A stretch of DNA of 64,000 bases. It comes from a virus. How positions within the stretch are numbered: position 1 is the first letter of the stretch; every line of letters begins with the position of its first letter. The stretch is taken from positions 12,353 to 76,352 of IMG/VR virus record IMGVR_UViG_3300010160_000036; one strand, written 5' to 3'. The translations under genes and the position numbers were made by a program. The notes beneath the pieces are model-generated. The model did not search any database. It was not told the DNA's origin and saw only the letters and a program-made list of their open reading frames with translations. This document shows, piece by piece, positions 1 to 64,000 of the stretch.

Positions 1-3000
1 TCTTTGCTTATCTTACCTTGAAGATTACCCGTATACCAAGCATTAGGAATTTTACTGACATCACCCTTAGATTGTCTTAGTAAATCTTCTACATAGTGTT
101 TTGCAACTGCATCTTGCACTTCTTTTGGTGCATCCCTAGCATGTTTATATTCAGTGCCTATTCCTGCAGCTTTAGCTTGTTGTGCCCATGTACTGTCAAT
201 AAATTGATAGGCTCCGCTAGCAGATGACCCTTTAGCCTTTGCATTATAATTATTACCAGATTCACGCTTACGAATCGTAGCCATTGCTTTGTCAACATCA
301 CTTGCATTTACTGGAAGATTACTCTGTTGTTCACGACCATATGTTGTTTTTTTAGAAGCCCCGAGTGTAGATGCATCCTTAGCTTTTCCTGTTGAACTTT
401 CGTCTATAGGAGGTGCGGCTCCTGCCTTCCGCGCATCTTCCATAGTCTTGTAGACTTCTTTACCAATACTGCGTTGTTTCTTGTTTATTTCACGTAAATC
501 ATTTTGTTCTTTTAAGAAGGCTTCTCTTTTAGACGCCATTGCCTTCATTGATTCTTTGTTAGCGTCATCTTCAGATTTTTGTGCAGATTCTTTTTGTGCT
601 TTTGTTGCAGTTGGATCAGCTTGTATTTTTTTATTAGCATCCATCGCAGCCTGTTGTTTATTCAATGCTTCGGTATCTGCTTTTTTTGCTTTTTCTAATG
701 GACTTACACCTGAAGGAGCTGTTGCTTTACCGGTACTACCTCCTGGGCCTGAACCTCCTGGGCCTGAACCTCCTGAGCCTGAACCGCCGGGCGCTTTGCC
801 TTCAATTTTTAAGTCACCTTTAATGATTAAATCACCGGTGAATTCCATACTCTGATCTGATAGTGTTCCACTGGCATGGCCCGAACTACCCGGAGACGCA
901 CTACCCGGAGAACCTGCTTTATTTTTATAAGTTGATGGGAATAGATACTCCCACCAATGAGTATCACCTCGAGGATTAGCCCAATTTCCATTGGGCCCAT
1001 AATTGTTATTTGCAGAAACATCGGTGCTAGGCATACTACCTGAACCATTAGATTTGTTACTATTACCGGGGCTAGATTTCCAAGGTGGTTCTTTAGATGT
1101 TAAACGTTTCCACCAGCTACCGTCACTTGCACCACCTGTTAAAAGTGATCCGCCGCCGGTGTTCTTTCCAGGAGTTCCGCCAACCGGTCCCTTTGCACCT
1201 ACAGTGTCTCCAAATACTTTAACTGCGTTTTCAAACGTTGTGGATGCAAATTTATTTAATTCTGCTGAATAATTAAATGACTTAACTACACTATCCATTG
1301 TCATAGCAGCCGCTTGTTGCGATCTGCCTGCATCAACCATGTTTTTAGTACTTTGATCTGGATTGTTTTCTTTTTCTTGTTGTAGTTTCTTTAATGCATC
1401 TGAAATACTCATTCCAGGATTCTTTTCTTGTAACTTTCGTGCTTGCTCAAATCTCTTACTTTCATCTACGGTAGAGCCTATTCCACCCAAGAATAATCCA
1501 CTAGTGTCACCACTTATTTTAGCTAAAGGAGCAACACGGCGTGCCTGATCTTTTGAACTTTTGTTTGCAGCATCTAGTATATCTTCAACGTTTCTATTGC
1601 CTTCACGTATTAAATCAAATCCTTTTCTGTATTGCTGACTTGCAATTGCGCCTTCTTGTGTAGTAAATCCACCTTTGTTTACACCTACGTCAACTATACC
1701 TTTTACACCTCTACTATTCCCCAACTCTTGTTCACGGGAAGCCAGTGCCATAACCATTTTTAATCGTTCAGATTCTTGAGTGTCACCTCTATCTTCAGCC
1801 ATAAGCATTGCTGCTCGTAGCTGGTCTATTTTCATTACTGCTTCACGTGCTTCTTCTTGTTCTTTTTTAGTAGCTCCGGTTAACTGTGACAATCTATCTA
1901 ATTGTTCAATGTATTCTTTAGCACCTCTAATTTGCTCGGCTTGAGTTTTATTAAGATCCAGTCCCATGCGAGTTTGCATAGACATATATTTTAGTGTATG
2001 CTCACGTTGTTCATCAGCAGTTACACCTAATAATTCTAATTTTGCACCAAGATCACTTTTATATAATTTACCAGCTACTTCGGCAAATTGTCTAGCACCT
2101 TCTGCGGTCGTAGTGCCAAAAAGTTTTAAATCTTTTGAATTACTTTTTAATAACGCATTGAATTTTTCTATCTCTGATGCTGCCATTCCCAATGTTTGAA
2201 GTGTATCAAACACTCCATCCATTCCTCTAGCAGTAGATAGACCGGACTTACTTAATTCATTGAAAGATTTGAATAGTCTGTCTGTTTGTTCGGCAGCAAC
2301 TTCATTAAATTCAGCTGCCTTTTTAACCCCATATCCAACAGCTTGTAATCCTACAGAAAGTGCTCTAGCACCTATTTTAGCTGCTAGTCCCAATCCTGGA
2401 ATAAACCATAATGCGGCACTTATAAAGTTTATTGCACTGTTTAAACCATCGGCAAATTTAGTTACAGCTTTTGCCCCTACCATTGCACCTCGCTCACCTG
2501 CATAGATAGATTTGGTTAGTTGCATAGTAGCAGCCGATAATCCCCCAAATACTGCTTGAGCTGCCGCAAAACCAACATTTAATCTAGCAGAGCCTCCAAC
2601 CAATTCTGATAGTCCATTAGTTACCGAACCAAAAGCACCACCGGATTTTTCAAATTCAGCAGATAAATTTGCAATATCTTTAGCAGACCCTATTTGAAGT
2701 TTGGCTGCTATGTTAGCATTTGATACTTGCTTACTACTAACAGCGTTTTCTTTTTCTATTTTTGCATTTGATGCTGCATTTTCTATAGCTGCTTGTGTTC
2801 TTCTTTCCGCATTTAATCTATCACCTTGCTGTAGAAATTCTTTCTGTTGTTTAGTTAGCTCAACAATGGTGCTAATTACTTTGCCGTTTTCATCGATAGC
2901 AATGTTTCTATTTTTCTTTTCTCTTTCAAATAGTTCGGTTTGATCTTTGGCTCTATTTTTTTCTTCTTCGGTTTGTTTTCTAGTGGCAGAGGTATTAGCA

Positions 3001-3209
3001 CCAACAGCAGCCGTATTTGCGTCCGAGGCTGCGGCTGCCGCAGCCGCAGCTTTTGCTGCTTCCTCAGCTTGTGCCTTTAACTTGTCAACCCCTAGTCTTT
3101 TACCTAACTTCTCTACTGCTTGATCAGTAAGCTGTATGTTGCCAATAAGAGCAGTAAGGGCTTCATTAAGGAGTCTCAGCTTTTCTTGTTCAATTTCTTT
3201 TTCGTCCAT
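1..3209 (-). CDS. Tape-measure-like protein with C-terminal lytic transglycosylase (SLT/lysozyme-like) domain; 3' end lies outside the window
   Basis: Manual translation from ATG 3209 (MDEKEIEQEKLRLLNEAL...) stays open to the window edge (>1060 aa). It has an Ala/Lys/Glu-rich helical body, a Gly/Ser linker, then IRKRESGNNYNAKAKGSSASGAYQFIDSTW (ES...A.G.YQF...TW SLT-type motif). Absent from the ORF track, probably because its stop is outside the window. Confidence 0.8.
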   Translation of the reverse strand, partial: MDEKEIEQEKLRLLNEALTALIGNIQLTDQAVEKLGKRLGVDKLKAQAEEAAKAAAAAAAASDANTAAVGANTSATRKQTEEEKNRAKDQTELFEREKKNRNIAIDENGKVISTIVELTKQQKEFLQQGDRLNAERRTQAAIENAASNAKIEKENAVSSKQVSNANIAAKLQIGSAKDIANLSAEFEKSGGAFGSVTNGLSELVGGSARLNVGFAAAQAVFGGLSAATMQLTKSIYAGERGAMVGAKAVTKFADGLNSAINFISAALWFIPGLGLAAKIGARALSVGLQAVGYGVKKAAEFNEVAAEQTDRLFKSFNELSKSGLSTARGMDGVFDTLQTLGMAASEIEKFNALLKSNSKDLKLFGTTTAEGARQFAEVAGKLYKSDLGAKLELLGVTADEQREHTLKYMSMQTRMGLDLNKTQAEQIRGAKEYIEQLDRLSQLTGATKKEQEEAREAVMKIDQLRAAMLMAEDRGDTQESERLKMVMALASREQELGNSRGVKGIVDVGVNKGGFTTQEGAIASQQYRKGFDLIREGNRNVEDILDAANKSSKDQARRVAPLAKISGDTSGLFLGGIGSTVDESKRFEQARKLQEKNPGMSISDALKKLQQEKENNPDQSTKNMVDAGRSQQAAAMTMDSVVKSFNYSAELNKFASTTFENAVKVFGDTVGAKGPVGGTPGKNTGGGSLLTGGASDGSWWKRLTSKEPPWKSSPGNSNKSNGSGSMPSTDVSANNNYGPNGNWANPRGDTHWWEYLFPSTYKNKAGSPGSASPGSSGHASGTLSDQSMEFTGDLIIKGDLKIEGKAPGGSGSGGSGPGGSGPGGSTGKATAPSGVSPLEKAKKADTEALNKQQAAMDANKKIQADPTATKAQKESAQKSEDDANKESMKAMASKREAFLKEQNDLREINKKQRSIGKEVYKTMEDARKAGAAPPIDESSTGKAKDASTLGASKKTTYGREQQSNLPVNASDVDKAMATIRKRESGNNYNAKAKGSSASGAYQFIDSTWAQQAKAAGIGTEYKHARDAPKEVQDAVAKHYVEDLLRQSKGDVSKIPNAWYTGNLQGKISK
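739..783 (-). repeat. 3 x 15-bp tandem repeat encoding a (GSGPG/GSGSG)n linker in the tape-measure protein
   Basis: cctcctgggcctgaa x2 followed by cctcctgagcctgaa on the plus strand. Confidence 0.85.
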
Positions 3210-3219
3210 ATTTTAACCA

Positions 3220-3243
3220 CTAAATAATTCAATAGTATTTATG
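3220..3243. promoter_or_regulatory. Face-to-face pair of T4-type late promoter motifs (CTAAATA + at 3220-3226; CATAAATA - at 3236-3243)
   Basis: Both match the T4 gp55 late consensus TATAAATA. One points to each of the divergent structural genes. Confidence 0.6.
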
Positions 3244-3277
3244 ATTTGAAAAAATACTAATTTTGGAGATTACAAAC

Positions 3278-4099
3278 ATGACAAACCCGCTAAAACAATA
3301 CTTTCGCAGACCCGCAATATACATGAAACTTCCCAGTGAAGGTAAATTTTATTCAGAGGGGTCAATTGACCTACCGGATAACAAAGAACTGCCTATCTAT
3401 CCCATGACAGCGATTGACGAGATTACTAGTAAAACACCGGATATGCTGTTTAATGGCTCGGCAATAGTTGAAATTATCAGAAGCTGTGTTCCTAACATTA
3501 AAAATCCATGGGAAATCCCACAGATTGATTTGGACCCTATACTAGTAGCCATCAGAGCAGCAACCAACGGTAATAGTTTGGATATCAACAGCACATGTCC
3601 ATCATGTGAGGAAGAAGGAAAATACGGCATTAACCTTACGGGATTACTGACTTCACTTAAATCAGGTAACTATGATGAAGAAATTACTATCAATGAATTG
3701 AAATTCAAGTTTAAACCATTGTCATATAAACAAATTAATCAAGTTAATAGTTCACAATTTGAAATACAAGCGGTGATGAATGGTCTAGAAAATATAGATG
3801 ATGATGTAATTAGACAAGCTAAGACAACAGAATCTATGACAAAATTAACTGAATTGAGTATGAGTTTTGTAGCTGAATCAATAGAGCATGTTACAAGCCC
3901 GTCAGCCTTTGTAGTTGAAAAAGAATATATTTTGGATTTCTTAAAAAACTGTGATAAACAGACATTTGATGCACTAAGAAAATCTACCATTGATTTACGA
4001 GAATCAAGCGAAATTAAACCATTACGTATTAAATGCGTAAATTGCGCTAATGAATATGACCAAACATTAGTGTTAAATGCAACTGATTTTTTCGATTAA
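3278..4099 (+). CDS. Baseplate hub/tail assembly chaperone, T4 gp26-like
   Basis: ATG 3278 follows a GGAG SD. N-terminal Y..LPS.GK motif, two CxxC pairs (CPSC, CVNC), adjacent to the tape-measure gene. Confidence 0.7.
   Translation: MTNPLKQYFRRPAIYMKLPSEGKFYSEGSIDLPDNKELPIYPMTAIDEITSKTPDMLFNGSAIVEIIRSCVPNIKNPWEIPQIDLDPILVAIRAATNGNSLDINSTCPSCEEEGKYGINLTGLLTSLKSGNYDEEITINELKFKFKPLSYKQINQVNSSQFEIQAVMNGLENIDDDVIRQAKTTESMTKLTELSMSFVAESIEHVTSPSAFVVEKEYILDFLKNCDKQTFDALRKSTIDLRESSEIKPLRIKCVNCANEYDQTLVLNATDFFD
4087..4093 (+). other. -1 programmed frameshift slippery heptamer T TTT TTC
   Basis: X XXY YYZ heptamer one codon before the TAA of the gp26-like gene. The -1 frame has TGA at 4084-4086, opens at 4087 and runs stop-free into ORF 4126-4323. 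Confidence 0.7.
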
Positions 4100-4125
4100 G
4101 GCTTCTCACCCTAGACTCCAAGGGT

Positions 4126-4323
4126 GTGAGCCAATTAATTGAAAACATGGAGCAAGAGTCTAATGACATAAAGAAATCTGCATTGAAGCTATCATGGTTT
4201 ATGCGTGGAGGAGCAACCTATGAGGATATACTTAATATGTCAGATATGGAAAGAACAGCTATGTCTGAATTGATTGAAGAAAATTTGGATACAACTAAAA
4301 AGTCGGGATTACCATTCTTCTAA
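4126..4323 (+). CDS. gp51-like / tail chaperone 'T' segment, probably made as a frameshift fusion with the upstream gene
   Basis: LSWFMRGGATYEDILNMS..ER resembles the small hub-assembly-catalyst segment that follows gp26-like genes. GTG start without a clear SD. Confidence 0.6.
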   Translation: MSQLIENMEQESNDIKKSALKLSWFMRGGATYEDILNMSDMERTAMSELIEENLDTTKKSGLPFF

Positions 4324-4373
4324 CCATAGTAATTCATTTATCTAATTTACGGGTTTCTTTACTTCTCACTAAA

Positions 4374-4417
4374 AGATGAACTTCGTTCATCTAAGAACTT
4401 CACTTCGTTCGTTCTTA
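4374..4417. other. Hairpin cluster between convergent transcription units (terminator and/or DNA hairpin element)
   Basis: Perfect stem agatgaac-ttc-gttcatct (4374-4392), followed by taagaac...gttctta (4392-4417) with TTCG/TTCA repeats. Confidence 0.5.
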
Positions 4418-4464
4418 TATTTGACGGTCTATAATTCTTTTTTACAGTAAGTAGTTAAAGAGTA

Positions 4465-4823
4465 TATTGCCGATTAGAAGCCATGGTAGTGCTAATCAGC
4501 ACTACCAATGGTTAAGGACATTTGCCATGACCGTCATCCGTTGTCATTTTTCTCCCGTTTAATTGCCTATTTGAGACACTAAACGCTACCGGTTGCTCTG
4601 TAAAGTTTATGGAGCTGTAGTCAGGTCTATCAATTTATTTCAATTGACGCCTACGCAACGCACATTCTATGATTCAAAAATGAAGTCATCATAGACTTGT
4701 TGAGGGTTCGCTTTGCCGATTGCCCTCTCGGTATTCCATATGTATCACTACATATGCTTACTCTAGATCCGTCAGCACAGCACAATCTGTACAAACTCAA
4801 AGAGGTCTCCCAACGGAGACAAC
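4465..4823 (-). ncRNA. Unclassified, highly structured candidate ncRNA (~360 nt)
   Basis: Visibly more GC-rich non-coding island with at least 8 stems, including CAUAUGUA-GUGA-UACAUAUG (GNRA loop on minus, 4737-4756) and UGGUAGUGCU-GAUU-AGCACUACCA (4484-4507), plus possible 5'/3' closing pairing. Confidence 0.55.
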
Positions 4824-4839
4824 AAATTTTTATTTTAAA

Positions 4840-5409
4840 TTATTGTAATGGGGTGCTATCAAACGTGTTGATAAATTGTATGTTTGACTTGGTGTCTGTT
4901 GATGTTGAATATGTTTTTAATATATCGGTGTTGTGATTGAAGAAACTGTCAAACTCGAAAATTGTCCAGTCCCCTTGTTTTTTTGATGTGTAGTATATGA
5001 AGTTATCACTAACCCATGTTAGTTTGCTTTGACCAGCAACATAGCGACCCTTACGATTAAACTTCATAAACAAAAGATTAATATCGCCTTCGTCAGCTAC
5101 ATCCATGAGTTGGTCTATCCAAGCATCTATTACTTTACAATCACCGGTAAGTAATAGATGAAAAGGAAAGTCAGCGTAGCTTTTCGCTTCAGCATTGAAA
5201 TGCTTCCAATCATCAGGTGGAATGATATCACCTTTAAATGATTTAACTTGATTCTCACTTAGATATTCTTTTCGGTGATTGTTTGTTCCACCGATAAATG
5301 CACCGCTGTGTGCAGCCCTAACAAAAGATTCATTATAAGTTTTAGATAAAAAGTTAGCAACCTCACGTTCAAATGCGTTACCTTTATTTTTACTTTTTGA
5401 TCCACTCAT
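4840..5409 (-). CDS. Holliday junction resolvase (Hjc-type PD-(D/E)XK nuclease)
   Basis: KGNAFERE...GDII...AEAK motif pattern typical of Hjc-like phage resolvases. Confidence 0.8.
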   Translation of the reverse strand: MSGSKSKNKGNAFEREVANFLSKTYNESFVRAAHSGAFIGGTNNHRKEYLSENQVKSFKGDIIPPDDWKHFNAEAKSYADFPFHLLLTGDCKVIDAWIDQLMDVADEGDINLLFMKFNRKGRYVAGQSKLTWVSDNFIYYTSKKQGDWTIFEFDSFFNHNTDILKTYSTSTDTKSNIQFINTFDSTPLQ

Positions 5410-6019
5410 TCAATGCCTCTTTGTATAAATTAATATCTTTGTGTATTCTACTTATCAGTTCCTGATCGCAACCAAACTTTTTTGATAATGTAACATACAA
5501 TCCATGTGTATATGAAACTTGTTCTAGTTCTTCTATAATTTTTACTTTTAAGTCAACATTGGTTCTACGTATACTAGCTAAGGTGTATTTACGCTTAGAT
5601 TCATCTGATCGTTTCTTCCCGACAAGTTGAGCCCTTCTGGTTTCTATATGGGTTTCTGTCTGGATAACACCCCTTCGTTGCGTAGACCATAGATGTTTTG
5701 TTTTTTCTGTATGACTATATCCGGTATTTCCTTGCTCACCGCCGTCAGCATAATTAGTAAGTGTTCCTGTTCCTTTAATGATTCTTCCATATTGCTCTAT
5801 CAATATTTTTTCACGCAATAAAGCTGAATCTTCGGTTTCATGCTCACTATCTACCGCAATCACGGGGGACATTCCTGCAAGTTTAATCTCTTTGATAAAT
5901 TTATTTTTTAGTGGGTTGCCACCCTTCATAGTCACTTTTAACCTTCGCTTGGCACCCTTACCTACGTAGAATGGTGTATTGTTTCTCGGGTCATGTAAAA
6001 TATAAACGTACCACATCAT
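5390..6019 (-). CDS. Free-standing GIY-YIG homing-type endonuclease with NUMOD3-like C-terminal repeats
   Basis: YVYILHDPRNNTPFYVGKG..R, AL..E..LI..YG, LTN motifs; HTEKTK/RSDESKRK NUMOD3-like segments. Start placed at ATG 6019 (AAGGA SD). GATAAATA motif upstream at 6046-6053. Confidence 0.8.
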   Translation of the reverse strand: MMWYVYILHDPRNNTPFYVGKGAKRRLKVTMKGGNPLKNKFIKEIKLAGMSPVIAVDSEHETEDSALLREKILIEQYGRIIKGTGTLTNYADGGEQGNTGYSHTEKTKHLWSTQRRGVIQTETHIETRRAQLVGKKRSDESKRKYTLASIRRTNVDLKVKIIEELEQVSYTHGLYVTLSKKFGCDQELISRIHKDINLYKEALNEWIKK

Positions 6020-6077
6020 AATATCCTTTGTAAAATATACACAATTATTTATCATAATTTGTATATTTTAGACAGAT

Positions 6078-8150
6078 TTATTCTATATCTACCGCAGTGT
6101 TGTATTGCGTAAAACCGTTTTCTTTAATTACCTTAAGGACGCTCGGTACACGACCAGCTAGTTCTTCACGATGTGAAACAAGCCAAATAGATTTCTGTCT
6201 ACGACGGCTCATGTCTTTGAGAATTGCTAGACTGTTCTCAACACCCATAGTGTCAAGACCACTGTCAATTAATTCGTCAATGAACAAAGTGTTGATTGGA
6301 CTATACAATGATTCCCATACATCACGGAAAGCAAAACTTAGTCCAAGAATCAGTCTGTTACGTTCTCCCCTCGAAAGGTTATCAAAATCAAGTTCACGAC
6401 CCAACTCTGTAATTTCAACTTGCAAGTCATTCTTAAAGATAACCTGATGTGGTAAACCAATCTTATCTAGGTAGTGAGTTAATCGTGCGTTTAGATAACT
6501 CAAGTTCTGGTCAATAATCTTCTTACGAACAAAACTATCTTTGCTAGTTAACAAATCTAACAAGAACTTCTGATGTTCCATTGTTCTAGTCAATCTGTTA
6601 ATAGCATCAAAGTCAATTGCTTGTAGAGCCTGTGTCTCCATTTCAATCACTTGTTCACTATATGGATCGGTCTCTTGTGATTTGTTATCAATTTGATTCA
6701 GTATGTTATCAACTCCACTTGAATGTTTTACCGCTTCTGCTTCTGTGTCATAATGAGTAACAGGCTGAGTTCCTAAAACAACAGGAGTAATCTCATTTAG
6801 TTGTTCACTGAAAGGATTGGACTCTTGTTTCTTGTCTTCATATACTTTCTTTAAGTTAGCTACATCGCCGCTGTGACGAATAGCTTCTGCTTCTGTTTTA
6901 TACTTTGGGATAGGTTTGGAACCCAAGCTAGTAACCAATGACTGATTGCTTGACAATTTATTTTCAAGATCAGCTAACTCAGCACGGGCATTTTCAAGTA
7001 GGGTAGTCTTTTCTAATGTAACTTCTAAGTGCTTGTCATCATGGAAGTCTTGTCCACACGCATAGCACTTATGATCTTCAAGTTCTTTAACTTCCCGAAC
7101 CAATTTATCAATTAATTTTTTTTCTTTTGTGATACTTTTATTTAGGGTATCAATTATGGTTGCTATAGATTTTTGTTCAGCATCATCGTGTAGCCAATCT
7201 TTTAAGTTAGACCATGCTTGTAATTCAGCATCAATGTCATACTCATTTTTCAACAAATAGGCAGTATGTGCCACTGAAACATCACTGTTATGCTTTTGAT
7301 GCCAAGCAGTAGAACGTGCAATTAATGCATCGTATGCATCTTGTGCTTCTTTCTGCTTAATCCAAATATTCAAATCTTTATGTGCTTGCAATTCTTTGGC
7401 AATATCAATCTTGCTTAGTTCATCGTATTGAAGTGCCAAACTAGTCAAATCATCATCGTGTTTTCTCAACCACAATGTTTGTCTACGCTTCAATGCATCA
7501 ATTTGTTCTTTAACACGTTTGTTAGCTTCTTCAATAGCTTTAACTCTAAATTCTTCACTTTGAATATCATCTTTGCTACGGCGAATCATCTCTTTGATGA
7601 TTTCAGCCTTCTCGCTTAACAACGTAATACCCATCAATTGTTCAATGATATCTTTCTGTTCATTATTCTTTAATGCTAAGAATGGTTCACTATATGTGTT
7701 TAGTACAACGATGTGCCGGAACATGTCTGCTGACATGTTAATAACTTTTTCAATTGCTAATTGAGTTTCTTTGTTCTCACCTTGTTGATCCTCAGTAGTT
7801 TTTGACTGAACATCATTAACGTAGAACTTGAGAATGTTTGGCTTACGGCCACGCTCAATCTTATAGTTAGTACCATTGACATTGAATGTCAATGTAACCA
7901 GCATACCCTTACCATTTGTACGATTAACTAAATTATCTTTACGAATATTGTTAATGGGTGTACCAAACAATGCATAGGATAGTCCTTGAATTAATGTAGT
8001 CTTACCTGTACCATTTCTAGCACCATCACCACCTAAGTCTAGGTTCTCACCTAGAATCAGTGTTAAGTCTTTCTTGTCAAAGTCTACTGCTTGTGTTACT
8101 GCGCCGATACTTAAAAAATTGCGTAATGTTATGTCTTGGAGGGTAATCAT
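6078..8150 (-). CDS. Recombination endonuclease ATPase subunit, T4 gp46-like (SbcC/Rad50)
   Basis: Walker A GARNGTGKTT, CYAC zinc hook in coiled coil, signature LSRGE, Walker B LFIDE, H-loop VSH. Confidence 0.95.
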   Translation of the reverse strand: MITLQDITLRNFLSIGAVTQAVDFDKKDLTLILGENLDLGGDGARNGTGKTTLIQGLSYALFGTPINNIRKDNLVNRTNGKGMLVTLTFNVNGTNYKIERGRKPNILKFYVNDVQSKTTEDQQGENKETQLAIEKVINMSADMFRHIVVLNTYSEPFLALKNNEQKDIIEQLMGITLLSEKAEIIKEMIRRSKDDIQSEEFRVKAIEEANKRVKEQIDALKRRQTLWLRKHDDDLTSLALQYDELSKIDIAKELQAHKDLNIWIKQKEAQDAYDALIARSTAWHQKHNSDVSVAHTAYLLKNEYDIDAELQAWSNLKDWLHDDAEQKSIATIIDTLNKSITKEKKLIDKLVREVKELEDHKCYACGQDFHDDKHLEVTLEKTTLLENARAELADLENKLSSNQSLVTSLGSKPIPKYKTEAEAIRHSGDVANLKKVYEDKKQESNPFSEQLNEITPVVLGTQPVTHYDTEAEAVKHSSGVDNILNQIDNKSQETDPYSEQVIEMETQALQAIDFDAINRLTRTMEHQKFLLDLLTSKDSFVRKKIIDQNLSYLNARLTHYLDKIGLPHQVIFKNDLQVEITELGRELDFDNLSRGERNRLILGLSFAFRDVWESLYSPINTLFIDELIDSGLDTMGVENSLAILKDMSRRRQKSIWLVSHREELAGRVPSVLKVIKENGFTQYNTAVDIE

Positions 8151-9163
8151 AGGTTATTATAAATGTCCAAAAGAATCTTCTTATCAAAATTATTTGATTC
8201 AATACTGTTAATTTGGTCAATGATGATTTGGTCTACACTTTCAAACTTTAACCCATCTGCTGTTTGACCATTTTCATTTGTTTCTAATTTCATTGGTATC
8301 AATGCCATCTCTCTTAGTTTATGTTCTGGTATCCATGTCTCACGTAAGAAGTTTGCTTCCTCATATGAGATTTCAATATCAAGATGTACTCTAACATATG
8401 AGTCAATCAATAGCAAGCCCTCAGGGTTTTCTAATATATCACTTAATCTATGAACACGAAACACAGGTTGTCGTGGCCATGTATGAAACACAGGTTCAGT
8501 TCCCCATTCTAATATCATCATGCCACGCGCATCATCACCTGCATCAGCATAGTTATGTGGGAAAGCATTACCGATGTACCAGATGTTCTTTCGTGCTTGG
8601 CGTTTGTGAAAGTGACCACTGAATACTTTTTCAAAACCACTCAATTGATTTTCATTAATCTCACCGTGATCGGGCATTTCTACCATAGCGTTCATGTGAA
8701 AATAAGGTAATTCAAAATGACCAAACATATATTTGCCACTCATCTTTTGTAGTTTCTTGTAATCATCTTGTACAAGCCAAGGGGCAATGACTACATCTCC
8801 TTTGCTAAAGAAGTTATTGATGATTTTAACGTTTGGTAAATGTTTAGCCCACTCAACACTATGAATGTCCCTGCGGTCACGATAATAAAGATCGTGGTTG
8901 CCTGGGATAAAATATACAGTATCAAAGTTAGCACTTAGTTTCTCCAAGGCCTGTAGCCCAAATTGTAATGTATGAATGTTAATACTTGCACGATGGTGAT
9001 TGTAATCGCCCAAGAAGAAACAGGTTTCACAACCTTCACTCTTTGCTTTAGCAATAAACCAATCTACGAAATCGGCACAGTCTTGATTGTGTTGTAAGCT
9101 GTTTGACTTCAATCCAAAATGAATATCAGTGAACACAGCGGCTTTTTTGAATAGGTTACTCAT
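8147..9163 (-). CDS. Recombination endonuclease nuclease subunit, T4 gp47-like (SbcD/Mre11)
   Basis: Metallophosphoesterase motifs DIH, GD, GNHD, GHFH; overlaps the gp46 start. Confidence 0.95.
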   Translation of the reverse strand: MSNLFKKAAVFTDIHFGLKSNSLQHNQDCADFVDWFIAKAKSEGCETCFFLGDYNHHRASINIHTLQFGLQALEKLSANFDTVYFIPGNHDLYYRDRRDIHSVEWAKHLPNVKIINNFFSKGDVVIAPWLVQDDYKKLQKMSGKYMFGHFELPYFHMNAMVEMPDHGEINENQLSGFEKVFSGHFHKRQARKNIWYIGNAFPHNYADAGDDARGMMILEWGTEPVFHTWPRQPVFRVHRLSDILENPEGLLLIDSYVRVHLDIEISYEEANFLRETWIPEHKLREMALIPMKLETNENGQTADGLKFESVDQIIIDQINSIESNNFDKKILLDIYNNL

Positions 9164-9169
9164 GTGCTT

Positions 9170-9198
9170 ATTATATAGATGTTATTTGATAAAAGCAA
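9170..9198 (-). promoter_or_regulatory. Sigma70-like promoter TTGCTT-N17-TATAAT directly before the gp47 ATG
   Basis: Minus strand reads TTGCTT TTATCAAATAACATCTA TATAAT AAGCAC ATG. Confidence 0.65.
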
Positions 9199-9200
9199 TA

Positions 9201-9764
9201 TTATTGGTTAAATGTTTTATTAAAAAGATTAGTAGCGGTATCCCAATCATAGTTATTTTTAAATCGCACACTTATGCATGTCCTACGACCGTTACCGGAA
9301 GAAATGGAATGTGGTATATCAGTTCTAACTAATGTCACGAAATCATTAATTGAATGTTCAGCTTCTAATGATAGTTCTGCCATAGTAAAATTCATATATG
9401 GGGTATTCCCTGCACTAAGTAGAATTTTTTTTTCTAGCCACGGCAATCTACGAGTATACCATCGCATTGTACTAGGAACGTCAGTACTATCATCAAATAC
9501 AATATTCAACCCATAATGAATATATACCAGTTCCTCATTAATTAATGCAACATCAACGTGTGCAAAATTATGGTTTAGATGATTAATTTTATTAAAAATC
9601 ATCACTCCCAAAATTTCTGAAATGGTTGACAATTTGTCTACAAAAGCGGGAGTAAATATCTCAGTAAGATAATCACTACCTCTCCATTTAACTACATCTG
9701 TTGGTCTAACCCAAGATGGATTAATTACATCAAACTTTTTAAGATTTAATGGTAAAAAGCACAT
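9201..9764 (-). CDS. Cupin/2OG-Fe(II) oxygenase-like hypothetical protein
   Basis: FAHVD...LN...RTDIPHS...R.CISVRF gives an HxD...H...R pattern of double-stranded beta-helix enzymes. ATG 9764 preferred over the track start 9800, which overlaps gp55. Confidence 0.5.
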   Translation of the reverse strand: MCFLPLNLKKFDVINPSWVRPTDVVKWRGSDYLTEIFTPAFVDKLSTISEILGVMIFNKINHLNHNFAHVDVALINEELVYIHYGLNIVFDDSTDVPSTMRWYTRRLPWLEKKILLSAGNTPYMNFTMAELSLEAEHSINDFVTLVRTDIPHSISSGNGRRTCISVRFKNNYDWDTATNLFNKTFNQ

Positions 9765-9771
9765 TGCAAAA

Positions 9772-10677
9772 TTATTCTTCGTATGTGACTGACACTCCAC
9801 CAGAGCCTTGACGGCTCCAACTTGGGTTTAGTCCGTTGATTTCTAAGATATCATCTCTAATGTTTTGATTGCGCTTTTCTGTGTTTAGTACACGACAGAA
9901 ACTATTAGTGATAGCTGCTGTATAGTAGGCAAATGGATTAGCACTCTTTGCCTCATTGAACCTTAACCCAACATATGTAAGTTGTAAGATAGCACTGTTA
10001 CGCATTTCATCATTGTATGTGTATCCACGCCAATTATATTTCATGGCATATTTTTCACACATCATAATATACATACGGGCTAGTTTGTTTGTGACCTGAC
10101 CATGATCTTTACTAAACTCACCGTTTTCTAGATCACCTCTCCAATGACTTTTACCTACGCAATAGAATGTATTGTTACTATCAATTTTGTAATGCTGAAA
10201 TGGGGGAAAATTAACCTTGACATGAACCATGTCATCAATCTCTGCTTTGGTTGTTTTATCTTCTAAGTCGGCAAAGATTTCATCTGGGTCAGGTTCTTCA
10301 AATTCAAAGATATCTTTTGCTGTTTTCTTTTTAACTGTCTTGCGGGGTTGTTTTGGCGCTACCGGTACATGATCCCAATTCATTACACGAAAAATTAAAT
10401 CTGTAACTAATATAGAGTCTGGGCTAACTGCATCTTTAGAGCCCTGCTCTAAACTAAGACGCAATGCTCTGGTTTCTTTTGCTTGCTGAATGGATTCTGG
10501 ACTAAAAGCATATTCTAAACTCTCGTTGATTGGGGCTTGAGGCATGTCTACTATAAAGTCGTAGCGATGATATTCCGGTTGTGAAAAGTGACAATAAGTA
10601 GTTTTGCTTTCGTGAATTTCTTTTAGAATGTCTTTATTATTTAGGTAATTGACAGGTTTTCTTGATGGTAGGGACAT
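9772..10677 (-). CDS. Late-transcription sigma factor, T4 gp55-like
   Basis: N-terminal NYLNNKD and C-terminal NWRGYTY.DEM...F...KSANPFAYYT....NSF.R....EK motifs; synteny with gp47/gp46. Confidence 0.9.
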   Translation of the reverse strand: MSLPSRKPVNYLNNKDILKEIHESKTTYCHFSQPEYHRYDFIVDMPQAPINESLEYAFSPESIQQAKETRALRLSLEQGSKDAVSPDSILVTDLIFRVMNWDHVPVAPKQPRKTVKKKTAKDIFEFEEPDPDEIFADLEDKTTKAEIDDMVHVKVNFPPFQHYKIDSNNTFYCVGKSHWRGDLENGEFSKDHGQVTNKLARMYIMMCEKYAMKYNWRGYTYNDEMRNSAILQLTYVGLRFNEAKSANPFAYYTAAITNSFCRVLNTEKRNQNIRDDILEINGLNPSWSRQGSGGVSVTYEE

Positions 10678-10701
10678 AGTTCTCCGTTATTATGTTGATT
10701 G

Positions 10702-10730
10702 ATTATAGCATGACTGTTGCAGAATAGCAA
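10702..10730 (-). promoter_or_regulatory. Sigma70-like promoter TTGCTA-N17-TATAAT (extended -10) for the gp55-like gene
   Basis: Minus strand reads TTGCTA TTCTGCAACAGTCATGC TATAAT, followed by a GGAG SD before ATG 10677. Confidence 0.7.
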
Positions 10731-10767
10731 CTATTTTTTGAGATATAGGGTAAAAACAGCTCTTTTT

Positions 10768-10781
10768 TATTTAGCTAAATA
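10768..10781. promoter_or_regulatory. Palindromic late-promoter motif TATTTAGCTAAATA
   Basis: Perfect 14-bp palindrome giving CTAAATA on both strands, between gp55 and the baseplate operon. Confidence 0.55.
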
Positions 10782-10803
10782 TAAGTAAGGATAACAACAT
10801 ATT

Positions 10804-11742
10804 ATGGCAACACAACCAATAGACCCTACAATTGATGTTAATAACGGAGCAATTGGATTGGGAGTACCCACATCAGTAATTGAAAACGTCAACCCGTCGG
10901 GTAATGCCATTGGCATACAATTGGATTCAGCACGATCAACAGCTACATATCAAGACACTCAAAATTTTCAACAAGCAAAAGACTGGCGTGTTAGAATAAG
11001 TTTGGCACCAGGTGCAAATTATTTATACAGAGTAGCTGACAGAGCAAATGCAGGTATACTTGGACCATTAATAGAAACCGATGGGGTAATTTTCCCCTAC
11101 ACACCAAACATATCAGTATCATATGTTGCAGGGTATGATTCTAGTGAGTTAGTCCATAGTAACTACAAAGTTTATCAGTATAAAGGTAGTAGTGTTGATT
11201 CTGTAACTATAACAGGTGATTTTACAGCACAAGATTCAAATGAAGCAGATTATTTGTTAGCAGTTATTCATTTTTTCCGAAGCGTTACTAAAATGTTTTA
11301 TGGTCAAGATGAAAATCCAAAGAACGGCGTTCCCCCACCATTATGCTATCTGACAGGATTTGGTGCATATCAATTTGATAATCACCCAATGGTAATAACT
11401 AATTTTACTTATAACACACCAACTGATGTAGATTATATTCGCGCCGGTAGTCAAACTAATAATCCTGGACAAAATGTAGGGCAACAAGCCCCTGTAGTAA
11501 ATAGTACATTAAGACTTAGTAGATTGAGTCAATCAGGGTTAATATCTCAACCCCCTAACTTCTCAACCCCAAATGTGTTAATTAATAGTGATGCAACATA
11601 TGTGCCTACAAAAGTAAGTATATCTATTACTGCTACACCAATTGTATCACGTGATGATATCAGTAATAACTTTAGTTTAAGAGATTATGCAACTGGTGGA
11701 CTACTAAGAGGAAGTATAAACAATAGTGGAGGTATCTGGTAA
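10804..11742 (+). CDS. Baseplate/tail-tube initiator-like protein (gp48/gp54-type tube fold)
   Basis: FPYTP.I...Y, F...TK.FYG, PPP...L.G.G..F pattern of contractile-system tube initiators; located before gp53. Confidence 0.55.
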   Translation: MATQPIDPTIDVNNGAIGLGVPTSVIENVNPSGNAIGIQLDSARSTATYQDTQNFQQAKDWRVRISLAPGANYLYRVADRANAGILGPLIETDGVIFPYTPNISVSYVAGYDSSELVHSNYKVYQYKGSSVDSVTITGDFTAQDSNEADYLLAVIHFFRSVTKMFYGQDENPKNGVPPPLCYLTGFGAYQFDNHPMVITNFTYNTPTDVDYIRAGSQTNNPGQNVGQQAPVVNSTLRLSRLSQSGLISQPPNFSTPNVLINSDATYVPTKVSISITATPIVSRDDISNNFSLRDYATGGLLRGSINNSGGIW

Positions 11743-12053
11743 TGTCAAATAATATTTTATATCCGCAATCTAGCCCCTATAATAATACAGGAGTTGTCAA
11801 TCAAAGCTTCTTAGATATCATGGTGAATAGACCAATACCTAAATTACCAGACGACAAATATTGGGAAATTACTTCTATCTACAATCTACGTCCTGATTTA
11901 TTGGCATATGACTTATATGGTAATTCAAGACTATGGTGGGTTTTTGCAAATAGAAACCCAAATACATTATTAGATCCATTGTTTGATTTTGTCACAGGTA
12001 CTGGTATCTATATACCGTTGAATAGTACATTAACACAATCATTGGGAGTATAA
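11742..12053 (+). CDS. Baseplate wedge protein, gp53-like (LysM-like)
   Basis: RPDLLAYDLYGNSRLWWV...N motif. Confidence 0.8.
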   Translation: MSNNILYPQSSPYNNTGVVNQSFLDIMVNRPIPKLPDDKYWEITSIYNLRPDLLAYDLYGNSRLWWVFANRNPNTLLDPLFDFVTGTGIYIPLNSTLTQSLGV

Positions 12054-14564
12054 ATGCCAATCATTTATGATGCGTTAGGTAATGTAATATCATCTACACC
12101 TGATAATAATTTAGGTGGAACTTCAGCCGGCGGAGATCAAACCGGAGGAGGGTCTACTACTCAAGCCGGCTCCGGCAATAATGCATCCGGTCCCACTACC
12201 ACTACTACCCAAGGCACTAGTGGTACACAAAACGCGACAAACAACACAGCCGATAATGTCAACACTAATTCCGCAGGGTCTACCTCACTACCCGGAGCAA
12301 GACCAACTAATCCACTTGCTCAGTTTTCATCATACGCATATCAGCTTAGTTGGTACATGATCTCACCTGAAGCATTTAATGCATATGTAGAAGGTGGAAG
12401 AAAAGACATAAACGAATTAAAAACTGCCGGCGGTACTAGTGGAGTTTTTCTTCTTGCTCAAAGTGGTGGTATAAACAACGATGGCCCAATCAAAAGAGCT
12501 AATGGATTTGATTTAGATTATTATATAGATAATTTAAAATTAATTTCTCAAGTAGCAACTACTATGACTGCAACCACATCTAATGTTACAGACATTTCAT
12601 TTGATATACATGAACCATATGGATTTTCATTACCAACTAAACTTAGACGGGCATATCAACATATGATCCCTGACAGTGAAATAAACAAAAAAGGGGGGAC
12701 AAATTATAATTCTCTTAGACAATTTTTTGTTTTAGGAATTAGATTTCAAGGTTATGATAAAGATGGTAACATAGCTGACTCTAGTAAATATTTTAACAAT
12801 AGTACTGAAATTATAAACAGTGATGGGGTATTTGAAACATTGTACCCAATTATGTTAACCGAACTCAAATTTAAATTAAATGGTACTGCCACAACATATC
12901 ATATAAAAGCTAAAATAGCACCTACTCAAGTTGCTATGACCATTGCTAGAGGCACAGTGGACAATAACATTGAAATAATAGCTGACACAGTAAAAAATGC
13001 ATTGTCCAGTGAGGGTGGTACCGGCAACAGAGGCATGGTGAGCCTGTTTGGTACACTGAATGTCAATGAAGAAAAGGCTGCAAAGGCAAGAAAAGACAAA
13101 GACGGAAATCCGGGTATACCAAACGAGTATAAAGTTCGTTATATTGGAGACACAGCATTATTTCGTACTGCTACTTTTAATAGTCCGGCCGATGCGGACA
13201 AGAAAAAACAAAGTATGAATTCAGCTAGCAAGCAATCTCAAGTTAACGATCATACCGCAGTAAAAGCTATATCAGATCCAATTATACGAAAAATTACAAT
13301 TGAACAAGGTACTAGCACATTACAAGCAATTAATAACATAGTAAAAAAAAGTTCTTATTTAGAAGATGCTTTAAGATTAGTAAACAATAGCGTAGAATCT
13401 CCGTCAACCGAGACTAGTAGTCCAGAATCAACTGTTACACCTGGTGCAACATCAAATACATTACGTTGGTACAATGTAACACCTGAAGTTAAAGTTAAAG
13501 GTTGGGATGGTTCAATAAATGATTATGCATACGAAATAACTTATGTTATACAACCATATGATACTCCGGCTGCAACAACACCTTACGGAAAAGTTTCAAA
13601 ATATACAGGCCCGTATAAAAGGTACGATTATTGGTTTACTGGAAAGAATACTGAAATTACAGGATATTCTCAATCATTTGATTTAACTTATTTTCTAACA
13701 GGCAACCCACCAGACGGTAATCCAGCATCAAATCAAGGAAATGCTACAGTACCAAATTACGATAACAAACGTACAGGTCAAGATAAGACTGGAAAAATAG
13801 GTGATGGTAATGAATCGCAAAACACTTACATGACAAGTTTATATGATCCAGCAGCATATACAGATGTAAAAATTGACATATTAGGTGACCCTGACTACTT
13901 GATGACAGAAGCAGCTCCTAGTGTCAATGAGCCTTATAATCAATCTTATAGCAATGAAAACTACACAATAAATCCAAATGGCGGCCAAATATTCATTGAA
14001 GTTAACTTTAATGAAGGTGTTGATTATGATAATCAAACTGGATTGTTAAAAGTCAATGAAAGTATTTTGTTTTATGATTTTGGTTATGCAGTTCCCGATA
14101 ATATTGACGGTGTCTGTTATCAGGTAAAACAAGTTAATTCTTCATTCTCAAAGGGAAAATTTTCACAACAACTATTGTGTACGATAATGACATTTCCTAG
14201 AGCAGCCGATGATAATGCAGAGTCTGCTTCTCAAAATTCAGCAAATCAAACTGAAGCCACTGCTCAAGGGAGAGGAAACACAGGGCTCAACCAGTCTGTA
14301 TTATCTACACCATCATCAGGTGCATCAACATCAACTAATAGTGGATTTACACCGGACAAGGCAGTTACTAATTCAAATCAATATAGCCCACCTGCACCAC
14401 CTGTAATTCCAGTAAGCACTCAAGAAAAATCAGCAGTACCTACTAATAATGCAACTAACTTAATAGTATCTAGCGGAGAAAATGTAGCTAATACTGGATT
14501 AACACAAGCAGGTAAAGCAAACTTAATCGATCAAGGTGGAAGAGAAACACCACCTAACCCATAA
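12054..14564 (+). CDS. Baseplate hub protein (gp27-like)
   Basis: Lies between gp53 and gp5; C-terminal I.GDP and Y.V..V.S.FS.GKF.Q.L hub-type motifs; low-complexity termini. Confidence 0.6.
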   Translation: MPIIYDALGNVISSTPDNNLGGTSAGGDQTGGGSTTQAGSGNNASGPTTTTTQGTSGTQNATNNTADNVNTNSAGSTSLPGARPTNPLAQFSSYAYQLSWYMISPEAFNAYVEGGRKDINELKTAGGTSGVFLLAQSGGINNDGPIKRANGFDLDYYIDNLKLISQVATTMTATTSNVTDISFDIHEPYGFSLPTKLRRAYQHMIPDSEINKKGGTNYNSLRQFFVLGIRFQGYDKDGNIADSSKYFNNSTEIINSDGVFETLYPIMLTELKFKLNGTATTYHIKAKIAPTQVAMTIARGTVDNNIEIIADTVKNALSSEGGTGNRGMVSLFGTLNVNEEKAAKARKDKDGNPGIPNEYKVRYIGDTALFRTATFNSPADADKKKQSMNSASKQSQVNDHTAVKAISDPIIRKITIEQGTSTLQAINNIVKKSSYLEDALRLVNNSVESPSTETSSPESTVTPGATSNTLRWYNVTPEVKVKGWDGSINDYAYEITYVIQPYDTPAATTPYGKVSKYTGPYKRYDYWFTGKNTEITGYSQSFDLTYFLTGNPPDGNPASNQGNATVPNYDNKRTGQDKTGKIGDGNESQNTYMTSLYDPAAYTDVKIDILGDPDYLMTEAAPSVNEPYNQSYSNENYTINPNGGQIFIEVNFNEGVDYDNQTGLLKVNESILFYDFGYAVPDNIDGVCYQVKQVNSSFSKGKFSQQLLCTIMTFPRAADDNAESASQNSANQTEATAQGRGNTGLNQSVLSTPSSGASTSTNSGFTPDKAVTNSNQYSPPAPPVIPVSTQEKSAVPTNNATNLIVSSGENVANTGLTQAGKANLIDQGGRETPPNP

Positions 14565-14577
14565 CTAGAAATTTAAT

Positions 14578-17500
14578 ATGCCACATAGTCTTTTTAAACC
14601 CAAAGGTCCTACTAAAGCATCTAGACCAGACGCCGGCGGAGCCGCACTACGATCGGTGCCAGTACTAGGTGTAGTCAAAGATACAATTGATACCATCAGA
14701 TGCGGTAGAATTCGTGTTTACATTGCTGATAAAAGCGGAAGAGATCCCAATGATTCAACTTCATGGACAACTGTTAATTACATGAGTCCATTCTATGGTA
14801 CAACCATTGCTCAAGGTGCTAAAGATAATTACGGAACATATTTACAAAACCCAAGTAGTTATGGTATGTGGAATGCACCACCTGATATAGGCAGTACTGT
14901 TATATGTATTTTTATTAACGGTGATCCTGACTATGGATATTGGATAGGTTGTGTACCCGAACCAGAATCATTGTATATGGTTCCTGCTATTGGTTCAGCA
15001 GAAACAGTTGTCACAAATGAAAATGAGGCAAAAAGTTACGGCGGGGCTACACGATTGCCTGTGTCTAATATTAACACTAATAACACTGAGATAGATAAAT
15101 CACCTACATTTTATAGTGAACCTAAACCAGTACATAGTTATGTAGCCGGTGTACTTGCACAGCAGGGATTGGTTCGTGATACTATCAGAGGTACTATAGG
15201 TACAAGCGCACAACGGGAGAGTCCGAGTAGAGTTGGTTGGGGTGTAAACACACCCGGTCGACCTATCTACGACGGTGGTTTAACTGACGAAACTATTGCC
15301 GCAGCAGCCGACACCGGTACCAATGTTGCAGGATTGAAAGTTATATCACGTAGAGTTGGTCATTCTATTGTAATGGATGATGGCGATTTAATTGGAAGAG
15401 ACCAATTAATAAGATTGCGTACAAGCTTAGGGCATCAAATACTAATGAGTGATGATGGGCAAACGTTGTTCATCATCCATGCTAACGGACAAAGTTATAT
15501 TGAGTTGGGTAAAGAAGGTACTATTGATATGTACGCTACTAATTCGGTTAACATAAGAACACAGGGTGATTTAAACCTACACGCTGATAATAACATCAAC
15601 ATCAATGCTAAAAAAGATTTGAATATGTATGGTGAAAATGTCAACATTCAGTCTGCTAAAAAGACTGACATGAGAGTTGGAACTAATTATTCTACACAAG
15701 TTCAAGGAAACTACACTGCCAAAACTAATGGTAAGATGAGTTTTAAATCAGCCGGCGAAGCAAGTTTAGCAAGTTCTGCTACTACATACATTAATGGTAG
15801 TAAAATTAATTTAAATACAGGTGAATCAGCATTGACTCCGAGTGATGTAAAACCATTCACTACTGTATTACATACCGATACATTGTTTGATAAGGTAAAG
15901 GGTTGGGCAGCAGCACCGGCATCATTATTAAGTATTGTAAGCAGAGCACCAGCACATGCGCCATGGGCCGGCGCAAATCAAGGAGTTGATGTTAAAGTAA
16001 ATAATGACGCAGATGCAAAATTCCCATCAACACCAAATCCAGCCATTGCAGAATCAAACAACACAACCTCGTCAACACCTCCATCAACACCAGTATCTCC
16101 TTCTGTTTCAAGCACGGTTCCAATAACAAATCCAATCAGTGATAGCATAGACACCAATGCAACTAATGCAATGGTAGCAGATATGTCTACTAGAGCACAA
16201 TCTAATCCTGAAATTCAGGCAGCAATTGCAACAGGAGCAGGGGTAGTAAGACAAAATGGTATAAACACAGAAGCAATTGGATCTATGGCGCAGTCTTTCC
16301 AAACATTACAAGATTCCGGAGTTATTAAACCTGGTTTTGCAGCCTTGGCTGCATCTAATTTACAAAAAGGTATGACCATTCAACAAGTGCTACCCCCTAG
16401 TGCTTGGACAGGACAACCCGGAGCAACTAACTTGTCTAGTTATCTGAATAATCCAGTGGCTCAAATACAAGCACAGGTTTCCGGTGGCTTTCAAGTTGCA
16501 CAGAATAAAGCAACACAGGCTGGGTTAATTACAGGGTCAGAATCTTCTGGTCAACTTGCGGGTATAGTTTCAGCAGTAGCAACAGCTGGATTGAATGCCA
16601 CAATAAATGCAGTCAGACAATCAGCAGGTAGATTGAGCGGGCTAATCTCTGGTAATGTTAGTGGTCCGGTTGGTGGAATTGTCAATCAATTATTTGCATC
16701 CGCTCAATCATCATTGACTTCGGGTAATTTTGCTGCCAATATGGCATCTACTCTGACCGGTGGGTTGAATTCAATCGCTAGCTCATTAAATGGATTATCA
16801 GCTAGTCAAGGTGGTGGAAGTTTGTTAAACACTGCTAAAGGAATTGCTGGGTCAGCGTTTGCTGCAATAATTAACTCGTTCCCTAATTTATTGCCCGGAG
16901 TTCCTCAAAACTTAAAACAGATCGCACTTAATGCTTTTAGGTTTGCACAGAACACCGGAAATGAAACGACTGCTGGGGTAGGTGCCGGCGGCGCTATTTC
17001 AATATTACCAAATTCAATATCTACTGGTTTAGGGGCATTACCCGGTGCACAAAAAGCAGTATCAACTATAGTTAATAATTCGTTAGCTGCATTGAATACT
17101 ATTCCCGGTACTGCACAGTCATCTTCGGCAATAAGACAAATTACTGCATCAGTCATTTCAGGACAGCCACTGGGAAATATCGCAGTTGGGTTATTAGCAC
17201 AATTAAGATCTCCGGGAAATACGTTAACAGCAATTGCCTCTGCTGGACTACAAGCAGGAGCTGCAGCCGCACTAAATTCTGCTATTAGTTCACTGAGTTC
17301 AGGAGGTTCTGTCCCCAATAAATTAGCAACAGTTGCAATAAACACTATTAATCGTGCTAGTTTAACATCATTGGTAGGATCAGTGTTTGGTAATTCAAAA
17401 ATACCAATTCCAAACTTTTCAGGTAATCCTGCAACAACGGGTGAAACTGCTGCAACAACTAATGTATCAGAAATACTAGCTAAATCAACCGCACAAAGCG

Positions 17501-17682
17501 TTGCAGCAATAGCATTGGGCAAAGCGGTTGATGCTGCTCGTGAAGCTCGATTAGCATATGAAAAAGCATCACAATCATTACCTGCAGGAGACCCGCAATT
17601 GGCTGTACTAAGAAATGTTTGGGATGAAAAACTTAAATTAAAAGATATAGCTAGCGCAGTACTCAACAAATTTTTTGCATAA
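14578..17682 (+). CDS. Baseplate central spike, gp5/VgrG-like (OB-fold + beta-helix) with long Ala/Gly/Ser-rich extension
   Basis: GVVKD..D..R.GRIRV, PPDIGSTV..F..GDP, GH.I.M.D repeats and beta-helix repeats. Confidence 0.8.
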   Translation: MPHSLFKPKGPTKASRPDAGGAALRSVPVLGVVKDTIDTIRCGRIRVYIADKSGRDPNDSTSWTTVNYMSPFYGTTIAQGAKDNYGTYLQNPSSYGMWNAPPDIGSTVICIFINGDPDYGYWIGCVPEPESLYMVPAIGSAETVVTNENEAKSYGGATRLPVSNINTNNTEIDKSPTFYSEPKPVHSYVAGVLAQQGLVRDTIRGTIGTSAQRESPSRVGWGVNTPGRPIYDGGLTDETIAAAADTGTNVAGLKVISRRVGHSIVMDDGDLIGRDQLIRLRTSLGHQILMSDDGQTLFIIHANGQSYIELGKEGTIDMYATNSVNIRTQGDLNLHADNNININAKKDLNMYGENVNIQSAKKTDMRVGTNYSTQVQGNYTAKTNGKMSFKSAGEASLASSATTYINGSKINLNTGESALTPSDVKPFTTVLHTDTLFDKVKGWAAAPASLLSIVSRAPAHAPWAGANQGVDVKVNNDADAKFPSTPNPAIAESNNTTSSTPPSTPVSPSVSSTVPITNPISDSIDTNATNAMVADMSTRAQSNPEIQAAIATGAGVVRQNGINTEAIGSMAQSFQTLQDSGVIKPGFAALAASNLQKGMTIQQVLPPSAWTGQPGATNLSSYLNNPVAQIQAQVSGGFQVAQNKATQAGLITGSESSGQLAGIVSAVATAGLNATINAVRQSAGRLSGLISGNVSGPVGGIVNQLFASAQSSLTSGNFAANMASTLTGGLNSIASSLNGLSASQGGGSLLNTAKGIAGSAFAAIINSFPNLLPGVPQNLKQIALNAFRFAQNTGNETTAGVGAGGAISILPNSISTGLGALPGAQKAVSTIVNNSLAALNTIPGTAQSSSAIRQITASVISGQPLGNIAVGLLAQLRSPGNTLTAIASAGLQAGAAAALNSAISSLSSGGSVPNKLATVAINTINRASLTSLVGSVFGNSKIPIPNFSGNPATTGETAATTNVSEILAKSTAQSVAAIALGKAVDAAREARLAYEKASQSLPAGDPQLAVLRNVWDEKLKLKDIASAVLNKFFA

Positions 17683-17685
17683 ATA
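17678..17685 (+). promoter_or_regulatory. Late promoter motif CATAAATA before the gp25-like gene
   Basis: Overlaps the gp5 stop codon; ATG follows 4 nt later. Confidence 0.5.
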
Positions 17686-17689
17686 CAGT

Positions 17690-18142
17690 ATGTCAACATA
17701 TAACGGTTTTTCAACTATAAATGCTAACAAACCTAAAACTACCACAGCATTACCAGGAGTAGACGGTGGCGTAGGTGGAATTGTGCAGCCTATTATTCTT
17801 GGTAAAAAGTTTAGATTAGTAGATGCCCCATTAGTTATACAAGATTTTATAAATGCACTAAATATACCTAAAGGACAAAAAGTAGGTAATCCTGACTATG
17901 GAACAACTATTTGGTCTTATATATTTGAACCTAATAATACAAATACTCAGTTTAATATAGAAAACGAAATTAGAAAAATAGCAAAAAATGATCCTAGGCT
18001 TATTCTTAATAAAGTAAAATCGTTTGTGCAAGACAATGGTATACTACTTGAAGTAGAAATAGCAGTAGCGCCCTTTAATCAAGCTACTTTATTGAATGTA
18101 TTTTTTAATAACCAAACTAATCAAGCAACAATCAGATCCTAA
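17690..18142 (+). CDS. Baseplate wedge protein, gp25-like
   Basis: GQKVGNPDYGT.IW..IFEP and DPR motifs. ATG 17690 preferred over TTG 17675. Confidence 0.85.
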   Translation: MSTYNGFSTINANKPKTTTALPGVDGGVGGIVQPIILGKKFRLVDAPLVIQDFINALNIPKGQKVGNPDYGTTIWSYIFEPNNTNTQFNIENEIRKIAKNDPRLILNKVKSFVQDNGILLEVEIAVAPFNQATLLNVFFNNQTNQATIRS

Positions 18143-18163
18143 AAAACCATGGTTTTCAGTTAA

Positions 18164-18171
18164 GATAAATA
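18164..18171 (+). promoter_or_regulatory. Late promoter motif GATAAATA before the gp6-like gene
   Basis: Intergenic match to the recurring motif; preceded by palindrome aaaaccatggtttt (18143-18156). Confidence 0.55.
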
Positions 18172-18188
18172 CTTAAAAGAGAAAAACT

Positions 18189-21100
18189 ATGGCTACAAGT
18201 TCAAGACAATCATCAATATTCGGTGTCAACGATTGGAAGGCAATATACCAAACCTTCCGTGAGGCTGACTTCAGAAGTTACGATTATGAGACTTTACGTA
18301 AGAGTTTCATTGACTATCTGCGAGCATACTACCCAGAAACCTTTAACGATTACATCGAATCTAGCGAATTTATTGCGTTGATGGATGTTATTGCATTTAT
18401 GGGACAGGGTATTGCTTTCCGTAATGATTTAAACACCCGTGAAAACTTTATTGACACTGCTGAACGTAGAGACAGTGTTATCAAATTAGCCAACTTAGTC
18501 AGCTACAACCCAAAACGAAACATTACTGGTCAGGGATTTATCAAAGTTACCAGTATAAGAACAACAGAACAATTAACTGACATTAATGGTATTAATTTGG
18601 GTAATCAAACAATTGTTTGGAACGATCCGGCTAATATTAGCTGGTTAGAACAGTTTAATACAATTGTTAATGCCACATTAATCAATAGTCAAAAAATTGG
18701 ACGTCCGGGAAACATAGCAGAATTATTAGGTGTATTGACTAGTGAATACGCTATAGAAATTCCACCAAACAGTTTACCTGTTATACCGTTCACCTCTACA
18801 GTTGATACAATGAATATGAATTTTGAATTGTGTAGTGTTACCAGCGTGAATGAAGATTATGTATATGAATTGCCGCCGGCACCAACTGGCAGATTTAATA
18901 TGTTATATCGCAATGACAAATTAGGTTACGGTAGTCCAAACACAGGTTTTTTCTTTTATTTTAAACAAGGAAAATTACAAAGCTACGATTTTAATTTACC
19001 ACAACAAATTTCAAATCAAGTAGTAAACATTAACATTCAAGGTGTTAATAATACTGATACTTGGTTATATCAATTAAGCACCGCTAATGGTGGAAGAACT
19101 CTTTGGAAACAAGTTGAGAGTGTCTATGCAAATGCACAACTAAGTTCAACCACATCAACTAAAAAAGTCTTCTCAGTTATTTCAGGTTTTAATGATTTAG
19201 TTAGTTATGCATTTGGAGATGGGGTATTTTCTGAAGCACCGGTTGGATCTTTTAGAGCATATGTTCGTGCAGGTAATGCATTGACTTATACAATTGATCC
19301 AACTGAGATGCAAGGGATTCAAGTAACAATACAGTATATTAGCCGAGCAGGTCGAACAGAAGCACTTACATTAGGATTACAATTACAATTACCAGCATCA
19401 ACTGCACAAGCAAGAGAAACAATAGCAAATATTAAACAACGTGCCCCTGCAAGATATTATACTCAAAACAGAATGGTTAATGGCGAAGATTATAACAATT
19501 TCCCATATACGTTATATAGTTCAATTATTAAAAGTAAAGCTATTAACCGAACTTCAGTTGGTGTGTCTAAAAATTTAGACTTACTTGACCCTACCGGAAA
19601 ATACTCTAGCACTAATAGTTTTGCAAACGATGGTGCTTTATATCAAAACAATGACAATGGTTGGTTGTTATTAACAATTAACAATACCGGTGACATCATT
19701 AAGTTTTTAACCGATGCATTGGCTAATGCATTGGCTGATACTAGAGCAAGACAGTATTACTTAGAAAATTACACACGGTATGATATCAATATTGCATCTG
19801 GTGACGGGACTGTATACTGGAATACCAGTACAGTAGATGCTAATAGTGTAACTGGTTATTTTTATAATATATCTGGATCAATAGATGTACCAATAGCTAT
19901 CGGCACCTACTCAACGCATGATGTAAAATATATTACACCAGGAGCTATGATTCGGGTGATTGCTCCAAGTGGTTATTACTTTGATCAAAATAACAGATTG
20001 ATAGCAGGTATTGCAGGCCCAACCAATACCACATTCTTTTGGACAACAGTATTAAGTGTTATTGGTGATGGATATAATAACGGTACTGGTAATTTTAGTA
20101 ACGGCATCGGTCCAGTTTCATTAAATGCGTATGTGCCAAATGGTGCCATCGTTAATCAAGTTATACCTGCATTTCAAAACACATTACCTACTTTAGTAAG
20201 ACAAGAAGCAATTACCAGAATGGAATTGAATCAAAGCTTTAGCTTGATATTTAATAATTCATTATTAGCATCACAGGATAGATGGTCTATAGGTGCATAT
20301 AATCAAGATAATTGGTTTGTGAATTTTCAATCTACCGGTAACAATATGTACTCAGTGTATTACCGATCATTAAAGTATTACTTTGGATCAGTAGCTGACA
20401 CACGATTCTGGTTTGAAATAGGTAAGTTAGTATATGATCCAGTAACTGGTAAGATTCTAGCAGATTATGTTAATATGTTATCAACTAATACCCAACCTGG
20501 AAATAACTATGCTTTAGCTAAACCAGTCAAAGTAAACATCGTTGGACAAACAATTGAAAGTGATGGTTATGTGAATGACTTTGAAGTAGAAGTTTCTAGT
20601 ATTGATGTAAACAATAAAGAAATTATTTTAGATCCTGACTTCTTTACTACTGTTACAGGCTATCAAGTTAACAATGCTAACATTGGTATATACGCATTTT
20701 TTGAACTAATTCAAGATGCGGTTAATTTATCACGTTATCAAGTGATATCTTCAAGTGAAGTGGTATATCAGTATCCTAATTTAACTACCATCGAAGTTGT
20801 AAAATACGAATATCCATTAGGTCAGTTATTCTATGCATATAATGAAAACAAGTTTTACATATCAGTGCAAGATACTACAGTGACAACACCATATTATATA
20901 ATGACTCCGCAACCTCAATATCTAATGCAATCAGGACGCCAAGGATTGCAATTTCAGTATCGTCATAATAGTAATAACACTACACGTATTGATCCGGCAA
21001 CTACAAACATCATTGATTTGTATTTGGTAACACAAGCTTACTATACAGCTTACCAAAATTATATACAAGATTCTACTGATACAGTACCAAAACCAGATAT

Positions 21101-21560
21101 CCCTACAATTAGTGAATTGCAACAAGCTTATGGTCGTTTAGATGATTACAAGATGCTGACTGATAACGTAGTACCAAATAGTGTTCGATTTGTTCCTTTA
21201 TTTGGTCACAAGGCAACACCTCAATTACAAGGTACAGTTAAAGTTATCAAGTCACAAATGACAAATGCAAGTGATAGTGAAGTACGTAGTGCAACCCTAA
21301 CTGCTATGAACAATTATTTTAATATCAATAATTGGAACTTTGGAGACACATTCTACTTTTCAGAATTAAGTGCATATTTACATGCACAGTTAGGAGATTT
21401 AATGAGTTCAGTTGTATTAGTTCCAAATGATCCTACAATGAACTTTGGTGACTTGTACGAAATCAAATCAGCTCCTTATGAAATTTTTGTTAACGGTGCA
21501 ACAGCAAATGACGTTGTAATCATCGCAGCTTTAACTCCAGTGCAATTACAAATAAGATAA
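18189..21560 (+). CDS. Baseplate wedge protein, gp6-like
   Basis: D...LR..F..YL, ENFIDTAERRDSV..LA..V.Y.P, FGDG, ET...IK..AP..Y.TQNRMV...DY motifs. Confidence 0.85.
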   Translation: MATSSRQSSIFGVNDWKAIYQTFREADFRSYDYETLRKSFIDYLRAYYPETFNDYIESSEFIALMDVIAFMGQGIAFRNDLNTRENFIDTAERRDSVIKLANLVSYNPKRNITGQGFIKVTSIRTTEQLTDINGINLGNQTIVWNDPANISWLEQFNTIVNATLINSQKIGRPGNIAELLGVLTSEYAIEIPPNSLPVIPFTSTVDTMNMNFELCSVTSVNEDYVYELPPAPTGRFNMLYRNDKLGYGSPNTGFFFYFKQGKLQSYDFNLPQQISNQVVNINIQGVNNTDTWLYQLSTANGGRTLWKQVESVYANAQLSSTTSTKKVFSVISGFNDLVSYAFGDGVFSEAPVGSFRAYVRAGNALTYTIDPTEMQGIQVTIQYISRAGRTEALTLGLQLQLPASTAQARETIANIKQRAPARYYTQNRMVNGEDYNNFPYTLYSSIIKSKAINRTSVGVSKNLDLLDPTGKYSSTNSFANDGALYQNNDNGWLLLTINNTGDIIKFLTDALANALADTRARQYYLENYTRYDINIASGDGTVYWNTSTVDANSVTGYFYNISGSIDVPIAIGTYSTHDVKYITPGAMIRVIAPSGYYFDQNNRLIAGIAGPTNTTFFWTTVLSVIGDGYNNGTGNFSNGIGPVSLNAYVPNGAIVNQVIPAFQNTLPTLVRQEAITRMELNQSFSLIFNNSLLASQDRWSIGAYNQDNWFVNFQSTGNNMYSVYYRSLKYYFGSVADTRFWFEIGKLVYDPVTGKILADYVNMLSTNTQPGNNYALAKPVKVNIVGQTIESDGYVNDFEVEVSSIDVNNKEIILDPDFFTTVTGYQVNNANIGIYAFFELIQDAVNLSRYQVISSSEVVYQYPNLTTIEVVKYEYPLGQLFYAYNENKFYISVQDTTVTTPYYIMTPQPQYLMQSGRQGLQFQYRHNSNNTTRIDPATTNIIDLYLVTQAYYTAYQNYIQDSTDTVPKPDIPTISELQQAYGRLDDYKMLTDNVVPNSVRFVPLFGHKATPQLQGTVKVIKSQMTNASDSEVRSATLTAMNNYFNINNWNFGDTFYFSELSAYLHAQLGDLMSSVVLVPNDPTMNFGDLYEIKSAPYEIFVNGATANDVVIIAALTPVQLQIR

Positions 21561-21586
21561 GTATACAATAACAATTAGAGAGTTAT

Positions 21587-24500
21587 ATGGCAACAAGAAT
21601 TAGAACACTAAACTTTTTACCTGAAGTATTTCAGACCCCTACTAACGCACAATTTTTAGGAGCAACACTAGATCAAATTACGGATCAACCAAATACGATG
21701 CGTATTGAAGGTTATGTTGGTAGTAAGTTTGGATATGGTATTAATGCTAAAGACAAATATGTAATTGAACCTACAAAAACACGCACTGACTATCAATTAG
21801 ATCCTGCTGTTGTATTTACAAAAACAAACACAGCAACAGCAGTCGATTTCATTAGTTATCCGGGCATAGTAGATGCTGTAAAATTAAACGGTGGCATCAT
21901 TGATAATAACGACAGACTGTTTAACAGTCAATTTTATTCATGGGATCCGTTTGTTGATTTGGATAAAGTAATCAACTTTAATCAATATTACTGGTTGCCA
22001 ACCGGTGCACCGGCAGTAACAGTTGCTACTGACATTGTTTATAATGTCAGTGATTATGTTGTAACAGATTTGCCAAATGGATACAACATTTCAAGTGACG
22101 TTAATCCAAGTGGCTCAACTAATCCATCATTGACTTTTATTCGTGGCGGTACATATACATTTACTGTAGATCAGAATACTGCATTTTGGTTACAAGGTAA
22201 ACCGGGTGTAACCGGCTATGATCCAGCTCAACCTAATTTACAAACACGTAATATACTTGGTGTTGAAAACAACGGGGCCTCTAGAGGTGTAGTAACATTT
22301 AATGTACCTTATAAAAACGCACAGGATGAATATAATTTCCCAGGTAACAACTTAGTTGATGTAGTATCAACTACGCCATTTGATGAAATCAATGGTCAGC
22401 TGTTAAGTTATGTTAAAAATATCGACGGTGTGACAGCATTAGGAGGTAGAACTGTACTGTTTTATAATACTGGCGTAGTTAATGAAACTGGATTTGTTGG
22501 CCCGTTTTATGATACAACACTGTATGATGAAAACGGTGGCAACGCCCCGTTCGTTTATCCGGGCACATCGATTGATAATAACAATTATAATGGTGGTTAT
22601 TATACTGATCCTTCAGCTACATTTTATCTAATAACATATGTTGGTGATCCTGACAACCCTACACTAAAATTAGTACCATATGCCCCTATCCCAACTGAAG
22701 AAAAGATAACAGCAGTTTACGGCACACAATGGAAAGCTAGAAATTTTTATCGTAATATCGAAGGCGTAATTAACTTGATCCCGTATCTAAGCAGTTTGCT
22801 AGATACAATATATTATCAAGACGGTACTAGTCCAGACAAGGTTGGTGTTATTAAATTAATTAATAGCAACTCTGCAAATCAAATTAATGTCAATGATATT
22901 TTAGGTAAAAAGAATTACACTGCACCAAATGGTGTCGTGTTTACTAACGGATTAAAAGTATCATTTGCAGGTAGTATCTATCCAACAACTTACAAGACAG
23001 GTGAATACTATGTTCAAGGTGTGGGTACTGCAATTGAATTATTAGACATTGCTACACTAATTGCCCCAGAACCATTCACTGCAGGAACATATACACCATA
23101 CGACACCTTACCGTATGACATTGGCAACTATGATAGTACATTATACGTTCCTGTATATCAAGATTATTTAACAATTGCAAGAAATAGTATTGACAGAAAT
23201 GCATGGTCACGAAGCAATCGTTGGTTTCACATTGATGTTATTAATGCAACTGCAGGTTATTTAAATGATCCTACAATCGTTACTACATATGCAACACAAA
23301 ATAATAAAGCAAAACGCCCGGTCATAGAATTTTATCCTAACTTACAATTATTTAATAACAACATTGTTGGCAAACAACCTATTGATTTCTTTGACACTAG
23401 AACAACAGATGCATTTACTCAAGTTGCCGGACAACTTGCTTACTACCCGGACGTAGAAGTATACACTGCATCAACCGCATCTATCGCATCAGCATCAAGC
23501 GCAACATCTACTACAATTACTGTATTGGCGTCAGACGTGGGTCCTGTAACTAGTATTGGTGCCAGCATAGGTACATTTCAAGTAGGTCAATATATTACCG
23601 ACAATGCTGGTAAACTACCACGTAATAGTCAAATCTCAGCTATTTCTGGTACAACAACATTGACATTGACGGTTACGTGGCCTTATGCATCATCATTTAC
23701 ATCAGCCACTAATGTGTCATTAATTGCAAACGGTTTACCAAATGATGACTATGCATTGTATGACGGTGCAAAGATTGTATTCTCTGTAGATACAAATGTT
23801 GATGTTCGTAATAAAATTTATATTGTTCGTTTTTCAAGTATTGCCGGCTCAATCCCAGTTATTACATTGACTGAAGTTGAAGATGGTTTAGTATTACCAA
23901 ACGAAGGTACATTTACATTCAAGGGCTATTACAATCAAGGTATGGATTTTTACTTTGATGGTTTAACATGGTTTGAAGCACAGCAAAAGACAACAATTAA
24001 CCAAGCACCATTGTTTGATGTCTTTGACAATGATGGTGTAAGTTTTGGTAACAATAATGTTTATGTAGGTAGTTCATTCAAAGGTAACAAACTATTCAGT
24101 TATGGTATTGGTAGTGGAATCAATGATTTGATATTAGGCTTTCCGTTGCGCTATAGTTCCGTAAACAATGTAGGCGACATTAGCTTTGATGTACTAATAA
24201 ACTCTGCGACATTTAATTATGTTAAGGGCATTGCACCAATAACACAAAAAGTAAACACTGGATATGTTCACAACTATAGTGACCTATCGACATTTAGTAG
24301 AGCATTAGGTTGGCAAACAGCAGTTGCTGAAAGTCGGCAGTACCAAGTGTTTAATTTTGATTATGTAGCATCTAACCCAGTAACAACATATACATGCGAC
24401 ATTGCGGCTGCAACAAACACTGCATGGCCTAACATTCAATTGTATGTAAATAATGATTTGCAAGCATCATCAACTTACACATATGAAATTACAGAAGATT

Positions 24501-27500
24501 CTACTGTAATTACATTTACACCACCTAATCCTTTAGTTGATACTGTAATTGAAATTACTATACTAAGTGACCAAGTAAGTCCAACAGCTTACTATGAAAT
24601 CCCTATCAACTTACAAAACAACCCATTCAATACTGATATCACAACAGCAAACGTTGGTGATATACGTGGTCAGTATCAAAGTATCTTTTACAACAATCCT
24701 GACACTACTGGCGTAGTATTTGGTTCAAACAACTATCGTGACTTGGGCAATCTTGTGCCATGGGGTAATAAGATTATTCAGAATAGTGCAAGTCTTGCAC
24801 TTCCTGGCACATTCCTTCGCAAACAAAATCACAATTTAGTTGACTCGTTGCAGTATAATAGTCAACAGTATATTATATTTAAAAACTTGTTAGTAAATAC
24901 AATTGATAGTACAGACTATACTTATTATCAGTTACCGGCAGTAATGCTAGATAACGCATTAGATCAAATTACCTCAGGTAAAATTGAATCTGGTCCATTC
25001 TTTTGGTCTGACATGCTACCTAACATGTCAGCATATGCTACCAACACATATACTTTTGCTAACTCATTAGATGTAAGTATCTATCCATTGACTAGAATTT
25101 ATGATTTTACTAAATCAAACTATTATGGTGTTCTTGTTTATCTAACAAGAACTGTTGATAACTTTACAACAACTACTCAGTTACTAATCAATATTGACTA
25201 TACTGTCAGCACCGATACTCCTAGCTTAACAATTAGTACTGATTTGTTACCAGGTGATATCGTAACAATTAAAGAATATAATCAAACATATGGTAGCTAT
25301 GTTCCAAATACTCCTACTAAGTTAGGATTGTATCCAGCATTTGTACCTGAAGTTATCTTAGATAGTAACTACACACAACCTACATATTTTATTCGTGGAC
25401 ATGATGGATCATATAATCAATTGTACGGTGATTATATTGACGGGAATTTAGTAGACTTCAGAGATAAAGTATTGTTAGAATTTGAAACAAGAATCTATAA
25501 CAATTTAAAACTAAGTGACATCATTCCAATTCGTGACTATGATGTTATTCCTGGTTTCTTTAGAAATACTGGTTACTCATATGACGAAGTACTAAGCATA
25601 TACTCGCAATACTTTTTAAATTGGATAGGTCAGAATCGTGTAGAATATAAACCACAAGTAGGTTATAGTTCAATTGACCAGTTTACTTATAATTACAGTC
25701 AATCAGGAAATAAGATTGATGGTAGTCAAATATTACAAGGTTATTGGAGAGGTATATATCAATATTTCTATGACACCTCTGAACCTAATACAACACCATG
25801 GGAAATGCTTGGCTTCACTGCAATGCCATCATGGTGGACAGGACGTTATGGTGCTGCCCCATATACAAGTGACAACTTAGTATTATGGAAAGATTTAGCA
25901 CAGGGTATTAACTGGAACAACGGTGATCCCTACGTATTGAGTCAGTTTATCAGACCGCAGTTGTTAGAAGTAATTCCTGTTGACAGTGCTGGTAATTTAT
26001 TATCACCATTTGATGCTATTGTTGGTAACTATGTAGAACGTTCATTCAAACATGATTGGAAAGTTGGAGATGTAGCTGCAACTGAATTATCATATCGCAG
26101 AAGCAGTACATGGCCATTTGACTTGATGAAACTATTGTCATTGACAAAGCCAGCAGAATTTTACAACTTGGGTGTTGATGTTGACAATTACAAATACAAC
26201 ACAGAATTCAATCAATTCTTAGTTAACAACCGCAGCCACTTAGTAATTAGCGATGTACAAATTTATGGTAATGGCATAGCTAAAACTAGTTACATCAACT
26301 GGATTGTTGATTATGAAAAACAATTGGGCGTGGATGCAACAACCAACATCACTAATTTGCTAGCTAATTTGGATGTTCGTTTAGCATACAGACTTGCTGG
26401 ATTCAGTGACAAGACCCTATTGAATTTCTATGTTGAAAAAGGCACACCAAACAGTACAAATGCTTCATTATTGATTCCTAATGAAAGCTATCAAGTATTG
26501 TTATATGACAATGTGCCATTCGACAAAATTATATACAGTGGAGTTATTGTACAAAACGTAGGCACTGGATGGAAAGTATTTGGTAACTCACAGAACAACG
26601 CATATTTTAATATAAGTGTTCCAAAAATAAACGGAAATTATAATAAAGTATCAGTAGAAGGATTATCTGTACAAATTGCAAATGACTACTTTGACAATAA
26701 AAGTCAGTTAATCCCATATGGTACCGAATTCAATTCAATACATGATGTTGCACAATTTATAGGAAGCTATAATAATTATTTGCTCAACCAAGGCGTATTG
26801 TTTGACCAGATCGAATCTGGCTTAGCAGTAATTTGGAGTCAGATGGTTGCTGAATATTTATATTGGGTTCAATCAGGATGGGAAAAAGGAAGTTTGATTA
26901 ACTTAAATCCAGCAGCCAATATTATGACTATTAACAAAGATAGTTACATTGTTCAACCATTAACACTACAAAAACAAAACTTTGTATTGAATCAAAACTT
27001 ATATCCAATTAAATCTACTGATTTAGCTGTGGTTCGTGAAGGTACTTTATTCACAGCTACACCATTAAATCAAGGTGATACCGTTGCATATGGTCAGTTT
27101 AACATTAGTAATTTTGAACATGGTATTGTTTTCAACAACGTAACACTATTTAATGATATCATCTACAATCTTATAACCGGTTTACGTCAAGCTCGTATCC
27201 TAACAAAGGGTGTTAAAACTGCCGATTGGAATGGTACAATCGATGCACAGGGTTTTATATTAAACCAAGACAATATCTTAGAATGGGACAGTATCACAAA
27301 GTATACCAAAGGTTCTATTGTATTATACAAAAATAGATATTGGACTGCGTTACAAGTGATTAATGCTAGTGCGATTTTTGATACTAAGTTATGGAAAGAA
27401 ACTAACTACAACGAAATTCAAAAGGGCTTACTACCTAACGGTTCAACACGTTCGTATGAATCTACGTTGTTCTATAATACAAACATTAGTAACCTAGACA

Positions 27501-30500
27501 GAGATAGTGATATACTAAGCTGGTCATTAATTGGTTATCGTCCCCGTGATTACCTAGCACTTGCCGACCTAACAGATATTACCCAAGTCAATGTTTATAA
27601 GAACATGATTAAACAAATGGGTACAAGAATCGCCGCTAATAACTTTAAGGGCGTAACTTTACTACAAGGTGGTATTGACTATGATATCAATGATAATTGG
27701 GCTATCAAGACAGGTGAGTTTGGTGGTGTGTTGGATAATAACTTTGTTGATTTTAGATTAAATCAAACTCAATTGACCGGCAACCCAAGCACAGTAGCAT
27801 TGACTACAGGAGATTATACTGACGGAGTAGAACAAGAAGTTCCGTTGTATTCTGTATTTAATTATAGTAGACCATTGACTAACCCTAATGTTCTACCTAC
27901 ATTACCAGTTGACACTCCCAACAGATTATATCCTGCAGCAGGTTATGTAAACTTTAACGATATTTCAGTTTACGGTTATTACTATAATGATTTAAACACT
28001 GCTCAGACTCCGTTGGAAAAATTATACGTAGGTGAATATGTTTGGATTGCTGATTATAACGGAACTTGGCAAGTATACACCCCTATCAGCAATGGTCAAT
28101 TAATTGAAGTGGTTAATAACTTGAATGGAACAGTGACCTTGACTTTTGCTGAACCACACAACTTAACTAAGTATCAAACTATTGCTATTATTAATTTTAA
28201 TGCAGGTGTCAATGGGTATAGAATCGTACAATCAATTATAGATAATAACAGAGTTACAATTGCACTTAACTTGTTAGCATCAGTTACAAGACTTACCGGT
28301 ACTGGCATAGTGATGAGATTTCAATCTCAACGTGTAAATCAACCTAGTGACATCAATTCATTACCGTTACTAAACACAGAATTTGTTAAGAATAAAGTAT
28401 GGGTAGATACAAATACTGACGGTGATTGGGCTGTCTATCGCAAGAGTTTAAATTATGTTTATGATTTAGAATTATTAAGAACAGGTGCATTGAAATTTGG
28501 TAGTGCAGTAGCAACTACAAGTGACTTAGGCTATTTAATTGGTGACAGTGACTTGGGTGTAGCATACAGATATGTATATGACCCTGTATTTAAAGTATTC
28601 GTAATGCGCCAAAGTATAACTGGATCAGAAAGTTTTGGTTCTACTATTTCTTATAGTGGTAACAAATTTGCCATCAGTCAACCAACCGGTGCATTATTAG
28701 CTAACAGATTAGTTAAAGTATATGATTTGATTGTGTCTATCACACAAAACATATTACAATTATCTCAAACAATTCAAGCACCAACAGGTGCAACAAACTG
28801 GGGTTCTGCTACAGCATTCTCCGGTGATGGTAACTGGTTGTATATCAGTGCATATGAACAAAACAGTGTATATGTATATCGCAAGTCACAAGTAACTGGA
28901 TTGTATGAGTATTCAACTATTATCAATGTTTTAGGATTGGTAGCAGGGGATAACTTCTCTTACTCACTGTCAACTAATTATTACGGGGACACTGTAATTA
29001 TTGGTGCACCTGATGTAGATACCACAGTAGACAATACAGGTTCAACTTATATTTTTGAACGATTAGTTCAGAATTTTGAATCACAATACAACAGTCAGCC
29101 ACTAGTTCCTCAAACATTCAAATTAGTATATACTCCCGGCACAACTATTAGAACCGCATCGGCCATTGCAAGTAACGCAGTAACATTGAATAGTGTTGCA
29201 GGATTAACAGCAGGTGTAAATGGTACTGCAATCGTGTTTACTGGCACAGTATTTGGTAGCATTGCACTAAATCAAGTTTATTATGTTAAGTCTATTGTAG
29301 GTTCTACTGTTACGTTGTCTTTAACTCGTAACGGTACTACATTAACCTTGACTAATAGTTCAGGCACAATGTCTGCGGTAGTACAGACTCAACCATTGTT
29401 TGTAAGTGTTAACGGCACACTAATTACAGATAATAATTATGCTGTCACGGGTACTACGTTAAATGTCTATCAAAGTTTGATCGCAGGTGATATCATAACA
29501 TCTAGCAGTTCACAATTTGTATTGATTGAAACATTGGTATCTCCTGATAATCTAACAATAGGTGAACAGTATGGTTACAGTTTAGATACTAACACATACG
29601 GTACTGAAATATTAGTTGGATCACCGTTTCAACTTAATTCACAAAATCAGGAAGGTGCTGTCTATCGATACACTGATGGCGGCGGCAAATACGGTATCAT
29701 AACTGGTTTGCTTGACTGCCAAGTTTCAACACCTACAACTATATTAATAAACGGTTATGTAGTTGATATACCATTAGGTAATGCAACTATAGTTGCTAAT
29801 TCAATAGCTTCCGCTAATATCACCAATGTAACTGCTACTACACAAAACGGTAAGTTGGTAATTTCTACTATTAGCAATGAATTAGCATATGTCAATGATA
29901 AATTAAACATTGTAACATTAAGCGCACATGACTTCTATCAATTGGGTATTAGTAAGTATCAATTGACACAAACTATTAATGATCCACACAGTCAAGGTAG
30001 AACACAATTTGGTACTACTATTAAATTTAATGAAAGCAGCTCATTTGTAGTAAGCTCACCTGTATCAACACGGTATGAAGAAACAACCTTTGATGCTTCT
30101 GATGATGCCAACTATAACAATGACACATTGTTTGATAACAATACAACTCAATTTTTAGACACCTATACTAATGCTGGCGCAGTATACATGTTTGACTATG
30201 TAAGCAACTACGATGAAAATTTAAACAATGTGGGTCAATTTGTATATGCTCAAAATGTTAATGCGTTTGATTTAGACTACGGCGCACAACCATACTATGG
30301 CACAGCATTAGATTTTAATAACAATCAAGTTGTTGTTGGCACACCTAACTTTAGACCAAATATTAATAACGGTCAAGTAATAATTTATCAAAACGCCACT
30401 GGTGTACAAGACTGGAGTGTATATCGTAATTCAACTCCTATCGTTGATGTAAACGCAATTCAAAATGCCCAGTTATATAGTGCATCTACTAATAACACAT

Positions 30501-33500
30501 TGATCAATCTAGATTACATTGATCCATTACAGGGTAAATTATTAGGTGCTGTTGCTGAAAATATTGATATCACGAGCAACCGTGATCCTGCTGCATACAA
30601 TGGTCCAAATTCTACTAACACTAGTTCTATTGTTTGGGGAGCCAAACATGTTGGTAAATTGTGGTTTGATACAAGCACTACTAAATTTGTAAACTATCAT
30701 CAAAGTAATGATGTGGTATATAATAGCAAATGGTGGGGTCAAGTATTCCCTGGAAGCAGTCCTGTAGTTTGTAGTTGGATATCTAGTAACGTTTTACCTA
30801 CAAATTATGCAGGCCCCGGTACTGTCAAAGACGTAAACGAATATACAATCGAATACACATTGAACACTACTGGAGCTATTGTTCCGGTATACTTCTATTG
30901 GGTTCGTAACACAAACATTGTGTTTACACAATTAGGCAAAACACTGTCAGATACAATATGTGAATCATATATTGCAAATCCACTGACAACTGGTATTTCT
31001 TACTTTGCACCACTATTACCAAATGCGTTTGGTTTGTATAACACTATGGACTATGTAAACAATACAGACACTGTAATGCATGTTGGTTTTGCTACTGGAA
31101 CAAATGATGATGTTTCACACAGTGCATACTCATTGATACGTGAGAACACGGATGATTTCTTGCCTGGTTTGCCAGGAACCCCGGGTGTAACATACCCCAA
31201 ATCATTGTACAATAGAATGCTAGAAAGCATGAGTGGTGTAGATGAATCAGGAGCAGTTGTACCTGATCCAAATCTACCAAAACCAGTACAAAGTGGTATA
31301 CTAGTACGTCCTCGCCAAAGCTTCTTCTACGATAGATTTGGTGCATTAAAGAACTATTTGACAACTGCTAATGAAATACTAGCAAAGTATCCATATAACG
31401 AAACAAGTTATAGTACATTCTTAAATACATCAGGCGCTGTCAATCCATCTACTGTTGGTAATCCAAATTGGTCTGGTGCTGAAGAACTATTCTACAACAC
31501 ACAAGATTATTGGACACCAATTAATTGGTGGGCAATTGGATACAATGACAACACACGTCCAGCAATGATGGTTCAATCATATTATGATTTGGCTACGTTG
31601 AATGCACAAAATGGATTAATCGTTACTGTTGCTAAGAACGGTCAAGGTCTACAAGAGACATATAAATATGACATTATAATCAATGATTGGGTTCGTATTG
31701 GATTACAAAATGGTACAATACAGTTTAAGAGTTCATTGTGGGACTATGCTACTGCTCGTTTAGGATTTGGTGATAATTTCTTTGACACCACTCCATTCGA
31801 CACCTACCCAAGTGAGGAGACTCGTTATATTGTTCGTGCATTGAACGAAGAAATGCCTACAGAATTAGGATTCTTTAAGAATGAGGGCTTGATATTGTTG
31901 TTCAACTACATTATTAGTGAGACAATCGAAAGTCAAAATTACTTGCCGTGGTTGAACAAAACATCATTTGTTGATGTGTCACACACTATTCGTGAGTTAC
32001 TTCCATTAAAAATATTCCAATCAGACAATCAAGATTTCTTGAGTGGTTATATCAATGAAGTTAAGCCATATCATGTAGTCATTAAAGACTTCTTGTTTAG
32101 ATATACTGGTCTTGATTTATGGCGCGGTAATGTCACCGACTTTGATTTGCCCGCAACATATAATACAAACTTACAAAAGTATATTACTCCTGAATTGGTA
32201 TATACTAATCCAAGTCAAGATAATCAATATTTGCCCACAGATCCTATCTGGCAAACACCGCCCTATGTTGAATGGTTTAACAATCATGGGTTGAGCATCA
32301 CCGGAGTAAACAATTACCCAATTACTACACTAGCATCATATCTAACATTAAATTCTATTGACATGGTAGTAGATAACGTCTATGGTTTCCCAGTAGACAG
32401 TGTTATTCAAATAGGTGAAGAACAAATTGCTTATTCAGGTGTTGACAGAGCATATGGATTATTAACTGGATTAACTCGCGGTGTTAATGGGACTCCTGTG
32501 ACAAATCATATTCCAGGAGAGCAAATCATTACAGATTTGCCTGCCGTATTGTTACTAAACGGTGGTCGTGGTTATACCGAACCTCCTAAGGTAACAGCAT
32601 ACATAGATACAACCGTGTTCCCGGCGCCAACACGCGCCGCTATATTACAACCCGTAATGAACTTGGATACGATCTTACGCATTGATGTAGTTGATCCAGG
32701 TGAAGGATATGTTGAATTACCACAAATCTTAATTGAACCAAGTGCTATAATTACGTTCCCAAGTTCATATGTAGATTTGAGTAATGACACAGTTATCATT
32801 CAAAGTCAGTTGCTACGAACTGGAGATTTAATTCGTTACAGTGTGGGTGCAAATACAACTCCAATAGGTGGCCTAAAACAAGGAGAATATTATTATATTT
32901 CAGTATTGGAAACTATACCTAATTTTGTTATTTCTTTCTATACAACTTATGTAGGTGCATTAAAGGATCAGGACAGAGTTAATTTATTAAATGGTGGATC
33001 AGGATCAAACAACTATATTGCTATTAGTGCAAGAGCAAGTTGTGTTTCTACTGCAATACCAATTCGTGAAAATCAAATTACACTAAGATTTGATAGAACA
33101 TCATACACCTCACAAGTACAAGATTGGGCTCCTAATAATTTTTACGGCTCGTTCTATGCAGGTGTATTTAGAAATACAACTCAAGTTGCTAGTTCCGGAT
33201 TGACATTGGAATCTAGCGCACCTCCTATTGATTCTATACTAGCTAGTGCTCAAGGTGCTCCGTTCTACTTACAGGATGTGTCTAATAATCATGTAGTTGA
33301 TTGGTCATCACGTACTAGAATTGTAACTAACACCTCTAATACTGGTTATATTACTATTGCCCCTAGTGAAGGCGGTACTCCTTTAGAGGGCTATGTTGGA
33401 CCAACAACTGGCTTCTATATTGGAATGCCAATAAAATTCACTGGTGCAAAATTTGGTGGATTAGTTGTTGGGACTGTATATTATATTAGTGCTATCAACG

Positions 33501-36500
33501 GATTAACTCAATTTAAATTGGTTGATGGTGTTGGCAACCCCGTAGTATTAACAACAGAAACTGCCCCAGTGGCCGGCCTAACTGCAATGATTGGTGAAGT
33601 ATCAAACACTGCTGTAGTAACAATTGACTATCCTGGTATTTTACCAGTAACTACAACACAATCAGCAACTAATTATGTAATATCTCCATTGTTGTCAGGT
33701 AGCCAAGGTGGTACAGCAGGATTCTATCAAGGTATCTCATTGTTCTTTACAACTAATTCTACTGGAAATTATCAAACATTTGGTAATATCGTAGAAAACG
33801 AAACATATTATGTCACTACTGTGATTAATTCTACGACATTCACTATGTCAACTAGCAACAATCCTATTAATTTAACTGCTACACAAGTATATGGTACCGG
33901 TGATTATGTGAAACTAAGTACAGTCTCATCATTAAGCATCAATGATCCAATCATCTTTACTGCCATGTACATAGTTGGATCAAGTGTTTCTAACTTTGGT
34001 GGCATCATTGCTGGACAAGTTTACTATGTTGCATCTATTGATTATAGCACTAACAGAATTACTATATCTAATACTGTTAACGGAGGCAACGTAAATCTAT
34101 CAGATGTAGCAGCCGCAACCAATACATACTGTACAATGACTGACCAAAAGGATACAGTTAAATTAACAACAGCCACTGGTAATATAACAATGAATGTTGG
34201 ATTACCAATCAGTCCCGGCCAAATTACAGGTCAGAAGTTTACATTCTATAAAACATCAGGTAACTACATAAACGGCGGTGCCGGATATACTGGAACAGTA
34301 AGTAATCTAGTTACAAGAATAACAGTAGCTACAACAGCAACATCAAACTATCTATATTTAAATCAGTTGTATGGTGGTACAACACATATGTATGTAAACA
34401 TGCCATTCAAAGTTACTGCTAATATTGGTAACTTGATTGCAGGAACTACATATTATGTTAAATCATTAGGTACAATTAGTGTTGATATTTCAAGTAGTTC
34501 TTCATCTACTAATTTGTATACCGCAGCAAATACAACCGGCTTCTATGTAGGTATGCCAATAATATTCACCGGGGGTATATTTGGTAATGTCAAACCATTG
34601 GTCACTTATTATATTAAATCATTACCTGATTCTACTCACTTTTCTATTAGTGAGTATTTAGGTGGACCTACATTTATACTGTCAGGTAACAACGGATTAA
34701 TGACTGTTTCTGCTAACGATCCATATATTACAGTAAGTAGTAGTTTAGGTGGAAGTACATTTGCTCTTGCTAATAGTACAACAGTTACTACCCTAACTCA
34801 ATATGTAACTTCAACTCCAACTTTCTATGTAAGTTACAAGCTAGGTGGTTATAGTGTGACCACTCATACTGCTGGTTCTGGATTTGCATATAACAACAAT
34901 ATAACGCTTCTTGGAACAAACTTTGGTGGTACAACACCATTAAATGATGTAATAATTAATGTCTCTGGAATCGGCACAACCGGAGAAATAACTTCTACTA
35001 TTATTTCTGGTACACCCGCAGAATTAGCAAAACAATACTACTTGAAGGTTATAAGTGACACCCAATTAGAAGTGTATGAAAATGCATTGATGACTATCCC
35101 AGTAGATGGAACTATTCTTGCCATTGAATATGCAGCAGGTGATTATGTGTTCTTACCTGAACCATTTTACTTCAATCAAAGTATTGTAAAATACAACAAC
35201 AAAGTATGGCAATGTATTGTCAGTAATAGTGACGCAGAATTCATTCTAGGTAAATGGGAGCTAATGGATAGTGGAAGTCGTAGACTAAATGCATTGGATC
35301 GTATCGTTGGTTACTATCAACCAACAGTCAACATGCCTGGTTTAGATTTAACTCAGCTAGTTTCCGGAATTATATATCCAAATAATACTTATTTGGATAA
35401 TGCTTTCCCTCCGGCAGACGAGTATCCATTAGATACATTATTATCAGATCAACCATTCTATCCTACTAGCATAAACAACATGGCTATTACTTGGGACGGA
35501 GTAAAATATGTAGGTGGTGCAAATAGCCCTACATATTCATCTGCTATTATAAGTGAAAACTCAATTAATTGGGCAATTGACAAGATTGCTGATTCACCGG
35601 TTAGTATTACTAGTATTAAATATGTAAGTGGTTTATATGGTAGTGGATTGTATGTAATAACAACTGCGAATTCGGCCACCCCAATTTATATCAGCCAAGA
35701 TGGTATACAATATGCAACATCCGGCGGAGCATACATACCGTATGATTCAACAGCATACAGTATTACACCATATGATTTCAGCTCATTAAAAGTAGAATCA
35801 ACATTACTAAACAGTGTTGATTATTTTAACAACATATGGGTAGCAGTTGGAGAAAATATCGTAGCAAGTACAGATTCATATTTCTGGGGCGAAGTATACA
35901 AATTGCCTTATCCAGGTGTACTGCGTTCAGTACATTATGTAAATAATCCAGGCTTTACTGGATGGCTAGCAGTAGGTAACTGGACAATTGGTAATACAAC
36001 TAGTTCTGTTATATTATCAAGTGATGATGGATTTGTTTGGACACAAATCAATGAAGGCATTACTACAATCATTACTAGCGCAACATTAAATGTTGTTTAT
36101 AGTAGCAACGATTTAATTATTTTTGCAGGAGCAAATGGTAAACTATTCTCTAATGCATCACCTGCATCATATACACAACAAACAACTAATGTAGTAACTG
36201 GGTTGAACGATGTGATATATGCGGATGGTGTATATGTTGTAGTAGGTGACAACGGAACTATCATTACAAGCACAGACACAATCACATGGACAACAAGAGT
36301 ATCAACTACTACAAATAATTTAAATGGAATTACATATGATGTAGTCAACAATAGATTTGTAGTAGTAGGGGATAATAATACAATATTGACAAGTATTAAT
36401 GCAGGTGTTACATGGATACTATCAAGTGTATACACAGTTGATCCTACTGTTTATACTGTACAAGGTGATGCATTTACATCTGGTTATGGACCGGAAGAAT

Positions 36501-39500
36501 TAGTTCCCGGTGTTGTATCTGACAATTTGACTATGATTGTTAACACACGTCCAGGAACTAACTGGAATGTGGGTGAATATGGTCATACTGGTTTTAATGT
36601 AGTATCAACTCAAATCACACCAAACACATTGACTCAGACTCAATATTCATTCTTAAATATTGTTCAGAACCCTGCTACTATAGCAATATATGATTTAGAC
36701 TTGTCTACCGGATTGAGTGTAAGAACATTTAATTTTACAGTTGATTGGGTCAACAAGATTATCACGTTGACCAATTATCTGGCGGTTAACCATCAATTAG
36801 TAATTGATTTGTATGAAGTTGGTAACGGAGATCAATTAGAAAAATCAAATTCTCAAGTTGTACCATTCATTGATGATGTTGGTACTGGCTTTACTGAGAT
36901 TCCATTGAACTGTAACTACTCTGCTAGTCGATTTAATGGATCAGGTGTGATACGTCCTGGCACCGGCCCAACAGAAATACTATGTACTAGTACCCGAGCA
37001 TTAGATAATTCAATATTGTGTGCTAGTACAACTGACTTTGTATTGAATCAATCAATAATGTTCCAAGGTGATGTTTTAGGTGGATTGGAATTGGATACTG
37101 ATTATTATGTAAAAACTATCAGTCTTATTACTAATAGAATAACAGTATCTGCATCTACCGTCGATGGCTTAGCAGGACCCGCATATGTATTAACTGACGA
37201 CACTGGTTCTATGGAGGCAATTATCATATCTGCAATTGATTTAGCTTGGACAGATCCAATTGTATTACATAACGGTAATATATTAAACTTTGGCCATCAA
37301 ACTATTGCAACTCAGACAAAGAGTTTAACAAACTCAATTGTATGTAACACAACCGGAGAATTCTATCCCGGAGATATTGTTACATTTAGTGATGAAATTG
37401 CAGTAATACCAGTTGGTAACTTCTTATACACTACTGGATTGACACCTCAATATCAATATACAATTCTATCTATAATTGACGACAATGAGTTTACAGTTGA
37501 AGATCCTGCAAACTTAGGCAATGCTTTAACACTATCAGATTCAACTGGTATTGCAATTTGTATTGTAGGTGATTATGCATTTGCTGAAGAAACTAATGGC
37601 ATAACTGCAAAACTAGTATTTGCAACTCAATACAACCAAAACGATGATTTTGTACAATTTACTGTGTTTGGTGAAACACAACCACAACAATATGGTTATA
37701 GTATCCCGCTAACTCAATTATATACTGCACAGGGTGGTGAAACTCAACTTGCACTAGAAAACTATGTAGGCGGGGATAACGCAGACAATGCAATTGTAGA
37801 GAAAAATGGCCTACGTTTAATTAACATAAGCGATTACACAATCAGTTATGCTACTGGTTTCATATACTTGAATTCAAGTTTGGCTCCAAACGATGTATTA
37901 GCTATCACTACGTATAATCTAACTGATCGTCAATATTTGAACACAACATATGGCGGTACATTTGCGGGTTCTTCAACCGCAATTCTAAACATTGTTGCTA
38001 CGACACACCAATCTGCGTTTGACGAATTAGTAGTTGCTGGACATTTCTTAACAGGAGTACAATATCAGATTGTATCTGTTGGCACAACTGACTTTACCTC
38101 AATTGGTGCATCAAGTAATACAGTTGGGGTAATATTTACTGCTACTGGTTTAGGTACAGGTACTGGTACTGCTGGCGTTGGTTGGGGAGATCATTTCTCA
38201 CCTAGCCCAGACTACTTAACATTAGGTTCAGGAGATACTAGCGCATTAGTTACAAACTTAGCAGTTGTGTTTTCTGCCCCGACAATAGGTGGAATTGTTG
38301 CTAACAAGTATTATTATATCTCGACTATCATTGACAGTACAACATTCTCTATATCTGAAACTGTCAGTGGTCCTACATTCTCGTTGATAACAGATTTTGG
38401 CTCAATGTCTGGATATATTAACCCTGCTATTGTTGCTAATATTACTAATATTGAAAACACAATTACAGCACCTGCCCAAGTTACAACATGTTCTCAGACA
38501 TATTTTGGTACAAATGTAATTGATTGTGCTAATATACCATTAGGCTCAGCAGGATTAAATGTAATATTTAAAGGTACTAGTTTTGGTAATATAGCAACTG
38601 ATGGTACAGTATACATTGTTGATACTGTTGTAAGTGCAACTTCATTCACTATCAAAGATGAATATGGGGATCCAGTAGTATTGTCAGATGACACAGGATC
38701 AATAGTTGCGTACATAGGTGGCACTCCAGCCGTGACAGTGTACACTGGAATCCCTCACGGCTTACAAGAAAATAATATTGTACGAATTAACGGTGTAACT
38801 GGATCTGTTCAATTAAACAACAATACATATTATGCTAAGATAGTAAACATTACAACGATTGAATTATATTATGCACCGTATGACCCTACGTTAAACTATA
38901 CAAACTCGCCTGTAACAGGAGTTGGTGCTTATACAGGTGGCGGTTATGTATGGTTAGATAAGACATTCACATTAACTATAACTAACGGTACATCAACTAG
39001 TTCGACTGGAAATAAAATTACAGTTAATAGTACACGTAATTTAGAATTAAACACTCCTGTATACTTCACAGGTAATGTGACTGGAACTAATTTAGTAATA
39101 GGTACCAAATATTACATCAAAGAAATTTCTAGCTTAACAGAATTCACTGTCTCTACTACATATGACGGAGCTGTGTTTGTATTAGCTAATGCTACTGTAT
39201 CATTTGGTGTAAGTGAGTGGGAACAATCAAATGTAGATAGAATTTGGGTAACTGTAAACGGATATAGAATTCCATCAAGTTCTTTGTATATTAACCCTAA
39301 CAATAACTTGAGTATTTTACATACAATTAGTCCGGGTGATGCAGTTATCATTACAAACATGATTCCAACATCAACTCCTAACGAATTGACTTATATATTG
39401 AACGTGACAAAAGATAGTATTCCATCTGTGTTCCGTGCTAATTCACTAACTACAACTTGGCTAACACGAACACTACAATATACCGATTCTATAATTTATG

Positions 39501-40024
39501 TTGAGGATGTATCAAAATTGACTAATACTATTGTTCAAATTGATACAGTTCCCGCACTAGTTAATGGTATAGCGACTATTGGTTTAGAAGCTGACAAGAG
39601 AACAATTGCTCAAGTCATTGTTAAAAATGGTAATATAACGTTATCATCCAGTGACTACAATATAGATATTGTTGATACTGCTCCCGTACTGAAAATAACT
39701 TCAGGAGTTGCTGAAGGCGATACTGTAACTATTACATTGATTTTGGGTAATATAATATACTTGGCCGGAGAACAAATTCGTTTTACTACCATTGACTTTG
39801 ATACTAATACTATCACAGGATTACAACGCGGAGCTAATGGAACTGGTACACGAAGCTTTATTCCTGTTTACCAAAAGGTCTATAGCGCATTGTCTCAGGA
39901 CAGACTACCTGACACTTACTACAATCAAACATGGAATTCATATGTTTATAACACTGTATTGGGTGATCCGTTACAGATTAGTAACACTTTCAGCGCAAAT
40001 TTCTTAAATCAGGACTATGCCTAA
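21587..40024 (+). CDS. Giant (6145 aa) modular baseplate/fibre-like virion protein
   Basis: Uninterrupted ORF after gp6. Contains FG-GAP-like propeller repeats, about 12 copies of a G.....YY(V/I)....F.(I/V)S beta-module and a BNR-like propeller. GATAAGTA motif upstream (21556-21563). Confidence 0.8.
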   Translation: MATRIRTLNFLPEVFQTPTNAQFLGATLDQITDQPNTMRIEGYVGSKFGYGINAKDKYVIEPTKTRTDYQLDPAVVFTKTNTATAVDFISYPGIVDAVKLNGGIIDNNDRLFNSQFYSWDPFVDLDKVINFNQYYWLPTGAPAVTVATDIVYNVSDYVVTDLPNGYNISSDVNPSGSTNPSLTFIRGGTYTFTVDQNTAFWLQGKPGVTGYDPAQPNLQTRNILGVENNGASRGVVTFNVPYKNAQDEYNFPGNNLVDVVSTTPFDEINGQLLSYVKNIDGVTALGGRTVLFYNTGVVNETGFVGPFYDTTLYDENGGNAPFVYPGTSIDNNNYNGGYYTDPSATFYLITYVGDPDNPTLKLVPYAPIPTEEKITAVYGTQWKARNFYRNIEGVINLIPYLSSLLDTIYYQDGTSPDKVGVIKLINSNSANQINVNDILGKKNYTAPNGVVFTNGLKVSFAGSIYPTTYKTGEYYVQGVGTAIELLDIATLIAPEPFTAGTYTPYDTLPYDIGNYDSTLYVPVYQDYLTIARNSIDRNAWSRSNRWFHIDVINATAGYLNDPTIVTTYATQNNKAKRPVIEFYPNLQLFNNNIVGKQPIDFFDTRTTDAFTQVAGQLAYYPDVEVYTASTASIASASSATSTTITVLASDVGPVTSIGASIGTFQVGQYITDNAGKLPRNSQISAISGTTTLTLTVTWPYASSFTSATNVSLIANGLPNDDYALYDGAKIVFSVDTNVDVRNKIYIVRFSSIAGSIPVITLTEVEDGLVLPNEGTFTFKGYYNQGMDFYFDGLTWFEAQQKTTINQAPLFDVFDNDGVSFGNNNVYVGSSFKGNKLFSYGIGSGINDLILGFPLRYSSVNNVGDISFDVLINSATFNYVKGIAPITQKVNTGYVHNYSDLSTFSRALGWQTAVAESRQYQVFNFDYVASNPVTTYTCDIAAATNTAWPNIQLYVNNDLQASSTYTYEITEDSTVITFTPPNPLVDTVIEITILSDQVSPTAYYEIPINLQNNPFNTDITTANVGDIRGQYQSIFYNNPDTTGVVFGSNNYRDLGNLVPWGNKIIQNSASLALPGTFLRKQNHNLVDSLQYNSQQYIIFKNLLVNTIDSTDYTYYQLPAVMLDNALDQITSGKIESGPFFWSDMLPNMSAYATNTYTFANSLDVSIYPLTRIYDFTKSNYYGVLVYLTRTVDNFTTTTQLLINIDYTVSTDTPSLTISTDLLPGDIVTIKEYNQTYGSYVPNTPTKLGLYPAFVPEVILDSNYTQPTYFIRGHDGSYNQLYGDYIDGNLVDFRDKVLLEFETRIYNNLKLSDIIPIRDYDVIPGFFRNTGYSYDEVLSIYSQYFLNWIGQNRVEYKPQVGYSSIDQFTYNYSQSGNKIDGSQILQGYWRGIYQYFYDTSEPNTTPWEMLGFTAMPSWWTGRYGAAPYTSDNLVLWKDLAQGINWNNGDPYVLSQFIRPQLLEVIPVDSAGNLLSPFDAIVGNYVERSFKHDWKVGDVAATELSYRRSSTWPFDLMKLLSLTKPAEFYNLGVDVDNYKYNTEFNQFLVNNRSHLVISDVQIYGNGIAKTSYINWIVDYEKQLGVDATTNITNLLANLDVRLAYRLAGFSDKTLLNFYVEKGTPNSTNASLLIPNESYQVLLYDNVPFDKIIYSGVIVQNVGTGWKVFGNSQNNAYFNISVPKINGNYNKVSVEGLSVQIANDYFDNKSQLIPYGTEFNSIHDVAQFIGSYNNYLLNQGVLFDQIESGLAVIWSQMVAEYLYWVQSGWEKGSLINLNPAANIMTINKDSYIVQPLTLQKQNFVLNQNLYPIKSTDLAVVREGTLFTATPLNQGDTVAYGQFNISNFEHGIVFNNVTLFNDIIYNLITGLRQARILTKGVKTADWNGTIDAQGFILNQDNILEWDSITKYTKGSIVLYKNRYWTALQVINASAIFDTKLWKETNYNEIQKGLLPNGSTRSYESTLFYNTNISNLDRDSDILSWSLIGYRPRDYLALADLTDITQVNVYKNMIKQMGTRIAANNFKGVTLLQGGIDYDINDNWAIKTGEFGGVLDNNFVDFRLNQTQLTGNPSTVALTTGDYTDGVEQEVPLYSVFNYSRPLTNPNVLPTLPVDTPNRLYPAAGYVNFNDISVYGYYYNDLNTAQTPLEKLYVGEYVWIADYNGTWQVYTPISNGQLIEVVNNLNGTVTLTFAEPHNLTKYQTIAIINFNAGVNGYRIVQSIIDNNRVTIALNLLASVTRLTGTGIVMRFQSQRVNQPSDINSLPLLNTEFVKNKVWVDTNTDGDWAVYRKSLNYVYDLELLRTGALKFGSAVATTSDLGYLIGDSDLGVAYRYVYDPVFKVFVMRQSITGSESFGSTISYSGNKFAISQPTGALLANRLVKVYDLIVSITQNILQLSQTIQAPTGATNWGSATAFSGDGNWLYISAYEQNSVYVYRKSQVTGLYEYSTIINVLGLVAGDNFSYSLSTNYYGDTVIIGAPDVDTTVDNTGSTYIFERLVQNFESQYNSQPLVPQTFKLVYTPGTTIRTASAIASNAVTLNSVAGLTAGVNGTAIVFTGTVFGSIALNQVYYVKSIVGSTVTLSLTRNGTTLTLTNSSGTMSAVVQTQPLFVSVNGTLITDNNYAVTGTTLNVYQSLIAGDIITSSSSQFVLIETLVSPDNLTIGEQYGYSLDTNTYGTEILVGSPFQLNSQNQEGAVYRYTDGGGKYGIITGLLDCQVSTPTTILINGYVVDIPLGNATIVANSIASANITNVTATTQNGKLVISTISNELAYVNDKLNIVTLSAHDFYQLGISKYQLTQTINDPHSQGRTQFGTTIKFNESSSFVVSSPVSTRYEETTFDASDDANYNNDTLFDNNTTQFLDTYTNAGAVYMFDYVSNYDENLNNVGQFVYAQNVNAFDLDYGAQPYYGTALDFNNNQVVVGTPNFRPNINNGQVIIYQNATGVQDWSVYRNSTPIVDVNAIQNAQLYSASTNNTLINLDYIDPLQGKLLGAVAENIDITSNRDPAAYNGPNSTNTSSIVWGAKHVGKLWFDTSTTKFVNYHQSNDVVYNSKWWGQVFPGSSPVVCSWISSNVLPTNYAGPGTVKDVNEYTIEYTLNTTGAIVPVYFYWVRNTNIVFTQLGKTLSDTICESYIANPLTTGISYFAPLLPNAFGLYNTMDYVNNTDTVMHVGFATGTNDDVSHSAYSLIRENTDDFLPGLPGTPGVTYPKSLYNRMLESMSGVDESGAVVPDPNLPKPVQSGILVRPRQSFFYDRFGALKNYLTTANEILAKYPYNETSYSTFLNTSGAVNPSTVGNPNWSGAEELFYNTQDYWTPINWWAIGYNDNTRPAMMVQSYYDLATLNAQNGLIVTVAKNGQGLQETYKYDIIINDWVRIGLQNGTIQFKSSLWDYATARLGFGDNFFDTTPFDTYPSEETRYIVRALNEEMPTELGFFKNEGLILLFNYIISETIESQNYLPWLNKTSFVDVSHTIRELLPLKIFQSDNQDFLSGYINEVKPYHVVIKDFLFRYTGLDLWRGNVTDFDLPATYNTNLQKYITPELVYTNPSQDNQYLPTDPIWQTPPYVEWFNNHGLSITGVNNYPITTLASYLTLNSIDMVVDNVYGFPVDSVIQIGEEQIAYSGVDRAYGLLTGLTRGVNGTPVTNHIPGEQIITDLPAVLLLNGGRGYTEPPKVTAYIDTTVFPAPTRAAILQPVMNLDTILRIDVVDPGEGYVELPQILIEPSAIITFPSSYVDLSNDTVIIQSQLLRTGDLIRYSVGANTTPIGGLKQGEYYYISVLETIPNFVISFYTTYVGALKDQDRVNLLNGGSGSNNYIAISARASCVSTAIPIRENQITLRFDRTSYTSQVQDWAPNNFYGSFYAGVFRNTTQVASSGLTLESSAPPIDSILASAQGAPFYLQDVSNNHVVDWSSRTRIVTNTSNTGYITIAPSEGGTPLEGYVGPTTGFYIGMPIKFTGAKFGGLVVGTVYYISAINGLTQFKLVDGVGNPVVLTTETAPVAGLTAMIGEVSNTAVVTIDYPGILPVTTTQSATNYVISPLLSGSQGGTAGFYQGISLFFTTNSTGNYQTFGNIVENETYYVTTVINSTTFTMSTSNNPINLTATQVYGTGDYVKLSTVSSLSINDPIIFTAMYIVGSSVSNFGGIIAGQVYYVASIDYSTNRITISNTVNGGNVNLSDVAAATNTYCTMTDQKDTVKLTTATGNITMNVGLPISPGQITGQKFTFYKTSGNYINGGAGYTGTVSNLVTRITVATTATSNYLYLNQLYGGTTHMYVNMPFKVTANIGNLIAGTTYYVKSLGTISVDISSSSSSTNLYTAANTTGFYVGMPIIFTGGIFGNVKPLVTYYIKSLPDSTHFSISEYLGGPTFILSGNNGLMTVSANDPYITVSSSLGGSTFALANSTTVTTLTQYVTSTPTFYVSYKLGGYSVTTHTAGSGFAYNNNITLLGTNFGGTTPLNDVIINVSGIGTTGEITSTIISGTPAELAKQYYLKVISDTQLEVYENALMTIPVDGTILAIEYAAGDYVFLPEPFYFNQSIVKYNNKVWQCIVSNSDAEFILGKWELMDSGSRRLNALDRIVGYYQPTVNMPGLDLTQLVSGIIYPNNTYLDNAFPPADEYPLDTLLSDQPFYPTSINNMAITWDGVKYVGGANSPTYSSAIISENSINWAIDKIADSPVSITSIKYVSGLYGSGLYVITTANSATPIYISQDGIQYATSGGAYIPYDSTAYSITPYDFSSLKVESTLLNSVDYFNNIWVAVGENIVASTDSYFWGEVYKLPYPGVLRSVHYVNNPGFTGWLAVGNWTIGNTTSSVILSSDDGFVWTQINEGITTIITSATLNVVYSSNDLIIFAGANGKLFSNASPASYTQQTTNVVTGLNDVIYADGVYVVVGDNGTIITSTDTITWTTRVSTTTNNLNGITYDVVNNRFVVVGDNNTILTSINAGVTWILSSVYTVDPTVYTVQGDAFTSGYGPEELVPGVVSDNLTMIVNTRPGTNWNVGEYGHTGFNVVSTQITPNTLTQTQYSFLNIVQNPATIAIYDLDLSTGLSVRTFNFTVDWVNKIITLTNYLAVNHQLVIDLYEVGNGDQLEKSNSQVVPFIDDVGTGFTEIPLNCNYSASRFNGSGVIRPGTGPTEILCTSTRALDNSILCASTTDFVLNQSIMFQGDVLGGLELDTDYYVKTISLITNRITVSASTVDGLAGPAYVLTDDTGSMEAIIISAIDLAWTDPIVLHNGNILNFGHQTIATQTKSLTNSIVCNTTGEFYPGDIVTFSDEIAVIPVGNFLYTTGLTPQYQYTILSIIDDNEFTVEDPANLGNALTLSDSTGIAICIVGDYAFAEETNGITAKLVFATQYNQNDDFVQFTVFGETQPQQYGYSIPLTQLYTAQGGETQLALENYVGGDNADNAIVEKNGLRLINISDYTISYATGFIYLNSSLAPNDVLAITTYNLTDRQYLNTTYGGTFAGSSTAILNIVATTHQSAFDELVVAGHFLTGVQYQIVSVGTTDFTSIGASSNTVGVIFTATGLGTGTGTAGVGWGDHFSPSPDYLTLGSGDTSALVTNLAVVFSAPTIGGIVANKYYYISTIIDSTTFSISETVSGPTFSLITDFGSMSGYINPAIVANITNIENTITAPAQVTTCSQTYFGTNVIDCANIPLGSAGLNVIFKGTSFGNIATDGTVYIVDTVVSATSFTIKDEYGDPVVLSDDTGSIVAYIGGTPAVTVYTGIPHGLQENNIVRINGVTGSVQLNNNTYYAKIVNITTIELYYAPYDPTLNYTNSPVTGVGAYTGGGYVWLDKTFTLTITNGTSTSSTGNKITVNSTRNLELNTPVYFTGNVTGTNLVIGTKYYIKEISSLTEFTVSTTYDGAVFVLANATVSFGVSEWEQSNVDRIWVTVNGYRIPSSSLYINPNNNLSILHTISPGDAVIITNMIPTSTPNELTYILNVTKDSIPSVFRANSLTTTWLTRTLQYTDSIIYVEDVSKLTNTIVQIDTVPALVNGIATIGLEADKRTIAQVIVKNGNITLSSSDYNIDIVDTAPVLKITSGVAEGDTVTITLILGNIIYLAGEQIRFTTIDFDTNTITGLQRGANGTGTRSFIPVYQKVYSALSQDRLPDTYYNQTWNSYVYNTVLGDPLQISNTFSANFLNQDYA

Positions 40025-40036
40025 AAGATAAATAAT

Positions 40037-40180
40037 ATGATGAGTGAACAAAAACCAGTTGAAAATAAGACAGAAGTAGGACCTAAACCAGATGAACATG
40101 GTGGGTTTTACTTCAGCTCATTTTTAAAGATTATAGATCCGGAAACACAAGAAGTTCTGGTTCAAACAAGAGGCGATTAA
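40037..40180 (+). CDS. 47-aa small protein (not in ORF track)
   Basis: MMSEQKPVENKTEVGPKPDEHGGFYFSSFLKIIDPETQEVLVQTRGD*. Fills the gap, follows GATAAATA (40027-40034) and its stop abuts the next ATG. Confidence 0.7.
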   Translation: MMSEQKPVENKTEVGPKPDEHGGFYFSSFLKIIDPETQEVLVQTRGD

Positions 40181-40801
40181 ATGTCAGGAATACAATTAAC
40201 ATATAAAATTGAGGGTTTTATTAAAATCCACGATCCCAACACAGGGGAAGTTCTAGTGGACAAAAAGAACGCTATCAATTATGAAAATATGTCAGAAGCT
40301 ATTGCTGACACACTAAGCAGTCGTGGTTACGGAGAAATTTATCAAATGGCGTTTGGGAACGGTGGTGCAAGCGTAGATGAAACAGGCGTTATCACATATC
40401 TACCCCCAAACACAACTGGTCAAAATGCTGCACTATACAATGAAACCTACGCTAAAATCGTTGACGATACTAGCGTTTTCAACTTAGATCCTACACGTAA
40501 CAAAATGACGGTTTCACACACTGTTGGTACTGTGTATACAGACATTTTAGTACAGTGTTTGTTAGATTACGGTGAGCCAGCAGGGCAGGCAGCGTTTGAC
40601 AATAGCACTCAAACTGATTCTAGCTATATCTTTGATGAACTAGGATTATTAGCAAATTACGGAACAGACAACGCAGGAAATGTCATCACACGACTATTAA
40701 CTCATGTTATTTTCCACCCAGTTCAAAAAAGCTTGAACAGACAGATTCAAATTGATTACACCGTCAGAATTCAGGCGCTAACAAACTTAGTTACAATCTA
40801 A
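40181..40801 (+). CDS. Virion structural protein (baseplate/fibre-attachment type)
   Basis: Position in the structural operon; FGNGG, FDELGL, HPVQKS.NR...I.Y pattern. Confidence 0.55.
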   Translation: MSGIQLTYKIEGFIKIHDPNTGEVLVDKKNAINYENMSEAIADTLSSRGYGEIYQMAFGNGGASVDETGVITYLPPNTTGQNAALYNETYAKIVDDTSVFNLDPTRNKMTVSHTVGTVYTDILVQCLLDYGEPAGQAAFDNSTQTDSSYIFDELGLLANYGTDNAGNVITRLLTHVIFHPVQKSLNRQIQIDYTVRIQALTNLVTI

Positions 40802-40831
40802 GATAAATAAGATATAATCGGAGTTATATAA

Positions 40832-42049
40832 ATGGCATATACAATAGTTAAAAGTGATGGAACAGTATTAACTACTATCGCTGATGGAACAATTAATACT
40901 ACTAGCACCTCTTTAGGGTTGCCTGGTAGAAACTACGCAGGGTATGGTCAGCAATTAGATACTAACTTTGTGCACCAAATAGAAAATTTTGCGTCAACAA
41001 CCCCGCCAGCAAACCCTCTAAGAGGTCAGTTATGGTATGATATCAACAATACCTTGTTGAAATTATGCCCAACTGACGGGACTTCAAACGCTAATGCCTG
41101 GATAACTATTGCAGTTAGTTCTGGAACATCAACCACAACATTTGGTTCTGTCAACGTAACCGGTAATTTGACTGCAAATAACGTTATTGCTGTTAATGGT
41201 TTATACGGAGACACAATCACTGTTCGTTTAGCTACAGTAACATCACTTGCAACTATTGCAAACGCTAACATTACTACAGCAAACATTGGTACATTAAACA
41301 CAGCAGTTATTAACGCTGGAGTAGCAAACACAACGACAGGTACATTGACTGGTACATGGACAGCAAACGGTGGCGCATCCGGTAACACATTCATTGTTAC
41401 TAACGGTAACTTAGTCGCTATCACCGGTATCAAAACAGATAACTATTACTATGCTAATGGTGGCCCGTTCAATCCAACCGGTACATACACAAACGGTAAC
41501 GTTTTTGACTATCTAACTGGTGCAAATGCAATCGTTCAATTTACTGGAAACATTGCCCCTACAAAAATTACAACAACTAATATTACTACAGGAAGTAATG
41601 TTACTAGTGGTACAATGACAGGCAACTTCACATTGACAGCAGGTTCACGATTTAACGCAACATATGCTGACTTGGCAGAACGATTTGAAGCAGATGCATA
41701 TTATGATGCAGGAACTGTAGTTGAAATGGGCGGAGACAAAGAAATTACTGCGGTGCAATACGAACTGTCAGACGATGTATTTGGTGTTGTATCTGATACA
41801 GCAGCCTACTTGATGAATGCCGGCGCCGGTGACGACAGTACACACCCGCCAATCGCAGTTGGTGGCCGTGTTAAAGTTAAAGTAACTGGTAAAGTTAAAA
41901 AAGGTCAACGTTTAGTTTCTGCTGGTAATGGCATCGCACGTGCAGCCAAACTAGGGGAAGCAACAGCATTCAACATCATTGGTCGTGCATTGGAACACAA
42001 AACAACAGATGATTTGGGTATTGTGGAAGCATTCGTTAAAATAAATTAA
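40832..42049 (+). CDS. Tail fibre-like protein with probable C-terminal autocleaving chaperone (peptidase G2-like)
   Basis: Thr/Asn/Gly-rich shaft; C-terminal YADLAE.F.AD..Y..GTVV...GRV.VKV.G.V.KG..LVS. GATAAATA upstream (40802-40809). Confidence 0.65.
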   Translation: MAYTIVKSDGTVLTTIADGTINTTSTSLGLPGRNYAGYGQQLDTNFVHQIENFASTTPPANPLRGQLWYDINNTLLKLCPTDGTSNANAWITIAVSSGTSTTTFGSVNVTGNLTANNVIAVNGLYGDTITVRLATVTSLATIANANITTANIGTLNTAVINAGVANTTTGTLTGTWTANGGASGNTFIVTNGNLVAITGIKTDNYYYANGGPFNPTGTYTNGNVFDYLTGANAIVQFTGNIAPTKITTTNITTGSNVTSGTMTGNFTLTAGSRFNATYADLAERFEADAYYDAGTVVEMGGDKEITAVQYELSDDVFGVVSDTAAYLMNAGAGDDSTHPPIAVGGRVKVKVTGKVKKGQRLVSAGNGIARAAKLGEATAFNIIGRALEHKTTDDLGIVEAFVKIN

Positions 42050-42059
42050 GGGATAATAG

Positions 42060-43013
42060 ATGAGCTACGCACAATTTCAAACAATAGCAGCCGCAGACTT
42101 TAACGGTCTAGTTGGTGCAAACCCCGGAAGTACGGCAAACGTGTTAAACACTGTTTGGGCAACAGGTTCTGTAGCAGCCGGGTATGGACAAACTGCTGAG
42201 GGAAATGTTGCAGTGGGTGATACCATTACTGCTATCAAGTGGGCTAACTTAGTTAATAAAACTGCAAGCGCAGCAACACACCAAGGGTCAAGTATTACTG
42301 CTGTTAGTGCCCCGGTTACAGGTGGAACAATTACATACCTGTCAGCTATCCCAACTAACTTAACTACAATTTATTCTAATAAGGCAAATGCTTCACCTGC
42401 ACACAGTACAACAACTGCTAACACAGCTACTACAGTAGCTACTTGGACTGACATTGCAACATTTACTCATACCGTTACATTCGCTAACGGTGATGCTACT
42501 CGTTATTTCTTCAACTCAGGTGGACAATTAGCAGTTACTGTTGCACATCCTTCAGGAACTGGTATCAATTTGCTTTTAAACAATTTATGTTCAAATGTTG
42601 GTACAGTGGTATTAAGCTCACCTGTATCTGGTACAGCAAGTATTGCAGGTACGTCTTACAACGGTGTGACACGTATAGGTGGAGGTGGCAATGCTCCAAC
42701 TATTGCTACTAACACTGGATATTATGCATTGACAACAGCCAATGCAAACGTTTATTATCAAACTGCATCAACTGGCCCGGCTGGTTACCTATCAACTAAC
42801 ATTAATATCTTTATTAAAACTAATGGTACAGTTGGGTCAAACGGTGACGTAGGTAACATTGTGACCATCACTACGGTTTGGGATGAAATTCCAAACGGGT
42901 TAATAGTCGCATCTGGTTCTACTACTACTGTTACAGCTAGGGTCCCGGAAACAACCAACTTAGCCAACAGTTGGGGAACTATTTCCCTAGCAGGCTCTGT
43001 AACACAATCTTAA
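42060..43013 (+). CDS. Thr/Ala/Gly-rich virion fibre/structural protein
   Basis: Composition, RYFFNSGG motif and position at the end of the fibre block. Confidence 0.55.
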   Translation: MSYAQFQTIAAADFNGLVGANPGSTANVLNTVWATGSVAAGYGQTAEGNVAVGDTITAIKWANLVNKTASAATHQGSSITAVSAPVTGGTITYLSAIPTNLTTIYSNKANASPAHSTTTANTATTVATWTDIATFTHTVTFANGDATRYFFNSGGQLAVTVAHPSGTGINLLLNNLCSNVGTVVLSSPVSGTASIAGTSYNGVTRIGGGGNAPTIATNTGYYALTTANANVYYQTASTGPAGYLSTNINIFIKTNGTVGSNGDVGNIVTITTVWDEIPNGLIVASGSTTTVTARVPETTNLANSWGTISLAGSVTQS

Positions 43014-43038
43014 TTTTTATCAACGTCTTGGTATCTAT

Positions 43039-43045
43039 CTAAATA
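43039..43045 (+). promoter_or_regulatory. Late promoter motif CTAAATA heading the modification operon
   Basis: Same motif as before the structural genes, followed by AGGAG SD and ATG 43063. Confidence 0.55.
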
Positions 43046-43062
43046 CTCTTAGGAGTACACAG

Positions 43063-43368
43063 ATGGATACCAAGACCTTAATTGCTGATGCAAAAGCCAG
43101 ATTTAATCACAACAGTGCCAAAGCACAATTAAAAGACAAATATGATGGTAAGTTTATTGTTGCCGATCAAGGAGGACTATGGAAAGCCAATTTAGAAATC
43201 ATTACTATCCTTAGTTCTTATGATGAAGATGATATTATATTAATAGACAATTTTGATAATCCGGTTAAAGTTAACCGCATTGAGTTACTAACTAAATTAA
43301 AAATTACATATAAATCTGTAATGGAAACATGGTATACTGAATGGAAAGAAATAGAGTCTAATCGATGA
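43063..43368 (+). CDS. Hypothetical protein
   Basis: Strong SD; ATGA overlap with the next gene. Confidence 0.75.
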   Translation: MDTKTLIADAKARFNHNSAKAQLKDKYDGKFIVADQGGLWKANLEIITILSSYDEDDIILIDNFDNPVKVNRIELLTKLKITYKSVMETWYTEWKEIESNR

Positions 43369-44165
43369 ACAGAGGCGCAATATTATTTGCGTTCAACTCG
43401 CCAAAGTTTGATTACTATAAAATGGCAGTTGCTACTGCAAAAAGAATCAATCACTTTTTAAATATTCCTGTTACTGTGGTGACAGATGAAAAGTCCATCA
43501 CGGACCAAACATATGTATTTGATAAAGTAATTACGATGACACCTGATCTTAATAACATACGTGAGGGATCTATTTGGATTAATAAAGGTCGTTATCAAGC
43601 ATATGATTATTCACCGTATGATGAAACATTATTATTAGATACAGACTATATGGTCAACTCAAATAAGCTGTTACAAGTATTTAATTATTATGATGATTTT
43701 TGTTGTCATGATACAACTAGTTTTCTAATGCAGCCCGGAGTACCACAAGAGATTCTTAGTGCATATAGTTTTAAAACATTATGGGCTACTATTGTTGCAT
43801 TTAAAAAAACAAATAGAGCTAAACAAATATTTGAATGTTTAGAAATGATTCAAAAAAACTATGATCACTATTGTAATCTACATAGTTTTGTAGGCGGTGT
43901 ATATCGCAACGATTACGCATTGACATTGGCACTTAGAATTGCGAATGGGCATTCGGATAATAAACAAGATATTATTCCTTGGAATTTAATTCATGTGGGT
44001 AAAAACACAAGCATATATAAAAACTTCAATTATGAGTTTAACACTGAATACACAGTTATGTATGATAATTGGCAACGTGGTAAAATTCGTAAAGAATATA
44101 TTACTATCAAAGACATGGACTTTCATGTAATGAATAAATTAAACTTTATGGAGCTTATAACATGA
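43365..44165 (+). CDS. GT-A fold glycosyltransferase-like protein (GT8-like)
   Basis: SPYDETLLLDTDY (DxD), ND-containing motif RNDYA, C-terminal FH..K. Confidence 0.7.
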   Translation: MNRGAILFAFNSPKFDYYKMAVATAKRINHFLNIPVTVVTDEKSITDQTYVFDKVITMTPDLNNIREGSIWINKGRYQAYDYSPYDETLLLDTDYMVNSNKLLQVFNYYDDFCCHDTTSFLMQPGVPQEILSAYSFKTLWATIVAFKKTNRAKQIFECLEMIQKNYDHYCNLHSFVGGVYRNDYALTLALRIANGHSDNKQDIIPWNLIHVGKNTSIYKNFNYEFNTEYTVMYDNWQRGKIRKEYITIKDMDFHVMNKLNFMELIT

Positions 44166-44923
44166 CCAAAGGTTTTGTAATTATGGCACAGGATACTGAA
44201 AAAGTCAGTTATACGAAATGTGCTGAAATGTTAAAAAAATCTATATTAAGCGTGATGGCGGGGGCTAATGTAACTATCATCACAACTGATATGCTACCCC
44301 ACGGCGATCAAGCACCTGGTAGTAATTGGAAATTAATCAATGATTGGCAAGTATATGAAGCTAGCCCATATGATGAAACAATTAAATTAGAAGCAGATAT
44401 GTATCTACCGCGTAATATTGAACACTGGTGGAATATATTGTCAATTAACGATGTAAATATTTGCACGACTATTAGAAACTTTAAAGGTGAGATTTCTCAT
44501 AACAGAGGGTACAGAAAGTTCATTGATGATAACAACTTACCTGACACTTACAATGCTATCACTTACTTTAAAAAGTCAGATACCGCAGAACAGTTCTTTG
44601 GTATTGTTAGAGATGTGTTTGAAAATTGGGAAGATTATAAGACAATAATGAAATGTAATCCACAGGAAGAAGCAACAACTGATTGGGTATATGCCATAGC
44701 AAGTCATATTGTTGGTGTAGAGAAAACCACTCTTCCCGGCTTTACCGAATTTTGTATGACACACATGAAGCAATTCATTAATGACATGCCCACTGAGAAT
44801 TGGACAGACACATTAGTATATGAATGTTTTCCTGATATGATACGCATCAACACTTGTCCACAGTCTTACCCACTTCACTATCATGTTAAGAGCTTTGTTG
44901 ATATAATAGGAGAACAAGTCTAA
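44162..44923 (+). CDS. GT-A fold glycosyltransferase-like protein (paralogue, ExD variant)
   Basis: SPYDETIKLEADM, YFKK...A.QFF, HYH.K; clear similarity to the upstream gene. Confidence 0.65.
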   Translation: MTKGFVIMAQDTEKVSYTKCAEMLKKSILSVMAGANVTIITTDMLPHGDQAPGSNWKLINDWQVYEASPYDETIKLEADMYLPRNIEHWWNILSINDVNICTTIRNFKGEISHNRGYRKFIDDNNLPDTYNAITYFKKSDTAEQFFGIVRDVFENWEDYKTIMKCNPQEEATTDWVYAIASHIVGVEKTTLPGFTEFCMTHMKQFINDMPTENWTDTLVYECFPDMIRINTCPQSYPLHYHVKSFVDIIGEQV

Positions 44924-45258
44924 TGGAACACGTACTTATTTGGGAACCCAAACCAATACCTAAAGTTGAATTTAGATTATATTATGACGACAAGGGTAAA
45001 GTGATATGTTATTCCGGAGAGCAATTAGACGGTAATTATATCATTATAGATGCCGCAACATATGCAGAAGGTCGCCCTGATATAAGGATTATTGATGGTA
45101 AAATATCAAAAGCATCTACAAGTGCAATAGTTACTAAGTTAATTGCAAATGATGTTGAAGGGATTGAGTGTGCATTTGAAGATGTAAGCATAGTGATTGA
45201 TAGTAGTTATATTGGTAAAAAACAAAAATGGAAGTTAGATATACATGAGCTTGGATGA
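44923..45258 (+). CDS. Hypothetical protein
   Basis: TAATG-coupled ORF within the operon. Confidence 0.7.
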   Translation: MEHVLIWEPKPIPKVEFRLYYDDKGKVICYSGEQLDGNYIIIDAATYAEGRPDIRIIDGKISKASTSAIVTKLIANDVEGIECAFEDVSIVIDSSYIGKKQKWKLDIHELG

Positions 45259-46198
45259 TATTATTGACGTAGCAGACTTGGACTGCATTTATCTAAGTTA
45301 TGATGAGCCACAAAAAGAAGAATTTTGGCTTAAAGTAAAGAACATGGTGCCTTGGGCAAAGCGTGTTGATAATGTTAAAGGTAGTGACGCAGCACACAAG
45401 GCTGCAGGTGAAGCAAGTGATACAGAACGATTTATTCTAATTGATGGTGACAACATGCCAGAAGAAAGTTTCTTCAACATTCAGTTAGACTTTACAACTA
45501 AAGACGAAACATTTAGAAAAGCACAGTTTAGATGGAAAGCAATTAACAGTATCAATGGCTTGCGCTATGGTAATGGTGGTATGAGCAGTTGGACAAAGAC
45601 TTACGTGCGTGAAATGCAAACGCATGAGCATCAAACGGAGGGTGATGTTTCACGTATAGCTGACTTTTGTTTAGACAGCAAAGATAATCTATATTGGGCG
45701 ATGCATGATTGTTACAGTACAACATATCCTAACTATACAAGTTTTCAAGCATGGCGTGCAGGTTTCCGTGAAGGTGTTAAAATGAGTTTGAATCGAGGCG
45801 TGCGCCCAACGGTAGATGAATTCAAAGAAACAGTTGCAAGCAGAAATTTAAATAATTTGACCATCTGGCAGAACGTGGGAATAGATGTAGAGAACGGTGA
45901 GTGGGCGATCATGGGAGCACGTATGGGAACTCATATGACTATGCTAACTGATTGGGACGTACATAATGTTCAATGGTTTGATAACTATCCTGCAATGTGG
46001 GAAACAGTTAAAGATGAAGACCCACTAGAACTATCAGAATCATATGGTGTTGAACTAAGTACCAAACTAGGACTACCTATGTGTGTGTTAGATAGAGAAC
46101 AAAGTAAATTCTTTAAACGTCATTATGGATCAAACTTTCATAACAAAGGTCCATTAGTAACTGAGATGGAAGTGATTCGTAAGATTGAAGGTTGGTAA
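45245..46198 (+). CDS. GT-A fold nucleotide-sugar transferase-like protein
   Basis: SYDEP...AH..A....FILIDGDN (DxD) pattern. Confidence 0.55.
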   Translation: MSLDDIIDVADLDCIYLSYDEPQKEEFWLKVKNMVPWAKRVDNVKGSDAAHKAAGEASDTERFILIDGDNMPEESFFNIQLDFTTKDETFRKAQFRWKAINSINGLRYGNGGMSSWTKTYVREMQTHEHQTEGDVSRIADFCLDSKDNLYWAMHDCYSTTYPNYTSFQAWRAGFREGVKMSLNRGVRPTVDEFKETVASRNLNNLTIWQNVGIDVENGEWAIMGARMGTHMTMLTDWDVHNVQWFDNYPAMWETVKDEDPLELSESYGVELSTKLGLPMCVLDREQSKFFKRHYGSNFHNKGPLVTEMEVIRKIEGW

Positions 46199-46860
46199 TG
46201 CAATTATATGATCCATCTAAGAAAGGTACAATCGTAGTTGGACATATGCGTTCAGGTTCTCAATATTTATTGAGTCTAGTTAAACTAGAATTGCAAAAAA
46301 ATAATGTTGAATTTGATGACAACGGAGAATACTTTAAAGATATATTCAGTGCCATTAGATATACTGATAATAGTTACTCATTCTTAAATGTTATTGACAA
46401 AATAAAAGAACAGGACATTGGTACTAATTATAGTGTGGGTACTATTGTCTATCCTAATAGCTTAGATATGATTAGTCAGCATAAGTCAAATTATAATTAT
46501 TTTTCTAATAATTATCATCTTATTAAAATGATTAGAAAAGATGTTATGGCACAATTTATGTCATACATGATATTTATTGAATCAAAGGCACTACATAGCG
46601 GTATAAAATCAATAGACGAAGTTAAAATAAATACTCCTTATACAGCAGGCAGAATTCATATAATATATTATTTAAATAAACTATTAGAATTGGACAGATT
46701 TAAGACTGATACAACTATATACTATGAAGATTTACCGCACTTACCCACACCAGGTCTAACAAAAAATAATTATAATATGACTCCTAAAGAATTTTTTAAA
46801 AATTACGATGATATTGCAAATCAAATTAACGAATTAAATATAACACATTATGAGCGGTGA
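46192..46860 (+). CDS. Sulfotransferase-like protein (P-loop PAPS-binding)
   Basis: 5'-PSB-like HMRSGSQYL, 3'-PB-like IRKDVMAQFMS, C-terminal IYYEDL. Confidence 0.6.
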   Translation: MVMQLYDPSKKGTIVVGHMRSGSQYLLSLVKLELQKNNVEFDDNGEYFKDIFSAIRYTDNSYSFLNVIDKIKEQDIGTNYSVGTIVYPNSLDMISQHKSNYNYFSNNYHLIKMIRKDVMAQFMSYMIFIESKALHSGIKSIDEVKINTPYTAGRIHIIYYLNKLLELDRFKTDTTIYYEDLPHLPTPGLTKNNYNMTPKEFFKNYDDIANQINELNITHYER

Positions 46861-48415
46861 ATACGATCAATTCGCTAGAGATATGCGTGACCGCTTGAAT
46901 GCGGTAAGTCCATCACTATGTCTTGCTAAGTGGCAACAAGTTTCTATACACTTACCTAGTGGATTGACACAGAGTTGCTATCACCCACCTACTCATAAAA
47001 TACCTCTAGAGTTATTGAAAGATAAGCCTAGCGTATTACACAACACCCCAATTAAAATACATGAACGTAAGCAAATGCTTGAGGGAAAAAGACCTGAAGG
47101 TTGTAGTTATTGCTGGAAAGTAGAAGATGCTAAGAGTGATGATCCTAAAGGTCATATGAGTGACAGACATTATCGTAGCAGTGAATGGTGGAATGCACCC
47201 ACATTTGAAGAAGTAACTCAAAACAAGTTTGATTATGATGTTGTCCCTCGATATGTAGAAGTTAACTTTAATCAAGCATGTAACTTTAAGTGTATGTATT
47301 GTAGTCCTCATCTTTCTAGTAGTTGGGAAGAAGAGGTTAAAAAGCACGGTGGTTATCAATTAACCGGTATGATACATAATAACTTAGAAGCATTAGAACA
47401 AAAAGGAATGATGCCACTCAAGGTTGCAAATAAAGACAACCCCTATGTTGAAGCATTCTGGCAATGGTTTCCTGAAATCTATCGCAAATTACGGGTGTTC
47501 AGAATGACAGGTGGCGAGCCACTTATGGACAAAAACACATTCAAAGTGTTAGATTATGTAAATGAAAATCCTCATGGTCAACTTGAAGTAAGTATAACAA
47601 GTAATATGTGTCCGCCGGATCAAAAATTGTTTGATAGGTTTGTGGATAAAGTCAAAGCACTAGAAGAACTACGTACCTACGAAGATAAAGAAAACTTCAA
47701 TGTACATAGCGGTAACAACTGGTATGTAGACAAAGGATTCAAGCACTTTTGGTTGTTTGTATCATTAGACGGCTTTGGTGAGCAAGCAGAATATATGAGA
47801 ACTGGATTAGAGTTCGAACGCATGTTGAATAACGTTAGAACTTTCTTACGTGAAACAAAATATTCTACTGTGAGTTTTATTAACACATTCAATATCATGT
47901 CTATACCAAGTCTGCACAATTTCCTAGCTATGGTTTTAGAATTACGGGCAGAGTTTGGTGGAAGAAGCCAAGTTGAGTTTGAGATTAGTCCTGATCAAAC
48001 TGAGACTGAAAAAGAGAACAACATTGTTCACAAAGTTTATACCCAAAAAAAATATCAACGTGTATTCTTTGATATTCCAATACTAAGATATCCACCTTGG
48101 TTCAACATTCAGAATGCAGGACTATATGGTATCGATGAAGTAGAACGTTGTCTAAAGTATATGGAAGACAACGTACAAGGTGATGACTATCTGGAAACAT
48201 TTGAGGGATTTAAACCGTATGAGATATTGAAAATTAAACGAGACCTTGCTATAATGAAAGAATCTCTACCTCAAGATCAATTACTACTAAATAAAAAGAA
48301 CTTCTATATGTTCATCACTGAATATGATAGACGCAGGCAGACTAATTTTATGGAAACGTTTCCGGAACTAAAAAGTTACTGGAGAGAATGTATCAAAGCA
48401 CACACCAAACATTAA
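46850..48415 (+). CDS. Radical SAM enzyme 1, N-terminal twitch-like domain (C/H type)
   Basis: CNFKCMYC, TGGEP; N-terminal CLAKW..SCYH..CSYCW. Confidence 0.92.
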   Translation: MSGEYDQFARDMRDRLNAVSPSLCLAKWQQVSIHLPSGLTQSCYHPPTHKIPLELLKDKPSVLHNTPIKIHERKQMLEGKRPEGCSYCWKVEDAKSDDPKGHMSDRHYRSSEWWNAPTFEEVTQNKFDYDVVPRYVEVNFNQACNFKCMYCSPHLSSSWEEEVKKHGGYQLTGMIHNNLEALEQKGMMPLKVANKDNPYVEAFWQWFPEIYRKLRVFRMTGGEPLMDKNTFKVLDYVNENPHGQLEVSITSNMCPPDQKLFDRFVDKVKALEELRTYEDKENFNVHSGNNWYVDKGFKHFWLFVSLDGFGEQAEYMRTGLEFERMLNNVRTFLRETKYSTVSFINTFNIMSIPSLHNFLAMVLELRAEFGGRSQVEFEISPDQTETEKENNIVHKVYTQKKYQRVFFDIPILRYPPWFNIQNAGLYGIDEVERCLKYMEDNVQGDDYLETFEGFKPYEILKIKRDLAIMKESLPQDQLLLNKKNFYMFITEYDRRRQTNFMETFPELKSYWRECIKAHTKH

Positions 48416-48423
48416 GGAATAAA

Positions 48424-49947
48424 ATGGCAGGCAAGAAACACGAAGAATCATTTGCACAATATAAATCACGACTTATTGACCCAATTAGTGACAGTTATTG
48501 TGCCGCTAAATGGTTGAATGCTACAATTTGGCTAGGTAACGGACAAACTACTAGTTGTCATCACCCATTAGGTCATCAAATTGACGCAAAAGAATTACTC
48601 ACAAATCCGTCTGCAATTCACAATACGCCGCACAAGAAACTAATGCGTAAGATGATGCAGGAAGGTCAGCGCCCTCAAGAATGTGAATATTGCTGGAAGA
48701 TTGAAGACATTGGTCGGGATAACATGAGTGACCGTGTTTATAAAACTGCTGTATTCGAAGAATCAGATATTCTTAAAACTGCTACCGCTGATTGGCAAGA
48801 GAATACGATGTTAAAAACATTAGAGATTTCTTTTGATCGTACTTGTAATTTTGCTTGTTCATATTGCAACCCTTCGTTTAGTACAACATGGGTTAAAGAC
48901 ATTCACAAATTTGGCCCATATCGTAACATTGACGGTGATGCACGTAGTCACTTTATTAATGAAGCTGACCATGCTAAACCACTACCGGAAGATATTAACC
49001 CATACAGTCAAGCGTTCTGGCGTTGGTGGGAAGAAGGTCTTGCAGACAATTTAGAAGAAATTCGCATTACGGGTGGTGAACCACTTATGGCTCCCGGTGT
49101 TTGGAAGTTGTTTGAGTGGTTTCGTAATAACCAAGAACGGGCGATAAATCGTCCAGATGGTAAGGTATTGCGCTATGCTATCAATAGTAACTTAGTTCCT
49201 AAAGATGATATTATGGACAAATTGATAGAGTACAGTCAGTTTGTTCCTTACATGGAAGTCTATACAAGTTGTGAATCATTTGGTGCTCATGCTGAATACA
49301 TTCGTGATGGACTTGATTGTAACAAATGGATTCATAACTTAGGTAGATTACACACTGAAGGTAATATTAAAAAGACACACATGATGATGACTATCAACAG
49401 CTTGTGTTTGGCTAGCATTGTACAATTTATGGACCAGATGATGGAATTTAAAAAGATTCATAATACAGTTTATCCCACAATGAGTTTGAACATCTTGCGT
49501 TTCCCTAGCTTTCAAAGTTGTGCTATGCTGCCAACAGAGATTCGTCAGAAATATAAAGACCTGCTACAAGTATGGTTAGACAATCAGATTGCTATGGATT
49601 TCCGCACTACTGATGGTAAACAAATGTTTATGAGCATTGAACGTGAACAAACACAACGATTGATTGACTACCTTGACGTTATCAAGACACCACACAAGAA
49701 TGTTAAAGACATTGAACAGAATCGTAGAGACTTTAAGCAGTTCTATGCTCAGTATGATGTCCGTCGTGGTAAAAGCTTCCGTAATACTTTCCCACCAGAG
49801 TTTGTTGCATTCTACGATAGTATTCAAACAGAGTTACCAACGGCGGATGAAATCATCACACAGAATTATCGTCAAGGGGTTGATTTAATCCCTGATCATC
49901 CACCGGAAGATCCTAGTAAAGATGTATTCTTTAACCCAGATTTATAA
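48424..49947 (+). CDS. Radical SAM enzyme 2, N-terminal twitch-like domain (C/H type)
   Basis: CNFACSYC, TGGEP; CAAKW..SCHH..CEYCW. ATG 48424 follows a TAAGGA SD. Confidence 0.92.
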   Translation: MAGKKHEESFAQYKSRLIDPISDSYCAAKWLNATIWLGNGQTTSCHHPLGHQIDAKELLTNPSAIHNTPHKKLMRKMMQEGQRPQECEYCWKIEDIGRDNMSDRVYKTAVFEESDILKTATADWQENTMLKTLEISFDRTCNFACSYCNPSFSTTWVKDIHKFGPYRNIDGDARSHFINEADHAKPLPEDINPYSQAFWRWWEEGLADNLEEIRITGGEPLMAPGVWKLFEWFRNNQERAINRPDGKVLRYAINSNLVPKDDIMDKLIEYSQFVPYMEVYTSCESFGAHAEYIRDGLDCNKWIHNLGRLHTEGNIKKTHMMMTINSLCLASIVQFMDQMMEFKKIHNTVYPTMSLNILRFPSFQSCAMLPTEIRQKYKDLLQVWLDNQIAMDFRTTDGKQMFMSIEREQTQRLIDYLDVIKTPHKNVKDIEQNRRDFKQFYAQYDVRRGKSFRNTFPPEFVAFYDSIQTELPTADEIITQNYRQGVDLIPDHPPEDPSKDVFFNPDL

Positions 49948-51344
49948 TGACAAACAAAATAATCCCTGTATGGGAACACGCTAAGCCGCACAAAGATAGT
50001 AAGAACAAGGTGTTCTGTATGGCACCTTGGACTCATACTTATATCAGTCCGCAATCTGAAAGACGATTGTGCTGTGCCTCACGTGAAGAACACTCATTTC
50101 AAAAACAATATATTGATAGTAGTAACGATTCAAAGTATGGAACTGTTACTGAAAGTAAGACAGCACTAGATGACTACCAACCAGTAAGTTTAAAAGAACA
50201 CTGGAATAGTGAATACATGAAAGACATTCGTGTGAAGCTAATGCGCGGCGAAGAGATTCCTCAATGTGATGTATGCAACAAGAACTTGTTGATGGAAGGT
50301 TATAGTTATCGTGGCTGGTTTACCGGCACCCTATTCAAAGATAAGATAGAAGAAGCTTTTGATAAGACAGATGACACTGGTTATACAACAATGGAACCAA
50401 TAAGTTTTGATTATCGCTTTAGTAATCTATGTAACTTTAAGTGCCGTATGTGCGGTGAGCAATTATCTAGTTCATGGGAAACTGAAAAGAAAGTAAATAA
50501 TCTTTGGAACGAAAAGAATCAACCATTCATGATTCCTGAAATCAAATCAGCAATGAAAACTTTCCAAGAAGAAGTTGTTGAAGTTGAATTTCGTGATGCA
50601 GTAAGTCGTGGCATTGTAGAAGAAATGTATTGGGTCGGTGGTGAGCCATTAATGTACGATATTCACTGGTGGACACTAGAAGAAATGTTAAAAAATGGTT
50701 CTTCTAAGAATTGCTACATGCGTTATAATAGTAATTTAAGTCGTGTTCAATTTGGTCAAAAGAATCTGTATGATTATCTTCCATTGTACAAAGATTGGAT
50801 GATGTGTGCTAGCATTGATGGTACAGGCGAGATTGTAGAATACATTCGCACGGGTATCAAGTGGGACAAATGGCTTGAAAATTTTAAGAAAGGTCTAGAA
50901 CTACCCAATGGCAAAGACAAGATGATACTTGACTTGACATTAACCGCACCCGGTATGTTCTCGCTTAAAGAGTTGTTTGACTTGAGTATTGAGTTAGATG
51001 TTAAAATTGAAACTAAAACGACATTTGGCTTTCATGCTGATATTATGTGGACCCCATTAAGTTGGCCACGTGAAATATTAGACGAAGTGATTGATGATAT
51101 CCTTGCATATATTACACCACGCGCTACTTGGAAGCAAGCAACATTAATTGGTAACTTAGAAGCACTAAAGAATACACGTAAGACACATGAAGAAGAATGG
51201 CCTGATACTTATAAGCAAGCCGCATTGAACGGCAAGAATTGGGTCAAGAGATTAGAAAGTATCCGTGGAGATACAGATGTTACAATGCGTAGTATATACA
51301 GTCGCAATTCAAAACTATTGCAATGGTGGGACAACATAGGATGA
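49947..51344 (+). CDS. Radical SAM enzyme 3, N-terminal twitch-like domain (CC type)
   Basis: CNFKCRMC, VGGEP; CMAPW..LCC..CDVC. Confidence 0.92.
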   Translation: MTNKIIPVWEHAKPHKDSKNKVFCMAPWTHTYISPQSERRLCCASREEHSFQKQYIDSSNDSKYGTVTESKTALDDYQPVSLKEHWNSEYMKDIRVKLMRGEEIPQCDVCNKNLLMEGYSYRGWFTGTLFKDKIEEAFDKTDDTGYTTMEPISFDYRFSNLCNFKCRMCGEQLSSSWETEKKVNNLWNEKNQPFMIPEIKSAMKTFQEEVVEVEFRDAVSRGIVEEMYWVGGEPLMYDIHWWTLEEMLKNGSSKNCYMRYNSNLSRVQFGQKNLYDYLPLYKDWMMCASIDGTGEIVEYIRTGIKWDKWLENFKKGLELPNGKDKMILDLTLTAPGMFSLKELFDLSIELDVKIETKTTFGFHADIMWTPLSWPREILDEVIDDILAYITPRATWKQATLIGNLEALKNTRKTHEEEWPDTYKQAALNGKNWVKRLESIRGDTDVTMRSIYSRNSKLLQWWDNIG

Positions 51345-52519
51345 GTAATACATTATGCGTATTACCCTGGATGCATCTAGCAACACATCCAAACGGGGGC
51401 GCAAGCCTCTGTTGCCGTAGCAACCACACAGACGCAGTTAGTTGGGCAAAAAAATCTAACACACATAATCTTGTTATGTTAGATAACGATAGTGTGGAAG
51501 ATATAATGAACAGCGAGAAGTTCGTTGAAGTTAGACAAGCAATGATTGATGGTAAACGACCTGTTGAATGTGAAGGTTGTTGGAAAGATGAAGATGCTGG
51601 CATTAAAAGTAAACGCCAGTACGAGAATGAGCGTTGGGCACACATTATTCCTAAACTTGAACAAACGGCAAAGCTCAGTGATATCAACTTAATATATGTG
51701 GAACTACGTTTGGGTAATGTGTGCAACAATGCCTGCTTAACTTGCAACAGTTATAGCAGTACTAAATGGTATCCTGATGAGAAAAAGATTGCTAACGTTT
51801 TACCCTGGTTCAAACTACGTGCAATGGAGAACTTCAAATGGTTTGAAAATGAAAATTTCTATCGGGATTTAGCAAACAGTAGTCAATCTGTAGAAGAAAT
51901 CTATATCAATGGTGGCGAACCTACATTAATTAAGGCTCACTTTGAATACTTGAAACATTTGATTACATTGGGTACATCACAGAACGTACATCTTGTGTAT
52001 AGTCTAAACATGATGGATATACCTGACAGATTGATTGAGTTATGGAAAGAATTCAAACAAGTTACAGTCAACGCAAGTATTGATGATTTGGGCAATCGTA
52101 ACTATTACATACGTTATCCTACACAATGGGAAGAGACGGTTGCAAGTATTGAGAAACTGACTAAGCTACCTAACTTAAATTGGCATGTTACTCAGACTGT
52201 TAGTATTCTTAACATCTACCATTTAGCAGAGTTTGGTAATTGGTTAGAAACTAACTATAACAAAACACCTCATCATAACTATGTATTGTACCCGGACTAT
52301 TTGAGTCTTGCAACATTGCCTGATTTCTATAAAGAAGAACTACGTAGTCATTATGCAAATAGGTTACATGAATGGCAACGTAAAGATTTATTGAATAAAT
52401 TACACGAACCGTACCAACCTAACTTGCTACAAAAAGCAAAAGAGTTTATAATAGCAGTTGATAACGCACGTGGGTTAGACTATAAAAATTATATACCAGA
52501 ATTAAAAGAAATATTATGA
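51341..52519 (+). CDS. Radical SAM enzyme 4, N-terminal twitch-like domain (CC type)
   Basis: CNNACLTC, NGGEP; CVLPW..LCC..CEGCW. The ATGA overlap supports start 51341. Confidence 0.92.
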   Translation: MSNTLCVLPWMHLATHPNGGASLCCRSNHTDAVSWAKKSNTHNLVMLDNDSVEDIMNSEKFVEVRQAMIDGKRPVECEGCWKDEDAGIKSKRQYENERWAHIIPKLEQTAKLSDINLIYVELRLGNVCNNACLTCNSYSSTKWYPDEKKIANVLPWFKLRAMENFKWFENENFYRDLANSSQSVEEIYINGGEPTLIKAHFEYLKHLITLGTSQNVHLVYSLNMMDIPDRLIELWKEFKQVTVNASIDDLGNRNYYIRYPTQWEETVASIEKLTKLPNLNWHVTQTVSILNIYHLAEFGNWLETNYNKTPHHNYVLYPDYLSLATLPDFYKEELRSHYANRLHEWQRKDLLNKLHEPYQPNLLQKAKEFIIAVDNARGLDYKNYIPELKEIL

Positions 52520-53802
52520 TACCAATTATACCCGATAAAATTAAAGATTCATTCTGTTCAGCTAAATGGTTGATGGCTACTATGCACTTTGGTATGGGTG
52601 AAAATCACTCATGCTATCACCCACCTATACATCGTTGGAACTTAGAAGATGTAAAACGTGATCCTAGTATGCTTCACAACACAGCGCATAAGATTGAACA
52701 ACGCAGACAAATGATGAATGGCGAGAAGCCAAAAGAATGTTACTATTGCTTTGACATGGAAGCAATCAATCCTAATGTCATCAGCGACCGTAAACGTTTT
52801 ACCAATGAACACTATGCGATTGAACGTAGACAGGAATTAATTGATGCACCATTTGATAAACCAATAAATCCTAGTTATCTAGAGTTGAGTTTTAGTAACG
52901 TATGTAACTTTGGTTGTAGTTATTGTTCACCTGGGCAATCAAGTAAGTGGGAACAAGAAGTTCGAAAATACGGAAGCTATCCGGTTGAAGATCATACAGT
53001 ACATGCTGACAAGATGCATGATATGATCCCAGAAGATGATAATCCATACATTGATGCATTCTGGAAGTGGTTGCCTGATGCATATAAAGACTTAAAATAT
53101 TTACGCATCACCGGTGGAGAACCACTTGCTACACGTAACTTTATGAAGTTATTAGACTTTGTAGCAGTTAATCACAATCCTAATTTAACACTAGTTGTCA
53201 ATACAAATCTATCAGTGCCTGACAAGAACTTAAACATGTTCTTTGAAAAAGCAACAACACTACTAAATGCTAAGACTATCAAGGGTCTTGAAGTATACAC
53301 TAGTATGGATACATGGGGGCCTCAGGCAGAATACATACGTGACGGATTAGATATTGCACGTTGGGAAAATACAGTACGCAAAGTAAGTACAACATTTCAT
53401 GTGCCAATTCGTGTAATGGTTACATTTGGATTGATGAGCGTTTTTAACTTTCAAACGTTTGTTGAGAAAGTAATACAGATGCGTAATGAAGGTATTGATA
53501 TTATGTTCAATTGTGCTAGGCTCGTTGATCCTAAACACTTTGACTTACGTATATTACCTGATTATTGTGACACATACTTCACTAAAGTAAATTCATTTAT
53601 CATAGATAACAGTCGAGTGGTCAATGTTGAAAGAGAAACATGGCAGATGGTTTATGATTTTTGGAAAACAAGACATGATACAATGACACCTGAAGACCGT
53701 GCATGGCGCCAAGATCAATTTGTTAAATTCATCAGTGAATATGACAAGCGCAGGAATAAGAATTTTAAAGATAACTTCCCAGAACTGTTAACATGGATTT
53801 AA
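52516..53802 (+). CDS. Radical SAM enzyme 5, N-terminal twitch-like domain (C/H type)
   Basis: CNFGCSYC, TGGEP; CSAKW..SCYH..CYYC. Confidence 0.92.
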   Translation: MIPIIPDKIKDSFCSAKWLMATMHFGMGENHSCYHPPIHRWNLEDVKRDPSMLHNTAHKIEQRRQMMNGEKPKECYYCFDMEAINPNVISDRKRFTNEHYAIERRQELIDAPFDKPINPSYLELSFSNVCNFGCSYCSPGQSSKWEQEVRKYGSYPVEDHTVHADKMHDMIPEDDNPYIDAFWKWLPDAYKDLKYLRITGGEPLATRNFMKLLDFVAVNHNPNLTLVVNTNLSVPDKNLNMFFEKATTLLNAKTIKGLEVYTSMDTWGPQAEYIRDGLDIARWENTVRKVSTTFHVPIRVMVTFGLMSVFNFQTFVEKVIQMRNEGIDIMFNCARLVDPKHFDLRILPDYCDTYFTKVNSFIIDNSRVVNVERETWQMVYDFWKTRHDTMTPEDRAWRQDQFVKFISEYDKRRNKNFKDNFPELLTWI

Positions 53803-54980
53803 CACCTTTTAAAAATTGTTTAGCATTAAAAAATAGCATTTTTATTGCAAATGAAGTAAAGCCATACAGGCCTTGCTGTTGGTTTAAAACGGATATTGAT
53901 GCAACAGATATTGATGATTATAGAAACCAACTAGCTAACATAGACATTGAAAAAAACTGTGACTATTGTATTCAACAAGAAAAGGGTGGAGCTTATAGTT
54001 ATCGGCAACACTTTGTTGATATTGATGATACAGTAATAATAACTGCCTCATTTGATAATATTTGTAATTTAAAATGTATCACCTGTACTCCTAATAATAG
54101 CACACAGATACTTGCAGAGAGATTTAAATTTGAAAATAAAGCTGATGCAGAATTTAATCGTAAGTATATATTAGAAAATATTTCCAATCAAGCACCTAAG
54201 AAAATTGACTTTATTAAATTACTTTTGGCTAAAACAGAATTTAAAAAATTAAGATTTAGTATATTGGGCGGAGAACCATTAATTAATCCGGCTATATTTG
54301 AGTTTTTAGACTGGTTAGTTGAACAGCCTTATGCAAAACAAACAACAATAACAATAACAACAAACGGTACAACTTACAATGAAAAATTATTAAGATACAT
54401 TAATGTATTTGAACGAATAAATGTACAATTAAGCATTGACGGAATTGAAGAAGAATTTGAATATCTTAGATTTGGAGCATCATTTGAAACTTTAAAAAAA
54501 GTTTGTGATTCTTTTTATGACTTAACTAAAAAATATGATAATTTTTATATGGGATGTCATTATACCTTATCATGGATGAATTGTTTAGATTTTTATAAAT
54601 TTTTTAATTGGATGCAAACTAATTACCCTAATGTATCTGATATATATATTAGTAAATTGCGAGACCCTGAACCATTTTCTATTGACTTATTAGCATTAGA
54701 TATGCGAACAAAAATATATAGTGATGTTATTTCTAAAATGGATACTTCCAAAAGTCAAACATATGAAAAAACATTATTTTTATACAAAGAACACATGTTA
54801 AACACTACACACGATGTATTTGATTTAGAAAAATTTAATTTAGGAGTACAGTTACTAAATGTACACGATTTTAGACGCGGGAACAATCACATGATTGTAG
54901 TAAAAGATTTTATGAAATTTATGAATTTTGATTTTGACAAATTGGTAACAAAGCGGTGGAAAAATAAAAATGATAGATAA
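53793..54980 (+). CDS. Radical SAM enzyme 6, N-terminal twitch-like domain (CC type, shortened)
   Basis: CNLKCITC, LGGEP; CLAL..PCC..CDYC. Confidence 0.9.
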   Translation: MDLTPFKNCLALKNSIFIANEVKPYRPCCWFKTDIDATDIDDYRNQLANIDIEKNCDYCIQQEKGGAYSYRQHFVDIDDTVIITASFDNICNLKCITCTPNNSTQILAERFKFENKADAEFNRKYILENISNQAPKKIDFIKLLLAKTEFKKLRFSILGGEPLINPAIFEFLDWLVEQPYAKQTTITITTNGTTYNEKLLRYINVFERINVQLSIDGIEEEFEYLRFGASFETLKKVCDSFYDLTKKYDNFYMGCHYTLSWMNCLDFYKFFNWMQTNYPNVSDIYISKLRDPEPFSIDLLALDMRTKIYSDVISKMDTSKSQTYEKTLFLYKEHMLNTTHDVFDLEKFNLGVQLLNVHDFRRGNNHMIVVKDFMKFMNFDFDKLVTKRWKNKNDR

Positions 54981-56286
54981 AAATATTGACGAATTACCAA
55001 AAACTTTTTGTAGTGTAGCTTGGTTACAGATACACACTGAACCTGATGGCAAAGTGTTTCCTTGTTGTTATTACAGCCATGAAAGTAAACACAATCTAGG
55101 CAATTGGAACAAAGAAAAGATTGTTGACATATTTCACGGACAAAAATGGAATGAACTTAGAAAAGACTTTTTAGATGGTAAAAAGCCTACTGCTTGTACT
55201 AGGTGTTGGAAAGAAGAAGATTCTGGTATTGTGAGTATGCGCCAGCGATTTAATGAACGCTATTCAAACTTTCCAGATTATACTAATCGTAATGGATATA
55301 ATAAATTTGATGATATCGTATCTATAGGTAACAACGACGGTTCAGTAGAAGATATTAAATTAGCTACGGTAGATTTGATATTTAATAATCTATGCAATAT
55401 GAAGTGTAGAACATGCGGCCCGGGATTAAGCACAGGCTGGATACCAGACGAAATTAAATTGGGTCGCTCTAAGATACATCCAGTAACACTATCACTATTA
55501 ACAAATGAAACTGTTACTCATATGAAAGATGATTTGATAGAATTAGTTAATATGGTTGATCCATATACAGAGATTCATTTCAGTGGCGGTGAACCAATGA
55601 TGCAAGAGGATCATTACTTGTTTTTACAATTATTATTAGACATGGGCAAAACAAAAGTAAAAATAAGATATAATACTAATCTGACAATGTACTCTCTAAA
55701 AGAATATCATGCATTTGAAATGCTACAACATTTTAACAATGTATTCATTGTGGGAAGTATTGATGCCATGGGAGCACAAGGAGAGTATATACGTAAAGGT
55801 TTTAATTGGGAAAAGGCTCTTGAATGGTTAAAAACATGTAAACAATATTTACCTAATATTGATTACGGGGTTAGTGCTGTGTTTGAGTTGTTTAATGCAT
55901 CGGCCGCAGTAGACCTACACAGGTATATGTGTGAGAGTGATTTATTTAAACGTGGTGATGGATCTAATTTTGGATTTTATTTAAACACATTACATGATCC
56001 GGAATGGTTAAGAACAACGTTGTTGCCATTGGATGTTAAAAAAGTAGTTACTGAAAAAATTAACAAACATATTGAATGGTTAAATGAAACACAGCCGCAC
56101 GATATTCATTATGATGTGTATATAGATCATTGGAAAAACGCTATAACATTAATGAATAGTAAAGATGAGACCAATAATATACCCCGGTTTTATAAAGAAA
56201 CACATTTGCTAGACAGTATTCGTAACGAGAAGTTTGAAGAAGTATTTCCAGAATTACACGAAAAAATGAAACCATATGACAAATGA
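54970..56286 (+). CDS. Radical SAM enzyme 7, N-terminal twitch-like domain (CC type)
   Basis: CNMKCRTC, SGGEP; CSVAW..GKVFPCC..CTRCW. Confidence 0.92.
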   Translation: MIDKNIDELPKTFCSVAWLQIHTEPDGKVFPCCYYSHESKHNLGNWNKEKIVDIFHGQKWNELRKDFLDGKKPTACTRCWKEEDSGIVSMRQRFNERYSNFPDYTNRNGYNKFDDIVSIGNNDGSVEDIKLATVDLIFNNLCNMKCRTCGPGLSTGWIPDEIKLGRSKIHPVTLSLLTNETVTHMKDDLIELVNMVDPYTEIHFSGGEPMMQEDHYLFLQLLLDMGKTKVKIRYNTNLTMYSLKEYHAFEMLQHFNNVFIVGSIDAMGAQGEYIRKGFNWEKALEWLKTCKQYLPNIDYGVSAVFELFNASAAVDLHRYMCESDLFKRGDGSNFGFYLNTLHDPEWLRTTLLPLDVKKVVTEKINKHIEWLNETQPHDIHYDVYIDHWKNAITLMNSKDETNNIPRFYKETHLLDSIRNEKFEEVFPELHEKMKPYDK

Positions 56287-57607
56287 TTTTAATCCAGTTG
56301 AAATGGCTAAGAATAGCAAAACGTTTTGCATTTTTCCATGGATACAACAATATGTAGGACCACCGGGAGATGTTAAGCCTTGCTGTGTGTATGACAATCA
56401 AGCTGAAATAGGTAGTTTAAAAGAAAACACATTAGCAGAAATCTGGAACAACGATAAAACAAAACAAATGCGATTGAATTTTCTTAATGGAATTGAAGAA
56501 CCCAGTTGTAGTATATGTAACCGCCGCGCTGATTTGGGTCATGCACATAAGAACGAGTACAACAAAATGTTTTTTGACAATGATGAAGAAATTCAAAAAA
56601 TTGTAGCAAGTACAAATGCCGACGGATCATTGGATGAGCACAAACTATATTATATTGATGTTAGATATAATAATCTATGTAATTTAAGTTGTCGTAGTTG
56701 TGCTCCGCATTTTAGTACAAGTTGGGTAATGGATCATCGCAAGTTGTACAACTTAGATGTAAGGCGTGAAAAAGATGATGGGTTTCAATTTCCGGGTAAA
56801 ACAGAAGGCCAAGCACTAGAAGAAATACTACCACACCTAGCTACAGCAAAGATGATTTATTTTGCAGGCGGTGAGCCATTGATGCAAAAAGAACATTATG
56901 AAGTTCTTAACAAGCTAATTGAATTGGGTAATACTGATTTAGAGATACGTTACAATACAAACTTCAGCAATTTTAAATTAAAGAAATATGACAATGTATT
57001 AGAGTATTGGAAGAAGTTCTCAAATGTACACGTATATGCTAGCTTAGATGGTAGCCACGAAAGGGGTGAGTACTGGCGTAATGGCATAGATTGGAAACAA
57101 GTTGTAGCAAACCGTAAACAAATGATGGAAGAATGTCCACATGTGCATTTTATGATTTCATATACTCTAAGCTGGCCCAATGCGTTTAACTTAGTAGAGT
57201 TTCATAAAGAGTGGGTAGAATTAGGTTATCTTAGACCGGAAGACATATTGTTAAATCCATTAGACACACCACCATACTATTGTTTAAAGAACATTCCAGA
57301 TTGGAAAAAGCGTGAAATTGAAGAGGCACTACAAAAGAATATAGTTTGGCTTAAATCTTTTGGACATCCTTACGGAATCATAAGTATGTATGAAACAGCA
57401 ATTAAATTTATGTGGGACGAAAACGGACAGTATCATAATGGCATCAATGAAAGCCTGAAAGAGTTTAATAAGATTACTACACGATTGGATGAGATACGTA
57501 GCCAAAGTTTTTTTGACGTATACCCTGAGCACATGAATATGAAGAATTACCTGATTTATAATAATTTGGATGTTGAATTTAGTGACAACAAATTTAAGAA
57601 ATACTAA
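56276..57607 (+). CDS. Radical SAM enzyme 8, N-terminal twitch-like domain (CC type)
   Basis: CNLSCRSC, AGGEP; CIFPW..GDVKPCC..IGSL..CSIC. Confidence 0.92.
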   Translation: MTNDFNPVEMAKNSKTFCIFPWIQQYVGPPGDVKPCCVYDNQAEIGSLKENTLAEIWNNDKTKQMRLNFLNGIEEPSCSICNRRADLGHAHKNEYNKMFFDNDEEIQKIVASTNADGSLDEHKLYYIDVRYNNLCNLSCRSCAPHFSTSWVMDHRKLYNLDVRREKDDGFQFPGKTEGQALEEILPHLATAKMIYFAGGEPLMQKEHYEVLNKLIELGNTDLEIRYNTNFSNFKLKKYDNVLEYWKKFSNVHVYASLDGSHERGEYWRNGIDWKQVVANRKQMMEECPHVHFMISYTLSWPNAFNLVEFHKEWVELGYLRPEDILLNPLDTPPYYCLKNIPDWKKREIEEALQKNIVWLKSFGHPYGIISMYETAIKFMWDENGQYHNGINESLKEFNKITTRLDEIRSQSFFDVYPEHMNMKNYLIYNNLDVEFSDNKFKKY

Positions 57608-58860
57608 TGGACGAAAAGAAATTATTTAAGATAAGAGATGAAACAAGTAATACGTTTTGTCTTGCAAAATTCCATGAGGCAAGTATCTGGGTTTACTCAG
57701 GTAAGATTGCCAGTTGCCATTACACTCCGTTTATTCAAGTAGGTAATACAGTAGACACTTTCTACAACCCTACTGAAAAACGTGAACAACAAAAGAAAAT
57801 GTTGGCAGGAGAACAGCCACCTGCATGTGATAGTTGCTGGCGATATGAAAATTTAGGATTACGTAGTGACAGAACACGTAAGAGTTTAAGTTTCACAAAC
57901 CACTTGGCCGCAGAAGATTATAAGAATCCCAACTATGTATTCAAACCTAAAGCATTAGAGTTAGCATTTCAAAACACATGTAATCTAGCTTGTAGCTATT
58001 GTAGTCCTCAATTCAGTACTAGCTGGATTAACGATATCAAAGTGAATGGTGTATATCAAGGAATCATTACTGACGACCGTAGACACTATCAGAAAGATAT
58101 CAACGAACTCAATGAAATGATTGACCCTCCTGATATGACATTGTTCTGGGAGTGGTTTGAAAGTGTTGCTACTAGTTTAGAATCTATTCGTGTGTCAGGT
58201 GGAGAGCCATTAATGCACGAAGAAGTTTTTCGTGTATTTGAAATGATGACAGAGATGAACTCAGATATTGAATGCGTGATACACAGCAACCTTTGCCAAA
58301 AGCCTGTAATCATGGATAGATTCTTTGATAAGATTAGTGGATTGACTAATTTACGTATGAATATCAGTAATGAATCCGCTAATGAAACAGCAGAATTCAT
58401 TCGTGAAGGTATGGTCTACGCTGAATGGTTAGAAAACATTGAACGATTAGCAAACAGCACAGTTAAAGAATTTAGTGTAAGTACAACAGTAAGTGCAATC
58501 GCATTGCAATCGCTTGAACAAATGTATTTGGACATTATTACTATTCGCAACCGTTCTAAAGTTAAACCCTATATCTCTATTAATATGGTTGACAAACCAG
58601 ACTTTCAAGGATTTGCTTGCTTAACACGTGAAGAACGTGATTTCTATATTAACAAATACACTAAGTTTTATGAGTCAATCAAAGATGAGTTATTACCTGT
58701 AGAACACGAACATTGTGCTAGACTACTTAAATTCTTAGATGAAGGTTTCATTAAAGAAACTCAACCACAATTGCGTAAAGACAGTGATATATTCTTTGAA
58801 CAATATACACAACGTAGAAATAAACCAGACAATCTAGCAAAATATATAGGATTAAAATAA
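57607..58860 (+). CDS. Radical SAM enzyme 9, N-terminal twitch-like domain (C/H type)
   Basis: CNLACSYC, SGGEP; CLAKF..SCHY..CDSCW. Confidence 0.92.
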   Translation: MDEKKLFKIRDETSNTFCLAKFHEASIWVYSGKIASCHYTPFIQVGNTVDTFYNPTEKREQQKKMLAGEQPPACDSCWRYENLGLRSDRTRKSLSFTNHLAAEDYKNPNYVFKPKALELAFQNTCNLACSYCSPQFSTSWINDIKVNGVYQGIITDDRRHYQKDINELNEMIDPPDMTLFWEWFESVATSLESIRVSGGEPLMHEEVFRVFEMMTEMNSDIECVIHSNLCQKPVIMDRFFDKISGLTNLRMNISNESANETAEFIREGMVYAEWLENIERLANSTVKEFSVSTTVSAIALQSLEQMYLDIITIRNRSKVKPYISINMVDKPDFQGFACLTREERDFYINKYTKFYESIKDELLPVEHEHCARLLKFLDEGFIKETQPQLRKDSDIFFEQYTQRRNKPDNLAKYIGLK

Positions 58861-60032
58861 TGGAACAAATGTATGAAGTAGAAAATGTAAAAAGATTACA
58901 TATAGAATTATCTAGTAGATGTAATGCTAATTGTCCTGCATGTAGTAGAAACTATTCAGGTGGTCCTGTTGCAGATGGTTTAGAACTAACTGACTTGTCA
59001 CTAGATGACATTAAGCGTATGGTTCCCGAAGAGATAGCAAAGAATTTAATTGGTATAAATTTCTGTGGAAACGTGGGTGATCCGGGTATGGCGCCAGACT
59101 TAATACCTATATTAGAATATTTTAGAGAACATTCTCCTAAAATTGTTCAACAGCTTAGAACTAACGGTGGTATGCGTAATGAAAAATTTTGGACGTCACT
59201 GGGAAACTTCTTTGTAAATCAATCACCTGCAAGAGACAATCATTTGTTCAGCAAAGCCGGAGTTGTGTTTAGTGTGGATGGATTGGAAGATACTAATCAT
59301 ATATACAGACGAGGTGTTATTTGGGAAAAACTAATCAAAAATATGAGAGCATATAGCGCAACAGGCGCATTTGCTGTTTGGGAATGGTTGTTATTTGAAC
59401 ACAATGAGCATCAAGTTGAAGAAGCTAGAATATTATCAAAAGAATTAGGGTTTGAGTTTATTGTTAAAAATCCATTGGGATTTGGAGAGTATGAAGATAC
59501 ATTGAATGGAATTAATGTATACGGCAAAGATGGTGACTATGAATATACTATTTGGCCTTCTAAGTATACTGGTTTCAGAAAAGATCCTCCGTTTGGAAAC
59601 AAAGTTGATTTCAAATTTATGAATCAAAAAAGAATTCCTATTTTATCCGAATTTAGTAAAGAATTAGAGAAGAATTCAGCGATAGTTTGTAAGTCAATCG
59701 AACACAAAGAATCAAAAGAAATATACATATCAGCAAATGGTTATATGTTACCGTGTTGTTTCTTAGGCGGGGTGTTTGGTCAGTTTAATAGTTCATATTC
59801 TCGTCATCAATTTAACAAGATGATTAATGATTATGGATTAGAGGTGTTTAACTTAAAGAATCAATCAATATTAGACATTATTCAAGGCTCTGATTTTAGT
59901 AAGTTCTTCTTAGATGGTTGGAAAGCAGATACTATTGAGAATGGCAAACTGTTATATTGTTTAGAAACATGCGGACATAAATCTGCAATGGATAAGTTGT
60001 ATAGTAAAAAAATTATAGAGGTAAACAAATGA
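58860..60032 (+). CDS. Radical SAM enzyme 10, C-terminal twitch/SPASM-like domain
   Basis: N-terminal CNANCPAC, GNVGDP, TNG; C-terminal C..YISANGYMLPCC..CLETC. Confidence 0.92.
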   Translation: MEQMYEVENVKRLHIELSSRCNANCPACSRNYSGGPVADGLELTDLSLDDIKRMVPEEIAKNLIGINFCGNVGDPGMAPDLIPILEYFREHSPKIVQQLRTNGGMRNEKFWTSLGNFFVNQSPARDNHLFSKAGVVFSVDGLEDTNHIYRRGVIWEKLIKNMRAYSATGAFAVWEWLLFEHNEHQVEEARILSKELGFEFIVKNPLGFGEYEDTLNGINVYGKDGDYEYTIWPSKYTGFRKDPPFGNKVDFKFMNQKRIPILSEFSKELEKNSAIVCKSIEHKESKEIYISANGYMLPCCFLGGVFGQFNSSYSRHQFNKMINDYGLEVFNLKNQSILDIIQGSDFSKFFLDGWKADTIENGKLLYCLETCGHKSAMDKLYSKKIIEVNK

Positions 60033-60763
60033 AAATAGGTGTATTTGGTGATAGTTTTGCAGATAGAACGCCGTACAATCCAGAGAGCCCCTTCAAAGAA
60101 GATGAGTCGTGGATTGCCGATATGGAATCAGCCGGACACAAGATAACATCGTACGGAAAAACAGGAACTTCTACGTGGTATTCATACGAACAATTTTTAG
60201 CTCATCATGAACAATTCGAGTGGATAATATTTTGTTATTCGTCATTGCATCGTATTCATCACTTGCCTGAAGGTCTTGAAGATTTAAGTTTCTTGACATC
60301 CCCGGATGACTTGTATGCATATGGAAGAAATAAAGGATTGTCTCAGCAACAAGAACTAGAAATAGTTAGAATATTAACTGGACATATTCCAAATATTAGT
60401 CCATCGTTTGACCAATTTGTGAAACAAAAAATATTTGATGATATCAACAATATTTGCAGAAATAAAAATATTAAGTTGGTTAATTTACTAACATTTGATG
60501 ATAGGAAAGATAAAACCTATGCTATTAATTTAGATAGCCGAAGTGGAGATTGCCTATACAATTTATTTTCTGTAAGTAAAAAAGAGTTACCTACTATGGG
60601 AATATTAGATAATAGATGGTGTCATTTGTCTAAAGAGTTTAATACGATACTATCTACTATATTGTTTAATGCATTAGCAGGCGATGGTAAAACTATATTT
60701 GACTTGTATAAACATAAAGATTTTACATATGACGAAGAAATCACAGCAAGATACAATATATGA
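60029..60763 (+). CDS. SGNH/GDSL-fold hydrolase or acyltransferase-like protein
   Basis: GVFGDSF block I, G..GTS block II, C-terminal CHLS...N. Confidence 0.6.
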   Translation: MKIGVFGDSFADRTPYNPESPFKEDESWIADMESAGHKITSYGKTGTSTWYSYEQFLAHHEQFEWIIFCYSSLHRIHHLPEGLEDLSFLTSPDDLYAYGRNKGLSQQQELEIVRILTGHIPNISPSFDQFVKQKIFDDINNICRNKNIKLVNLLTFDDRKDKTYAINLDSRSGDCLYNLFSVSKKELPTMGILDNRWCHLSKEFNTILSTILFNALAGDGKTIFDLYKHKDFTYDEEITARYNI

Positions 60764-61584
60764 CAAGACGAATAGTTATAGCCGGCGATAGTTTTACGTT
60801 TGGGCATGGTTGTTCAGATAGAATATACTATTACGATGAGCAATCTGAATCATTTGTGGGGGATCCTACTCATTTTCATAATCCTAAACCTAGTGACTTC
60901 TGTTGGCCGGCATTATTACAACAAAGATATCCTGATCTAGAAGTTATTAATTTAGCCAACCCGGGTAATTCTAATCAAGGAATATTTCGTGACATAGTAA
61001 AGTATTTCAATAATAATCCGTGTAATGACAATGATATATTAATGTTTCATGGAACATTAGCTGACAGACTAGAAATCGCATTAGCTGACAACCCTGAGGT
61101 ACCTGCGTCTTGGGTTATTGGATATGACCATCAGAGTCAAATGGATAGTACTAGGGATTATAATCTAGCAAAAAAAATGTATCTTACTCATTTATACAAT
61201 GATGCTATTGGAGTTAACTTATCCATGACTGCTATGTTAGCATCATATGGGTTTGCTACCGGATTTAATATTAAATTTGTTTGGAGTTTGCCATTGATAG
61301 TAACAATAGATCAACCTAATGACCTTAAAACTCTGCTAAACTTTGACACGTTTAAATTTATTCCTCGCCGCAAATTTATGTGGAAGGGGTTTCCAATGCA
61401 TAGAATGATCTCTCCGGAATTGCACCAACACAGAGTAGATACAATTATGAATCATGACTTTTCTGGTATAAAAAATAGTGAATTCAATGCAGAATGTGTT
61501 GCACCGGATAGGCATGTCAATAACAAGGGACATTCTATCTATTTGGAAAAAGTAATACTACCCTCACTACAAAATCTTCTATAA
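60760..61584 (+). CDS. SGNH/GDSL-fold hydrolase or acyltransferase-like protein
   Basis: AGDSFTFG, NLANPGNSN, DRHVN.KGH. Confidence 0.7.
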   Translation: MTRRIVIAGDSFTFGHGCSDRIYYYDEQSESFVGDPTHFHNPKPSDFCWPALLQQRYPDLEVINLANPGNSNQGIFRDIVKYFNNNPCNDNDILMFHGTLADRLEIALADNPEVPASWVIGYDHQSQMDSTRDYNLAKKMYLTHLYNDAIGVNLSMTAMLASYGFATGFNIKFVWSLPLIVTIDQPNDLKTLLNFDTFKFIPRRKFMWKGFPMHRMISPELHQHRVDTIMNHDFSGIKNSEFNAECVAPDRHVNNKGHSIYLEKVILPSLQNLL

Positions 61585-61587
61585 ATA
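61580..61587 (+). promoter_or_regulatory. Exact T4 late promoter TATAAATA, internal to the operon
   Basis: Overlaps the upstream stop codon; ATG 61593 follows 5 nt later. Confidence 0.55.
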
Positions 61588-61592
61588 TCTAT

Positions 61593-62897
61593 ATGAAAAA
61601 AACATTTCCTATACAAAATGATGCTGCCTGCCTATATAAATGGGCATGGAGCACGTTATTCTTAAGCCGCGGCACAACTTCAAGCTGTCATCGAGGTCGT
61701 CATTGGAAATTGACAGAAGATAATTTCATGGACTTTCACAATCACCACGGTAAACTTGCTGACAGAGAAAAAATGGCAACCGGTGATTGGCCGGGCAATG
61801 GATGTGAATATTGCAGAGATGTTGAAAATGCAGGTGGTAAAAGTGATAGAACGGGATTTGTCAATGAGTCAATTGAATTGTTGCCACCTGAGTTTGAAGG
61901 ATTTGTACCCAAAGGAACTGAATTTGATCATATCCCTTTAAAAGTTAGTCCTACTTTACTTGAAGTCTATTTCAATAACGTATGCAATCAATCATGCGTA
62001 TACTGTACCCCCGGATTTAGTAGTAAGATTGAACAAGAAGTTCGTAAACATGGACCTAGTGAATTTAATAAAGATTACAGTGAATGGAATCCAAATTCAA
62101 AGTATGAATTATACAAAGAAAAGTTTTGGGAATGGATGGAAAAAAATAGTGAGCACGTGCAAATTTTACAAGTATTGGGCGGAGAGCCATTATATCAAAA
62201 AGAATTTGAACAGTGCTTAGATTTCTTTGACAAACACCCTAGACCTAATCTAGTATATCGCACATTTAGTAATTTAAAGCATGATCCAGAAAAATTCAAA
62301 GCTAAAATTCAACGTGTACAAAACCTAATAGATCAGGGCAAATTAAAACGTATGGAATTTGTCTGTAGTATTGATTGCTGGGGACCAGAGATTGAATATG
62401 TACGTGATGGATTAATATTAGTTGAGTGGGAACAAAACATGAATACATTGTTACACTCGTCAGGGGTAGGAGTATTAGTTCATGCTACACTCACTGTACT
62501 AACACTACCTACATTACATCAGTTAATAGAAAAAACAAATGAGTGGAGAAAGATTAAAGACTCGGTTGGTATTAATTGGAATACGGTAGTAAGACCGTCT
62601 ACATTTAATCCATACAATTTTGGAAAATACCTAGCACCGTTTATTGATGCGCCTATACGAGCATTAGAAAATTATAGCAACTCTGTAGAAAAAGAAAAAT
62701 TACAAACTCATTTAATGGGAATACAACAACAATTATTAACCTCCCCTGTAAACAAAAAAGAAGTCAATGATTGTGCAAATTTTTTAGATGACATAGACAA
62801 GCGAAGAAGTAGAGATTGGAGAGCAATATTCCCACAGATCGTAGAAATAGTAAATACTATTAACAAAGAGGAAACAGATTATGTTCAAGTGGATTAG
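61593..62897 (+). CDS. Radical SAM enzyme 11, N-terminal twitch-like domain (C/H type)
   Basis: CNQSCVYC, LGGEP; CLYKW..SCHR..CEYC. Confidence 0.92.
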   Translation: MKKTFPIQNDAACLYKWAWSTLFLSRGTTSSCHRGRHWKLTEDNFMDFHNHHGKLADREKMATGDWPGNGCEYCRDVENAGGKSDRTGFVNESIELLPPEFEGFVPKGTEFDHIPLKVSPTLLEVYFNNVCNQSCVYCTPGFSSKIEQEVRKHGPSEFNKDYSEWNPNSKYELYKEKFWEWMEKNSEHVQILQVLGGEPLYQKEFEQCLDFFDKHPRPNLVYRTFSNLKHDPEKFKAKIQRVQNLIDQGKLKRMEFVCSIDCWGPEIEYVRDGLILVEWEQNMNTLLHSSGVGVLVHATLTVLTLPTLHQLIEKTNEWRKIKDSVGINWNTVVRPSTFNPYNFGKYLAPFIDAPIRALENYSNSVEKEKLQTHLMGIQQQLLTSPVNKKEVNDCANFLDDIDKRRSRDWRAIFPQIVEIVNTINKEETDYVQVD

Positions 62898-62985
62898 AAA
62901 TTTATATCATAGTATAAAATCGGAAATTCGTTATCGTAAACGACTAAAAGAATTACGCAAAAGAGACCCATTTATCTATAAATGA
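62881..62985 (+). CDS. 34-aa basic peptide (not in ORF track)
   Basis: MFKWIRNLYHSIKSEIRYRKRLKELRKRDPFIYK*. GAGG SD upstream; ATGA overlap with the next gene. Confidence 0.7.
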   Translation: MFKWIRNLYHSIKSEIRYRKRLKELRKRDPFIYK

Positions 62986-63806
62986 TGAATTTAGTTAATT
63001 TATTAGATTCAGAGTCATTAGATGATGTAACTGGGTATACTAAAACAGAACATGTAATCTGGACTGATGAGCCATATAGAATTGATTTTGCATCACGTGA
63101 AGAAATTAAACATGCTAGTACATGGGAAGGCCCTAACTTTGATTACTATTTTAATAAATTAGGATTTAGATTCTCAGATGATATACCTAATAGTATAGAT
63201 ATGGGTGCATTTGGTTGTAGTTTTACAGCTGGATTAGGATTACCTGACAATTATCTTTGGCATAACTTACTAGCAAGTGAACTACAGTTAACTTCATTGA
63301 ATTTTGGTGTGTCAGGCGCATCTTGCAAATCGATTGCAGACTTGTTTTTAATTACATCTAAACATATACAAATGAAACACGCTGTGTTTTTATTACCTAG
63401 CTATAATAGAATGCAAATTGGAATAAAACATATAAAAAGAGATATGATGACTAACTTATCTTTGGTTCCCGGCTTGCAAAGTGAGTTGACACACAACTAT
63501 GGAGTAGATGTTGAAATGCTATATAAATATGTACCCAATGAAGAACAAATTAAAACTTTTAAAAACGACATATACTTGGTAGACTACATTGCAAAGAACA
63601 GAAACATTAAAGTATATTTCTCATCATGGGACAGAGAAACATATAATTTATTTAATAACTTAAAATTAAAAAATAGTATAGTATTGCCGCTTTGGAGTTC
63701 AGAAAGCAAAGAACAAGCTGAATCAGATTTAGCTAGAGATAAAAAACATCCCGGACCTATACATCATAAACAATGGGCTGATATTGTTATGGAATTTATT
63801 AAATGA
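62982..63806 (+). CDS. SGNH-fold hydrolase or acyltransferase-like protein
   Basis: N.LGFR, FGCSFT.G.G, NFGVSGAS, RDKKHPG (DxxH). Confidence 0.7.
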   Translation: MMNLVNLLDSESLDDVTGYTKTEHVIWTDEPYRIDFASREEIKHASTWEGPNFDYYFNKLGFRFSDDIPNSIDMGAFGCSFTAGLGLPDNYLWHNLLASELQLTSLNFGVSGASCKSIADLFLITSKHIQMKHAVFLLPSYNRMQIGIKHIKRDMMTNLSLVPGLQSELTHNYGVDVEMLYKYVPNEEQIKTFKNDIYLVDYIAKNRNIKVYFSSWDRETYNLFNNLKLKNSIVLPLWSSESKEQAESDLARDKKHPGPIHHKQWADIVMEFIK

Positions 63807-64000
63807 ACTATATAGGAATATCCTCAGGATTTCACGATGCCGCACTAAGTGTTATAGATGACAAAGGTAATATATTGTTTGCCGGTCACAGTGAACGCTA
63901 TAATAAAGATAAACATACAAAGCACTTGTGTTATGATATAGTTGAAGATGCACTATCATATACAACCTCACGTGATATCAAGATTCATTACTATGAACGC
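63803..64000 (+). CDS. Carbamoyltransferase (NodU/CmcH/TobZ family), N-terminal part, runs off the window
   Basis: Manual translation MNYIGISSGFHDAALSVIDDKGNILFAGHSERYNKDKH matches the family's GI...HD.A......G.I....ER..K.K start; ATGA overlap. Confidence 0.85.
   Translation, partial: MNYIGISSGFHDAALSVIDDKGNILFAGHSERYNKDKHTKHLCYDIVEDALSYTTSRDIKIHYYER

What the first reader, a model, noticed from the sequence alone, without database searches (positions are those of the whole stretch)
4465..4823. Candidate novel ~360-nt structured RNA downstream of the Holliday junction resolvase
Seen (minus strand, 5' to 3'): GUCUCC/GGAGAC; CAUAUGUA-GUGA-UACAUAUG; GAGGG/CCCUC; UCUAUGAU/AUCAUAGA; UCAAUU/AAUUGA; GCUC/GAGC; CGUUUAGU/AUUAAACG; AUGAC/GUCAU; a 10-bp UGGUAGUGCU/AGCACUACCA stem. 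Longer-range pairs UACCG/CGGUA and UGCUGA/UCGGCA could close a multi-junction fold. G-U pairs and the GNRA loop favour the minus strand. AAUCGGCAA occurs twice (4467-4475, 4713-4721), allowing alternative pairing. Short stretches faintly recall RNase P RNA (UAAAC...GAGCAA; 3' GGCUU..AUCGG), but the canonical GAGGAAAGUCC is absent. I cannot assign it to a known class.
Basis: partly seen in the sequence, partly recalled or inferred. Interest (0 to 1): 0.75.

Follow-up and report, generated by a model that had tools for sequence, protein, structure and literature searches.

The report
New double-pseudoknotted jumbo-phage RNA gene
The gene-free gap behind a small nuclease gene of this uncultured giant T4-like lake phage encodes a real, intricately folded non-coding RNA of about 360 bases (about 460 with its hairpin tail) that well over a hundred related phages keep at the same spot, that matches no catalogued RNA family, and whose job is still unknown.

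Summary
Window 4324-4839 is an ORF-free gap between convergent genes. Its minus strand encodes a conserved structured RNA.

- **Structure.** On 55 homologues under 84% identical, my 96-pair model is 93.8% paired, against 31-43% for slid controls. Seventy pairs show compensatory changes.
Nine of eleven stand (AUGAC/GUCAU only weakly). GCUC/GAGC and UGCUGA/UCGGCA do not.
- **Extent.** The unit runs past the given coordinates, about 4835 to 4371. It ends in an A-rich linker, a tandem-GA hairpin and a terminator-like hairpin.
- **Strand and coding.** G·U cells outnumber A·C cells 239 to 42. There is no coding signal.
- **Known families.** No Rfam family matches. The RNase P idea failed every test run here.
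- **Distribution.** The RNA occurs only in uncultured jumbo T4-like phages, always between the PDDEXK resolvase-like gene and the convergent baseplate-hub genes.
- **Closest known.** In sister lineages the same slot holds larger RNAs whose 5' part is the orphan Rfam motif Polynucleobacter-1. This window's RNA lacks that motif.
- **Function.** Unknown. My best guess is a compactly folded trans-acting RNA, either a protein scaffold or a ribozyme.

The scan had already found this family on other genomes. I reached the same reading from my own tests.

The parts
4840..5409 (-). Upstream neighbour: 189-aa PD-(D/E)XK nuclease (Pfam PDDEXK_15; PHROG 244, labelled 'RusA-like Holliday junction resolvase'). 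Its stop codon lies about 20 nt before the first RNA hairpin.
   Evidence: It sits just upstream of the RNA, on the same strand, in 100 of 101 loci that have both flanks.
4821..4835 (-). A-rich 5' leader (AAAAUAAAAAUUUGUU). Conservation begins here. The 5' end of the RNA has not been mapped.
   Evidence: Alignments. A sigma-70-like -35/-10 pair (4871-4866 and 4847-4842, 9 of 12 matches) is no better than the shuffles give.
4805..4820 (-). Pa: 6-bp hairpin GUCUCC-GUUG-GGAGAC.
   Evidence: helix 2: all 6 pairs change on both sides; 93.4% paired.
4761..4804 (-). Pb (CUCU 4804-4801 with AGAG 4764-4761) encloses the variable hairpin Pc (4796-4771). Most homologues read CUCC/GGAG. In distant relatives Pb is CAUCAA/UUGAUG.
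   Evidence: helices 3-5. The CUCY/RGAG covariation is visible. Distant relatives L024 and L192 are shown.
4737..4756 (-). Pd: 8-bp hairpin capped by the GNRA-type tetraloop GUGA. Homologues have GYRA; a few carry insertions here.
   Evidence: helix 6: all 8 pairs change on both sides.
4587..4733 (-). Central four-way-junction domain.
- Pe (UACCG 4733-4729 with CGGUA 4591-4587) closes the junction.
- It encloses Pf (4727-4702), Pg (4700-4662) and Ph (4659-4654 with 4597-4592).
- Ph in turn holds the variable hairpin Pi (4651-4624).
- Ph also holds the invariant single strands ACUACAG (4621-4615) and AUAAACUUUACAG (4610-4598).
   Evidence: 38 pairs, 92.1% paired against 31-42% for slid partners, 32 pairs with changes on both sides. 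Covariance model R1 scores the window at 162.7 bits.
4679..4683 (-). PK1, 5' strand: UCAUU in the loop of Pg. It pairs with AAUGA at 4548-4544.
   Evidence: Found by mutual information (ranks 5, 19, 39, 67 and 99). helix 11: 5 of 5 pairs change on both sides; 98.5% paired.
4611..4614 (-). PK2, 5' strand: CUCC, lying between the two invariant strands. It pairs with GGAG at 4555-4552.
   Evidence: ranks 18 and 83. helix 14: 3 of 4 pairs change on both sides; 99.0% paired.
4556..4585 (-). Pj: 11-bp hairpin CGUUUAGUGUC...GGCAAUUAAACG with one bulge.
   Evidence: helix 15: 9 of 11 pairs change on both sides.
4544..4555 (-). 3' strands of both pseudoknots, separated by AAA: GGAG (PK2) then AAUGA (PK1).
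   Evidence: helices 11 and 14.
4527..4537 (-). Pk: short 3-bp hairpin (AUG...CAU). This is the weakest helix in the model.
   Evidence: helix 16: 88.3% paired; 2 of 3 pairs change on both sides.
4481..4511 (-). Pl: CCA-UU-GGUAGUGCU-GAUU-AGCACUACC-A-UGG. It is almost invariant. Its 3' strand repeats the word ACUAC found in the junction strand.
   Evidence: Invariant in the 21 loci found through the neighbouring protein. Loci fetched without using this stem as the search key show G·U changes (GGUGGUGC) and compensatory changes (GGUAGGGC/GCUCUACC; AGUAGUGC/GCACUACU).
4465..4480 (-). Conserved 3' strand CUUCUAAUCGGCAAUA. A 3-bp pairing of CGG with the 5' leader (4823-4821) is possible but weak.
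   Evidence: helix 1: 78.8% paired, mostly one-sided changes.
4417..4464 (-). A/U-rich linker, variable in length and sequence.
4393..4416 (-). H1: hairpin AAGAAC-GA-AC-GAA-GU-GAA-GUUCUU. The outer stem covaries. The core is conserved: a tandem G·A motif and a C-GAA-G mini-hairpin.
   Evidence: a strict pattern finds it in 49 of 95 distinct tails, with 22 different outer stems.
4371..4392 (-). H2: 8-bp hairpin AGAUGAAC-GAA-GUUCAUCU followed by UUUU. It is the likely intrinsic terminator and 3' end of the RNA.
   Evidence: pairs 517-536, including 5 compensatory changes at pair 523/530; it follows H1 with no gap in 38 of 41 cases, and 2-3 U follow it. The tool's stricter terminator scan does not call it.
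4126..4323 (+). Downstream neighbour, convergent: a 65-aa ORF followed upstream by the gp26/gp51-like baseplate hub gene (3263-4099).
   Evidence: Synteny is shown.

Best explanation
**What it is (shown).** The gap encodes a stand-alone, stably folded non-coding RNA on the minus strand. It has a core of about 360 nt (about 4835 to 4465) and is about 460 nt long with its tail (to about 4371).

**Fold (shown).**
- A 5' domain of four helices (Pa to Pd).
- A four-way junction (Pe closing Pf, Pg and Ph).
- A 3' domain (Pj, Pk, Pl).
- Two pseudoknots tie the domains together. PK1 joins the Pg loop, and PK2 joins the invariant junction strand, to one purine-rich strand just after Pj.
- About 50 positions are invariant. 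Many are unpaired and lie around the junction and the pseudoknots.

**Expression (inferred).** The RNA is made either as the last unit of the gp47/gp46/resolvase operon or from a promoter of its own, and it ends at hairpin H2.

**Mechanism (inferred).** I think it acts as a compact tertiary fold in trans during infection, as a scaffold or decoy for a protein or as a ribozyme. I do not think it works by base-pairing or as a leader. Its biochemical function is not known.

**Family (shown in part).** It is one variant, here called type 1, of a mosaic family of large RNAs that occupy this slot in uncultured T4-like jumbo phages. In another branch the 5' domain is the orphan Rfam motif Polynucleobacter-1.
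For: **Structure.**
- 96 pairs, 93.8% paired against 31-43% for slid partners, 70 pairs compensatory, 0 of 500 shuffles.
- Both pseudoknots covary: 5 of 5 pairs for PK1 and 3 of 4 for PK2.

**Strand.** 239 G·U cells against 42 A·C cells. GNRA-type loops occur on this strand only.

**Not coding.**
- No shared ORF across loci.
- Column variability by codon position is 0.212 / 0.205 / 0.210.
- 995 of 1156 indel runs are not multiples of three.

**Selection.**
- Invariant blocks persist where the neighbouring nuclease is only 55-65% identical.
- The RNA is single-copy in its own contig.

**Not a leader.** The next features on the strand are two hairpins and then the antisense of convergent genes.

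**Signs of a tertiary fold.**
- The GYRA loop of Pd.
- Non-Watson-Crick covariation between 4530 and 4473.
- A candidate base triple, U4604 with U4733-A4587.

**Family links.**
- L206 shares its 5' domain with type-1 members (blastn E 2e-9) and its core with the Polynucleobacter-1-bearing locus L216.
- Polynucleobacter-1 scores 87-101 bits in 9 of 9 loci tested.
- All 49 such loci that extend far enough downstream carry the same convergent baseplate genes.
Against: - No transcript ends or abundance could be measured. Contigs from four metatranscriptome runs cover relatives of both the RNA and the nuclease gene, so they cannot separate the two.
- No promoter was established.
- H2 has a short U tract, and the terminator scan does not call it.
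- No cultured phage carries the RNA, so no experiment bears on it.
- The slot is strictly conserved while the 5' domain and core turn over. That pattern would also fit a function tied to the place, that is, a cis-acting one.
- Homology between the type-1 core and the type-2 core rests on collinear motifs seen by eye. Neither the HMM nor the covariance model detects it.
Confidence: 0.6

Rival explanations
1. It is a cis-acting element of the convergent junction. On this reading the structured 3' UTR stabilises the recombination-operon mRNA, or it insulates or terminates transcription between the early/middle operon and the late baseplate operon. Its function is tied to its place, not to a diffusible RNA.
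For: - The slot is invariant (100 of 101 loci; 49 of 49), while the 5' domain and the core are exchanged between lineages.
- The H1-H2 hairpin pair at the junction is the module shared most widely.
- On the plus strand H1 is followed by AUAUUU, so the pair could terminate transcription in both directions (read directly from the sequence).
Against: - A stabiliser or terminator needs only hairpins. It does not need about 50 invariant, largely unpaired positions, a four-way junction and two covarying pseudoknots.
- The linker between the core and H1 varies in length and sequence. That argues against a switch in which the core controls the terminator.
- Gene order in T4-like core modules is conserved in any case.
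Confidence: 0.2
2. It is the RNA partner of the adjacent PD-(D/E)XK nuclease. It would act as a guide, activator or inhibitor, by analogy with nuclease genes that are followed by their omega or reRNA.
For: - The RNA begins about 20 nt after the nuclease stop codon in every type-1 locus.
- A variable stretch (4464-4417) follows the conserved core.
Against: - Cultured relatives carry the same nuclease (55% identity in PA5oct, 41% in SCTP-2) but lack the RNA.
- Only 12 of 51 Polynucleobacter-1-type loci have this nuclease just upstream, whereas all keep the downstream baseplate genes.
- The nuclease is a 189-aa resolvase-like protein, not a TnpB or IscB type.
- The variable stretch is A/U-rich and is followed by conserved hairpins, which is unlike a terminal guide.
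Confidence: 0.05
3. It is a very divergent member of a known catalytic or housekeeping RNA class, such as RNase P RNA, a group I or II intron, or tmRNA.
For: - Short strings resemble E. coli rnpB: UAAACU...GAGCAA and GGCUU.AUCGG.
- A four-way junction with two hairpins and a long arm recalls the topology of the RNase P specificity domain (from my own knowledge, not tested as a fold).
Against: - No RNase P, intron, tmRNA or other Rfam model scores, even at E up to 10 on the 422-nt stretch.
- ARAGORN finds no tmRNA.
- My domain model R1 scores at most 0.7 bits on E. coli rnpB.
- There is no P4 consensus. The candidate AAGC/GCUU pairing does not covary: the 5' side varies while the 3' side is invariant.
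- The hairpin in the P9-like position forms a Watson-Crick pseudoknot, which RNase P does not have.
- No exon continues after the element.
Confidence: 0.02
4. It is a DNA-level element, such as a replication origin, a packaging site or a recombination hot spot, and not an RNA.
For: - Both strands fold better than shuffles.
- It lies beside recombination genes, at a point where the direction of transcription switches.
Against: - G·U cells exceed A·C cells 239 to 42 in the paired columns, which only an RNA of the minus strand explains.
- Long-range pseudoknot pairs covary.
- No repeats or iterons were seen in the alignments.
Confidence: 0.03

Closest known systems
Polynucleobacter-1 RNA motif (Rfam RF01718; Weinberg et al. 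2010, PMC2864571, Additional file 1)
   Same: - It occupies the same genomic slot in related uncultured T4-like phages.
- In IMG/VR, 58 pattern-found loci carry it about 140-150 nt upstream of a further conserved core. All 49 of those that extend far enough have the same convergent 65-aa-ORF and gp26-like genes downstream.
- The 2010 authors noted that it lies downstream of a phage-like gene family and is found in fresh water and estuaries.
- The relatives are mosaic. L206 has a 5' domain like this window's type and a core like the Polynucleobacter-1-bearing loci.
- The H1-H2 tail recurs in some of them.
- Its function is likewise unknown.
   Different: - The window's RNA gives no RF01718 hit even at E up to 10. 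Its 5' domain (Pa to Pd) is unrelated in sequence.
- Its core is not detected by profiles in either direction.
- The UACCG strand sits 5' of Pf here, but next to AACCG in the other type.
- The Rfam motif is 141 nt and was described as a possible cis-regulator or sRNA. What is found here is a unit of 360-460 nt.
GOLLD (RF01998) and ROOL (RF03087) large ornate RNAs (cryo-EM: PMC12286853)
   Same: - They are large, pseudoknotted, highly conserved non-coding RNAs of unknown function carried by phages and prophages. GOLLD was first seen in lake metagenomes.
- A conserved part is combined with a lineage-variable part. That point comes from my own knowledge of GOLLD and was not tested here.
   Different: - There is no sequence or structure match to either model.
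- This RNA is smaller, 360-460 nt against roughly 580-800 nt.
- It is not next to tRNA genes: there are none in the 64-kb window.
- Whether it forms homo-oligomers cannot be tested here.
Bacterial RNase P RNA (RF00010/RF00011)
   Same: Similar size, a four-way junction, and two short look-alike strings.
   Different: It fails every membership test run here: covariance models, the P4 consensus and its covariation, and my domain model against rnpB.

Membership tests
RNase P RNA (bacterial types A and B) | The family covariance model matches at or near its gathering score. | tested here: not met
   No RNase P model appears at gathering score, at E up to 10 on 3 kb or on the 422-nt stretch alone. 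RF00010 run on the whole contig finds nothing, while it rings in 11 of 14 control genomes.
RNase P RNA (bacterial types A and B) | A P4 helix formed by the conserved regions CR-I (GAGGAAAGUCC-like) and CR-V. | tested here: not met
   The consensus string is absent. The only candidate pairing, AAGC with GCUU, does not covary: the 5' side reads AAGC, AUGC, AAAC or AUAC against an invariant GGCUUC.
RNase P RNA (bacterial types A and B) | A specificity domain homologous to P7-P12. | tested here: not met
   Model R1 of the four-way-junction domain scores at most 0.7 bits on E. coli rnpB with filters off. The hairpin in the P9-like position forms a Watson-Crick pseudoknot.
RNase P RNA (bacterial types A and B) | Cleaves pre-tRNA 5' leaders. 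| not testable with these tools
   This needs an in-vitro assay.
Polynucleobacter-1 RNA (RF01718) | The RF01718 covariance model matches at 37 bits or more. | tested here: not met
   There is no hit in the window at gathering score or at E up to 10. Sister loci score 86.7-101.5 bits.
Polynucleobacter-1 RNA (RF01718) | Lies downstream of a phage-like gene (GOS11034 / PSSM2_218-like) in aquatic sequences. | tested here: inconclusive
   The window's RNA follows a phage PDDEXK gene. Among Polynucleobacter-1-type loci, 12 of 51 have that gene just upstream and 49 of 49 have the same convergent baseplate genes downstream. I did not test whether GOS11034 is the PDDEXK family.
GOLLD / ROOL ornate RNAs | The family covariance model matches. 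| tested here: not met
   no hit.
GOLLD / ROOL ornate RNAs | Forms RNA-only homo-oligomeric assemblies. | not testable with these tools
   This needs cryo-EM or native gels.
Group I / group II introns | Family models match, and the element interrupts a gene whose exons flank it. | tested here: not met
   No intron model hits. The nuclease ORF ends before the element, and no ORF continues after it on that strand in any locus.
tmRNA | A tRNA-like domain plus a tag reading frame. | tested here: not met
   ARAGORN finds no tmRNA or tRNA in the window. No Rfam tmRNA model hits.
Riboswitch / cis-regulatory leader | Sits in the 5' UTR of the gene it controls, with an expression platform that overlaps the aptamer. 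| tested here: not met
   No gene follows on the strand. The core is separated from the H1/H2 hairpins by a variable linker.
OMEGA-type nuclease guide RNA (omega RNA / reRNA) | Encoded next to a TnpB, IscB or IsrB nuclease, with a variable terminal guide segment. | tested here: not met
   The neighbour is a 189-aa PDDEXK_15 protein. The same nuclease occurs without the RNA in PA5oct and SCTP-2. The variable stretch is internal and A/U-rich.

The most novel reading that the evidence does not exclude
This RNA and its Polynucleobacter-1-type sisters would form one large, previously unrecognised class of catalytic or RNP-forming RNAs, a core component of a widespread clade of aquatic jumbo T4-like phages. 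On this reading the invariant junction strands (ACUACAG and ACUUUACAG), clamped by the two pseudoknots, form an active site or a specific binding pocket. The orphan 141-nt Rfam motif would be only one exchangeable 5' domain of this larger RNA.
Probability: 0.3. Interest if true: 0.88.

Novelty: new variant of a known kind. Interest (0 to 1): 0.72.

Why it matters
Large, highly conserved, pseudoknotted RNAs are rare. Most of those known are ribozymes or the cores of ribonucleoprotein machines.

- **Scale.** This RNA is single-copy and strictly conserved in well over a hundred uncultured giant phages of lakes and other waters.
- **Not catalogued.** No RNA catalogue lists it.
- **Link to a known motif.** The work ties it to an orphan Rfam motif from 2010 (Polynucleobacter-1). 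That motif now looks like one domain of a much larger phage RNA family with exchangeable 5' domains.
- **Ready for experiment.** The model has 96 pairs and two pseudoknots and is supported by covariation. It can be taken directly to synthesis, chemical probing, cryo-EM and activity assays.
- **Possible payoff.** Finding its function could reveal a new RNA-based step in jumbo-phage infection.

Tried and rejected
**Known RNA classes.**
- RNase P RNA was rejected. Rfam models give nothing. R1 scores about 0 bits on E. coli rnpB. There is no covarying P4.
- tmRNA and tRNA: none found.
- Group I and II introns, GOLLD, ROOL and every other Rfam family: no hit.

**Sequence-based speculations.**
- An anti-Shine-Dalgarno function for CCUCCUU was rejected. 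The string is the 5' strand of helix Pb, and it becomes CAUCAA/UUGAUG in distant relatives.
- A switch in which GGUAGUG pairs alternately with the second ACUAC word found no support. In the one locus where Pl changed (GGUAGGGC/GCUCUACC), the junction copy did not change.
- A closing helix between the 5' leader and GAUAAAU beyond the terminator shows no covariation.
- A late promoter upstream of the RNA was not found. The A-rich box does not resemble the CTAAATA-like boxes upstream of late genes.

**Searches for relatives that found nothing.**
- Cultured phages: blastn against INPHARED; R1 against the whole genomes of PA5oct, Atu_ph07, Vibrio phage 2.275.O and Phosso; SCTP-2 has no gap at this position.
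- The ORF-poor 1-1.5 kb next to the resolvase gene in PA5oct and Phosso is upstream of that gene, not downstream. It has no R1 or Rfam hit.
- The PA5oct ncRNAs found by RNA-seq lie at other loci.
- Bacterial and archaeal genomes: no copy.

**Expression.**
- Contigs from four RNA runs, each from a different study, cover relatives of the region at low depth, and they cover the nuclease gene as well. This gives no transcript ends or levels. Parts without cover are not evidence either way.

**Homology and literature.**
- Profile-level homology between the type-1 and type-2 cores was not detected.
- Literature searches found no description of this RNA.
Full report
**Setting.** The window is a 64-kb piece of a 76-kb IMG/VR contig that CheckV rates 22% complete, so the genome is probably of jumbo size. 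That size is my inference. Neighbouring genes place the phage among T4-like jumbo phages:
- an SbcD/gp47-like gene and a Rad50/gp46-like gene (6078-8150, minus strand);
- a 189-aa PD-(D/E)XK nuclease (4840-5409, minus strand; Pfam PDDEXK_15; PHROG 244, labelled 'RusA-like Holliday junction resolvase');
- on the other strand, a gp26/gp51-like baseplate hub gene (3263-4099) and a 65-aa ORF (4126-4323).

The closest cultured phages are the Pseudomonas PA5oct group. Rad50 is 43% identical and the nuclease 55% identical. The finding lies in the 516-nt ORF-free gap between the convergent nuclease gene and 65-aa ORF.

**Checking the observation.** The minus strand folds to -113.1 kcal/mol with z = -3.9 against dinucleotide shuffles. 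The plus strand gives z = -3.45, so folding energy alone decides nothing. I fetched loci through the nuclease protein. Twenty-two of them keep the gap at 70-86% nucleotide identity over 240-565 nt. That is as high as or higher than the identity of the protein next door. No ORF is shared. RNAalifold on 21 sequences predicts 86 pairs, 46 of them with compensatory changes.

**Enlarging the family.** One used the invariant Pl hairpin and the other used junction-domain motifs. Contigs reach 524 kb. In 100 of 101 loci with both flanks, the nuclease lies just upstream on the same strand and the 65-aa ORF and gp26-like genes converge from downstream. There is no copy in 185,579 prokaryotic genomes. 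There is none in cultured phages by blastn. My covariance model finds none in the whole genomes of PA5oct, Atu_ph07, Vibrio phage 2.275.O and Phosso. The DNA is held mainly by freshwater metagenomes, with partial matches in other aquatic samples.

**Structure.**
- PK1 joins the loop of Pg (UCAUU, 4683-4679) to AAUGA (4548-4544).
- PK2 joins CUCC (4614-4611) to GGAG (4555-4552). Its 5' strand lies between the invariant strands ACUACAG and AUAAACUUUACAG.

I tested the model with the pair-counting tool.
- The junction domain alone has 38 pairs. It is 92.1% paired against 31-42% for slid partners, and 32 pairs change on both sides.
- The whole RNA, on 55 sequences under 84% identical, has 96 pairs. 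It is 93.8% paired against 30.6-42.9% for slid partners. Seventy pairs change on both sides. The covariation score is 0.446 against 0.184 for shuffles, and 0 of 500 shuffles reach the observed value on any measure.
- PK1 changes on both sides at 5 of 5 pairs (98.5% paired). PK2 does so at 3 of 4 pairs (99.0% paired).

The near-invariant Pl hairpin was one of my search keys, so its constancy in that set proves nothing. It is also invariant in the 21 protein-found loci. Loci fetched without it show G·U changes and compensatory changes.

The strands of GCUC/GAGC belong to PK2 and Ph. UGCUGA/UCGGCA conflicts with hairpin Pc and does not covary. A 3-bp closing pairing between the 5' leader and CGG in the 3' tail is possible but weak, at 78.8% paired (helix 1).

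**Strand and coding.** In the paired columns there are 239 G·U cells and 42 A·C cells. Column variability shows no three-base period (0.212, 0.205, 0.210). Of 1156 indel runs, 995 are not multiples of three. The longest stop-free stretch in any frame has a median of 67 codons and falls as low as 36.

**Ends.** Conservation starts in an A-rich leader about 10-15 nt before Pa. I could not establish a promoter. The sigma-70-like match at 4871-4842 is within what shuffles give. The leader does not resemble the CTAAATA-like boxes I found upstream of late genes in this window. After the conserved 3' strand (ending about 4465) comes a variable A/U-rich linker, then two hairpins that recur across the family.
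- H1 (4416-4393) has a covarying outer stem, with 22 distinct versions, around a conserved core: a tandem G·A motif and a C-GAA-G mini-hairpin.
- H2 (4392-4374) follows directly and is followed by UUUU.

I read H2 as the terminator, which gives a unit of about 460 nt. The tool's stricter terminator scan does not call it. Contigs from four metatranscriptome runs, each from a different study, cover relatives of the RNA but also of the nuclease gene. They can show neither ends nor levels.

**What it is not.**
- Rfam 15 gives nothing at gathering score over the window, at E up to 10 over 3 kb, or over the 422-nt stretch alone.
- ARAGORN finds no tRNA or tmRNA.
My junction-domain model R1 scores at most 0.7 bits on E. 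coli rnpB. The only P4-like pairing does not covary.
- It is not a leader, because no gene follows on the strand.
- The anti-Shine-Dalgarno look of CCUCCUU is a by-product of helix Pb. In distant relatives Pb is CAUCAA/UUGAUG.

**Relatives in the same slot.** Phages whose nuclease is only 47-55% identical keep an ORF-free gap of 500-650 nt at the same place. The type-1 HMM and CM do not detect these gaps. By eye they nevertheless show a Pa-like hairpin, a Pf-like hairpin (GGGCUCU...AACCC), a Pg-like hairpin whose loop is complementary to a strand downstream, the words UGCGUU and AACCG, a 3' hairpin, and the H1/H2 tail.

One of them, L216, matches Rfam Polynucleobacter-1 (RF01718) at 89.9 bits in its 5' part. 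A pattern scan followed by Rfam confirmed the motif in 8 of 8 further loci at 86.7-101.5 bits. Fifty-eight of the 116 pattern loci carry the 'type-2' core 140-150 nt downstream of the motif. All 49 of those that extend far enough have the same convergent 65-aa-ORF and gp26-like genes. The 58 loci without the core look like chance matches.

Locus L206 bridges the types. Its 5' domain matches type-1 members (blastn E 2e-9) and its core matches L207 and L216. A type-1 H1-H2 profile finds the tail in 9 of 90 non-type-1 loci, always on the right strand and in the right place.

The 2010 description of Polynucleobacter-1 says that it lies downstream of a phage-like gene family, that its 3' half is not always detected, and that no sequenced phage carried it. 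I conclude that the Rfam motif is one exchangeable 5' domain of a larger mosaic RNA family, and that this window carries a variant without that domain. Homology of the two core types remains an inference from collinear motifs.

**Mechanism.**
- Shown: a conserved, pseudoknotted fold with many invariant unpaired positions, on the minus strand, single-copy, in a fixed slot.
- Inferred: it is expressed with or just after the recombination operon, ends at H2, and acts through its tertiary fold.

Three features argue for a compact three-dimensional core of the kind seen in ribozymes and RNP scaffolds. The first is the GYRA loop of Pd. The second is a non-Watson-Crick covariation between 4530 and 4473. 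The third is a candidate base triple, in which U4604 covaries with the U4733-A4587 pair.

The main rival is a cis-acting role at the convergent junction. It is favoured by the fixed place and the turnover of modules. It is disfavoured by the complexity of the core and by the variable linker before the hairpins. A partnership with the adjacent nuclease is unlikely, because the nuclease occurs without the RNA and the RNA family occurs without the nuclease.

**Relation to earlier notes of this scan.** After I had reached the Polynucleobacter-1 link, I read earlier notes. Other agents had described the same family on other genomes as a double-pseudoknotted jumbo-phage RNA. They named GOLLD/ROOL or Polynucleobacter-1 as the closest known. 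My tests agree. One note's 'word carried twice' led me to check the repeated ACUAC word.

**Limits.**
- R-scape and CMfinder were not available.
- Only assembled contigs, not raw RNA reads, could be laid on the region.

Noticed in passing
window 4332-4343 (minus strand): The box AGAUAAAUGAAU lies just beyond terminator hairpin H2. It is invariant in close homologues and recurs as CAUAAAUGGAU in distant ones. It resembles the CTAAATA/GATAAATA boxes upstream of late genes at 3278, 10804, 18189 and 43063. If it is a late promoter, it would fire antisense into the 65-aa ORF and the gp26-like genes.
   Followed up: partly
L216:1557-1701; L300:460-599; L275, L278, L289, L293, L308, L338, L341: The Rfam Polynucleobacter-1 motif (141 nt) is followed in IMG/VR phage contigs by a further 350-400 nt of conserved, pseudoknot-forming RNA and by the same convergent baseplate genes. 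The catalogued family therefore looks like the 5' third of a larger RNA.
   Followed up: partly
L197-L205 (about 30-560 nt after the nuclease gene): A third, GC-richer variant fills the same gap. It contains strings such as GCAGGUAGGGGAGAGGCC...ACCUGCUUC and GGAACCUGCGGACAGGUUCC and has an H1-like tail. It matches neither the type-1 profile nor any Rfam family.
   Followed up: no
L151:9017-10531 (PA5oct 75666-77180); L154:10410-11425 (Phosso): Cultured relatives have 1-1.5 kb with no ORFs, or only tiny annotated ones, upstream of their resolvase gene. In Phosso this stretch lies next to an RNase HI gene. No Rfam or R1 hit was found. The stretch is not among the four PA5oct ncRNAs reported from RNA-seq.
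   Followed up: partly
window 5390-6055 (minus strand): A 221-aa ORF lies between the Rad50-like gene and the nuclease gene. It has no Pfam match and weak PHROG matches, including a 'homing endonuclease' family at E 6e-10. It may be a mobile insertion in the recombination operon.
   Followed up: no
window 4530 with 4473; window 4604 with 4587 and 4733: Two non-canonical covariations inside the RNA. The first is G/G or U/U between the Pk region and the 3' tail. The second is a third base tracking the first pair of Pe. Both are candidate tertiary contacts.
   Followed up: no

Follow-up and report, generated by a model that had tools for sequence, protein, structure and literature searches.

The window analyzed here is a 64,000-nucleotide stretch of an uncultured giant phage from freshwater (IMG/VR record IMGVR_UViG_3300010160_000036, positions 12,353 to 76,352). 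The phage is a jumbo myovirus, a relative of the RsoM2USA/Atu_ph07/Serratia BF group; assignment to the classical T4-like phages was rejected, the baseplate being nearest to those of jumbo myoviruses. Behind two fiber-type genes, the + strand from 43063 to 64000 carries 21 ORFs that are 60 aa or longer and one of 34 aa, in an operon that reaches the contig end. This agrees with an earlier note on the sequence, which had described 22 same-strand, overlapping or abutting ORFs. Genes are named below by their first nucleotide.

40832–43013, +: two fiber-type genes (context), 405 aa and 317 aa, directly 5′ of the operon
43039–43045, +: CTAAATA motif, putative, late-promoter-like, 24 nt 5′ of the first ORF
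43063–43368, +: 101-aa small protein, partner of the GT8-like pair, position conserved in phage loci
43365–44165, +: GT8-like GT-A glycosyltransferase, retaining-type, from predicted fold and conserved residues
44162–44923, +: GT8-like paralog, E-A-D replacing DxD, from sequence comparison with 43365
44923–45258, +: 111-aa small protein, conserved in phage loci
45245–46198, +: GT2-like GT-A glycosyltransferase (residues 3 to 165) with helical C-terminal domain, from predicted fold
46192–46860, +: accessory 222-aa protein, weakly sulfotransferase-like by its nearest ESM-Atlas cluster
46850–48415, +: N-twitch radical SAM, subfamily B, “core” type adjoining the GT-A gene; NF033640, 283 bits
48388–49947, +: N-twitch radical SAM, subfamily B; NF033640, 290 bits; own ortholog group; dN/dS 0.046
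49947–51344, +: N-twitch radical SAM, subfamily A; NF033640, 300 bits
51323–52519, +: N-twitch radical SAM, subfamily A; NF033640, 345 bits
52516–53802, +: N-twitch radical SAM, subfamily B; NF033640, 287 bits; dN/dS 0.046
53793–54980, +: N-twitch radical SAM, subfamily A, divergent; NF033640, 175.5 bits, slightly above cutoff
54970–56286, +: N-twitch radical SAM, subfamily A; NF033640, 346 bits; SPASM match at residues 14 to 80
56276–57607, +: N-twitch radical SAM, subfamily A; NF033640, 360 bits
57607–58860, +: N-twitch radical SAM, subfamily B; NF033640, 241 bits; dN/dS 0.042
58860–60032, +: radical SAM with conventional C-terminal SPASM; CxxxCxxC at residue 21
60029–60763, +: SGNH-like protein, N-terminal FGDSFA, block I G and S invariant
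60760–61584, +: SGNH-like protein, GDSFTFG; Pfam Lipase_GDSL E = 0.003, below cutoff
61593–62897, +: N-twitch radical SAM, subfamily B; NF033640, 224 bits; own ortholog group
62881–62985, +: 34-aa basic peptide ending DPFIYK, an intact ORF in relatives
62982–63806, +: SGNH-like protein, FGCSFT block I and DxxH block V, from alignment and profile
63803–64000, +: NodU/CmcH-type carbamoyltransferase, N-terminal 66 aa, cut by the contig end, from a relative's ortholog

Neighboring ORFs overlap by 1 to 28 nt or abut; the sole gaps are one of 8 nt (61584/61593) and one of 84 nt, which the 34-aa ORF occupies. The operon opens, as had been claimed, with the motif found at structural genes: [A/C]TAAATA lies 9 to 43 nt 5′ of seven + strand gene starts, including 43063, and structural genes so preceded include 10804, 18189, 40037, and 40832. 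The internal TATAAATA reported earlier is present at 61580 to 61587, but it ends 5 nt 5′ of the 61593 ATG and so cannot supply a leader to that gene. Terminator-like sites are not enriched within the operon region, which, together with the 7-nt motif shared with structural genes, would suggest late expression. No transmembrane segment was found in any operon protein, and on that basis the pathway is predicted to be cytoplasmic. Upstream, the 405-aa fiber-type protein has a C-terminal intramolecular-chaperone/Peptidase_G2 domain (Pfam PF11962), and the N-terminal parts of both fiber-type genes are kept 5′ of this module across many loci.

The AF2 model of 43365 (pLDDT 88.7; Foldseek match with E = 2e-8) superimposes on glycogenin-1 with a VIA Z score of 17.0 (rmsd 3.2 over 197 aa) and on GlyE, LARGE1, UGGT, and LgtC with Z of about 14. 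Its DxD motif is D92-T-D94, and both D94 and His254 are invariant in 30 sequences. The paralog 44162 is 19% identical to 43365 over the full length and shares its invariant residues. The model of 45245 (pLDDT 91.3) gives GT-A matches over residues 3 to 165 (Z 8 to 10), with a near-invariant D67-x-D69. This gene is conserved more strongly than any other in the operon and belongs to a family of more than 8,000 clusters at 90% identity (1,100 at 50%), members of which occur elsewhere as fusions with GT-B domains (715 to 810 aa). The two small proteins that accompany these genes have no match in Pfam, PHROG, or NCBIfam: the 43063 protein is found at the same position across phage loci (27 to 35% identity) and is absent from bacterial loci, and the 44923 protein is 29 to 64% identical across phage loci.

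Eleven operon ORFs contain one CxxxCxxC apiece, the number counted in the earlier note, and searches against Pfam/NCBIfam divide them into one SPASM-type enzyme and ten members of NCBIfam NF033640 (N_Twi_rSAM; E = 1e-51 to 1e-107), all above the 170-bit cutoff in a range of 175 to 360 bits. Four twitch cysteines, the CxxxCxxC, and a GGEP motif are invariant in the alignment of these N-twitch enzymes, which fall into two ancient subfamilies, A and B. The N-terminal segment of these enzymes aligns with the BtrN twitch domain (E = 2.6e-5); for the radical SAM core, the top sequence matches in PDB are two RiPP enzymes, a cyclopropylglycine synthase (8vpo) and SkfB. In 49947, a SPASM match at residues 24 to 111 lies N-terminal to the core (157 to 315). 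The divergent 53793 has a shortened N terminus (NF033640 model positions 49 to 395) and retains the four twitch cysteines and CxxxCxxC. Each paralog forms a separate ortholog group (support 96 to 100), and with dN/dS of 0.03 to 0.11 the paralogs are shown, on this measure, to be under purifying selection. In most fetched loci, the radical SAM nearest downstream of the 45245 homolog, whether adjacent to it or separated by inserted genes, is of the 46850 type. With 56276 as a query, 18 IMG/VR loci were recovered. The remaining enzyme, 58860, has its SPASM domain at residues 284 to 350 (29.2 bits; cutoff 21.5), and 13 Bdellovibrionales loci hold homologs of it together with N-twitch radical SAMs.

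The 3′ part of the operon holds the candidate decorating enzymes. The 63803 fragment is 100% identical over its 66 residues to a 498-aa protein of a relative (L002:17438-18934) that contains both Carbam_trans_N (E = 1e-33) and Carbam_trans_C (E = 4e-47); judged from this full ortholog, 63803 is a real NodU/CmcH-type carbamoyltransferase, as proposed. The SGNH assignment of 60029, 60760, and 62982 held in part: the block I G-x-S is invariant and a joint profile of the three matches GDSL-family structures alone (best E = 5.7e-5), but in Pfam nothing rises above the cutoff, so that the SGNH identity is moderately supported. Two of them evolve rapidly, 60760 with dN/dS of 0.19 and 62982, the fastest-evolving gene, with 0.39. 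The proposed sulfotransferase, 46192, has no Pfam, NCBIfam, or PDB match and has no counterpart in any of the related loci fetched; its sole lead is the nearest ESM-Atlas cluster, 12% of whose proteins contain PF09037, and this weakly suggests a sulfotransferase identity for an accessory gene. In 20 related loci the C terminus of the 34-aa peptide, ...RKRDPFIY(K), does not vary, and L103 has a weak match. The distribution of the peptide follows the carbamoyltransferase and not the radical SAMs: it is present wherever that gene is, except in L099, and is absent from RsoM2USA, L010/L011, and bacterial loci. In relatives, the gene after the carbamoyltransferase encodes a 1,565-aa protein with at least 10 tandem repeats of ∼65 aa (motif W-x-P...PPYIY-x-FG), and the peptide has the same DPFIY end.

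The order giant protein, fibers, GT8 pair, GT-A, radical SAMs is conserved in dozens of viral contigs, including IMG/VR loci, phage contigs mis-binned as MAGs, and the isolate RsoM2USA, a Ralstonia jumbo phage. RsoM2USA keeps the GT8-like pair (by cross-matches), a 45245 homolog (41% identical), and a single N-twitch radical SAM (34% identical to 46850); its virion mass spectrometry covered ten abundant bands only and is uninformative on glycans (PMC8504454). The module keeps its place behind the fibers across phages whose giant proteins are only 23 to 41% identical. Content varies, with 1 to 4 GT-A paralogs and 1 to 14 radical SAMs, and relatives also encode A-type Fe-S carrier genes. The enzyme set is not restricted to phages. 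Chromosomes of Bdellovibrionales encode 12 to 25 N-twitch radical SAMs, for most of which 51323 is the nearest paralog in the window, and by gene neighborhood some adjoin GT2 and carbamoyltransferase genes. Homologs of 45245 in bacterial chromosomes adjoin GT2, GT4, GT-B, sugar epimerase/dehydratase, and FkbM methyltransferase genes. These bacterial versions stand alone amid housekeeping genes with no fiber genes nearby; thus, the module does not require a virion.

The best reading of the operon, held with somewhat better than even confidence, is a pathway in which a sugar-bearing product is built and extensively modified. The earlier note had proposed such a glycan pathway in a phage setting; folds, families, and co-occurrence favor the pathway, but the set is not phage specific. 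That note had named two outcomes in advance that would speak against it, namely, GT-like ORFs without a GT-A fold and no co-occurrence of the genes in relatives, and both came out the other way. Under the assembly-and-tailoring reading, 43365, 44162, and 45245 would move sugars from nucleotide sugars to an acceptor, forming the scaffold. The ten N-twitch enzymes would cleave SAM at the CxxxCxxC cluster, and the 5′-deoxyadenosyl radical would remove hydrogen from the product, each enzyme at one given position, with the fully Cys-ligated auxiliary cluster of the N-terminal twitch as the probable electron acceptor, as in BtrN-type dehydrogenases. Such edits would yield keto, epimerized, dehydrated, or C-C-linked sugars, and 58860 could provide one more radical step. 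The three SGNH-fold proteins may add or remove acyl groups, the carbamoyltransferase with its 34-aa partner peptide would O-carbamoylate, and 46192 may add sulfate. The variation in gene content resembles that of O-antigen loci, so the product is probably a diversifying surface structure; and the module's constant place directly behind the tail-fiber genes, together with the promoter-like motif common to both, makes a fiber or adhesin protein of the virion the most likely acceptor. The GT-A folds with conserved metal-binding residues support a sugar product. On the other side, characterized SPASM/twitch radical SAMs mostly act on peptides or proteins, and members of NF033640 have no known product, substrate, or activity. 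The operon contains no sugar-nucleotide synthesis gene, flippase, or polymerase.

Much of this evidence could also fit other products. Soluble enzymes might remodel the host envelope by modifying lipid-linked lipopolysaccharide (LPS) or capsule precursors at the cytoplasmic face, leaving the virion undecorated and altering the cell surface, e.g., to block superinfection or to lessen sticking of progeny to debris. GT8 includes LPS glycosyltransferases (hence the LgtC match, Z 14), the bacterial homologs adjoin ordinary GT2/GT4 genes, the variable gene content is O-antigen-like, and the same function was suggested for glycosyltransferases of the pelagimyophage host-recognition cluster (PMC7029224). 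This is unlikely nonetheless, given an operon with no membrane-associated or polyprenol-linked enzyme, flippase, ligase, or transmembrane segment, a motif common to late structural genes, and the strict place behind the fibers. Fiber linkage would also go unexplained if the product were a free, soluble pseudo-oligosaccharide or nucleoside-type metabolite used in infection, by analogy with an aminoglycoside or Nod factor. The twitch domain is nearest to that of an aminoglycoside enzyme, the GT-B domains fused to homologs of 45245 belong to the GT1/EryCIII/UDPGT type that usually glycosylates small molecules, the tailoring set is reminiscent of Nod factors, and the bacterial versions are isolated; the lack of an exporter, a resistance gene, or a scaffold-forming enzyme (cyclase, aminotransferase) makes this reading rather improbable.

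About as improbable is RiPP-like maturation, in which the radical SAMs would cross-link or epimerize residues of a virion protein or of the relatives' repeat protein before glycosylation. The peptide preference of SPASM/twitch enzymes, the 8vpo and SkfB matches, the presence of glycogenin, GlyE, UGGT, SunS, and ThuS (protein/peptide glycosyltransferases) among the top GT matches, and the PPYIY/DPFIY resemblance all favor it. Conversely, there is no RiPP recognition element, bacterial arrays have no repeated small ORFs, and no precursor tracking the radical SAMs was found; the peptide and repeat protein follow the carbamoyltransferase end of the operon, and neither occurs in RsoM2USA, in L010/L011, or in any radical-SAM-bearing Bdellovibrionales locus. 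Finally, the glycosyltransferases, carbamoyltransferase, and radical SAMs could decorate hydroxymethylated bases of phage DNA. Glycosylation of phage DNA is established in the literature, 5hmC carbamoylation also occurs, and all the enzymes are soluble. Still, DNA hypermodification is very improbable: the module lies within the structural region behind a structural-gene-type motif, the same set sits beside ordinary glycosyltransferases in bacterial chromosomes, and in relatives the only thymidylate-synthase-family gene matches PF00303 end to end (about 355 bits), which leaves no further copy to act as a hydroxymethylase.

Compared with known systems, all ten N-twitch ORFs match the full NF033640 model, with the four-Cys domain at the N terminus and the CxxxCxxC core after it; this is a catalogued family with no member of known substrate, and arrays of 10 to 14 copies are unanalyzed in print. 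BtrN, the butirosin twitch dehydrogenase, is similar in its single fully Cys-ligated auxiliary cluster and in the sugar-like substrate proposed for both, but its twitch is C-terminal in a 250-aa protein, whereas the operon enzymes have an N-terminal twitch, 395 to 521 aa, and an extra C-terminal helical part. Nod-factor tailoring employs the GT2 enzyme NodC, the carbamoyltransferase NodU, the sulfotransferase NodH, and the acetyltransferase NodL; by analogy, the operon may join GT-A enzymes to others that decorate an oligosaccharide with carbamoyl, acyl, and perhaps sulfo groups, although Nod pathways have no radical SAM and the operon has no NodC-like membrane synthase or NodB. Virus-encoded cytoplasmic GT-A enzymes beside structural genes are found in the capsid/tail-tube glycosylation of mycobacteriophages of the Che8 type (PMC10527164) and among the capsid glycan enzymes of the chlorovirus PBCV-1 (A64R), and both A64R and the Che8 glycosyltransferase are among the fold matches of 45245; these systems have no radical SAM, carbamoyltransferase, or SGNH set. 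A similar layout occurs in pelagimyophage and T4-like environmental genomes: a giant VrlC-like protein and fibers are followed by a hypervariable region in which glycosyltransferase genes as well as “cassettes related to radical SAM proteins” were noted, with 12 radical SAM genes and an A-type Fe-S carrier in one genome of that group (PMC7029224; PMC5332604). Both papers list these genes without explanation; the earlier note had named no characterized phage pathway of such makeup, and the cassettes had already been mentioned in print. Unlike those genomes, the phage described here has a jumbo-myovirus-like baseplate and a freshwater habitat.

The earlier inventory of the operon (43063-64000, + strand) was right: 21 ORFs of at least 60 aa and one of 34 aa, all on the + strand, are joined by overlaps of 1 to 28 nt or abut. 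The window is the final 64 kb of a 76,352-bp viral contig, and the operon extends off the contig end. The genes 5' of it are of myovirus type, namely a gp46/47-like nuclease, a gp55-like late sigma factor, baseplate hub and wedge proteins and a gp25-like protein, followed by a 6145-aa ORF and fibre-type genes. Two of these are referred to repeatedly below:

21587-40024: 6145-aa ORF (giant protein), occupying 29% of the window
40832-42049: fibre-type protein ending in a Peptidase_G2 / intramolecular-chaperone autoproteolytic domain

The first 78 residues of the fibre-type protein are 51 to 56% identical to fibre genes of L012, a phage locus of the distant clade, and the remainder is variable. 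The baseplate wedge is about 31% identical to its nearest counterparts, which belong to jumbo myoviruses (Sinorhizobium Phosso, Agrobacterium Atu_ph07, Serratia BF, Salicola SCTP-2 and Xanthomonas XaC1), and for this reason a pelagimyophage or classical T4-like identity was dropped. The "Moraphage" lineage was not matched either, and the paper on it makes no mention of radical SAM genes (PMC12619734). A nucleotide search with the operon against isolated phages gave no match; one related record in IMG/VR, 352 kb long, is rated as complete, and the window DNA is found nearly complete in freshwater metagenome runs from at least two other studies.

The TAAATA motif that the earlier note placed at the operon start as well as at the structural genes is indeed common to both. 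[A/C]TAAATA occurs 12 times on the + strand of the window, and 7 of the 12 lie in sparse intergenic gaps, 9 to 43 nt 5' of gene starts. By count, both TATAAATA (5 found versus 11.7 expected) and CTAAATA (11 versus 20) are, if anything, depleted in the window; despite this window-wide depletion of CTAAATA, [A/C]TAAATA is concentrated in the few intergenic gaps 5' of + strand genes. Sigma-70-like and terminator-like sites inside the operon are at chance level only, and between the last fibre gene and the start of the operon there is no terminator-like site. The placement of the motif and the terminator-free junction fit a putative co-transcription of the operon with the late genes.

The largest group of ORFs comprises the 11 candidate radical SAM enzymes of the earlier count, which held: there is one CxxxCxxC motif in each of eleven ORFs. 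Ten of these are full-length members of the N-twitch radical SAM family (NCBIfam NF033640, N_Twi_rSAM), with scores of 175.5 to 360.4 bits and a curated cut-off of 170 bits. The four twitch cysteines (C18, C37, C78 and C81), the CxxxCxxC cysteines (C135, C139 and C142) and the SAM-binding GGEP motif (G198-P201) are invariant in all ten, and Pfam SPASM is placed at residues 12-111, N-terminal to the Radical_SAM core. The eleventh, ORF 58860 (ORFs are named by start coordinate), scores 46.7 bits and is therefore not a member; it is a radical SAM protein with a C-terminal SPASM domain (residues 284-350, 29.2 bits, cut-off 21.5) and a CxxxCxxC motif at residue 21, with a Radical_SAM score of 24.9 bits that is under the 29.5 cut-off. 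A tree of 75 family members divides the N-twitch paralogues into two deep subfamilies:

Subfamily A, + strand: ORFs 49947, 51323, 53793, 54970 and 56276
Subfamily B, + strand: ORFs 46850, 48388, 52516, 57607 and 61593

Each window paralogue groups separately with its orthologues from other phage contigs (support 96 to 100). The paralogues are 18 to 30% identical to one another and mostly 64 to 96% identical to their orthologues in the closest relatives, and dN/dS is 0.03 to 0.11, a range that is approximate because dS is saturated. The separate orthologue groups, these identities and the low dN/dS together indicate that the N-twitch enzymes are old and individually maintained rather than recent copies.

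Searches of Pfam, PHROGs and NCBIfam with the other ORFs gave essentially no matches, and profile searches against PDB sequences with the glycosyltransferase-like ORFs gave none. Because the sequence libraries were silent, folds were predicted for two ORFs, 43365 and 45245, and both match GT-A enzymes, as had been proposed from the sequence. The predicted fold of 43365 (pLDDT 88.7) is closest to glycogenin-1 (Z 17.0, rmsd 3.2 Å over 197 residues), followed at a Z of about 14 by GlyE, LARGE1, UGGT, Skp1 galactosyltransferase and LgtC. ORF 44162 is a paralogue of 43365. D94 of the DxD motif and His254, the distal histidine for metal binding, are invariant in 30 sequences spanning both paralogue lineages, and in the 44162 lineage Glu replaces the first Asp of the DxD. 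Neither ORF matched Pfam (including Glyco_transf_8), NCBIfam or PDB sequences, and the predicted GT8 membership of the pair is at the level of the fold only.

In the predicted fold of 45245 (pLDDT 91.3), residues 3-165 form a GT-A domain (Z 8 to 10), and the C-terminal half is helical. Its fold matches are B4GALNT1, a Leptospira glycosyltransferase, WrtF, SunS/ThuS, COLGALT1, STIV A197 and PBCV-1 A64R. The DxD residues D67 and D69 are near-invariant among 56 sequences, and relatives of 45245 match PF00535 only weakly (E 0.001 to 0.004). The family is very large: it forms more than 8000 clusters when grouped at 90% identity and 1100 when grouped at 50%. Its domain also occurs C-terminal to GT-B domains (EryCIII/GT28/UDPGT type) in fusion proteins of about 715 to 810 aa, the genomic contexts of which were taken from viral contigs only.

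The claim of three SGNH-fold proteins stands in part. The G-x-S of block I, which carries the Ser nucleophile, is invariant in all three ORFs, and the N-terminal 80 residues of their joint profile match GDSL-family structures only (E 5.7e-5 to 0.006). The ORFs are under the Pfam cut-off, and the DxxH of block V is clear only in ORF 62982. ORF 46192 matched nothing in Pfam, NCBIfam or PDB and did not turn up in any of the related loci that were retrieved. Its nearest ESM-Atlas cluster has PF09037 in 12% of its members, a faint hint that it may be a sulfotransferase. Of the predicted carbamoyltransferase (NodU/CmcH), the window includes a stub of the first 66 residues, over which it is identical to a 498-aa orthologue that carries Carbam_trans_N and Carbam_trans_C. 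Two further products are associated with it:

62881-62985, + strand: 34-aa basic peptide, an intact ORF in 20 related loci, with a weak match in a further one (L103)
L114:64-4761 (related locus; genome coordinates G001:C1:76463-81160), beyond the end of the window's contig: 1565-aa repeat protein

The C-terminus of the peptide, ...RKRDPFIY(K), is invariant even where the adjacent enzymes are 40% identical. The peptide is present where the carbamoyltransferase is present, with locus L099 as the single exception, and is absent from RsoM2USA (an isolated Ralstonia jumbo phage), from the related loci L010 and L011 and from all bacterial loci with radical SAMs. This pattern suggests that it is a partner of the carbamoyltransferase step rather than a substrate of the array. 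In the 1565-aa protein, encoded 3' of the carbamoyltransferase in close relatives, a unit of about 65 aa (FDFSW-x-PD...PPYIY-x-FGNQW) is repeated in tandem at least 10 times, and the C-terminal domain resembles ORF 45245 (25% identity over 174 aa), with the DxD position apparently lost; a search against PDB sequences gave no match. The same gene follows the carbamoyltransferase in L002-L009, and its start is present in L012-L018 of the distant clade, so the operon evidently continues past the end of the contig. DPFIY is common to the 34-aa peptide and the repeats of the 1565-aa protein.

A search with one radical SAM retrieved the same operon from 18 IMG/VR loci, and scans with the 45245 family added many more viral contigs as well as phage contigs binned into MAGs. 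The expected co-occurrence of these genes in relatives was thus borne out, with a common order of giant protein, 206-aa protein, fibre genes, small ORF, GT8 pair, small ORF, GT-A (1 to 4 paralogues per locus) and radical SAMs. Arrays of the near clade contain 10 to 14 N-twitch radical SAMs; those of the distant clade contain the glycosyltransferase core and 4 to 5, one of them a fused double enzyme. This fusion (L012:9878-12433, and the same gene in L013-L018) joins two N-twitch units in one 851-aa protein. A related phage without the carbamoyltransferase has an Asp/Asn beta-hydroxylase-family gene within its array (L010:14856-15650), and the KVP40-like Vibrio phage K566 (L109, 161548-165950) has three radical SAM genes in a small cluster distant from the fibre genes and without a 45245 homologue; one of the three includes an N-terminal twitch region. 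The only isolate with the module (its ORF348-354) is RsoM2USA, a phage with a latent period of 270 min, in which a fibre-like gene and the GT8 pair are accompanied by a GT-A (41% identical), a second GT-A paralogue and one subfamily-B radical SAM (34% identical). Its ORF361 (2541 aa) is the positional counterpart of the giant protein, to which it is weakly similar over a short stretch (29% over 119 aa), and its ORF356 is that of the 206-aa protein; both are virion proteins by mass spectrometry (PMC8504454).

A scan for bacterial homologues with the 45245 alignment showed that the family also occurs in genuine bacterial chromosomes. In Rhodobacterales isolates, the homologue is accompanied by GT-B and GT4 genes and an FkbM methyltransferase; this cluster is conserved in five loci from Rhodobacterales and Geminicoccaceae (L058, L055, L048, L066 and L079), which also encode large caspase-domain proteins with Sel1/TPR or peptidoglycan-binding domains. 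In Bdellovibrionales, it lies with GT2 genes and a sugar epimerase/dehydratase amid housekeeping genes such as MetH, FtsK and DnaB, often adjacent to N-twitch and SPASM radical SAMs. Three Bdellovibrionales genomes each encode about 12 to 25 N-twitch radical SAMs above the cut-off, in arrays such as these:

G006:C1:745500-775000 (loci L110 and L111): up to about 17 N-twitch genes in about 30 kb
G008:C3 and G007:C9 (loci L112 and L113): further arrays

Some arrays adjoin GT2 and carbamoyltransferase genes, and they are interspersed with proteins of 250 to 780 aa for which sequence comparison gives no solved structure; three uncharacterised proteins from an array were compared with PDB sequences, without a match.

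The glycosyltransferase folds, the GT-B fusions and the bacterial neighbourhoods argue for sugar transfer. The carbamoyltransferase and SGNH-like enzymes fit a decoration of hydroxyl groups, and the position of the operon behind the fibre genes, along with the promoter-like motif in common with structural genes, favours a virion protein as the probable acceptor. Competing with such a sugar assembly and tailoring pathway are a host-envelope glycan or a free metabolite as the product, a maturation of proteins in the manner of RiPPs, and DNA modification. Since bacterial versions exist, a virion is not required. RiPP-type maturation would assign the radical SAMs a peptide substrate, and a single conserved peptide is encoded in the operon; its distribution goes with that of the carbamoyltransferase, not the radical SAMs, and the Bdellovibrionales arrays, in which repeated small ORFs were sought as candidate precursor peptides, have none, so this reading was rejected as the main explanation. 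No operon ORF matched an RRE/PqqD model in Pfam or NCBIfam.

A further reading, improbable as it stands, is that N-twitch arrays are a new enzyme class that edits a finished glycan, or glycan on protein, one position at a time, through steps such as epimerisation, oxidation or cross-linking of sugars. Such arrays would be common to jumbo phages and predatory Bdellovibrionota, and both would meet their Gram-negative prey with the hypervariable coat that results. The W-x-P...PPYIY-x-FG tandem repeats of the 1565-aa protein could serve as the acceptor in the clade of this phage, the glycogenin-like GT8 enzymes could start the chain on the repeat Tyr, and the 34-aa DPFIYK peptide could be a mimic or primer of that site.

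With more than 8000 metagenome clusters of its 45245 core gene, the module is one of the more frequent gene sets in large aquatic phages that lack an explanation; this phage devotes more than 20 kb to it. It joins virus-encoded glycosyltransferases to the largest known tandem sets of N-twitch radical SAMs, and new radical reactions on carbohydrates are probably to be found in it. That predatory Bdellovibrionota have this enzyme set as well suggests a surface or attack-related glycoconjugate common to them and the phages, and RsoM2USA, which is culturable and carries a minimal version, makes the question directly testable.

Radical SAM genes have been noted in other phage genomes, without analysis: a T4-like environmental genome carries 12 of them with an Fe-S carrier (PMC5332604), and "cassettes" lie in the host-recognition cluster of pelagimyophages (PMC7029224). 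Genes for A-type Fe-S carriers also occur in relatives of the window's phage. A literature search found no paper on N-terminal-twitch radical SAMs. Judged by their cysteines, the window's N-twitch enzymes appear to hold a single, fully Cys-ligated auxiliary cluster, and their twitch segment resembles the one in BtrN most closely; on these two grounds, they are proposed to catalyse radical oxidation, epimerisation or dehydration, each perhaps at a distinct sugar position.

Follow-up and report, generated by a model that had tools for sequence, protein, structure and literature searches.

Why does one giant uncultured phage carry ten intact copies of a radical SAM enzyme whose family entry assigns no function? 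We examined this question in a 64,000-nucleotide stretch of viral DNA (the window), in which 11 of 11 radical SAM open reading frames (ORFs) were confirmed on the + strand, each of them intact. Ten of them, at 46850–58860 and 61593–62897, are copies of NF033640 (N_Twi_rSAM). The answer we consider probable is that these are ten independent enzymes from two ancient subfamilies, each acting singly on the sugar-bearing product of the operon and not as one half of an obligate pair.

The original prediction divided the array into two motif types, A and B, and a single gene of a third type, C, in the order A A B B A B B B A C - A. This order is correct, and the motifs are confirmed in every gene. 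All five A proteins contain CxxK(W/F), SC(Y/H)(H/Y/R) and CxxC, with a SAM motif of the form CxxxCxYC. They are A1 (46850–48415; SAM motif CNFKCMYC, hairpin S-C-Y-H; 283 bits against NF033640), A2 (48388–49947; CNFACSYC, S-C-H-H; 290 bits), A3 (52516–53802; CNFGCSYC, S-C-Y-H; 287 bits), A4 (57607–58860; CNLACSYC, S-C-H-Y; 241 bits) and A5 (61593–62897; CNQSCVYC, S-C-H-R; 224 bits). The five B proteins carry (L/P)CC and have no aromatic residue in the SAM motif (CRMC, CLTC, CITC, CRTC and CRSC). They are B1 (49947–51344; CNFKCRMC, L-C-C; 300 bits), B2 (51323–52519; CNNACLTC, L-C-C; 345 bits), B3 (53793–54980; CNLKCITC, P-C-C; 175.5 bits), B4 (54970–56286; CNMKCRTC, P-C-C; 346 bits) and B5 (56276–57607; CNLSCRSC, P-C-C; 360 bits). 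The originally proposed starts of A2 and B2, 48424 and 51341, are internal methionines of longer ORFs; relatives make the shorter starts plausible, and 48424 is probably the start of A2. Genes of the two types are intermixed along the array and coupled in translation. An apparent A1–A2 fusion in two relatives (an "open frame" of 1035 aa) proved false, as a stop codon separates the two ORFs. Promoter-like and terminator-like sites within the array occur at chance level, and the T4 late-promoter box TATAAATA shows no enrichment, with 5 copies in the window where 11.7 are expected.

All ten A and B proteins belong to NF033640. Nine score 175.5–360.4 bits and the tenth, A5, 224 bits, against a curated cut-off of 170 bits, with near-full-length coverage of the model; B3, with a shortened N-terminus, lies barely above the cut-off. 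CX3CX2C and the GGE SAM-binding motif, by which the radical SAM superfamily is recognised, are invariant, and PF04055 matches were obtained, three of them slightly below the gathering score. The domain order is that of NF033640, with the twitch domain first and the radical SAM core second. SPASM and twitch domains have been described as C-terminal extensions (PMC9012708), and the C-terminal placement of the BtrN type is not found in any of the ten. Four cysteines are invariant 90–165 residues ahead of CX3CX2C, and each protein contains the twitch pattern C-x17/18-C ... CxxC. With four domain cysteines in A and five in B, the seven-Cys SPASM motif (CX9-15GX4C ... CX2CX5CX3C ... C) is absent. 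Pfam SPASM nevertheless matches B1 (residues 24–111), B2 (residues 12–87) and B4, where residues 14–80 cover profile positions 1–67 of 67 (E 2e-11).

The eleventh gene, C (58860–60032; CNANCPAC), scores 46.7 bits against NF033640 and is not a member. It was predicted to have the usual C-terminal auxiliary domain. The location is right: Pfam places Radical_SAM at residues 15–169 and SPASM at 284–350. The domain is twitch-like and not a full seven-Cys SPASM, however, since it has only five C-terminal cysteines. These are arranged as C-x21-PCC-x66-CxxxC (C277, PC299C300 and C367xxxC371), a pattern kept in eight relatives.

The division seen in the array runs through the whole of NF033640, which comprises 7,381 clusters at 50% identity (E up to 1e-30) and whose entry is a single "subfamily" model that does not separate the two clades. 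The 568 members that can be classified comprise 282 A-like, 272 B-like and 14 mixed sequences. The SAM-motif tyrosine is present in 99% of A members. In B this position is T, M, S, I or G behind a conserved arginine, giving the consensus C-R-(T/M/S/I/G)-C. The A hairpin reads S-C-(H/Y)-H-P, and the second ligand is followed by His or Tyr in A, by Cys in B and by Phe in BtrN. Apart from this site, about 25 further positions differ between the types, including a set of histidines found only in A; other A-only residues are Lys, Tyr, Trp and Arg. In total, 28 alignment columns discriminate A from B, and 22 invariant columns are common to both. The same A/B pattern recurs in 12 of 12 related viral loci. 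The literature search returned no study of the N-terminal-twitch family and none naming NF033640, and this quantified subfamily structure is new. Against deposited phages, the array gave no match by megablast, and tblastn reached nothing closer than remote radical SAM genes of Vibrio and Ralstonia phages.

As originally predicted, the two motif types form distinct clades, both of them old. In three trees all A sequences, A1 included, fall on one side of a single branch, with SH-aLRT support of 100 in the first tree and of 99 and 100 when the motif columns were dropped. In the trees without motif columns, the clustering of A and B labels was equalled by 0 of 500 shuffles; the motif pattern exceeds chance. 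The covariation of the hairpin with the SAM motif is essentially one evolutionary event on that branch and cannot be counted as repeated co-evolution. A5 occupies the basal, earliest-branching position in the A clade, and B3 falls in a separate deep B lineage. A3 is the most conserved paralogue, with at least 120 clusters at 67% identity or more. Of the 14 mixed members, 11 combine Tyr with CC and are nested inside B, and three have neither; the coexistence of Tyr and CC in 11 sequences means that the SAM-motif trait and the CC trait are not mechanistically locked together.

The array was also suggested to have expanded by old duplications, and the identities fit this, because individual paralogues resemble bacterial genes more than they resemble their array mates. 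A2 shares 53% identity with a Bacteriovoracaceae gene and A1 52% with a Bdellovibrionaceae gene, while identity within the array is at most 34%. Each paralogue would be the orthologue of a distinct lineage that is also found in bacteria. The occurrence of these lineages in bacteria indicates that old duplications, brought together or inherited, gave rise to the array, which is not a recent expansion.

We next consider the N-terminal domain, which is a genuine twitch relative. The sole PDB match of the B N-terminal profile is the BtrN twitch domain (E 3.4e-8), which the N-terminal profile of B5 matches, and in the alignment the B cysteines of the first position, the P-C and the CxxC meet their BtrN counterparts. 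On its own, the A N-terminal profile has no genuine PDB match, its hits being zinc-finger noise, and it is connected through its alignment to the B profile by hhalign (98.3% probability, E 1.5e-14). The AF2 models are confident for both types (pLDDT 96.4 for A3 and 93.9 for B5). When the profiles are aligned and the secondary structures of the models compared, the A His or Tyr falls opposite the extra B Cys, immediately behind the second ligand, with a one-residue indel in the hairpin. The site corresponds to Tyr34/His35 in A3 and to Cys37 in B5; His35, His39 and His54 belong to the A-only set. An alternative MAFFT register, pairing the A Ser with the first B Cys, was rejected in favour of the one given by hhalign, by the alignment to BtrN and by the secondary structures of the two models. 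The proposal of His versus Cys ligation therefore survives only in part: a His or Tyr does stand opposite a Cys, but no cluster ligand is replaced, because the four ligand cysteines are invariant in A and B alike. These four cysteines are predicted to hold one fully ligated auxiliary [4Fe-4S] cluster, and each enzyme would consist of a BtrN-like twitch domain ahead of a radical SAM barrel. In anSME the residue following a cluster ligand is Asp277, described as a catalytic base; our literature search gave no confirmation of this role, and it does not enter the argument here.

The aromatic residue before the third SAM-motif Cys is usual in the radical SAM superfamily, though not obligatory, and stacks on the adenine. 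That the split is purely phylogenetic, with one reaction type applied to different positions or substrates and motif differences that are neutral or structural, seems unlikely to us. In its favour are the 22 common invariant positions (among them the E...S-R stretch behind CxxC, the S that follows the SAM motif, GGEP, N, S, R and D), the return of Tyr within B lineages that retain CC, and a covariation that goes back to one branch. The differing sites, however, lie in the SAM-binding motif and beside a cluster ligand, places at which the superfamily seldom tolerates change as neutral, and about 20 near-invariant A residues are absent from B. In addition, C, with its C-terminal twitch-like domain, shows the B-like states, pairing PCC with a non-aromatic SAM motif (C-P-A-C).

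The two chemistries originally proposed are plausible, and A and B may catalyse different radical steps. One possibility for A is a BtrN-like two-electron oxidation with a His base beside the electron-accepting cluster. For B, a redox-neutral step such as epimerisation could be imagined, with the extra Cys as hydrogen-atom donor. The fully developed version is more doubtful. It would make A a class of BtrN-like oxidases, using the His next to the cluster ligand and the A-only histidine set as a base or an extra metal site, and B a class of epimerase-type enzymes that employ a Cys hydrogen donor and in which the aromatic residue that stacks on adenine has been lost. The cassette would then alternate these two glycan-editing classes to produce a heavily rearranged sugar coat.

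The surroundings of the array point to glycan tailoring. It lies directly behind fibre genes, in a neighbourhood that includes a 6145-aa protein, and the phage operon also holds carbamoyltransferase and SGNH/GDSL-like genes. Between C and A5 are two ORFs of the latter kind. The first (60029–60763) has a block I G-D-S near the N-terminus of its translation and is a weak call, since HMM searches gave no match. The second (60760–61584) matches Lipase_GDSL at E 0.003, and its orthologue in the syntenic locus L001 scores 25.7 bits, above the cut-off. Downstream of A5 come a third SGNH-like protein (62982–63806; L001 orthologue Lipase_GDSL E 8.5e-4, under the cut-off) and the start of a carbamoyltransferase (63803–64000), a 66-aa piece truncated by the record end (Carbam_trans_N E 0.002). 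The full-length L001 counterpart of the latter matches Carbam_trans_C at 2e-48 and Carbam_trans_N at 4e-32. A conserved 34-aa ORF lies at 62881–62985. Upstream, Pfam, NCBIfam and PHROGs gave no function for the ORFs at 42060–46860. Two GT-A-like ORFs (43365–44923; Nucleotid_trans or GT8 in the named Atlas clusters closest to them) and a sulfotransferase-like ORF (46192–46860; PF09037 in 12% of the nearest Atlas cluster members) are leads without a Pfam match, their labels coming solely from language-model look-alikes. The SGNH-like, carbamoyltransferase, GT-A-like and sulfotransferase-like ORFs are on the + strand. In bacteria, the neighbours of family members are GT1, GT2, an ABC-2 exporter pair, a carbamoyltransferase, an NAD epimerase/dehydratase and PhyH, and GT2 is fused to the radical SAM module in P0051 and P0143. 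Most likely the enzymes act one by one on a sugar-bearing product made by an operon of GT-A-like, sulfotransferase-like, SGNH and carbamoyltransferase genes downstream of the tail-fibre genes.

The fibre genes immediately ahead of the array could instead suggest RiPP-like or protein maturases that cross-link or epimerise residues of the fibre proteins, of the 6145-aa protein or of a small peptide, for which the nearby 34-aa ORF might be a candidate. Most characterised SPASM/twitch enzymes act on peptides; SkfB, SuiB, anSME, CteB and ChlB are among the top fold matches, and TPR-B fusions occur in Elusimicrobia. Fold searches returned a flat plateau of radical SAM cores at about Z 10–13 with no single closest enzyme, and the peptide maturases SkfB, SuiB and anSME scored as high as the sugar enzyme BlsE, so structure does not pick a substrate class. 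Against peptide substrates, Pfam finds an RRE or PqqD-like domain in 0 of the 11 proteins, bacterial copies lie beside glycosyltransferases, ABC-2 exporters and sugar-nucleotide enzymes and away from fibre genes, GT2 is fused directly to the module, and the one PDB protein related to the twitch domain by sequence, BtrN, oxidises an aminocyclitol. We regard a maturase role as improbable on this evidence, and keep to independent enzymes acting on a glycan.

Independence itself is supported by how the two types are distributed, which speaks against the A/B heteromeric pairs offered in the original prediction. Among bacterial loci with full flanks, 25 of 30 seeded with A contain no B and 30 of 37 seeded with B contain no A; the partners do not co-occur wherever either is found, as the subunits of an obligate two-subunit enzyme would. 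Fusions are mostly homotypic (about 22 B-B and 3–4 A-A, versus 2–3 mixed). The A:B ratio, proposed as a check on pairing, is not fixed: related phages have a constant five A genes and four to eight B genes, close relatives spanning 5:5 to 5:8 (with 5, 6 or 8 B genes), and distant arrays have ratios of 2:4–5. Obligate heteromers in which one type supplies a regulatory or electron-transfer subunit are thus very unlikely, for although the genes are interleaved and coupled, a few mixed fusions exist among the representatives (e.g., P0087 and P0007) and some bacterial loci hold both types, single-type loci and homotypic fusions prevail, the ratio is unstable even among close relatives, and neither type has lost any of the catalytic motifs (CX3CX2C, GGEP and the four twitch cysteines).

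Multi-copy NF033640 arrays occur in abundant uncultured jumbo phages and in predatory Bdellovibrionota. Two deep, diagnosable subfamilies whose members work alone would make sets of 10–14 look-alike genes tractable, and the B types offer a natural case of SAM binding without the usual aromatic residue.

Comparison with characterised enzymes places the array proteins among several known systems. With the SPASM/twitch peptide maturases anSME, SuiB, SkfB and CteB they have in common a partial TIM-barrel core (Z 11.6–13.3), and the B N-terminus matches Pfam SPASM. These maturases, however, have C-terminal domains with mostly two auxiliary clusters and at least seven cysteines, compared with four or five in the array proteins, and some, including SuiB and CteB, have an N-terminal peptide-binding domain that the array proteins lack. 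BlsE (core fold Z 13.2, rmsd 3.2 over 220 residues) and DesII (Z 10.5) act on sugar nucleosides or nucleotide sugars, a similar sugar-tailoring context, but differ in domain layout and have no sequence relationship to the array proteins past the superfamily. The founding twitch enzyme is BtrN, a 2-deoxy-scyllo-inosamine dehydrogenase (PDB 4M7S/4M7T) that oxidises an aminocyclitol and has an auxiliary cluster with four Cys ligands (PMC9012708). Its twitch domain is C-terminal whereas that of the array proteins is N-terminal, and in whole-protein fold it is no more alike than other radical SAM cores and is missing from the top fold matches. In its carbohydrate-like substrate and its single four-Cys auxiliary cluster, BtrN nonetheless resembles what is predicted for the array proteins.

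The window covers the final 64 kb of an IMG/VR virus record of 76 kb, which CheckV estimates to be 22% complete. A complete relative is 352 kb, which makes the source a jumbo T4-like phage. T4-type baseplate genes (gp53, gp5-like, gp25 and gp6-like) are present in the window, together with fibre-like ORFs and a 6145-aa ORF (21587-40024) immediately 3' of the gp6-like gene, which has only faint matches to FG-GAP and CBM_5_12. Between the sugar-handling block and a fibre gene whose product has a Peptidase_G2/IMC chaperone domain lies a 317-aa Thr/Ser/Ala/Gly-rich ORF with no family match (42060-43013). From 43 kb to the record end, all genes point in the same direction and are densely packed.

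Translation of the eleven radical SAM ORFs reproduced exactly the motif types of the original prediction. The five A proteins (ORFs starting at 46850, 48388, 52516, 57607 and 61593) have four N-terminal Cys, arranged as C-x-x-K-W/F, S-C-(Y/H)-(H/Y/R) and CxxC, and the SAM motif CxxxCxYC. The five B proteins (49947, 51323, 53793, 54970 and 56276) have five N-terminal Cys, including (L/P)-C-C, and SAM motifs that end in RMC, LTC, ITC, RTC and RSC. The eleventh protein, 58860, carries its SAM motif at the protein start and matches Pfam SPASM at residues 284-350. All ten A and B proteins pass the curated cut-off of the N-terminal-twitch family NF033640 (NCBIfam) and 58860 fails it; an N-terminal Pfam SPASM match is present in four of the five B proteins and in no A protein. 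An additional family member (G003:C1:100963-102060, 235 bits) is found in a related phage, the record behind L008, approximately 27 kb from the array.

The pairing of N-terminal and SAM motifs is the same in all genes but one across twelve related viral loci (30-85% identity). Searching 1.84 billion representative proteins with a profile yielded 7,381 clusters (E up to 1e-30); their representatives, pooled with genome loci seeded on A (78) or B (80), provided 568 classifiable modules. Tyr without CC occurs in 282 of these and CC without an aromatic residue in 272; both features are present in 11 modules, mostly as C-R-Y-C, and both are absent from three. In each of three trees, two of them computed without the motif columns, all A sequences fall on one side of a single branch (SH-aLRT 99-100), the sole exception being one long branch bearing His. 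The two predicted motif subfamilies are thus recovered as separate clades. The Tyr+CC sequences are nested within B and have two or three origins. The covariation, while real, reflects essentially one ancient split and not repeated co-evolution. With 58860 as the root, B would come out as paraphyletic and A as derived, on weak support. The paralogues in the window share 17-34% identity, less than the 52-53% that 48388 and 46850 share with Bdellovibrionota genes, so the duplications are far older than this phage, as had been proposed.

Glycan tailoring is the best-supported of the proposed roles for the array enzymes. Recurrent neighbours of A genes in Bdellovibrionota are an ABC-2 exporter pair, GT1, GT2, a carbamoyltransferase and a LolA-like protein. 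B genes range more broadly (Bdellovibrionota, Bacteroidota, Elusimicrobia, Acidobacteria and others) and neighbour carbamoyltransferases, PhyH dioxygenases, B12-radical SAM enzymes, an ABC ATPase and NAD epimerase/dehydratases. The module is fused to a GT2 glycosyltransferase in two representatives. Downstream of the array in the window lie SGNH-like ORFs and a carbamoyltransferase gene, whose full-length counterpart is in the syntenic locus L001; for the ORFs upstream, the nearest named look-alikes, which are leads only, are nucleotide-sugar transferases and a sulfotransferase. A 34-aa basic ORF (62881-62985) bridges 61593 and the third SGNH-like gene, overlapping the end of the former and the start of the latter. 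In fold searches the matches level off at Z 10-13 across many radical SAM cores, SkfB, BlsE, PFL-AE, viperin, SuiB, anSME and MoaA among them, and do not discriminate between substrate classes. The substrate may alternatively be a peptide or protein.

PhyH-type dioxygenase paralogues are abundant near B genes, with 33 ORFs in nine loci (L126 and eight other B-seeded loci). On two Elusimicrobia MAG contigs (L139 and L152), large ORFs are arranged in tandem, four to six at a time; the one analysed with Pfam encodes a long TPR region joined to a B-type module at the C-terminus. Family members also occur on MAG contigs labelled as unrelated bacteria, namely Fischerella, Neomarinimicrobiota, Pelagibacterales, Legionellales, Rickettsiales and Betaproteobacteria (L017, L046, L075, L091, L105 and L106). 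Three of the six have phage-like A-A-B-B-B arrays, and these contigs may be mis-binned phage.

The proposal that A and B form obligate heteromers is argued against by solo loci (among A-seeded bacterial loci flanked by 8 kb on either side, 25 of 30 lack B, and among B-seeded loci 30 of 37 lack A), by two- and three-module proteins that are mostly of one type (about 22 B-B and 3-4 A-A versus 2-3 mixed among representatives), and by an A:B ratio that is not fixed, running from 5:5 to 5:8 in close relatives, where the same five A orthologues are retained with 5, 6 or 8 B genes, with two A and four or five B genes in distant arrays. A is the fixed core of the array, and B its variable part.

Twenty-two columns are near-invariant across both types: the four twitch Cys, one Arg, an E...S-R stretch following CxxC, the SAM motif and the Asn within it, a Ser five positions further on, GGEP, and isolated N, S, R, P and D residues. 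A further 28 columns tell A from B, and constraint is tighter in A. Near-invariant in A (52516 numbering) are K17, L25, G28, S32, H35, H39, H54, T56, K59, Y77, D91, Y136, Y155, N-P-Y 176-178, W185, R197 and R412; residues specific to B are few (56276 numbering: P21, the extra Cys, R140, F248, W273 and N302). The A and B N-terminal profiles align with 98.3% probability, and predicted models of one A and one B protein are confident (pLDDT 96.4 and 93.9). The profile alignment, the alignment to BtrN described below and strand positions in both models agree on one register, in which the A Ser corresponds to the B Pro, the A Cys to the first B Cys (the ligand), and the A His/Tyr to the second B Cys. 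Since each type retains four Cys, no ligand has been replaced. The predicted 'His versus Cys' distinction consequently fails as a ligand swap and survives in part, as a candidate second-shell or active-site residue just after the second ligand. 58860 shows the B pairing of PCC with a non-aromatic SAM motif (C-P-A-C), but its twitch-like domain is C-terminal, and that auxiliary domain has only five Cys, C-x21-PCC-x66-CxxxC. The pairing is kept in eight relatives, with orthologues in L001-L008, so that an unpermuted protein shows the B-subfamily states.

Overall, the observation is confirmed and its interpretation partly supported. Four points are new: the two-clade structure in numbers, the alignment position of the residue that differs, a test that speaks against A/B pairing, and the finding that the unpermuted neighbour is B-like. 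When the PDB was searched with N-terminal profiles, the one from 30 B sequences hit BtrN and nothing else (E 3.4e-8), and the one from A sequences had no match. BtrN, which catalyses the two-electron oxidation of an aminocyclitol and binds its auxiliary cluster through four Cys (PMC9012708), aligns these Cys with the first Cys, the hairpin P-C and the CxxC of the B profile. The residue directly after the second ligand is Phe in BtrN, Cys in B and His or Tyr in A. The ten A and B genes belong to the catalogued family NF033640, and the division into subfamilies refines that family in a useful and moderately interesting way without amounting to a new kind of system.
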